22,249 nucleotides of DNA, from NCBI GenBank assembly GCA_008932965.1, contig WBXG01000026.1, positions 1-22,249 of the forward strand, in the 5' to 3' direction. The notes below the pieces were generated by a model, which did not search any database, was not told the DNA's origin, and worked only from the letters and a program-made list of their open reading frames with translations. The stretch is from Verrucomicrobiota bacterium (GTDB lineage Bacteria > Verrucomicrobiota > Verrucomicrobiia > Chthoniobacterales > UBA6821). Shown one piece after another: positions 1-22,249 of the stretch (the first letter of the stretch is position 1; every line of letters begins with the position of its first letter). Made by a program: the position numbers and the translations under genes.

Positions 1-2
1 CG

Positions 3-395
3 GTATGCTCTTTAAAAAAAGGTCGGCCCGACTTACACCTCACCATCTTAACTCCTCAAAAACTTGCCGCTCTCTGGAACTCTTTTCCCGAAGTGGATGC
101 AGTAATAGAAATACCTCCCAAAGCCTCCCCGTGGTCTGTAGCCCGCCAACTGCAACAAGAGAAAAGGTCTCAGGGAGAGCCTTCATTTGATGTCGCCCTT
201 GTTCTTCCAAATTCTATTCGCACGGCACTTGAGGTCTGGCTTGCACGGATCCCACGGCGGATCGGGCGTACTGACAACAAAGGTTTTTTAAGGAGGTGGC
301 TTATCAATCAATCTTTTCCCAAGTTTACCTCCACCCCTCCCATGCATCAAGCTGACGAATATCGTGCCGTGGCCTACTGGCTTGGAACATCCTAA
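3..395 (+). CDS. ADP-heptose:LPS heptosyltransferase (glycosyltransferase family 9), N-terminal domain fragment. The 5' end lies outside the window and the frame ends at an in-frame TAA-TAA.
   Basis: Frame 3 is open from the window edge (..LTILTPQKLAALWNSFPEVDAVIEIPP..FDVALVLPNSIRTALEVWLARIPRRIG..HQADEYRAVAYWLG). This matches the layout of a WaaC/WaaF-type N-terminal domain. The frame stops at taa taa (393-398) and is the same frame as ORF 414-956. Confidence 0.7.
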   Translation, partial: VCSLKKGRPDLHLTILTPQKLAALWNSFPEVDAVIEIPPKASPWSVARQLQQEKRSQGEPSFDVALVLPNSIRTALEVWLARIPRRIGRTDNKGFLRRWLINQSFPKFTSTPPMHQADEYRAVAYWLGTS

Positions 396-413
396 TAAAA
401 GGAACGACTTATC

Positions 414-956
414 ATGAAACCTGCAGGAAGGAATATGAAATCTACCATAGATCAGTATAAAATATCTGGATTGATTCCCATTGGTCTCTGCCCTGGTGCT
501 GAATATGGACCTGCCAAACGCTGGCCACTCGATCGTTTTCGCAAGGTGATGGATCTCTTGCTCCCCTTTCCTATTGTCTGGGTATTACTTGGAACAGCTC
601 AGGAAAAAACACTTGCATCTCCGCTTGTGGAAGGCTTTCCAGGAACTGTAGAAAATCTCATTGGTCAAACTTCGCTTGAGGAGCTCCTTCAAACGATTCA
701 ACAGCTTACCCTTCTTCTCACCAATGATACCGGGAGCATGCATCTGGCTGCCCTTTTTAATATTCCCACGGTGGCTCTCTTCGGCTCTACTGATCCAAGC
801 TTAACTGGCCCGCAAGGGACTATCCATCGGGTGTTACGCCATCCTGTTGAGTGTAGCCCCTGTTTTTTGAGAACCTGTCCTATCGATTTTCGTTGTATGA
901 CACGGATTACTCCTGAAGAGGTAGTTCAAGCTATCACTGAAACCATTTCTCCGTAG
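414..956 (+). CDS. ADP-heptose:LPS heptosyltransferase (GT9), C-terminal domain fragment, in the same frame as 3-395
   Basis: GLCPGAEYGPAKRWP and TNDTGSMHLAAL..PTVALFGSTDP are typical GT9 heptosyltransferase C-domain motifs. The ATG at 414 is in frame with the upstream fragment. Confidence 0.75.
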   Translation: MKPAGRNMKSTIDQYKISGLIPIGLCPGAEYGPAKRWPLDRFRKVMDLLLPFPIVWVLLGTAQEKTLASPLVEGFPGTVENLIGQTSLEELLQTIQQLTLLLTNDTGSMHLAALFNIPTVALFGSTDPSLTGPQGTIHRVLRHPVECSPCFLRTCPIDFRCMTRITPEEVVQAITETISP

Positions 957-960
957 ATTT

Positions 961-2112
961 ATGATTCACGCCTCCTCTTTTTTCTTTAAGAAAATTCTTA
1001 CACTTTGCTTCTGCGCTTCCCTCCTTCTTGCAGCCGAGCCTCCTCTCTCATCATCACCCTCCTCTTCCTCTTATAAAATTTTAGAAATTCCGGAAAAAGG
1101 AGCCTATACCGGAGCCTATGTCGATTTTGGTGATGGAGAAGATGGAGTCACCTATGAGGGAATTCAAAACTTTCAACAGCTTGTAGGAAAGCACCAAGCC
1201 ATTATTTCCTTTGGATCATTTTGGGCACGCCAGCAATTTCCGATGGAACAGGTGAATCTTGTACGGTCCTATGGGGCGGTTCCCCTCCTTTATTGGTCTC
1301 CGTGGGAAGAGCCTTTTGATCAAGAATGTGGACCCGATAAATTTTCCCTTGATAGAATCTTAGATGGAACATGGGATCACTACATCGACACATGGGCTGA
1401 TGGAGCTAAGAGTGTTCCTGAACAATTTTTTGTCTCCTTCGCCTGCGAAATGAATGGAACCTGGTTTCCTTGGTCAGGGTATTTCTATCGAAAAAAAATG
1501 GACCATGAAAAACCGATGAACATCCAGGGGCTAGAACATCTTTTTTATGACAAAAAGATGGATAAAAACTTTCTCGTGGGGGCAGAGAAATATAAGAAGG
1601 CCTACCGCTATGTGGTCAATCGGGTCCGAGCACGAGGGGCTACTAATGTTCTTTGGGTCTTTCAGGTAAATAACTATTCCTATCCCAACAATAGCTGGAA
1701 CCTTGCTGCTGCCTATTATCCAGGTCCCGAGTACATTGATTGGCTCGCCATGAGTCTTTTTGGAAAACAGTATGCAAAAGAAGAATGGGATCTTTTTCCC
1801 CCACTTCTAGACTGGCCCTACAAGGAACTTTGTGCACTTGATCCCAAAAAACCGATTATGGTTGCTGAGTGGGGGGTAGCAGAGCCGCATGGATCGGGAG
1901 ACAAAGCGCTCTGGTATAGCGATGGGTGCAGATTGATGGTCTCCAAAGAATACCCACGACTTAAAGCTGCTGTTGTCTGGCATGAACGTTGGGCTAATCC
2001 AGATGAAAGCTTTAGCAATTTGCGTGTGAATTCCTCCCGAAAAGCCCTCAAGGCCTATCAAGAAGGAATTTCTTCACCTCTCTGGTTGGACTATCCTCTT
2101 TGGAAAAAATAA
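961..2112 (+). CDS. Secreted glycoside hydrolase, GH26-like (beta-mannanase-like)
   Basis: The N-terminus is hydrophobic and signal-like (FFFKKILTLCFCASLLLAA). FACEMNGTWFPWSG resembles the GH26 acid/base motif (HEMNGxWFWW), and IMVAEWGVAE resembles the nucleophile motif. Confidence 0.6.
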   Translation: MIHASSFFFKKILTLCFCASLLLAAEPPLSSSPSSSSYKILEIPEKGAYTGAYVDFGDGEDGVTYEGIQNFQQLVGKHQAIISFGSFWARQQFPMEQVNLVRSYGAVPLLYWSPWEEPFDQECGPDKFSLDRILDGTWDHYIDTWADGAKSVPEQFFVSFACEMNGTWFPWSGYFYRKKMDHEKPMNIQGLEHLFYDKKMDKNFLVGAEKYKKAYRYVVNRVRARGATNVLWVFQVNNYSYPNNSWNLAAAYYPGPEYIDWLAMSLFGKQYAKEEWDLFPPLLDWPYKELCALDPKKPIMVAEWGVAEPHGSGDKALWYSDGCRLMVSKEYPRLKAAVVWHERWANPDESFSNLRVNSSRKALKAYQEGISSPLWLDYPLWKK

Positions 2113-2187
2113 AACTTTTTTCACCTCCTTGATAGAGTTTTGGTTGCGCTTTACGCACGAGGAAACACCAGTTAATCTCCCTCTTCT

Positions 2188-3453
2188 ATGCTCCCAATTC
2201 CTCTTCTTCGTGATGATCCTCACTTTGTTAAAACGCAGCTAGCAAGACGTTCTCCAAGTCTGGTACCGATGGTAGATGCTCTACTAACATGTGACCAAAA
2301 ACGCAGAGAGACCGAAACCCGTGTTCAACAACTCCGCTCGGAGCGCAATCGCTTAAGCAAGGAAATTGGAATTTTAAAAAGTCGTAAACAAGAGACCGTG
2401 GCTCTGGAAGAAGAGGTAAAAAGTTTTGCAGCTACAATGGAAGAGCTCCAGGCCAGTTCAAACATTCTCGCAGAGGAACAACAAAAGCTCTTACTACAAA
2501 TTCCCAATCTTCCCCATGAAACGATCCCCACAGGAGAGAATCCTTCGCAGAATGTGGTGATTCGAGAATGGGGAACCCCAGCTCCTAAAAATAGTGAAGA
2601 CCATATTGCTATTGGGGAGCGCCTCGGTCTCTTTGACCTTGATCGGGCCACAAAACTCAGTGGAAGTGGCTATGTCTGCTTTACAGGAGATGGGGCCCGT
2701 CTCGAACGAGCATTGATCAATTTTCTCCTCGACCTTCATACCAAAACTCATGGATACACTGAAATGGGAATGCCCTTACTGGTACGGCGTGAAGTGATGG
2801 TTGGAACTGGCCAGCTCCCTAAATTTGAAGAGGAGATGTATGGATTTGATGAGGGAACTCAATTTTTAACACCGACGGCAGAGGTCTCTCTGACCAATTT
2901 TTATCGAGAAGAGATCCTTTCCCAACAGGAACTCCCACTGAAACTAACAGCATGCACCCCCTGCTTTCGCCGGGAATCAGGAGGAGCAGGACGCGATACA
3001 CGTGGTATTATTCGCATGCACCAATTTCATAAAGTCGAGCTCGTCAAAATCTGCCTCCCCGACCAGGCCGATAGAGAACTAGAATCCCTCACCAACGATG
3101 CCGAACGGGTGCTTCAATTATTAGAACTTCCTTATCATGTTTTAGAATTATGCACCGGGGATCTTGGGGCCAATGCCATGCGCACCTACGATCTTGAGGT
3201 TTGGGCCCCTGGCCAAGGAGCATTCCTCGAGGTATCGAGCTGCTCTCAATTTGGAGACTATCAAGCACGCCGTATGAATCTTCGTTACAAAGATGCTCTA
3301 GGTAAAAATCACTATTGCCATACCCTCAATGGCTCTGGAACAGCCTTGCCACGCCTCTATGTTGCACTTCTAGAAACGCATACTCAGCCTGGTGGAGCAC
3401 TCCTGCTTCCAAAACCGCTACATTCCTATTTTGGAGCCGCTTCTATTGGTTAA
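2188..3453 (+). CDS. serS: Seryl-tRNA synthetase
   Basis: 421 aa. The N-terminus is a coiled-coil arm (MLPIPLLRDDPHFVKTQLARR..). Class II motifs are present: TPCFRRESG, HQFHKVELV and LNGSGTALPRLYVALLE. Confidence 0.93.
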   Translation: MLPIPLLRDDPHFVKTQLARRSPSLVPMVDALLTCDQKRRETETRVQQLRSERNRLSKEIGILKSRKQETVALEEEVKSFAATMEELQASSNILAEEQQKLLLQIPNLPHETIPTGENPSQNVVIREWGTPAPKNSEDHIAIGERLGLFDLDRATKLSGSGYVCFTGDGARLERALINFLLDLHTKTHGYTEMGMPLLVRREVMVGTGQLPKFEEEMYGFDEGTQFLTPTAEVSLTNFYREEILSQQELPLKLTACTPCFRRESGGAGRDTRGIIRMHQFHKVELVKICLPDQADRELESLTNDAERVLQLLELPYHVLELCTGDLGANAMRTYDLEVWAPGQGAFLEVSSCSQFGDYQARRMNLRYKDALGKNHYCHTLNGSGTALPRLYVALLETHTQPGGALLLPKPLHSYFGAASIG

Positions 3454-3479
3454 ACTTTCTGAATATATATTCATCGTAA

Positions 3480-4463
3480 ATGAAAAAATCAGCTGAGGGC
3501 CCAACGCTTGTTGAGGTCATTTGCAAAGCTCTTCGTGGTTTACCAAAAGAGGATGAATACCTGGTAGGTATTTCCGGTGGAATCGACTCGGTTGCCTTAC
3601 TCCACCTGCTGCTGGAGGGAGGTTATAAAAATCTTATCGTTGTTCATTTCAATCATCAACTACGCGGAGCAGACTCTGATCAAGATGCTCTCTTTGTCAC
3701 CAATCTTGCCAAGGAGCTCCGGCTTCCTTGTGAACTTGGAACCGAAGATGTTCAGGCCCGCGCACGGCGCGCTAAGCTCTCCTTGGAAACAGCAGCACGT
3801 GAAGCCCGGTATGAATTTTTCGGAGCAGTGGCTCACAAGCGTGGTGTGAAATCGCTACTACTAGCACATCATGCTAATGACCAAGTAGAGACCTGTTTTT
3901 TTAATTTCCTTCGCGGAACAGGATCTGCAGGGCTTGCTGGAATGTTACCACGTTCCGAGAGAAAAATTGGAAAAACGATCCTAACTGTAGTACGCCCCCT
4001 ACTTTCTATTTTTAAGGAGACATTAGGAAACTATCTCACCCAAAGGACTATTCCATTTCGTCACGATGCTACTAATGATTCTTTAATTCCGATGCGCAAT
4101 CGCTTGCGTCATCAATTACTTCCTCTACTCGACGACATCATAGGACCAACCTATCGCACCGCAATTCTTCGCACAGCAACGATTCTAGCAGCTGAAGATA
4201 ATTATTTGGAGAAGCTAGCGGCTCCATGGGCTACCCATGGATCATTAAACATTGAGGAAATGAAGATTCTGCCTCTTGCACTACAACGCCGTGTGGTTCA
4301 TGCATGGCTAAGAATGCATCATTTTTCTGACGTTGGTTTTGTGGAGGTAGAACGTGTGCTCTCACTCTTGAATCCTAAAAATGCTGCTCAAATAAACCTT
4401 CCGCAATGTCGACATGCCTATCGCTCCCAGGGAATGATTGAAATTAAACCTGATATTTCATAA
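3480..4463 (+). CDS. tilS: tRNA(Ile)-lysidine synthase
   Basis: PP-loop motif VGISGGIDSVALLHLL, then HFNHQLRG and LLLAHHANDQVET. The length of 327 aa fits TilS. Confidence 0.88.
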   Translation: MKKSAEGPTLVEVICKALRGLPKEDEYLVGISGGIDSVALLHLLLEGGYKNLIVVHFNHQLRGADSDQDALFVTNLAKELRLPCELGTEDVQARARRAKLSLETAAREARYEFFGAVAHKRGVKSLLLAHHANDQVETCFFNFLRGTGSAGLAGMLPRSERKIGKTILTVVRPLLSIFKETLGNYLTQRTIPFRHDATNDSLIPMRNRLRHQLLPLLDDIIGPTYRTAILRTATILAAEDNYLEKLAAPWATHGSLNIEEMKILPLALQRRVVHAWLRMHHFSDVGFVEVERVLSLLNPKNAAQINLPQCRHAYRSQGMIEIKPDIS

Positions 4464-4480
4464 TAATTGTATTCCATACT

Positions 4481-5593
4481 ATGCATCATAGCGCTGAATC
4501 CTCAAACGCTGGAATTTCTTCCCCTCTTTTTATCTTCATCATGGCCGGGGGTAGTGGTGAGCGTTTTTGGCCAGCAAGTCGTAAGGCCACTCCAAAACAC
4601 CTACTACGCCTTCTAAGTGATAAAACATTACTGGAGCAAACAGTCGAACGATTTCATGGTATTGTTCCCAAAGAGCATATCTTCATCCTCACTAATGAGG
4701 CCCAACTGGAGGCGACACGCCAGGCCATTACCAATCATCCCTTAGAAAATATCATCGCAGAACCTACCAAGAGGGACACGGCTCCTGCTGCCACACTGGC
4801 GACAGCGATGGCACTTCGCCATCATCCTCATGCCGTTGTAGGACTTTTTCCTGCAGATGCCACTATTCATAATGAAATTCTTTTTCGAGAACAACTCTTG
4901 GAAGCTGCTCACATGGCCAGAGAAAGTAGTGCATTGATTACTTTTTCAATCCAGCCGAGTCATCCTTCTATCAGTTTTGGATACCTTGATCTCGGAGAAA
5001 GACTCCATATTCCACAGGATCAAAAAACAATTTTTCGAACCGTTCGTCACTTTGTAGAAAAGCCCCCGCGCGAAAAAGCCGAAGAGTTCTTCGTGAGTGG
5101 TCATCATGGTTGGAATGCAGGGATCTTTCTTTGGAATGCAACTTTATTTTTAAAAGAGTGTCATCGTCAACAACCCTCCCTCGCCAACTTTGCAGAGGAA
5201 CTTATAGTGAGCCTTAAACCAGAAAAATGTATCTTAGAGAAATTTCCCACACTTCCCAAAATTTCTGTTGATTATGCCATCATGGAACGTGCCACAAAAG
5301 TGATTGCTGCTATCGCTCAGTTTGATTGGGATGATGTTGGCCAATGGACGGCTTTACCAAAGCACCTTGGTGTTGATGCTTCAAGGAACACCGTGAGAAC
5401 AGGATTACACGAAATCGTAACCCATAACGCCACCAATAATATTGTTCTTTCACAAGGTTCTAACGAAAAAACTATTGCCCTCTGCGGTGTTGAAAATCTC
5501 GTTGTTGTTCAGACCCACGATGCCTTGCTCATCTGCCATCGCGATGCTGTTGAACAAATAAAACAGCTTGCGTTACCCGATACATTGAGATAA
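4481..5593 (+). CDS. Mannose-1-phosphate guanylyltransferase (nucleotidyltransferase domain only, no C-terminal isomerase/cupin domain)
   Basis: MAGGSGERFWPASRKATPKHLL matches the GxGxRxWP sugar-nucleotidyltransferase motif. ISFGYL, FVEKP, GWNAGIFLW, SVDYAIME and FDWDDVGQW are typical of ManC/CpsB-type proteins. Confidence 0.8.
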   Translation: MHHSAESSNAGISSPLFIFIMAGGSGERFWPASRKATPKHLLRLLSDKTLLEQTVERFHGIVPKEHIFILTNEAQLEATRQAITNHPLENIIAEPTKRDTAPAATLATAMALRHHPHAVVGLFPADATIHNEILFREQLLEAAHMARESSALITFSIQPSHPSISFGYLDLGERLHIPQDQKTIFRTVRHFVEKPPREKAEEFFVSGHHGWNAGIFLWNATLFLKECHRQQPSLANFAEELIVSLKPEKCILEKFPTLPKISVDYAIMERATKVIAAIAQFDWDDVGQWTALPKHLGVDASRNTVRTGLHEIVTHNATNNIVLSQGSNEKTIALCGVENLVVVQTHDALLICHRDAVEQIKQLALPDTLR

Positions 5594-5666
5594 GCATCGT
5601 TGGATAAGAGGCTTTGATGATTGAGGAACATGGATGCAAGACCTTCCAATAATTGTAAAAAGAGCT

Positions 5667-5708
5667 TTCCGTCTTTCGCAGTAGATTAGTATGATATATG
5701 CGGGTTAA
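5667..5708 (+). repeat. Right-end fragment of the repeat family, abutting copy A. It may be the tail of a decayed copy that reaches back to about 5600.
   Basis: ttccgtctttcgcagtagattagtatgatatatgcgggttaa aligns with the right end of copy A (cttccgtagtagatcggtgtgaaatatgcgggttaa). It shares TTAA 5705-5708 with copy A. Confidence 0.6.
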
Positions 5709-5888
5709 CCCGGATATTTCATACTGATCGTAACGAGGAGGCCGCGAAGGCTGATGGGGTAAGGCGAGCGATGAAGTCTGACGACGGCTGTATGAGTACA
5801 TACTGCCCGAGGAAGACTTCGAGATCAACGCAGCATCCATCTGGCTTCCCGGCTTCCGTAGTAGATCGGTGTGAAATATGCGGGTTAA
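5705..5888 (+). repeat. Repeat family copy A (short form, 184 bp), MITE-like with 26-bp terminal inverted repeats
   Basis: The left TIR is 5705-5730 (ttaacccggatatttcatactgatcg). The right TIR is 5863-5888 (agatcggtgtgaaatatgcgggttaa). TTAA sits at both ends. The copy is homologous along its length to 8162-8346 and to parts of 11626-11901, 18285-18428 and 21754-22025. Confidence 0.9.
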
Positions 5889-7461
5889 GATTCTCAACTT
5901 TCCTAAAATCACTCCCATGCCTATTATTGGAACAAGTTCTGAAGTTAATTTTGATTCGCTAAATGATCTGACCACGCAAACAACCGCTGGACCCACGTCA
6001 GTGCTTGATAATGCGCGTTTAAGTCTTCAAAAAAACAAAAAAGGTAATGAGATCCTCGTTGCTTCCCAAGGAACGTTATCTGATGGGCTCTATTCTATTT
6101 GGGCTTATTTTCATCCGCAACAGGCTGCGAAAGCACGTCTTGATACCTTAACTGCAATTAAAGACAAAATTGCCTCTTTCTATGGTAGCGATTCAGAACA
6201 AAAGATTTTTAATAAACTCGCGGAGTCTAGCACTAATCCCCGGCAAAGCAGTACGATTCGCTCCTATTATTTCACTGCGAATGATCTGAAAAATTTTGCT
6301 AATGCTGCGAAAGCAACAGAATTAGTAATAAATTGTCCAGATAAGAGTCTTGCAGATGCTTTATTTGACAATCAATTTCGAATACCTACCGAGCAAGATC
6401 AGAAAATTGCGAGTGGTAATGATGATGCAACAGGACTCGCTCGTCTTTTGAGTAGTCAATTTGATATCCGAGACCCTGTCTATAAACGAGTTGCTGATAC
6501 TGCTTTTAATGAAGAATTAAAATCATTATCTCAGCCACCAAAAATAGAATATGATAATTTGACAAAGAAAAATATAGAGGACTACAAGGAGCTTGGTACA
6601 ATAACAGCTAAATTTAAAAAGTCACAACTGCCCTCTCTCACCAAGGAATTAAAACTCGAAAAAGCAGAAAAAGCTTTTGATACGGCCGTAAAAAACTTCT
6701 TAGATCAAAATCCCAAGACTACGGTTGATTTGCTGCAGGCCTTTCTTAATAAATATTCTAAGCAATTACTTGACCAGAATCCAGTTCCTGAAGCACCGGC
6801 AGAAGATTCTACTCAAGAAACAGGTTCTCCCGAAGAACAGCCTAAAGAAAACAATCCACTTGCTGGTATTGACGCGAGAAAGATTGTAACCACTAAGTTG
6901 ACTCTAGACTTTAAGAACCTCTCAGAGCAGATAAGCACCATTCGAAGGGAAAGAAATTATGATCAGTTTTTTAAATTGTTGAGCAACCTCAGCAACGACA
7001 AAGTTAGCTTTAAAAATGCTGATAATAAAGAGCTTACTAAAAATGGAAAAGATTATTTTACCCAGAGTCTCCTGGATGTTTTTACGGTTACTAAGGAAAA
7101 CGAAGATGCTGTTACTTTTTTTACAAAACTGGGAAAATTTTTAGCAAGTGTACCAGAGAAAGTTAGTGAAATAACAGAAACTCATCACCAAGAAGCCGCA
7201 CAATTGTTGGGTATGGCTCAAGAGGTTATACGTAAGAACCAGCTCAATCAAGAAGCAGTAGCTGCATATTCAAAAGCGATCAAAGATTATGTTGAATTTC
7301 AGATAAAGAATGAGCAACCGCAACCAACAGGAACGATTAAACAAGGTGATACAGTAGGAGGCATTCAAGCACCTCGTGTGCAGCCGCTCCTCTCCCCTGA
7401 TGCAATAGATTTACTTCAAGAAGCTATCTCATTTCTAACTCCAGATAGTTCTGATCCGTGA
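5878..7461 (+). CDS. Hypothetical protein (orphan, A+T-rich, predicted helical, no recognisable domain)
   Basis: A long ORF of 527 aa. The ATG at 5878 lies inside the right TIR of copy A (gaaatATGcgggttaa). An alternative start is the ATG at 5917 (MPIIGTSSEV..). There is no signal peptide or TM segment and I recognise no family motif. Confidence 0.65.
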   Translation: MRVKILNFPKITPMPIIGTSSEVNFDSLNDLTTQTTAGPTSVLDNARLSLQKNKKGNEILVASQGTLSDGLYSIWAYFHPQQAAKARLDTLTAIKDKIASFYGSDSEQKIFNKLAESSTNPRQSSTIRSYYFTANDLKNFANAAKATELVINCPDKSLADALFDNQFRIPTEQDQKIASGNDDATGLARLLSSQFDIRDPVYKRVADTAFNEELKSLSQPPKIEYDNLTKKNIEDYKELGTITAKFKKSQLPSLTKELKLEKAEKAFDTAVKNFLDQNPKTTVDLLQAFLNKYSKQLLDQNPVPEAPAEDSTQETGSPEEQPKENNPLAGIDARKIVTTKLTLDFKNLSEQISTIRRERNYDQFFKLLSNLSNDKVSFKNADNKELTKNGKDYFTQSLLDVFTVTKENEDAVTFFTKLGKFLASVPEKVSEITETHHQEAAQLLGMAQEVIRKNQLNQEAVAAYSKAIKDYVEFQIKNEQPQPTGTIKQGDTVGGIQAPRVQPLLSPDAIDLLQEAISFLTPDSSDP

Positions 7462-7474
7462 ACCCGGATACGGA

Positions 7475-8131
7475 TTAAAAAACCAACATTGCTCCTTGTG
7501 CTTTCTTCCACATTTCAAGCTGAGAGGGAGTTAAAACCTTCAGCATCGCAGCGGCATGTTGCAAGCGATTTTTTCTTAGGGCGATGATCTGGCGATGGTA
7601 GTTCAACTTTCCCTGATTTGCCTTGAGGTTAATAGCAGCTGCTTTCTTGTTAGCATCATGGGCGAGAGCAGTAATCTTTTTTTTCTGCTGCTCACTCATT
7701 CCTAAAAGTTGTTGTTCGGAAGGAGCTGTGAGCATTGTTCCCCCAAGCACTTGTCGCTCGACCTCACGAAGACGTCGACGCTGACGAGAATTTAAAAGAG
7801 CCATGACTCGTTCGTTATAAGTCACTCCAAGATGGTCTAACTCGACTTGTAATCGGGCAGTATCTGAGGAGGCTTTCCATCCTGCCTCCGTGATTTTCAT
7901 TGCTGCAGCACGATAATCATTACGCAAACCTCCAATAATGCTGCGTTGTAGCGAGGTTAAATGGAGATCCTTCTCCACATGCTCGAGACTGACAAGGAGA
8001 GGAAGGGAGCCGGGATTCTCTTTTTTAGCCTCATACGTCGTGATAGAATCAGCTCTGACACCCGTTACTACAGTGAGGTACCCGCTCATCATGAGCAGAA
8101 AAAAGGAGCGTTTGAATAGTGAGATCATCAT
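7475..8131 (-). CDS. Periplasmic LTXXQ-motif protein (Spy/CpxP-like)
   Basis: The N-terminus has a signal peptide (MMISLFKRSFFLLMMSGYLTVVTGVRA). LTxxQ-like motifs recur (LTSLQ, LNSRQ, MSEQQ, LTPSQ) in a basic, helical protein of 218 aa. Confidence 0.5.
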   Translation of the reverse strand: MMISLFKRSFFLLMMSGYLTVVTGVRADSITTYEAKKENPGSLPLLVSLEHVEKDLHLTSLQRSIIGGLRNDYRAAAMKITEAGWKASSDTARLQVELDHLGVTYNERVMALLNSRQRRRLREVERQVLGGTMLTAPSEQQLLGMSEQQKKKITALAHDANKKAAAINLKANQGKLNYHRQIIALRKNRLQHAAAMLKVLTPSQLEMWKKAQGAMLVF

Positions 8132-8161
8132 ATTAAAAATGTAATAGCTCTTGAGTTGTTC

Positions 8162-8346
8162 CTTAACACGAATATTTCATACTAATCATACCGAGGAGGC
8201 TGCGAAGCTAGATGGGGTTAGGCGAGAGATGAAGTCTGACGACGGCTGTGTGTGAACACACTGCCTGAGGAAGACTTCGAGATTAATGCAGCATCCACTC
8301 TTGCTTCCCGGATTCCGTAGGTGATTGGTATGAAATATTCGGGTTA
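8162..8346 (+). repeat. Repeat family copy B (short form, 185 bp)
   Basis: The sequence runs ttaacacgaatatttcatactaatca ... ggtatgaaatattcgggttaa with TTAA at both ends. It is colinear with copy A but carries many substitutions, some of them compensatory in the internal stems. Confidence 0.9.
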
Positions 8347-8424
8347 ACATATGAGGAAACTACCTCAAGATTGAAATCTCTACTCTAACATGGAAGTGGA
8401 ATCACAAAACAAAAAAAAGTGATC

Positions 8425-8462
8425 ATTAACCCGCATATTTCATACTGGTCGTGACGAAGAAG
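8425..8462 (+). repeat. Solo left-end fragment of the repeat family
   Basis: ttaacccgcatatttcatactggtcgtgacgaagaag matches the first ~37 nt of copy A (ttaacccggatatttcatactgatcgtaacgaggagg). Similarity then stops. Confidence 0.7.
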
Positions 8463-8475
8463 ATTGGAAAAACTG

Positions 8476-9969
8476 TTAAACGATTCTTGAGCTAATAGAA
8501 CCATCTTCAAATTCTGTCTGAAGGGTTGCCCCTGGACTCCAGTTCTTTGAGGAGCTTACCACGGTACCGCTGAGGTCTCGAGTAATAGTAAATCCGCGTG
8601 CCAGTGTTGCTCGAGGACTCAGAGCAGCCAAGGAAGAACGTAAATTTTCGATACGTCCACGAATGAGTTCGAGTCGGTGATGAAGATCATACTCCAACTG
8701 CTTTTTATTGGTCGTGTAGCGCTGTTGAGCTTGGAGAATGACATGGCGTGGATGATGCGAGCGCAAGCATGCGGAGGCCCGCTCTATTTGAAATCTGGCC
8801 TCTTCACACCGACGTTGAATAGGATTCTCTAATCTCTGCTCAAGATGATCGATACGTTGTTGTACTTCGGAGAGAAACCGTTCTGGAGCACGAAAGAGAA
8901 TGGTATTTTCGAGCCTCCTTGTTTCACTAGAACGTTGCTCCCATGAGCCCGTTGTCTCCCGAACAATACGTCTTAGGAGCGATCTTGCTTGTTCGAGCAA
9001 AGCGATACTATCTGCTGCAATAAGCTCTGCTGCTGCACTGGGAGTCGGTGCTCGTAGATCAGCAGCAAAATCACTCAGAGTAAAATCGATCTCATGTCCT
9101 ACTGCACTCACTATTGGAAGAGAACTTGCCACAATCGCTCTGACGATCACCTCTTCGTTAAATTCCCACAGATCTTCCAAACTACCTCCCCCACGAGTAA
9201 GAACAATGAGATCGAGGGGACCCAATGCCAACGAATTCAACTCTTCGATGGCTCTAGCAATCTCACCAGCAGCTCCTTTTCCTTGAACTCGTACAGGATA
9301 AATCACCACCTGCAATCCGGGATGGCGCCGGTGAAGAACCTTGAGAAAATCAGCAAGTGCTGCTCCCGTAGGGGAAGTCACAACACCAATACGCTTTGGA
9401 AACTTTGGAAGTGAACGCTTCCGAGAAGGATCAAATAATCCCTCTCGAACCAGTTGTTGCTTGAGAGCTTCCAAGCGCGCTTGTAAAAGACCTTCTCCTT
9501 TGAGTTGGACGAGACGCACGAGGAGCTGATACTGACCACGTGGTTGATAAACAGTTACCTCCCCATGCACTTGCACCGCTATTCCATCTGCTAGAGATAA
9601 CGGAGGCATCATTGCTGCAGCACGCCCAAAAAGCACGCAGGCGATCTGAGAATCACTATCTTTTAGAGTAAAATAGTGATGTCCGGAGGATTGCTTACGA
9701 TAATTGGAAATTTCTCCCTCCACCCAAACGGTTCCAATTCCCTCTTCTAGTAACCGAGCTACACGCTTGGTCACTTGACTCACTGTCATGATCCTAGGCA
9801 CGAGGGGTGTTTGAGGGAGCGTCTCTCCTACTGGTTCTCCCTTTGCTAGAATTATTTTTTTAGTCCGAGGTGCTCTTTTTTCACGGGGTATAAACGAGAC
9901 TTCCTGAAGAGGCCCCATAGAAAAACTAAGCTCTCCTTGTTTTAAAATCTGGTTTGTTTCCTGCATCAC
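8476..9969 (-). CDS. xseA: Exodeoxyribonuclease VII large subunit
   Basis: MTVSQVTKRVARLLEEGIGTVWVEGEISNYRKQSSGHHYFTLKDS is the OB-fold signature, followed by the VVTSPTGAA catalytic region and a long coiled-coil C-terminus. The true start may be an internal Met (MTVSQV..). Confidence 0.9.
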   Translation of the reverse strand: MMQETNQILKQGELSFSMGPLQEVSFIPREKRAPRTKKIILAKGEPVGETLPQTPLVPRIMTVSQVTKRVARLLEEGIGTVWVEGEISNYRKQSSGHHYFTLKDSDSQIACVLFGRAAAMMPPLSLADGIAVQVHGEVTVYQPRGQYQLLVRLVQLKGEGLLQARLEALKQQLVREGLFDPSRKRSLPKFPKRIGVVTSPTGAALADFLKVLHRRHPGLQVVIYPVRVQGKGAAGEIARAIEELNSLALGPLDLIVLTRGGGSLEDLWEFNEEVIVRAIVASSLPIVSAVGHEIDFTLSDFAADLRAPTPSAAAELIAADSIALLEQARSLLRRIVRETTGSWEQRSSETRRLENTILFRAPERFLSEVQQRIDHLEQRLENPIQRRCEEARFQIERASACLRSHHPRHVILQAQQRYTTNKKQLEYDLHHRLELIRGRIENLRSSLAALSPRATLARGFTITRDLSGTVVSSSKNWSPGATLQTEFEDGSISSRIV

Positions 9970-9978
9970 AATACTATT

Positions 9979-11607
9979 TTAAATAATAGGATTTTGAGGA
10001 GTAAGAAGCCGCTCAATAGCACCAGCAATTTCATTTTCTGGCACATGAGGTAAAAAATATGCTGCTAGTAAATTGCGCTGTTCTCCATGGAGCCTTGTTA
10101 AAGCTATCTCACATTGATTTAATAGCACATTTTTCCGCGGCACAGGCATTGCATTAGTAATCTGTTGTAGGGGATTGACTGCAGCTAGTGCTCTCTCATG
10201 GAGATTTTGAAAATAATAGGGAGCATCTCCTACATTGGTTAAGACAAGGCTATCATATTTAAACTTGGTACTGAGTCCTGCACATTGAAATCCAGAAGCT
10301 CTAAGTTCATTTATTCTAGCGGATGTGGCATCACCTTGAGAGTAAGAATTTACAGACTCTAAAAAGAAATTTGCAGACATTTTTAGGAAGGCTGAAGCAC
10401 TTGAATATTCTTTTATATCTTCGACCTGCTGCAGATTTAAATCAACCTCTTGAGGGATTATTGCTAACAAATCATCCACTGCATGCTGGCAGGCAAATGC
10501 AAAATTAATACTCTTTTTTGCGTTGAAAATAGTTAAACGAATAGGTTGGTCTAGTAGTTCAGTGACATTGTCTGGTACTTGTTCACCTGCTGCTCTCCTT
10601 TGCCCCCTTACTTCCTGTAAGAACCTAACAGCGTTTTGATGTATGAAAATATTTTCTTTAATAATACTCCCAGCAATTGCATAGCAATCTATTTGCATCA
10701 ATTGAGATTTAATATGGGTAAGGGATTTTTGGGATATTGGAATGGCATTTTCTTGATGGTCAGTAATAGCTTCTCTAGCGGTGGCAACAAGATTGGTACA
10801 AAGAGTAGTACAATCCTCTAGTTTCGCGATCACAGCTCTAACATGAGTCTTAAAGTTGTTTCCAGCCGCAAGCTGCAAGTTTAAATTACTCTTATCATTT
10901 AAATTGATTTGAACCCTCTGACGCTCTTCTGGCACAGGATCAGTAAGCATCGTTGCTGTTTCAACAATATCATTCTGAAGCATGGTGATTTCACGACACG
11001 CATCACGCTGTAACAATGGTAATATTATTGGAGCGTTGTGAGCTGGATTTGAATAGAAAGCACATTTATTGAAATAACTATGATTATCCCATAACTCTAA
11101 AGGAGGAAGTTCTATATCTTCATGAGGTGTTGCAGCAATGTGATGATAATCTTGTTCATGCTGTTGCATTCTACTTTCATACTCTATTCTCGTTTGATTG
11201 GCTTGGTCCCTAGCAGCTATAACATCTAAATGTTCTCGGCCTAGGAAAACTTGGAGAGCCGCTTCAGTCAATCGATTAGGATCTGCTGCTGCAGGAGCTG
11301 GAGCTACCTCAGCACCTTTCTCTAAAATGGCTGCAGCTAACGTTGAAGAAACCTCTGGGAGAGAAAGAATAGTATGATCTTCCAGATTATGAGCGGAGTC
11401 ACTAATTGGAAAGGGAGTGCTTCGCCCTTCGCTGCTAGATAATGAAGCAATCGACGATTCACTAGAGGGAATCTCCTCTATAGAATGATCAAAGGCATCA
11501 CTAAAACTACGTCTATGCAATTGAGAAGAACCATCCGGATCCTCTGCCTCCGTTGAAGTATGAGGGCTACTAGTAGAACTTGTGATTTTTAAAGATGGAT
11601 TAGACAT
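9979..11607 (-). CDS. Hypothetical protein (orphan, with a Ser/Thr/Glu-rich disordered N-terminus)
   Basis: A 542-aa ORF. The first ~100 aa are low-complexity (SSTSSPHTSTEAEDPDGSS...SSESSIASLSSSEGRS) and the rest looks helical. I recognise no catalytic or family motif. Confidence 0.65.
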   Translation of the reverse strand: MSNPSLKITSSTSSPHTSTEAEDPDGSSQLHRRSFSDAFDHSIEEIPSSESSIASLSSSEGRSTPFPISDSAHNLEDHTILSLPEVSSTLAAAILEKGAEVAPAPAAADPNRLTEAALQVFLGREHLDVIAARDQANQTRIEYESRMQQHEQDYHHIAATPHEDIELPPLELWDNHSYFNKCAFYSNPAHNAPIILPLLQRDACREITMLQNDIVETATMLTDPVPEERQRVQINLNDKSNLNLQLAAGNNFKTHVRAVIAKLEDCTTLCTNLVATAREAITDHQENAIPISQKSLTHIKSQLMQIDCYAIAGSIIKENIFIHQNAVRFLQEVRGQRRAAGEQVPDNVTELLDQPIRLTIFNAKKSINFAFACQHAVDDLLAIIPQEVDLNLQQVEDIKEYSSASAFLKMSANFFLESVNSYSQGDATSARINELRASGFQCAGLSTKFKYDSLVLTNVGDAPYYFQNLHERALAAVNPLQQITNAMPVPRKNVLLNQCEIALTRLHGEQRNLLAAYFLPHVPENEIAGAIERLLTPQNPII

Positions 11608-11625
11608 TGGTTTTTTTTGGTTATG

Positions 11626-11901
11626 TTAAATATTTCTTACCGATTGTGAAGAGGAGATTGCGAAGGCTGATGAGGCACCACCGGCGGTCGAGAAACCGCG
11701 GGGGAGACTGCCCAGAGTTGCAGGCTCTTTGAGGCAGCCCTGAAAGGGCGAGACAAGTGGGAGCGAGCGAGTCAACGCAGACATCTGTTTTGACGCAGGG
11801 CTCTATGAGTCCCTACTCTCCAGGTTAAAATATGAGTCTAACGCAGCATCCATTTGACTTCTCGGCTTCCGTAGTAGATCGGTATGAAATATGCGGGCTA
11901 G
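11626..11901 (+). repeat. Repeat family copy C (long form, 276 bp). The left TIR is partly deleted and the right end is flanked by CTAG.
   Basis: The left end is ttaa-atatttcttaccgattg and the right end is ccgtagtagatcggtatgaaatatgcgggctag. The copy carries an extra GC-rich module of about 85 nt (about 11673-11757) that is shared with copy E. Confidence 0.85.
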
Positions 11902-11906
11902 TGTTA

Positions 11907-13178
11907 TTAACTTATGGCCTCTGCAATAGAAGCCACTACGGTATTAATCTCTTTCTCGCTAAGCTCTGGGAAAATCGGGAGTGCTAATGTCTCTAGGGCG
12001 GCTCGCTCTGACTCTATGAAGTCTTTTTTCTTGTGACCAAGGTAAGCAAAGCACTCTTGAAGATGGAGTGGCACAGGATAGTAAATGGCATAACCAATCT
12101 GTTTTTTCTTGAGATGGGCCATGATTGTTTCTCTCAATCCAGCTTGAGGTCCTTGATCAGCGCTCCCCACGATACGAATCACATATTGATGATAGATATG
12201 ATGATTTTTTAATCCACTTGCAGCCCATGGCTCTGAGGGAAGGTGAATACGACTTAGAAGCCCAGCCTTGGCAAAAGCATTTTTATAAATTGCAGCATTA
12301 TTGCGACGTTGTTCATTCCATTGATCAATATAGGGCAAGCGGACTCGTAAAATTGCTGCTTGTATTGCATCTAGGCGAAAATTTCCTCCTACTACTTTAT
12401 GATAGTAGCGCTCTTCCATCCCATGATTTCTGATTAATCGGACCTGATCGGCTACTTCTGGATCAAGAGCAACCGCAAGACCAGCATCCCCTGCAGCACC
12501 TAGGTTTTTAGTAGGATAAAAACTAAAGTAAGACATCTCAGCAATAGCCCCAGCTTTTTTTGGACCATGAATACTGGGATAATCGGCTCCGAGCACTTGA
12601 GCAGCATCTTCAATCACCATAAGGTGATACTCTTTTGCAATGGCCATTATGGCATCCATATCACAGCAGGTTCCAAAAAGATGAATCGGCATCACCATTT
12701 TAACATGATTCCCATGAGCAGAGCGCAACACTCCTGACGTCTCTCGTTTCAAGTTTCCTAAAATCAGTCGTAATTTTTCTGGATCCATCATGTAGGTTGC
12801 TGGATCGATATCACAAAAGATAATCTCTGCTCCAACCCGATGAATACATCCCGCTGTTGCAAAAAAAGTATAGGGAGTTGTAATCACGGCATCACCTGCT
12901 CCAATATTTTTTGCGATTAAAAGTGCAAGAAGAGCATCCGTCCCTGATGAGGTCCCGATAGCCTGAGGCATTCGAGGGGAAGCTGACTCTGGAGTCTCTC
13001 CTTGAGGTAAAATGGCTTCAAGGCATCTCTTCTCCACCTCTTTTTCAAAGATAAGAACTTCTTTACCCAAAATAAATTCCTGATGGTCTAGGACCCGAAG
13101 AACAGCCTCTTTAGTAGCTTCATGCAAAGAGGGGCTCTGGGTTCGTTGACGTGAAAGATCAAAAAGGGGTACTGACAT
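11907..13178 (-). CDS. DegT/DnrJ/EryC1/StrS-family PLP-dependent sugar aminotransferase
   Basis: MSVPLFDLSRQ.., GTSSGTDALLLAL, VITTPYTFFATA, and SFYPTKNLGAAGDAG, which holds the PLP-binding Lys context typical of the family. Confidence 0.85.
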   Translation of the reverse strand: MSVPLFDLSRQRTQSPSLHEATKEAVLRVLDHQEFILGKEVLIFEKEVEKRCLEAILPQGETPESASPRMPQAIGTSSGTDALLALLIAKNIGAGDAVITTPYTFFATAGCIHRVGAEIIFCDIDPATYMMDPEKLRLILGNLKRETSGVLRSAHGNHVKMVMPIHLFGTCCDMDAIMAIAKEYHLMVIEDAAQVLGADYPSIHGPKKAGAIAEMSYFSFYPTKNLGAAGDAGLAVALDPEVADQVRLIRNHGMEERYYHKVVGGNFRLDAIQAAILRVRLPYIDQWNEQRRNNAAIYKNAFAKAGLLSRIHLPSEPWAASGLKNHHIYHQYVIRIVGSADQGPQAGLRETIMAHLKKKQIGYAIYYPVPLHLQECFAYLGHKKKDFIESERAALETLALPIFPELSEKEINTVVASIAEAIS

Positions 13179-13245
13179 AGAGAAAATAAATCACAAATGA
13201 GTAGGAAAGGATACTCCAGAATGGCTATGACAAATAGAGATACGA

Positions 13246-14619
13246 TCAGTTTTTTTTCTTTAAAATCGGATAGCAGCCAAGGGCTACTAAAATGATCAGC
13301 CCTCCAACACCTGCTTCAAGCGGATTAGTAATGATGGTGTAAATCAGAGCAAGGAGACTTAGCAGTGCAAAACAAAGCGAGGGGAGTGGATAAAGGGGGC
13401 ATCGAAATCCTCTACGAGGAGATAAGGAAGTTACAGTTTCCGTTTTCAAGTAACGTTGACGTAGGACAATTAACCCGATCACTCCTAGTAAGGAGCAAAA
13501 AATAATGGGGACCTGGGTAGTTACCAGAACTGCTTTAAATGAACCAGTAGCTAGCACTACCAGCACGAGGAGATACTGAAGGAGGGTGGAACGAATAGGA
13601 ACATGATTTCGAGAGACAGGAGATAACCAGCGAAGCGCGACAAGATCACGTCCCATTGCTTGTGTCATTCGAGGACCAATCCAAATCATTCCACTAATAC
13701 CGGAAACTAAACCGATAGCGATGAGGCCTGCCATGATGCGTCCCCCCACAGGACCAACCAAATGGATTGCCACGATCGTTCCTACATTCAATGTCCCTTG
13801 TAGTGCACTTATCGGGGCAGCTAAGAGAAAAATGGTATTGAGTAATAAATAAAGAAGTATGACCAAAAGCGTTCCAATCACGAGAGACCATCCCACCGTC
13901 TTGCGCGAGGAAATAATGTCATCAGCGATATAGACAGAGGAATTCCATCCCGAATAGGCATAGAAACAAAAGAGCAACACCACTCCTGAGGTTGGCTCAA
14001 GAAGCTCTTGAAAAGCTCTTTTCGAGGGAAGCAGGATCTTTGGTGAAAGGGATGTGTAGTAAAATCCAAACACAATAATACCAGCAATGAGTACAAATTT
14101 TAAAATGGTCAACGTGTTTTGGAAAAGGACACTCACATTCCAATGCAGTAAATGTGCAATAGTAATAATAGTCACTAAAAGCATGGATGAGAGCATCGGC
14201 GGAACTCCTGGAAAAAAATCTTGGAAATATTTTCCAAAGGCCATACTTGCAAGGGCAATAGGAGCTACAAATCCAGCTAAGAGAGTAATAATACCTGCCA
14301 TTGTTCCAATAGCTGGATGATAAATATGAGCCAGATAATAATAATCTCCCCCAGAATGCGGTAAATACGAGGCAATTTCTGCATAGGAGAGAGCCCCACA
14401 AAGGGCAACAATACCTGCGAGTGTCCAGAGCACTAAAATTCCAAAACCACTTGGAATACTCATGAGCTGAATACCAAGGCTGGTATAAATTCCATTTCCG
14501 ATCATCACGGAAGCAACTAAGAATACAGAGGTAAGAAGCCCTATCTTGTGAGGACGTTGTGAGGAGCTCTCTTTATGATGGAGTAATGACATAGAATCCC
14601 AATTTAATGATGAGGGCAA
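13246..14619 (-). CDS. Amino acid/polyamine permease (APC superfamily)
   Basis: 457 aa with about 12 hydrophobic segments. The N-terminal IGNGIYTSLG motif is APC-like (GxG). The ORF overlaps the upstream ORF by 47 nt. Confidence 0.75.
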   Translation of the reverse strand: MPSSLNWDSMSLLHHKESSSQRPHKIGLLTSVFLVASVMIGNGIYTSLGIQLMSIPSGFGILVLWTLAGIVALCGALSYAEIASYLPHSGGDYYYLAHIYHPAIGTMAGIITLLAGFVAPIALASMAFGKYFQDFFPGVPPMLSSMLLVTIITIAHLLHWNVSVLFQNTLTILKFVLIAGIIVFGFYYTSLSPKILLPSKRAFQELLEPTSGVVLLFCFYAYSGWNSSVYIADDIISSRKTVGWSLVIGTLLVILLYLLLNTIFLLAAPISALQGTLNVGTIVAIHLVGPVGGRIMAGLIAIGLVSGISGMIWIGPRMTQAMGRDLVALRWLSPVSRNHVPIRSTLLQYLLVLVVLATGSFKAVLVTTQVPIIFCSLLGVIGLIVLRQRYLKTETVTSLSPRRGFRCPLYPLPSLCFALLSLLALIYTIITNPLEAGVGGLIILVALGCYPILKKKN

Positions 14620-15007
14620 ATCCTAGCGCCCATGGAACTGCACCTAGAGCGATGGAGGATAAAATTTTTTGAGGCTTTTCTCCAAGAGATAATAAAATCA
14701 ATGCTGCCACCTCAGGGCCGATGGTTACTGGAGCAATGAATCCTATTCCAAGAGCACCGTAGCGTTTCCACATTCTCCAAAATATTTTTTTATCATCTGG
14801 CTGAATTGAGAGATGGAGCTTTTTAAAAAGCCAGGCTCGCAACGGAGTTCCAAAAAGAATAATGACTCCTCCACCTGCGCTGTACCCCAGCCAAGCGACT
14901 GCTGTTGCTGCCCATAAGGGGGCACCAGCGATCGTGGCCATCGGAATTGCACTAATGAAGTAGAGCAGACCAAGGCTAAAGGCGGTAAAGAGGGCAAAGA
15001 TCATCAA
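14573..15007 (-). CDS. Small integral membrane protein (function unknown)
   Basis: 144 aa with four hydrophobic segments. It is co-directional and tightly packed with folA and the permease. I cannot assign a family with confidence. Confidence 0.55.
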   Translation of the reverse strand: MMIFALFTAFSLGLLYFISAIPMATIAGAPLWAATAVAWLGYSAGGGVIILFGTPLRAWLFKKLHLSIQPDDKKIFWRMWKRYGALGIGFIAPVTIGPEVAALILLSLGEKPQKILSSIALGAVPWALGFALIIKLGFYVITPS

Positions 15008-15012
15008 TGCAA

Positions 15013-15477
15013 TCAGTGGCTTCTCTTTCTCCTGTACTCGTGAATGGTAAAGGAGTCTGTTTTCATGAGAACGGCAGTTGCTTGAAAATCTTCTTCGAAA
15101 GGAGGAAAAAAAGTATCTCCTTCCACATTTCGATGCACATGGGTGACAAAAAGTGTATCACATGCTGGAAGCAATAACTGATAAATTGCAGCTCCTCCGA
15201 TGACAAAAGTTTCATCCAAAGGAATAGTTAATAAAGGCAACTCCTCAACGCTATGGATGACGGTCACTTCAGGAATTTCTAATGGTTGATGTGTTAGGAG
15301 AATGTTTTTTCGTCCTGGAAGTGGTTTCCCAAGCGATTCATAGGTCTTTCTTCCCATAACAATAGGATGCCCTAATGTGGTTCTTTTAAAAAATCGAAAA
15401 TCTTCTGGCAAGTGCCATGGAAGACCTCCAGAAGCACCGATCACACGGTTTTCTGACATTGCTACAATCGCTTTCAT
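15013..15477 (-). CDS. folA: Dihydrofolate reductase
   Basis: [47 protein letters not shown] is the classical DHFR signature. The start overlaps the thyA stop (ATGA at 15474-15477). Confidence 0.93.
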
Positions 15478-16268
15478 ATGGAGATTGGTGCTTTGATCGC
15501 AGGATAAGGATCATAATTTTCCAATTGAAAATCCTCATAGCAGAAATCTCTTAAGTTACGAACAGTAGGATTTAATTTCATTTGGGGGAGGGGACGTGGA
15601 GTCCTTACAAGCTGTTCGTGAACTTGGTCTAGATGATTGAGATAAAGGTGGAGATCACCAAAGGTATGAATAAACTCTTTTGCACGCAGACCACATACCT
15701 GAGCGATCATCATGGTGAGAAGAGCGTACGAAGCGATGTTAAAAGGAACTCCTAAAAATAAATCAGCGCTCCGCTGGTAAAGCTGGCAGCTTAATTCTCC
15801 CTGACAAACATAAAATTGAAATAAGGCATGACAGGGGGCCAAGGCCATCTGGTCGATTTCTCCTGGATTCCATGCTGTCACAAGATGCCTACGACTATCA
15901 GGATTCGTCTTTATACCATGGATAAGTTGCTCAATCTGATCAATAGAAGGTCCATGGCAACACCGCCAATCCCGCCATTGAGCTCCATAGATACGGCCTA
16001 AGTCCCCCTTTTCATCAGCCCACTCATCCCAAATAGTAACCTGATTTTTATGGAGATAATCGACATTAGTTCCCCCTGCAAGAAACCAAAGCAACTCATG
16101 AATAATAGAGCGAAGATGAACTTTTTTTGTCGTTAGGAGAGGAAATCCTTTCCGAAGATCAAATCGCTCTTGAGCTCCAAAGAAAGAAAGAGTTCCCGTT
16201 CCTGTTCGATCTTCTTTGCGCTCTCCATGCTCAAGGACTAATCGAAGAAGGCGGTGATATTGTTGCAT
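15474..16268 (-). CDS. thyA: Thymidylate synthase (ThyA type)
   Basis: [43 protein letters not shown] (catalytic Cys) and [16 protein letters not shown]. The length of 264 aa fits ThyA. Confidence 0.95.
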
Positions 16269-16324
16269 AGAAAGAATTCTACTAATTTTACATTAATAAT
16301 AGAAAGATAGAAAATAAAAGTGCA

Positions 16325-16367
16325 AAGCGGATATTTCATACTGATCAGGATGAAACATCCGGGCTAG
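16325..16367. repeat. Miniature derivative of the repeat family (the two TIRs only, forming a hairpin)
   Basis: The sequence is aagcggatatttcatactgatcaggatgaaacatccgggctag. The arms 16329-16339 and 16350-16360 pair at 10 of 11 positions. The right flank is CTAG. Confidence 0.7.
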
Positions 16368-16914
16368 TTGTTTGCCTTTTCTCTGCTCCCAGCTGATCCA
16401 AAAGTCTTTTGCGACTTGGGGGTAATTGAGAGCCGGTGGCGCTTAACGACTCTTCCGCAGAGAGCGATGGATTGTAAATCCCTAAGGCTTTTGCAAGCTC
16501 TCGCTCAAAATATTCCACTGCTGCTCGTGTAGGAGCCTTGTTGCTTAAAAATCCAAAAGCACGGCTTAGTAAATCGAAGAGCTCCGGCACGGGATGCGAT
16601 AGCTCTATAAAAAGATCGCATAACTCTGCAAAATAGGAAGCTGAGAGCAAGGTGAGGTAGCCAGGAATCAACCGACGTTGAGGAATCATTGGAACCACTT
16701 CTTTCAAAATATGAAGATCACTTTTTTTACTCCATGAGAATGCAATCTCCACCTCGCCAAAAAGATCAAGGCATCCAGCAAAAGTACTTGCTTGTTTCAT
16801 CGCTCCTTGGGCTGCCGTCTTCACTTTTCCATGCTCTTGGGTCAGCCACACAAGTATAAGGCTTGTCTCAGATAAACGGTATTTACGAATTAAGAGCGCT
16901 TTTGTCTGCTGCAT
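16345..16914 (-). CDS. recO: DNA repair protein RecO
   Basis: MQQTKALLIRKYRLSETSLILVWLTQEHGKVKTAAQGA is a RecO-type OB-fold N-terminus. The ORF track extends to 16971, but the ATG at 16914 fits RecO better and cuts the overlap with the upstream gene. The last codons and the stop lie inside the miniature repeat. Confidence 0.75.
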   Translation of the reverse strand: MQQTKALLIRKYRLSETSLILVWLTQEHGKVKTAAQGAMKQASTFAGCLDLFGEVEIAFSWSKKSDLHILKEVVPMIPQRRLIPGYLTLLSASYFAELCDLFIELSHPVPELFDLLSRAFGFLSNKAPTRAAVEYFERELAKALGIYNPSLSAEESLSATGSQLPPSRKRLLDQLGAEKRQTTSPDVSS

Positions 16915-17569
16915 GGTCGATGCGGAGAGGAAATGTTTTATTGATATAATTCCAAAGAAACCATGCAACACACGATGAAATAATCATTGCTGCTAGGAGG
17001 TCCGAGGGATGATGGGCCCCAAGGACTAATCGCGACAAGGAGATGAGGGCTGCTAGGAGAAGGGCAGGAATTCCCCAAATAGGATTTGCTAAAAAAATAA
17101 TAATCGCAAATCCAAAGGCTGTAGCTGTATGTCCTGAAGGAAAACTATTGAACTCAGAATGTCCCAAGGTCCATTTTCCATGGTAGTAGGGACCATGCCA
17201 GGCTTGCTCCATTCCAGGAGAAACTCGAGGACGCGTTCTTCCTGTTGTTAGACGGAGTGTGTTTGTCACCGCACCCGCAAGTGTAGAGGCTATCATGGCG
17301 ACTAAAAAAATACGTTCCCATCGTGCGCTTTGATATCGTCGAGCTATGTAAAATCCAAGAATTCCTAACAACAGAAGTTCAGGCCAATCCCCATAGCGAC
17401 TTACAAAACTAAAAAAATATTTGGAAGTTGAATGATCCCAACCCACTCCTTCTGCTTTTAAAATAAAAGACCGAACAGGAGCATCAAAAAGAAATGCAAG
17501 CTTCATGAGTACGAGAGCACCCCCAAAGAGCAACAGGAGGAGAATGATTTTTTTACAGCGACAATTCAC
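16883..17569 (-). CDS. PAP2-family membrane phosphatase (phosphatidic acid / undecaprenyl-PP phosphatase-like)
   Basis: All three PAP2 motifs are present in order: RLTTGRTRPRV (KxxxxxxRP-like), FPSGHTA and SRLVLGAHHPSD. There are several TM segments. Confidence 0.82.
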   Translation of the reverse strand: MNCRCKKIILLLLLFGGALVLMKLAFLFDAPVRSFILKAEGVGWDHSTSKYFFSFVSRYGDWPELLLLGILGFYIARRYQSARWERIFLVAMIASTLAGAVTNTLRLTTGRTRPRVSPGMEQAWHGPYYHGKWTLGHSEFNSFPSGHTATAFGFAIIIFLANPIWGIPALLLAALISLSRLVLGAHHPSDLLAAMIISSCVAWFLWNYINKTFPLRIDHAADKSALNS

Positions 17570-17598
17570 AATGAGAGATCAGATAGTACGGCTCGCAT

Positions 17599-17632
17599 GA
17601 ACCCGGATATCTCTATGAAATACCTGGGTTAG
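17599..17632. repeat. Miniature, degenerate derivative of the repeat family (TIR-only)
   Basis: gaacccggatat-ctct-atgaaatacctgggttag joins left-TIR and right-TIR cores back to back. It lies between the PAP2 start and the stop of the thioredoxin-like gene. Confidence 0.5.
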
Positions 17633-17655
17633 CTAGGAAGTGCAGTAAGTAGGTT

Positions 17656-18231
17656 CTATCCTTCTTGTTGAATCTTCCACTTGATGCTGCAGCCCAGTGA
17701 GAGAGGAAATGGCTCTGGTACTTTTTCTCCACGGTAAACAGCTTCCAGTGCAAGATTCAGATTACTCCCAGTTATTGGAATTCCATTTTTAGGCGTACTG
17801 GCATCAAAGCGCCCATGATAGGCCAGCTGAAGCTCATCATTAAATAGAAAAAAATCTGGGGTGCAGGTAGCTGTAAAACTCTGAGCGACTTCCTGTGTTT
17901 CATCAAAGAGGATAGGAAATGGAATCCGCTCCTGCTGCACCATCTCTCTTAGGGAATCAGGAGCATCCTCAGGATAGGTAGTAGCATCATTGGAACAAAT
18001 ACCTACAAAGCCGATCCCAAGTGGCATGAAGCGATGAGCCATCTCTATTAATTCTTTTTGAAGGTGCTTTACGTAAGGGCAATGACGACAGAGAAAAATA
18101 ACAAGTATTCCTTTAGCAAAGGAGGCCTGCAGATCCGTAGGCGTCACCTGTTGCCCAGTAAGAACCTCTAAGAGAGAAAATGGAGGGATAGGTCTCCCAA
18201 CCGGCATGGAATCAAGAGCAGTAGTAGACAT
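17656..18231 (-). CDS. Thioredoxin-fold thiol-disulfide oxidoreductase (AhpC/TSA-like family)
   Basis: VIFLCRHCPYVKHL contains a CxxC motif in a thioredoxin-fold context. The protein is 191 aa, and ..PDFFLFN..YHGRFD is typical of this redoxin group. Confidence 0.7.
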   Translation of the reverse strand: MSTTALDSMPVGRPIPPFSLLEVLTGQQVTPTDLQASFAKGILVIFLCRHCPYVKHLQKELIEMAHRFMPLGIGFVGICSNDATTYPEDAPDSLREMVQQERIPFPILFDETQEVAQSFTATCTPDFFLFNDELQLAYHGRFDASTPKNGIPITGSNLNLALEAVYRGEKVPEPFPLSLGCSIKWKIQQEG

Positions 18232-18533
18232 GATAAAAAAGTTGATGTTACAGTTACACTACCTAGAAGCGAGACGCAATAGACTTAACCCGGATATTTC
18301 ATACTGAAGTGTCATGAGGCGCCGTGCAAAGCTTATTAGTGCAAGGCGGGCGAAGGATTGGGATGCCGGGCTGTATGTCTCATACTGCCCAAATCACAAT
18401 TCGAGACCAACGCAGTAATGATGAGCTTTGCACAAGCGAATTGACTCATAAGTTTTGACACCCGAGCGAGGAAAAAGCAGCAGGGGAAAAAGGGACGTTG
18501 ACTCATAAAGGATGACACCGGCAACTAAGTAGG

Positions 18534-19676
18534 ATGCCAATGTCAAAAACAATAGCAAAAGAGATGCTGCCTCGGCTGAGACAGCGATATACAATACGGG
18601 GAATGGAAGGGAAAAGACGCCTCATTACCGAAGTTTGCGAGCAATGGGAATACAGTCGTAAACATGCCATCAAGCTCCTCAATGCGAAAGCTGGCTGGGG
18701 TGGTGATCCTAATAAAAAAAAGGGACGACCGTCTCTTTATGGCGAGGAGGTGGGAAAAGTATTATGGAATCTTTGGAAAGTATCTCAGCAACCATGCGGT
18801 AAACGTTTGGCTCCGATGATAAGCCTGTGGCTTCCTTACTATGAAGAGGATCGGGGTCAATTAAAGAAAACCATCAAAGAGCAATTACTCAAAATTAGTC
18901 TGGCTCAGATAGATCGTCTGCTAGCTCCTCGCAAAGCAAAAGCAGGAGTAAAAGGCCGCTGTGGCACCAAACCAGGAGGGCTCTTAAAAACACAGATTCC
19001 GATCCGTACAAATCATTGGGATGTGACTCGGCCGGGATTTTTAGAAGCCGATACAGTTGCTCATTGCGGAGTATCTTTAGAAGGAGACTTTATTTGGAGT
19101 GTAACCTACACGGACATCTTTAGTGGATGGACAACCAATCGAGCAGTCTGGAATAAAGGTAGTGATGGAATCGTCAAAGCAACTCGTTCAGTAGAGTCTC
19201 TACTTCCTTTTGAACTTCTAGGCTTTGATTCCGACAACGGAAGTGAGTTTTTAAATAATCATCTGGTACGTTATTTTCAAGAGCGTCAGAAGAAGGTTGG
19301 ATTTACTCGCTCTAGGCCTTATCACAAAAATGACAATGCCTATGTAGAGCAAAAAAACTGGACACACGTCCGGCAGCTTTTTGGCTACGATCGTTTTGGA
19401 GATATTGCTTTGCTACCTCTAGCTAACGAGATCTACACAGATATCTGGGAGCCTTTAAATAATTTTTTCAAACCTTGCATGAAGCTTCTGAGCAAAGAAC
19501 GCCATGGAGCTAAAATAAAAAAGCGATATGATAAACCACTCACTCCTTGCGATCGCTTGCTTCAAAGCGAGCACATCACTGAAGAGGTTAAAGAAACTCT
19601 TCGTTGTCAACGAGCCGCTCTTAACCCCCTTAAGCTAGCTCGCAGCTTAGAAGAAAAACTTCGCGCACTGCATTAG
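18534..19676 (+). CDS. DDE transposase with an integrase (rve) catalytic core, ISNCY/IS481-like
   Basis: The N-terminal region is HTH-like (RLRQRYTIRGMEGKRRLITEVCEQWEYSRKHAIKLL). The candidate DDE triad is EADTVAHCG, LGFDSDNGSEFLN and HKNDNAYVEQKNW. Confidence 0.85.
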   Translation: MPMSKTIAKEMLPRLRQRYTIRGMEGKRRLITEVCEQWEYSRKHAIKLLNAKAGWGGDPNKKKGRPSLYGEEVGKVLWNLWKVSQQPCGKRLAPMISLWLPYYEEDRGQLKKTIKEQLLKISLAQIDRLLAPRKAKAGVKGRCGTKPGGLLKTQIPIRTNHWDVTRPGFLEADTVAHCGVSLEGDFIWSVTYTDIFSGWTTNRAVWNKGSDGIVKATRSVESLLPFELLGFDSDNGSEFLNNHLVRYFQERQKKVGFTRSRPYHKNDNAYVEQKNWTHVRQLFGYDRFGDIALLPLANEIYTDIWEPLNNFFKPCMKLLSKERHGAKIKKRYDKPLTPCDRLLQSEHITEEVKETLRCQRAALNPLKLARSLEEKLRALH

Positions 19677-19729
19677 GAGCGAAGTTCAACTCGTCCTACG
19701 GACGACTTGAACTTCGCTCCTAATGCAGT
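19667..19729 (+). other. Long near-perfect hairpin (30 stem positions, 29 paired, one C-C mismatch, 3-nt loop) overlapping the transposase stop codon
   Basis: actgcattaggagcgaagttcaactcgtcc-tac-ggacgacttgaacttcgctcctaatgcagt, checked base by base. The stop TAG at 19674-19676 lies in the 5' arm. No T-tract follows the 3' arm. Confidence 0.85.
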
Positions 19730-19876
19730 TATTACTACCAGCAACGTTAACAAAAATACCATCACCACGGTGTCATGACTTTTGAGGTAACATTCCCACT
19801 TTCCTAGACCCATCGGGTGTCATTTACTTTTGAGGCAATGCGCAAGCCGTAATAGATTTAGTGTGAAATATGCGGG

Positions 19877-19955
19877 TTAACCCGAATATTTCATACCGAT
19901 TCTGCTGCGGCTTGAGAACACCTCATGGCACTTCAGTAGGAAATATCCGGGCTAG
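19877..19955. repeat. Short derivative of the repeat family (79 bp), made of a left end plus an inverted left end, abutting copy D
   Basis: The sequence is ttaacccgaatatttcataccgattc...cctcatggcacttcagtaggaaatatccgggctag. Its right half is the reverse complement of the copy D left end (cccggatatttcatactgaagtgtcatgagg). It shares TTAA 19877-19880 with copy D and ends in CTAG. Confidence 0.7.
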
Positions 19956-19970
19956 AATTCAGCATGGATG

Positions 19971-20450
19971 TTAAAAAGGGATATCATCATCCTCATCACT
20001 CGATTCTATGCGTGCAGCAGGTGATAACGGTTTTGATGGAACCTCTTGAGAGGCCTTTGTAGGAGAGCGCATAGAGTAGCCCTCCTCTTCCTGAGAAGAA
20101 TTATTACCTCCTCCTGGACGTGAGCCAAGCAACTGCATATTTTCTCCGACAACACGAAGACGTGTTCTTTTTTGACCAGAGGTTTTGTCTTCCCATGAAT
20201 CGAGTTGAAGGCGACCTTCAATGTAGATGGAACGCCCTTTTTTACAGTACTCCGCTGCAATTTCAGCCTGACGTCCCCAGAGTGTCACATCTACAAAGGT
20301 CGTCTCTTCCCGTTTTTCTCCATTTTCACTGGAATAAAAACGATTAATCGCAATACCGAGATCAGTAACAGCACTCCCTTTGGGAGTGTATTTGATTTCA
20401 GGATCACGAGTAACATTACCGATGATTTGTACTTTATTGAGGTTAGCCAT
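19971..20450 (-). CDS. ssb: Single-stranded DNA-binding protein
   Basis: MANLNKVQIIGNVTRDPEIKYTPKGSAVTDLGIAINR is the OB fold. A Gly/Ser-rich linker follows, then the canonical acidic tail DEDDDIPF. Confidence 0.95.
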   Translation of the reverse strand: MANLNKVQIIGNVTRDPEIKYTPKGSAVTDLGIAINRFYSSENGEKREETTFVDVTLWGRQAEIAAEYCKKGRSIYIEGRLQLDSWEDKTSGQKRTRLRVVGENMQLLGSRPGGGNNSSQEEEGYSMRSPTKASQEVPSKPLSPAARIESSDEDDDIPF

Positions 20451-20498
20451 GAGAAGAATTAGTTCAGGGTTTGCAAACGTCTTTTAATACTTTCTTAA

Positions 20499-20855
20499 TT
20501 AAGCCTCAACACTGGCCTTTTTAAGTTTCATTGCTGGCTTCGGTGCCTTGGTAGTAGCAGTAGAAACTTCTCCTTTTTGAAAATAATTTTGGAGAGTAAC
20601 TTCTTCTAGTAATGCCAGCTTCTGCCTGATCTTAGCAATCGAAGCAGGTTCTGCTGTGATCATAAAGTTAGTGTAAAAAGCAGAGTTTTGGTGACGATGA
20701 GGATAAGCAAATTCTTTTCGATCGAGTCGTTGAATTTCCTCAACAATAGCTCCTTCTGAATTCATTATTTTCTCAAGGCGCTCCAAGAGTGTTTTGATCT
20801 CTTCTTCATTACTGCTCACAATAAGAGCAAGTAGGATTTCATAATAGTTTCTCAT
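20499..20855 (-). CDS. rpsF: 30S ribosomal protein S6
   Basis: MRNYYEILLAL..EEIKTLLERLEKIM..GAIVEEIQRLDRKEFAYP follows the S6 pattern. The gene lies directly upstream of ssb, as in rpsF-ssb operons. Confidence 0.88.
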   Translation of the reverse strand: MRNYYEILLALIVSSNEEEIKTLLERLEKIMNSEGAIVEEIQRLDRKEFAYPHRHQNSAFYTNFMITAEPASIAKIRQKLALLEEVTLQNYFQKGEVSTATTKAPKPAMKLKKASVEA

Positions 20856-20995
20856 AATAATTTTACTGCATATCCGATGTTATATTAAAGGTCGGGGAGG
20901 ACCCTGTTTTTAAATTCTCTGAGGCTGAGGAGTGGCGATAAATCGACAATGCAAGCTAGCCCTTTTGAGGTTTCAGTAAATTTTTAAAACAGTCA

Positions 20996-21655
20996 CTAAG
21001 GATTGTAAAAATTCATCGTTTTGTCGAGGCCTTCTTGACGAAGATATCTTAAGGCATCAACCGCTCTCCTTATGGAAGACTTCATGAGTGGTAATTCCTC
21101 TTTAGAAAAAGGAGCTAATACATAGTGAGAAAGAGATGTGGAGTGGATCTCTAGATCTGATTGAGAAACATCTTCAGGGGCACTCACCCCGAGGCGCATG
21201 CGCGGAACCTCTTGAGTTGAAAAATGAGTTAAAATCGATTCGAGTCCACGTTGACCACCCGCACTGCCCGAGCGTCTCAGCCGTAGTTTACCTAATGGAA
21301 GGGCGACATCGTCAAGAACCGCCAATACCTGAGCTGCTATGAGATGAAAAAAACGTGCGTAGGAAGCAACAGCAGTTCCACTCAAATTCATAAATGTCCT
21401 CGGCTTCATTAAGACCCAATGGGCATCCACATGATCGACAGCAGGAATTTTTGCTATATCTGCATTCCACTTTGATTCAAACGAAAAGGAGACACCATGG
21501 TCTTTTGCCAATGCATCAAGAACTGCAAACCCAATATTATGTCGAGTCCCGTCATACTCGCGTCCAGGGTTACCTAACCCAACGATAAGACGAATCTTGG
21601 TTTCAGACGCTTTAAAAGCGGTATTGCTGTGTACTAATAATTCGCTGTTACCCAT
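20996..21655 (-). CDS. pth: Peptidyl-tRNA hydrolase
   Basis: LIVGLGNPGREYDGTRHNIGF, FMNLSG and the other Pth signatures are present. There is an N-terminal extension of about 20 aa before the conserved core, so the start is uncertain. Confidence 0.88.
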   Translation of the reverse strand: MGNSELLVHSNTAFKASETKIRLIVGLGNPGREYDGTRHNIGFAVLDALAKDHGVSFSFESKWNADIAKIPAVDHVDAHWVLMKPRTFMNLSGTAVASYARFFHLIAAQVLAVLDDVALPLGKLRLRRSGSAGGQRGLESILTHFSTQEVPRMRLGVSAPEDVSQSDLEIHSTSLSHYVLAPFSKEELPLMKSSIRRAVDALRYLRQEGLDKTMNFYNP

Positions 21656-21753
21656 GTGCAGGTTGCAATTGTTATAAAAGAGATAGTTTCGTCAGAAAAA
21701 CTGATATTTAGCAAGGATTGTAATTAGACCATTCTGGACTAGCCGTAATGGGT

Positions 21754-22025
21754 TTAACCCGCATATTTCATACTGATTCGTCGCGAGGCGCCGCGAATCC
21801 TGATGCAGACCCCACCGGCGGTCGGGAGACCGCGGTGGAGACTGCCCTGGCTTTAAGGGGGCAGCCCTGAAAGGGCGAGACGAGCGGTAGCGAGCGAGTC
21901 AACGAAGGTGATGGATTGTGACGACGGCTGTAGGAGTCCCTACTGCCCGAGGAAGACTTCGAACTTGGGCGCCGTATCTACCCTTGTTTCCCGCTTTACG
22001 CACCAGATTGGGATGAAATGTTTAC
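21754..22025 (+). repeat. Repeat family copy E (long form, about 272 bp), with a degenerate right TIR
   Basis: The left end is ttaacccgcatatttcatactgattcg. The GC-rich module at about 21806-21885 is shared with copy C. The central ggctgtaggagtccctactgcccgaggaagacttcg is shared with A and B. The right end has decayed to ..gattgggatgaaatgtttac. A right-end remnant, ccgtaatgggtttaa, sits just upstream at about 21744-21757. Confidence 0.8.
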
Positions 22026-22044
22026 AATCTATTTTTCTGAGATC

Positions 22045-22249
22045 TTACGCTTCCCAATCACTACTCTCCGGTTTCATCGTAATGGAAAGGCGACGATGGG
22101 TTTTCAACTTCCATAATTTATCTCCGATATTCCAGAGGGAATAGAGAATTAAAACAGGGTAGATAATTTGAATCATGGGAGATAAAAGACTCATGATACG
22201 ACTGAAACCAAGATTGGTAACACAGGCAGTAATGAGACTTGTAATAGCA
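22045..22249 (-). CDS. C-terminal part of a membrane protein (function unknown). The 5' part lies beyond the window end.
   Basis: My own translation of the minus strand in the frame entering from 22248 gives an open frame: AITSLITACVTNLGFSRIMSLLSPMIQIIYPVLILYSLWNIGDKLWKLKTHRRLSITMKPESSDWEA*. The stop is the complement of tta at 22045-22047. The sequence is hydrophobic and then has a basic tail. It is missing from the ORF track because no start codon lies in the window. Confidence 0.45.
   Translation of the reverse strand, partial: AITSLITACVTNLGFSRIMSLLSPMIQIIYPVLILYSLWNIGDKLWKLKTHRRLSITMKPESSDWEA

Follow-up and report, generated by a model that had tools for sequence, protein, structure and literature searches.

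Repeat copies in the window

The window analysed here covers positions 1-22,249 of contig WBXG01000026.1, from a Verrucomicrobiota bacterium of the Chthoniobacterales. It contains five large copies of one repeat (A to E), all in the same orientation, together with short forms and end fragments. An earlier sequence-only reading had described these features as a MITE-like family, and a repeat search recovers them at matching coordinates. Direct reading of the sequence confirms the miniature forms and end fragments listed below. The features are as follows.

4444-4471, plus strand: degenerate end-like remnant (TTAAACCTGATATTTCATAATAATTG) of direct-repeat family D4, at the junction of two genes
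5665-5708, plus strand: 5'-truncated right-arm MITE fragment adjoining copy A (direct-repeat family D3 and reading)
5705-5888, plus strand: copy A, standard 184-nt MITE; element proper 5709-5884, TTAA on both sides
8163-8347, plus strand: copy B, standard 185-nt MITE, TTAA/TTAA flanks
8426-8462, plus strand: solo left-arm fragment (TTAA, left end, ~20 nt of arm)
11626-11901, plus strand: copy C, long form; right end intact, CTAG flank
11678-11777, plus strand: nested structured module in the left arm of copy C (nhmmer E 8e-24; CM 89.5 bits)
16322-16367, no strand: miniature form of two ends only, flanks AAAG and CTAG
17598-17632, no strand: minimal 27-nt end-to-end form, flanks TGAA and TTAG
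18285-19880, plus strand: copy D, standard MITE split by an unrelated IS (18285-18437 and 19843-19880), TTAA/TTAA flanks
18438-19842, plus strand: unrelated IS within copy D, with a 380-aa rve-domain ORF (18534-19676)
19877-19955, minus strand: 79-nt internally deleted copy, linked by inverted repeat I3 to the left arm of D
21744-21757, plus strand: right-arm remnant (CCGTAAT...GGGTTAA) adjoining copy E, from comparison with right arms
21754-22029, plus strand: copy E, long form; left end intact after TTAA
21812-21904, plus strand: nested structured module in the left arm of copy E (nhmmer E 5e-24; CM 104.1 bits)

The catalogue differs from the sequence-only reading in the nature of some members. 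The 79-nt form, previously described as terminal repeats alone, reads as a minus-orientation copy with an internal deletion. Copies C and E are colinear with the others as proposed, but their extra length is a nested foreign module and not MITE sequence. The inverted ends of ~26 bp do pair (the arms of copy B, repeat I6, are 26 nt long and 92% complementary), although only the outer ~16 bp are common to the parent IS described below, and the remainder belongs to a hairpin that spans the whole element. The copies have diverged, as had been noted: A is 87% identical to B and 77% to C.

Adjoining features share a single site. TTAA at 5705-5708 is common to the truncated fragment and copy A, and TTAA at 19877-19880 is common to copy D and the 79-nt copy, which has CTAG at its other side. 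The solo left arm at 8426-8462 is truncated beside the xseA stop codon. In copy C the left end is missing its initial 5 nt (CCCGN), and TTAA is followed directly by ATATTTC; the right end of copy E is decayed (GATGAAATGTTTACAATC). Window copies with damaged ends (C, E, and the fragments) are probably immobile now. Copy D fits the subfamily typified by L012:339-524. The IS that splits it has its own inverted ends of ~23 bp (TTGACTCATAAGTTTTGACACCC) and is flanked by a CAAGC duplication at 18433-18437 and 19843-19847; its ORF matches Pfam rve (E 5.7e-5), with a weak IS481 match of 26 bits that is far below cut-off.

Copy number and distribution

The 16-nt terminal motif CCCGNATATTTCAYAC, searched at up to two mismatches, has 14 hits in the window, where shuffling predicts 0.02, and none of the shuffles (0/100) reached 14. 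Between 5.6 and 22.2 kb, seven of the eight intergenic gaps longer than 80 nt, as delimited by the ORF list, contain a MITE copy, the one free gap being 20856-20995. The claim that copies fill nearly every long gap therefore stands, and most of the region's intergenic sequence is accounted for by MITEs.

Beyond the window, copies are abundant, and the case allowed for by the sequence-only reading, a repeat with no further copies in genomes, did not arise. We counted 296 end motifs in ~630 kb (93 loci from genomes, plus the window), and hundreds of copies are present in Chthoniobacterales MAGs from freshwater and soil. Paired-end spacing is sharply modal at 176 nt, or 184 nt including the duplicated sites. 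The recurrent end motif and this spacing bear out a non-autonomous family with discrete ends. The elements are short, multi-copy, and non-coding, as bacterial MITEs are, and such ORFs as run across copies look spurious. At three orthologous sites among Chthoniobacterales MAGs (the Kiruna, Tobar, and Deming MAGs) the presence or absence of the MITE differs, with flanks too diverged to read a duplication. The end pattern has no match in viral contigs, and a BLAST search of copy A against plasmids returned none. Four other phyla contain unrelated MITEs with these ends; in all, unrelated MITEs have arisen from the 16-bp ends in at least five phyla.

Insertion site and target duplication

The MITEs use a YTAR tetranucleotide, preferably TTAA, as their insertion site and duplicate it on both sides. 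Flank pairs form direct repeats: TTAA/TTAA in 50 cases, CTAA/CTAA in nine, CTAG/CTAG in five, and TTAG/TTAG in three. A filled and an empty site can be compared at a nested MITE (L091, 2524-2710) that has CTAA on both sides; in four intact paralogues CTAA is present there only once. In the four other phyla, the MITEs that share these ends are flanked by perfect CTAA/CTAA, TTAG/TTAG, or TTAA/TTAA repeats.

The sequence-only reading had noted the constant central TA of the flanks and proposed a TA-duplicating MITE of the IS630/Tc1-mariner or Correia type. If TA alone were duplicated, the base beside each end would be part of the inverted repeat, so that CTAA on the left would be paired with TTAG on the right. 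The combination CTAA/TTAG was never seen (0, against nine CTAA/CTAA), all four bases of CTAA are duplicated around the nested copy, and full-length elements with the same ends carry IS1380 and not IS630 transposases. The analogy fails on these grounds, and a TA-duplicating element is extremely improbable; the duplication is a direct one of 4 bp.

The empty-site comparison succeeded for the nested L091 copy; a search for strain-level empty sites of the window copies found none. Exact-protein matches led only to one identical 7-kb contig, and a metagenome scan with XseA as the query yielded relatives of at most 55% identity, whose loci were MITE-free across 516 kb.

New copies often land in the TTAA beside a resident copy or within a resident copy. 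Head-to-tail junctions share exactly one 4-bp site in all 12 of the 12 cases. Landing in or next to resident copies accounts for the window's end fragments as well as for head-to-tail pairs and nesting.

Parent elements

The 16-bp ends (CCCGNATATTTCATA) also delimit elements of ~2.0 kb that code for IS1380-family transposases. Three were found:

L077, 2061-4065: full-length element, same ends, CTAA/CTAA flanks
L050, 123-2116: full-length element, same ends
L083, 316-2409: full-length element, same ends

Each has one ORF of 478-484 aa that matches PF13701 (E 1e-126 to 1e-134 for all three), and the L077 ORF, the one of the three that was scanned, scores 345.9 bits against NCBIfam NF033539 'IS1380 family transposase' (cut-off 180). 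A Pseudomonadales relative at 39-41% identity retains the identical 16-bp end. The outer 16 bp are the sole part common to the MITE (~176 nt proper) and the ~2.0-kb elements, and these ends bound both, as is expected of a bacterial MITE and its parent. The repeats are thus a known kind of element, an IS-end-bearing MITE. Taken together, the window repeats are a real family, very probably one of short non-coding MITEs with IS1380-family-type ends and a 4-bp YTAR (mostly TTAA) duplication.

The sequence-only reading had seen no transposase with these ends in the window, and this is borne out: neither the window nor the Chthoniobacterales blocks retrieved, which come from fragmented MAGs and were searched by tblastn, contain an IS1380 transposase. 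It had also suggested looking more widely for a transposase gene between the same inverted repeats. Such genes do exist, although all three full-length elements lie in other Verrucomicrobiota MAGs, so a resident source of transposase is putative. An IS1380-family DDE transposase acting in trans would mobilise the window MITEs, its binding at the 16-bp ends and its transposition chemistry being taken solely from family membership.

The lack of an IS1380 gene in the MITE-rich MAG blocks could also be accommodated if another transposase family with a 4-bp YTAR target moves the MITEs, the shared IS1380 ends being coincidental. The IS5 family would be a candidate, for which YTAR 4-bp duplications are typical. 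Against this, the exact 16-bp ends bound IS1380-family genes in one distant relative as well as in the three full-length elements, which are independent of each other, and the only full-length elements seen with the MITE ends encode IS1380-family transposases, with none from any other family. Mobilisation by another family is accordingly very unlikely.

Folding, arm exchange, and neighbouring genes

Each copy folds as a long rod-like hairpin. Copy A reaches -94.2 kcal/mol on the plus strand (z -9.4) versus -73.3 on the minus strand, and the plus strand is the more stable in 54 of 56 distinct copies, with a mean difference of 14 kcal/mol. Such a strand bias is not predicted for a purely neutral DNA parasite. 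When arms are compared with each other, G-U mismatches (336) exceed A-C mismatches (232), and subfamilies differ by matched changes in both arms. These features speak for a reading in which the copies are primarily structured RNAs with a function, or hairpins that regulate genes as terminators, stabilisers, or RNase III sites, with mobility secondary or extinct and the rod-like fold maintained by selection.

Other observations count against a primary RNA function. Within the arms, about 18% of positions carry mismatches that do not pair. The excess of G-U is modest and confounded by shared ancestry, as it may descend from a few founder copies. Some copies have a left arm that exactly matches the reverse complement of a right arm, indicating that matched changes can arise by arm exchange or foldback without RNA selection. 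Copies are oriented roughly at random with respect to flanking ORFs, and of the five large ones in the window, four are antisense to the flanking genes. Promoter and terminator consensus scans of the copies give matches at chance level; no directional function is supported. An Rfam search of the window and its sub-regions gave no match at gathering score, and at E<=10 returned chance-level miRNA and snoRNA models only, in keeping with the earlier failure to place the repeat in a named class. We consider it unlikely that the copies are primarily functional RNAs whose fold is maintained by selection. For the IS1380-end MITE family, the comparisons between copies show that arm exchange produces mosaic subfamilies and that internal deletion produces the miniature forms of 27-79 nt. 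In an RNAalifold consensus of 56 short copies, the arms of different subfamilies do not align, and for that reason only the end and apical stems were recovered.

MITE copies come within 6-20 nt of start or stop codons. The ORF at 16345-16971 on the minus strand takes its stop codon from one of them, the miniature form at 16322-16367. Copies within a few nucleotides of start or stop codons could affect the expression of neighbours, and a read-through transcript would form a hairpin of ~90 bp from the near-complete palindrome of the interior. The earlier suggestion that promoters or terminators of neighbouring genes lie within the elements is plausible. The sole promoter-like site, at the left end of copy C facing hyp542 (11650-11623), matches at 9/12 positions, no better than chance.

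Nested structured module

Copies C and E are standard MITE copies that each contain a nested and unrelated structured module of 85-100 nt. The module is composed of three hairpins (P1, P2, and P3), which show covariation, and a conserved 3' tail (GAGCGAGTCAA in copy C; nearly invariant as GCGAGCGAGUCAA). Inside MITEs it occupies three positions in both orientations. It also occurs free in intergenic DNA, once beside a duplicated tRNA-Gln 3' half, and in 39 tailed-phage contigs. A closing helix (TTGAC/GTCAA) and a 7-bp P4 were seen in phage copies and were set aside, as they have no covariation support. The module has no match in Rfam, and its phage form has none by BLAST among cultured phages.

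Several identities were considered and rejected. The tail ends in TCAA as in IS608, yet the module has no conserved target or matching left and right hairpins of the kind that would make it an IS200/IS605-type miniature element. Its size and motifs do not fit a group I intron, an integron attC, or a hammerhead ribozyme, and Rfam returned none of them. We tentatively raise the possibility of an undescribed class of structured nucleic-acid element, either an RNA, regulatory or resembling a small ribozyme, or a tiny mobile element with an ssDNA fold. The module is a lead to a structured element common to bacteria and phages that is absent from Rfam.

Relation to known elements

Correia elements of Neisseria duplicate TA. 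Like the present family, they are MITEs of ~100-180 nt whose inverted ends measure ~26 bp and which are plentiful in intergenic regions and near genes, but the duplication here is 4 bp and there is no sequence similarity.

PiggyBac elements target TTAA, duplicate 4 bp, and have CCC...GGG ends. IS1380 transposases serve as the prokaryotic outgroup of piggyBac (PMC10813416). CCC ends and a TTAA target are hallmarks of the eukaryotic elements, whose closest prokaryotic relatives are IS1380 elements, and one clade of IS1380 elements already shows both. The transposases are only distantly related, and the MITEs here also use CTAA, CTAG, and TTAG targets. Within the IS1380 family (IS1380, IS1247, ISEcp1), CC-starting ends and a short duplication are shared; for IS1247, the listed inverted repeats are 16/13 bp and the duplication is 5 bp (PMC3281130). 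The window differs in that it holds only non-coding derivatives of 27-280 nt, with interiors unrelated beyond 16 bp, and the strict YTAR/TTAA target is established here for this clade alone. The copies provide a large natural insertion data set for an IS1380 clade with CCC ends and a strict YTAR/TTAA 4-bp target.

Nezha and other bacterial MITEs reviewed by Delihas 2011 (PMC3184786) are likewise small and non-coding, with IS-shared ends, direct-repeat flanks, and very stable predicted hairpins. The parent of Nezha, ISNpu3, was found in a different species from the MITE (PMC3184786), and the parent IS elements of the present family are similarly located in other species. These MITEs differ in host phylum (here Verrucomicrobiota), IS family, and sequence, and the local density here is very high, at seven of eight gaps in 16 kb. 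Our literature search found neither an IS1380-derived MITE nor a Verrucomicrobia MITE family. In freshwater Chthoniobacterales MAGs, the MITEs of the present family probably account for a large share of assembly breaks.

A MITE family in the long intergenic gaps

The sequence-only reading proposed that a family of miniature inverted-repeat elements fills the intergenic gaps of the window, and this core reading is right. With up to two mismatches allowed, the window contains 14 instances of the 16-nt end motif CCCGNATATTTCAYAC, against 0.02 expected from dinucleotide-preserving shuffles. A repeat search recovered direct- and inverted-repeat families at the proposed coordinates, and reading the sequence confirmed the copies listed below. 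By the ORF list, eight gaps in the 5.6–22.2 kb interval exceed 80 nt, and seven of them contain a copy; all five large copies (A to E, the standard form measuring 184 nt) are co-oriented.

Copies of the MITE family in the window, and the insertion sequence within copy D
5705–5888: copy A, standard, TTAA on both sides
8163–8347: copy B, standard, TTAA on both sides
11626–11901: copy C, long; left end without its first 5 nt
18285–19880: copy D, standard, TTAA on both sides; interrupted by an IS
18438–19842: the IS splitting copy D, 1405 bp, unrelated to the MITE; inverted ends of ~23 bp; CAAGC duplicated around it
21754 to about 22029: copy E, long; right end decayed
16322–16367, 17598–17632, 19877–19955: short forms
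5665–5708, 8426–8462, 21744–21757: end fragments

Copies C and E are probably immobile. The 79-nt copy adjoining D runs the other way and has an internal deletion; its reversed orientation accounts for the 34-nt inverted repeat 18286–18319/19921–19954. The final ~7 codons and the stop of the minus-strand ORF 16345–16971 fall within the miniature MITE at 16322–16367 (overlap 16345–16367), and the original 3′ end of this gene therefore appears to have been replaced through the insertion. Beyond the interval first proposed, TTAAACCTGATATTTCATAATAATTG, a degenerate sequence resembling an end, is found at 4444–4471, where ORFs 3480–4463 and 4481–5593 meet; it is possibly an old remnant.

The genes of the window, which has a GC content of ~44%, are ordinary housekeeping and sugar-modifying genes, including those for XseA, DegT, SSB, Pth, and a peroxiredoxin, and a JGI metagenome contig is identical to the window over 9599–16655. 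The IS within copy D encodes a 380-residue protein with an rve domain that matches the IS481 model weakly (26 bits versus a cut-off of 224); no record of this exact protein was found in the public collection. Across the stop codon of the IS ORF, at 19667–19729, lies a 30-bp inverted repeat that is 97% complementary and has a loop of 3 nt; this near-perfect hairpin gives rise to spurious matches to Rfam miRNA families.

Distribution in other genomes

Further copies of the family are abundant beyond the window. A scan of species-representative genomes for TAACCCGNATATTTCATAC returned at least 93 stretches, and the fetched DNA together with the window holds at least 296 end motifs. The main sources among the matches listed are four Chthoniobacterales/Spartobacteria MAGs of the Verrucomicrobiota (Kiruna_bin-02438, Tobar2m-G38, SMAG_U8253, and Deming_bin.170). 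The spacing from a left end to the next right end, again among the matches listed, has a sharp mode at 176 nt, a second class at ~257–294 nt, and a few short forms of 35–131 nt. No credible copies were found in 516 kb around distant xseA homologues.

Target site and transposase partner

Immediately outside the ends, on both the left and the right, stands a YTAR tetranucleotide, and flank pairs agree as direct repeats: TTAA/TTAA in 50 cases, CTAA/CTAA in 9, CTAG/CTAG in 5, and TTAG/TTAG in 3. The pair CTAA/TTAG, predicted if the flanking bases belonged to the inverted repeat, has zero cases. At L091 (2524–2710), a locus from another genome, a MITE is nested in another MITE with CTAA on either side, where CTAA is present just once in four intact paralogues; the duplicated stretch is thus 4 bp long, and the TA duplication first proposed gives way to a YTAR site. 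Three orthologous sites differ in presence or absence between MAGs, with intergenic flanks too diverged for the duplication to be read. At each of the 12 head-to-tail junctions, the adjoining copies have precisely one 4-bp site in common (TTAA in 11, CTAG in 1), and this sharing explains both the palindromic junctions at 5684–5729 and 19843–19914 and the apparent end fragments abutting A and E.

An analogy with IS630 and Correia elements had been drawn and proved mistaken, as the ends are those of elements encoding IS1380 transposases. Three end pairs spaced ~2 kb apart enclose an interior unrelated to the MITE:

L077 2061–4065: autonomous element, flanks CTAA/CTAA
L050 123–2116: autonomous element
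L083 316–2409: autonomous element

Each contains one ORF of 478–484 residues, and all three match PF13701 in Pfam (E-values of 1e-126 to 1e-134); of these, only the L077 ORF was run against NCBIfam, where it reaches 346 bits on NF033539 ‘IS1380 family transposase’ (cut-off 180). The IS and the MITE have only the outer ~16 bp, CCCGNATATTTCATA, in common, and a relative in a Pseudomonadales MAG keeps the same 16-bp end despite just 39–41% identity. The MITEs group with IS1380 elements, and the site that they duplicate is the 4-bp YTAR. A search of the fetched Chthoniobacterales blocks revealed no IS1380 gene, and a resident source of transposase is therefore putative; a review of bacterial MITEs records a like case in Nezha and ISNpu3 (PMC3184786). 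The family resembles piggyBac, whose hallmarks are a TTAA target and CCC ends, in both respects. In the literature, IS1380 elements serve as the prokaryotic outgroup of piggyBac (PMC10813416).

Short elements with the same ends, unrelated interiors, and perfect 4-bp direct duplications are found in Omnitrophota, Phycisphaerales, Alcanivoracaceae, and Pseudomonadales MAGs (one each), and 35-nt end-to-end forms with imperfect flanks in Planctomycetia MAGs:

L025 3547–3677, L055 6592–6763, L064 2840–3077, L074 2559–2802: same-ended MITEs with unrelated interiors in other groups
L026 56–90: 35-nt end-to-end form, flanks TTAA/TGAA
L082 1156–1190: 35-nt end-to-end form, flanks TTAG/TTAT

The MITE family belongs to a well-known kind of element and is notable for its local density, for its piggyBac-like target and ends, and because MITEs with these ends have arisen repeatedly in several phyla.

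Fold of the arms and possible role

Copy A forms one extended, imperfect hairpin (−94.2 kcal/mol, z −9.4), whereas its complement reaches −73.3 kcal/mol. The same strand is the more stable in 54 of 56 distinct 184-nt copies, with means of −85.9 versus −71.6 kcal/mol. Set arm against arm, the copies have 3527 Watson-Crick positions, together with 336 G-U, 232 A-C, and 915 positions otherwise mismatched; G-U is in genuine but modest excess. The alignment resolves several subfamilies with matched changes in both arms, along with mosaics whose arms come from different subfamilies, and the left arm of some copies exactly matches a right arm read as its reverse complement. Apparently ‘compensatory’ changes can thus result from arm exchange or foldback, with no need for selection at the RNA level. 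Orientation relative to the flanking ORFs is about random, and promoter-like and terminator-like sites do not exceed their frequency in shuffles. No directional role for the copies is supported. We take the hairpin to be intrinsic to the element, which may possibly have a role at the RNA level.

On the minus strand at 11623–11650, TTCACA and TAACAT, separated by 16 nt, form a promoter-like pair over the truncated left end of C, directed toward the hyp542 start at 11607; the hexamers match at 9 of 12 positions, and such matches are no commoner than in shuffles.

A nested structured module

Alignment of long with short copies shows that C and E are long because they carry an insert of 85–100 nt. 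This structured module, common to MITEs and phages, is the most novel point to emerge. It is built from P1 (an 11-bp hairpin with a GNRA-like loop), a conserved AGACU, the P2 hairpin with a variable loop, the short P3 hairpin, and a nearly invariant 3′ tail, GCGAGCGAGUCAA (also given as GCGAGCGAGTCAA).

Sites of the module
11678–11777: in copy C
21812–21904: in copy E
L032, L087, L033, L089, L093: reversed, in the apical loop of MITE copies
L047: forward, in the right arm of a MITE
L027 4438–4530 and L073 about 6508–6656: outside MITEs, free between genes
L044 1992–2084: further copy
L044 7049–7135: ~50 nt downstream of tRNA-Gln(CUG) at 6923–6996

In this stretch of L044 (6923–7177), the TCAA of the module is followed immediately 3′ by a 43-nt repeat of the tRNA that starts 3′ of the anticodon loop and continues past the CCA end, an arrangement that resembles a tiny integration scar or an anticodon-loop insertion. 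Hairpins P1 and P2 covary: both sides have changed in eight of the nine P1 pairs and three of the five P2 pairs, and 92.6% of cells pair, versus 84.5% when shuffled and 31–49% when partner columns are slid. No Rfam family matches the module.

A covariance model built from the module alignment gave 39 hits in bacterial loci. An 18-nt piece of the tail is present in 39 IMG/VR contigs (viral loci L175–L213), in which the covariance model confirms the whole module. These contigs are real tailed phages; they encode the large terminase subunit, the major head protein, and a dNMP kinase. In them the module is intergenic, in one or two copies per contig, beside diverse genes and in either orientation with respect to these. 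Among cultured phages, none matches it. In the viral locus L194 (~5860–5903) and the related L180, L208, and L213, short tandem units such as GGGTGCTAAC and GGGGGCTAAA lie upstream of the phage module, and a doubled GACACRGAG followed by GGAGG lies downstream.

Follow-up and report, generated by a model that had tools for sequence, protein, structure and literature searches.

The five repeat copies A to E in the window (the whole stretch of DNA that was analysed, 22,249 nt) are a bacterial MITE family of a Verrucomicrobia genome with Chthoniobacterales relatives. The complete copies are 171–398 bp, typically about 184 bp, and non-coding. On one strand the whole element forms an imperfect hairpin of about 90 bp, of which the inner hairpin and the outer stem are the apex. 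The two nested, co-varying stems that an earlier note had described are thus confirmed as an observation, yet they are merely the top of an element-long hairpin in an element of about 184 bp bounded by TIRs and TTAA. The reading of the copies as a free-standing ncRNA gene family does not hold: their TIRs, their duplicated TTAA and their presence at sites that are empty in related genomes mark them as MITEs. The ends and the target site point to mobilization in trans by an IS1380-family DDE transposase.

Table 1. Pieces of the MITE family, and the unrelated IS, in the window.
Feature	Position	Strand	Description and evidence
Solitary degenerate left-end remnant	4444..4471	+	TTAAACCTGATATTTCATAA; repeat D5; conserved in L184-L187
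Right-end remnant of an older copy	5660..5708	+	repeat family D4
Copy A, complete 184-bp MITE	5705..5888	+	TTAA, TIR CCCGGATATTTCATAC, interior, TIR GTGTGAAATATGCGGG, TTAA; covariance-model score 207 bits
Copy B, complete 185-bp MITE	8163..8347	+	covariance-model score 181 bits; fold
Solitary left-end remnant	8426..8475	+	TTAACCCGCATATTTCATACTGGTCGTGACGAAG...; repeat survey, pattern scan
Copy C, MITE with truncated left TIR	11626..11901	+	extra module M1 of ~105 nt (11673-11780); inner hairpin decayed; ends GGG-CTAG
Mini-element, left and right TIR only	16322..16367	+	GCGGATATTTCATACTGATCAGGATGAAACATCCGGGCTAG; repeat survey, pattern scan; same piece in L184
Solitary degenerate right-end remnant	17609..17632	+	ATCTCTATGAAATACCTGGGTTAG; repeat D3; conserved in L184-L186
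Copy D, left 154 nt	18285..18438	+	D-type MITE from TTAA to the IS insertion point; holds hairpin 18369-18389
Unrelated IS inside copy D	18439..19842	+	ends TTGACTCATAAGTTTTGACACC / GGTGTCATTTACTTTTGAGGCAA; not part of the hairpin element
Copy D, right 32 nt	19849..19880	+	GTAATAGATTTAGTGTGAAATATGCGGGTTAA; right TIR of the interrupted MITE
79-bp mini-MITE, two ends only	19877..19955	+	inside the terminal TTAA of copy D; ends GGG-CTAG; repeats I2, I3; covariance model
Copy E, chimeric MITE with module M1	21754..~22026	+	M1 at 21807-21907; inner hairpin 21926-21947 intact

The repeat survey and the pattern scan found at least 12 pieces of the family in the 22 kb (Table 1). The older remnant shares TTAA 5705-5708 with copy A, indicating that A inserted into the TTAA flanking that remnant; the same remnant occurs without copy A in L136, L185 and L187. 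Copy C is missing from the orthologous spacer between the DegT gene and the 537-aa gene in L184 and L185, and the syntenic contigs of the sister genome (XseA 88% identical) are without both A and C.

The MITE TIR is 16–25 bp long, CCCGnATATTTCATAC(TGATC), and is flanked by TTAA or YTAR. According to the repeat survey and pattern scan, the sequence is TTAA-CCCGnATATTTCATACTGAT at the left end and ATCnGTATGAAATATnCGGG-TTAA at the right end. The inverted end pairs of the repeat survey span 24–37 nt and are 88–96% complementary. The pattern scan gave 18 TIR matches in the window, with 0.66 expected by chance. Scanning metagenome contigs for the TIR yielded 103 stretches from several different metagenome projects, and nhmmer together with the covariance model located about 100 non-overlapping copies in about 600 kb of metagenome contigs. 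The flank is YTAR at 277 of 356 ends (TTAA 191, CTAG 37, TTAG 29, CTAA 20).

Filled and empty sites could be paired for copy A, copy C and two elements on other contigs. A single TTAA forms the empty site in the comparisons for A, for L179 and for the window versus L136; such single-TTAA sites are present in L148, L136, L185 and L187. In the L151/L122 comparison the empty site, in L122, reads TCAA, and for copy C the empty site was located by eye in an alignment of poor quality. At the position of copy A the flanks of the single TTAA in L185, L187 and L136 are about 100% identical to those in the window. This indicates that the elements moved very recently and duplicated TTAA. Where paired MITE ends have non-palindromic flanks, the identity is direct in two and inverted in two, four cases only. 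The question whether TTAA is a TSD or an extension of the TIR is settled by the empty sites and by the IS copies described below.

Direct reading of the sequence upheld the earlier placement of the inner hairpins of copy A (5786-5807, GGCTGTATG-AGTA-CATACTGCC), copy D (18369-18389) and copy E (21926-21947). The same is true for the outer stems of A (5773-5779 with 5814-5820), C (11786-11791 with 11827-11832) and D (18356-18364 with 18393-18401, including one G.U and one mismatch). Copy B does have both the hairpin and the stem, but each had been placed one base off: the hairpin GGCTGTGTG-TGAA-CACACTGCC occupies 8244-8265, and the outer stem pairs 8231-8237 with 8272-8278. Every inner hairpin also contains a conserved U.U mismatch, replaced by U.C in D-type copies elsewhere, which the earlier note does not mention.

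The apex was folded in windows of 52–54 nt, and the MFE and its z-score were computed. The stems nest as described in copy A (−22.0 kcal/mol, z −5.1), copy B (−23.9 kcal/mol, z −4.7) and copy D (−20.0 kcal/mol, z −4.1). Copy E forms the inner hairpin alone (z −1.9), and the structure of copy C has decayed (z −1.3). These values match the two exceptions that had been noted, the non-complementary outer stem of E and the degraded hairpin of C. The right TIR of E is also degenerate (GGGATGAAATGTTTAC). The suspicion that E is chimeric was borne out, its left half being L095-like and its right half of the GAGCTTGGGCGC type; L083:2488 and L167:9467 are further chimeras. A small-ORF reading, already rejected, is unnecessary; the MITE has no conserved ORF.

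Folded as RNA, the whole element reaches −94.2 kcal/mol (z −9.4) in copy A and −81.4 kcal/mol (z −7.9) in copy B. With DNA parameters copy A has −48.4 kcal/mol (z −7.5) on the + strand, which is favoured over −37.2 kcal/mol for the opposite strand. Of 71 copies, 60 fold more stably on the + strand, the mean difference being 9 kcal/mol, and the RNAalifold consensus is likewise lower for + than for − (−65.4 vs −51.2 and −15.4 vs −3.4 kcal/mol).

Several subfamilies exist, among them the A-type, the D-type and the T-type, the last being the largest cluster (cluster 18) with contigs from a different set of metagenomes. Their interiors are 30–50% diverged, and each is self-complementary. Two pairs of loop motifs are kept in all subfamilies: GTRRCGAGG in the left arm opposite CGCAGTAGA, which occurs twice in the right arm, and AAGGCG opposite AACGCAG. 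The internal loop of the A-type, GACGAC opposite CGAGGA, is compatible with tandem G.A/A.G pairs.

From a MAFFT alignment that joined all subfamilies (A2), RNAalifold recovered the terminal stems only, as the interiors are not alignable by sequence; alignments of single subfamilies and a covariance model were used thereafter. A regex census of inner-hairpin variants was too noisy to be of use. In the sequence-based alignment of the T-type (17 copies, 63 pairs), 94.8% of the cells are paired, and 15 pairs show double changes against 7.5 ± 1.5 in shuffled controls (0/500) and 3–6 in slid ones. The sequence-based A/D-type alignment (23 copies, 40 pairs; 90.2% of cells paired) has 24 such pairs, with 16.8 ± 1.7 after shuffling (0/500) and 6–13 after sliding. 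The covariance model (R1), applied to 70 non-redundant copies from other metagenomes (40 pairs; 89.2% of cells paired), gives 31 such pairs versus 24.5 ± 1.7 for shuffled data (maximum 29), and further pair types number 104 versus 78.9 ± 3.0. The compensatory changes reported earlier are real: they surpass the shuffled controls in all three alignments and the slid ones in the two sequence-based alignments. Double substitutions keep the arms paired over the full length of the hairpin and from one subfamily to another. Selection on the secondary structure, as the earlier note had proposed, is likely.

At several pairs three or even four Watson-Crick combinations occur (CG 7 / UA 6 / GC 5 at one pair of the A/D-type alignment). 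G-C, G.U and A-U interchange at pairs of both the T-type and the A/D-type alignments. On the + strand G.U outnumbers A.C about 4:1 (60:11, 114:26 and, in the covariance-model alignment, 339:87). Between the A state of the inner hairpin, GTATG/CATAC, and the E state, GTAGG/CCTAC, a single-mutant intermediate with GTATG opposite CCTAC is present in L184.

The likely partner of the MITE was found on another contig. When any ORF between a left and a right end was taken as a candidate for the autonomous element, most turned out to be housekeeping genes, the MITEs being dense, and only L140 contained a transposase. L140 is a 2-kb IS with MITE-type ends and a 478-aa product, which matches the NCBIfam IS1380 profile (NF033539) at 2.6e-99 with 332.7 bits, the cut-off being 180; PF13701 and PF01609 occur in its homologs. 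Close relatives are present as six genomic copies of about 2.0 kb each (L188-L193), with perfect 16-bp TIRs, CCCGCATATTTCATAG, which start with CCC and are flanked by 4-bp direct duplications, CTAG/CTAG and TTAG/TTAG. Members of the IS1380 family as defined by ISfinder have a DDE_Tnp_1_4 / IS1380-type transposase, ends beginning with CC and a duplication of 4–5 bp. L140 and L188-L193 show this combination in their profile score, CCC ends and 4-bp TSD.

The terminal 16 bp agree between the IS1380 elements (L140, L188-L193) and the MITE (CCCGCATATTTCATAG and CCCGnATATTTCATAC), and both have a 4-bp YTAR duplication. Because ends and target are shared, an IS1380-type enzyme is inferred to mobilize the MITE. 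In contrast to the IS, the MITE is without a transposase gene, and its resemblance to the IS is limited to about 30 nt of the left end. The full-length IS1380 element, unlike the MITE, has no element-long hairpin. The window itself contains no IS1380 copy. The layout TTAA-CCC...GGG-TTAA is the same as that of piggyBac. IS1380 transposases are regarded as prokaryotic relatives of piggyBac and serve as its outgroup (PMC10813416).

Taken together, the family is best explained as an IS1380-mobilized MITE whose fold-back has been selected in the transposing lineage and acts in cis as single-stranded or extruded DNA, and we consider this explanation probable. The element would be too short to loop. 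Fold-back of ssDNA or extruded DNA could then bring both TIR/TTAA junctions together for the transposase, and only copies still able to fold back would give rise to new ones. Selection would fall on the transposing 'master' lineage, and resident copies would afterwards decay neutrally. A cis requirement of this kind for mobilizing a very short element is the most likely role of the fold. Several observations speak against it, among them the absence of an IS1380 copy from the window and the loss of the G.U excess in the T-type on pooling, described below. A cruciform acting on both strands would leave no strand asymmetry, whereas folding favours the + strand; poorly paired chimeras persist (E and L083:2488), as does L167:9467 with two 'left' arms; and the full-length IS needs no such hairpin.

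A strand-specific RNA role comes a close second to the DNA fold-back role, although taken by itself it can be put forward only tentatively. Here the + strand would be transcribed by read-through or from another type of promoter, and the fold would work as RNA, possibly as an RNase III/RNase E substrate through which neighbouring mRNAs become more or less stable, or as a ligand for a protein of the element or of the host. Such a role was proposed for the bcr1, ERIC and Correia elements, and bcr1 offers a precedent in being transcribed and in keeping its structure by compensatory changes (PMC3184786). The tolerance of G.U over A.C, the interchange of G-C, G.U and A-U at pairs, the better folding of the + strand, the possible tandem G.A/A.G pairs of the A-type loop, and conserved asymmetric loops that resemble protein-binding motifs are all in line with RNA. 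As proof of RNA, however, the G.U excess is weakened: in the T-type it vanishes (49:41) once the pairs predicted on either strand are pooled, DNA hairpins also tolerate G.T and G.A, and folding with DNA parameters likewise favours the + strand.

Other results also count against an RNA function. The whole window has no match in Rfam 15, and around A and E the Rfam 15 hits are at chance level only (E ≥ 0.03), far below the gathering scores. A hammerhead, suggested by CUGAUGAG in copy C, was discarded for want of an Rfam match. Neither A nor B has a sigma-70-like promoter or an intrinsic terminator. The orientation relative to flanking genes is unbiased, with 12 copies co-directional, 17 antisense and 20 mixed, so that about half of the copies would be transcribed in sense. 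Private mutations show no excess constraint in stems: singletons in paired versus unpaired columns are 0.31 vs 0.29 and 0.59 vs 0.72, in samples of 17–23 copies, where singletons may in part stem from unsampled subfamilies and not from mutations after insertion. The equal singletons, the unbiased orientation and the lack of promoter, terminator and Rfam match speak against an RNA function for the host at the individual sites and favour selection in the transposing lineage. In that lineage, selection on an RNA structure is hard to see, as to our knowledge RNA plays no role in DDE transposition. Nothing supports a discrete transcript from the elements, and a hairpin or cruciform of ssDNA bound by a protein, the other form in which the selected structure had been envisaged, is at least as likely as an ncRNA.

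It is also conceivable, though rather unlikely, that the element-long fold, with its twice-repeated asymmetric loop (GTRRCGAGG opposite CGCAGTAGA) and its strand-specific tolerance of G.U, is a cis-acting, single-stranded recognition structure, ssDNA or RNA, which a piggyBac-like IS1380 transposase or a partner from the host needs in order to mobilize very short elements. In that case the optional module M1/M2 would serve as an additional structured domain. We know of no description of structure-dependent, strand-specific mobilization by a DDE enzyme.

The pairing could, in principle, have arisen with no selection on structure, if each subfamily had started as a fold-back duplication of one arm and its mismatches had later been removed by hairpin-templated (quasi-palindrome) correction or by recombination of inverted copies with one another. 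Occasional arm-to-arm copying is indeed seen. L167:9467-9652 has two 'left' arms, its right arm being the reverse complement of an A-type left arm, and one subfamily (L173:6177, L139:3321, L106:8702, L091:3891) has a perfected apex, GGGCTGTA-TGTG-TACAGCCC, in which the U.C/U.U mismatch is lost. Chimeras between subfamilies are common, and the double changes mostly distinguish subfamilies, not individual copies. Nevertheless, arm copying is not the general cause, because the two arms keep different conserved loop motifs in every subfamily, which such copying would erase, and because most copies retain the U.U/U.C mismatch of the inner hairpin. The roughly fourfold excess of G.U over A.C on the + strand leads to the same conclusion, as it is not predicted by mismatch correction. 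The single step between the A and E states and the three or four Watson-Crick types at several pairs also disagree with an origin by copying, which we therefore regard as improbable. Homogenization of the arms by intra-palindrome gene conversion, which the earlier note had named as a result that would undo its interpretation, is largely excluded by the conserved asymmetric loops, the G.U excess and the single-mutant intermediate.

Movement as ssDNA by an HUH (Y1) transposase, as for REPINs (RAYT) and IS200/IS605 PATEs, with the hairpins as recognition sites, would account for structure and mismatches conserved amid sequence drift, for strand-specific pairing, for the GTAG-containing motifs (CGCAGTAGA) conserved near the right end and for the single orientation of all copies in the window and likewise in L151, but it is hardly credible, since the family has true TIRs and a duplicated 4-bp TTAA target, neither of which belongs to HUH elements or to REP/REPINs and PATEs, since its ends match those of an IS1380-family DDE element exactly, since neighbouring copies across contigs share orientation 21 times and differ 17 times, and since there is no Y1 transposase among the 10 window ORFs scanned. 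A replication-linked insertion of the ssDNA type, suggested by the five of five copies on the + strand of the window, was rejected as a general rule on the same orientation counts.

Among known systems, the bcr1 MITE of the Bacillus cereus group (Okstad 2004; Klevan 2007; reviewed in PMC3184786) is comparable in several respects. This non-coding repeat is about 155 bp long and has a target-site duplication, its distribution differs between related strains, its predicted structure is kept by compensatory changes, and single copies lose stability over time (PMC3184786). It differs in that it duplicates 5 bp, folds like a cruciform with two hairpins and has been shown to be transcribed. In the Verrucomicrobia MITE the duplication is TTAA/YTAR, the TIRs are of the IS1380 type, a single hairpin spans the element, and modules of about 100 nt are optional.

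The ERIC/IRU, Correia (CREE/NEMIS) and RUP elements are likewise intergenic imperfect palindromes of 100–160 bp with TIRs and short duplications, and internal insertions or deletions give them size variants. Their transcripts fold into long hairpins that are processed by RNases. They duplicate TA, they belong to Proteobacteria or Firmicutes, and their cognate transposase is either IS630-like or none has been identified, whereas the present MITE has a 4-bp duplication and an IS1380-family element with identical ends was found. Wilson and Sharp reportedly saw comparable compensatory changes in the substitution patterns of ERIC in 2006. Bertels and Rainey are said to have described in 2011 that REPIN mutations in one arm are compensated in the other. 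REPINs are also hairpin-forming repeat pairs, with a structure thought to serve mobilization and not the host; unlike the present family, REPINs and REPs lack the TIR/TSD architecture and rely on an HUH transposase.

In the literature no link was found between Verrucomicrobia and such a MITE, nor an IS1380-derived MITE with such a fold. As far as these searches show, the family appears to be new within a known class, co-varying MITE arms having already been described for a few other bacterial MITEs. It is a very abundant and recently active MITE family of uncultured Verrucomicrobia, relatives of Chthoniobacterales, with related subfamilies in several other metagenomes, and it is tied to a cognate IS1380-family element with piggyBac-like ends. 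It provides an unusually clean natural data set, in which dozens of pairs co-vary, asymmetric loops are conserved and single-step intermediates occur. It bears on the old question of why many bacterial MITEs are element-long palindromes, and whether the fold is selected for transposition or for an RNA function. For annotation, the lesson is that covariation alone does not identify an ncRNA gene; repeats of this kind will confuse ncRNA screens and assemblies of these genomes.

Copy D is a MITE that an unrelated rve-type IS has interrupted. The IS encodes a 380-aa rve-type transposase (18534-19676; Pfam rve, 5.7e-5), which scores just 26 bits against NCBIfam IS481, where the cut-off is 224. This transposase family is very large, with at least 7,996 protein clusters at E ≤ 0.001. 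The insertion is flanked by a 6-bp duplication, CAAGCG/CAAGCC, at 18433-18438 and 19843-19848. A reading of D as a structured 5′ leader of the transposase, in the style of a bridge RNA or omega RNA, was rejected, because homologous copies of the IS begin only about 100 nt before the ORF and because D-type MITEs also occur uninterrupted. Two of these, L088:2102-2288 and L091:2779-2966, continue straight into the sequence of 19849-19880. In L184, a closely related genome, the D ortholog carries the same IS insertion, and there the IS is internally deleted.

Several of the MITEs are chimeric: some join a D-type left half to an A-type right half, and in one chimera the right arm is the reverse complement of an A-type left arm. 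Because the chimera junctions fall in the apical hairpin, recombination or template switching at this hairpin is the suggested source of the chimeras. The apex itself can also be altered. In one subfamily, represented by four stretches from related DNA (L173, L139, L106 and L091), it reads GGGCTGTA-TGTG-TACAGCCC, being re-registered and fully paired, and the otherwise conserved pyrimidine-pyrimidine mismatch is gone.

Features of the MITEs and the associated IS (L numbers denote related stretches from metagenome contigs or other genomes; all other positions are in the window)
Feature	Position	Remark
Module M1	11673-11780; 21807-21907	in MITE left arm
Module M2	e.g. L130:2166-2255; L179:3432-3526	within 3′ arm of inner hairpin
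Chimeric MITEs	L167:9467-9652; L083:2488-2671; copy E	
Perfect-apex subfamily	L173:6177-6361; L139:3321-3508; L106:8702-8893; L091:3891-4069	
Asymmetric internal loop (e.g. copy A)	5729-5737/5857-5865; 5760-5766/5826-5833	
Abutting right end, TTAA and left end	5684-5729; 19857-19900	perfect-looking palindromes
Degenerate TIR-like sequence	450-481	within ORF 414-956
IS inside copy D	18439-19842	ORF 18534-19676, 380-aa rve-type transposase
Inverted repeat, 30 bp, 97% perfect	19667-19729	overlaps 3′ end of rve transposase ORF

The MITE hairpin contains two occurrences of the same asymmetric internal loop along its length, with a purine-rich GTRRCGAGG or AAGGCG on the left arm and (A)CGCAGTAGA on the right arm. 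The loop is the best-conserved interior MITE sequence in all subfamilies and, judged by this conservation, may be a protein-binding site. An optional module of about 100 nt, found only within these MITEs, occurs in two versions. M2, seen in several subfamily backgrounds, is a reverse-complement version of M1 that has diverged consistently. Both share a bulged hairpin of differing sequence (CCGGCGGUC/GACCGCGG versus CCAGUGCUC/GAGCCUGG), and a C-GUAA-G loop is present on the complement of M2.

Copy D is interrupted by an IS, and the same site in the sister genome (L184) holds a derivative of this IS with an internal deletion. Its rve-type transposase belongs to a family of at least 7,996 protein clusters (E ≤ 0.001) from Verrucomicrobiota, Proteobacteria, Nitrospirota and Fibrobacterota, and also from methanogen MAGs. 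None of the NCBIfam IS models matched it at cut-off (IS481, 26 bits versus 224 required). A TAG within the hairpin at the 3′ end stops the window ORF about 30 codons early, while translation of the homologs reads through without a stop, and the hairpin encodes their conserved C-terminal motif LRSSRPTxSLH. Thus the hairpin may be conserved at the nucleic-acid level.

The TIR-like sequence at 450-481 is complementary to 5698-5729 at 78% and is also kept in the sister genome. Either chance resemblance or an ancient remnant taken up into coding sequence could account for it.

The TTAA flanking a resident MITE has served as the target of newer copies, as shown for copy A by comparison with the syntenic stretches of close relatives, L136 and L185. 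This suggests that insertion adjoining resident elements is preferred or tolerated. The intergenic region downstream of xseA has changed fast between close relatives: the window carries copy B there (8131-8476), whereas L184:11494-11850 carries different MITE copies, nested and opposite in orientation, and the sister genome has an additional 392-aa gene at this locus.
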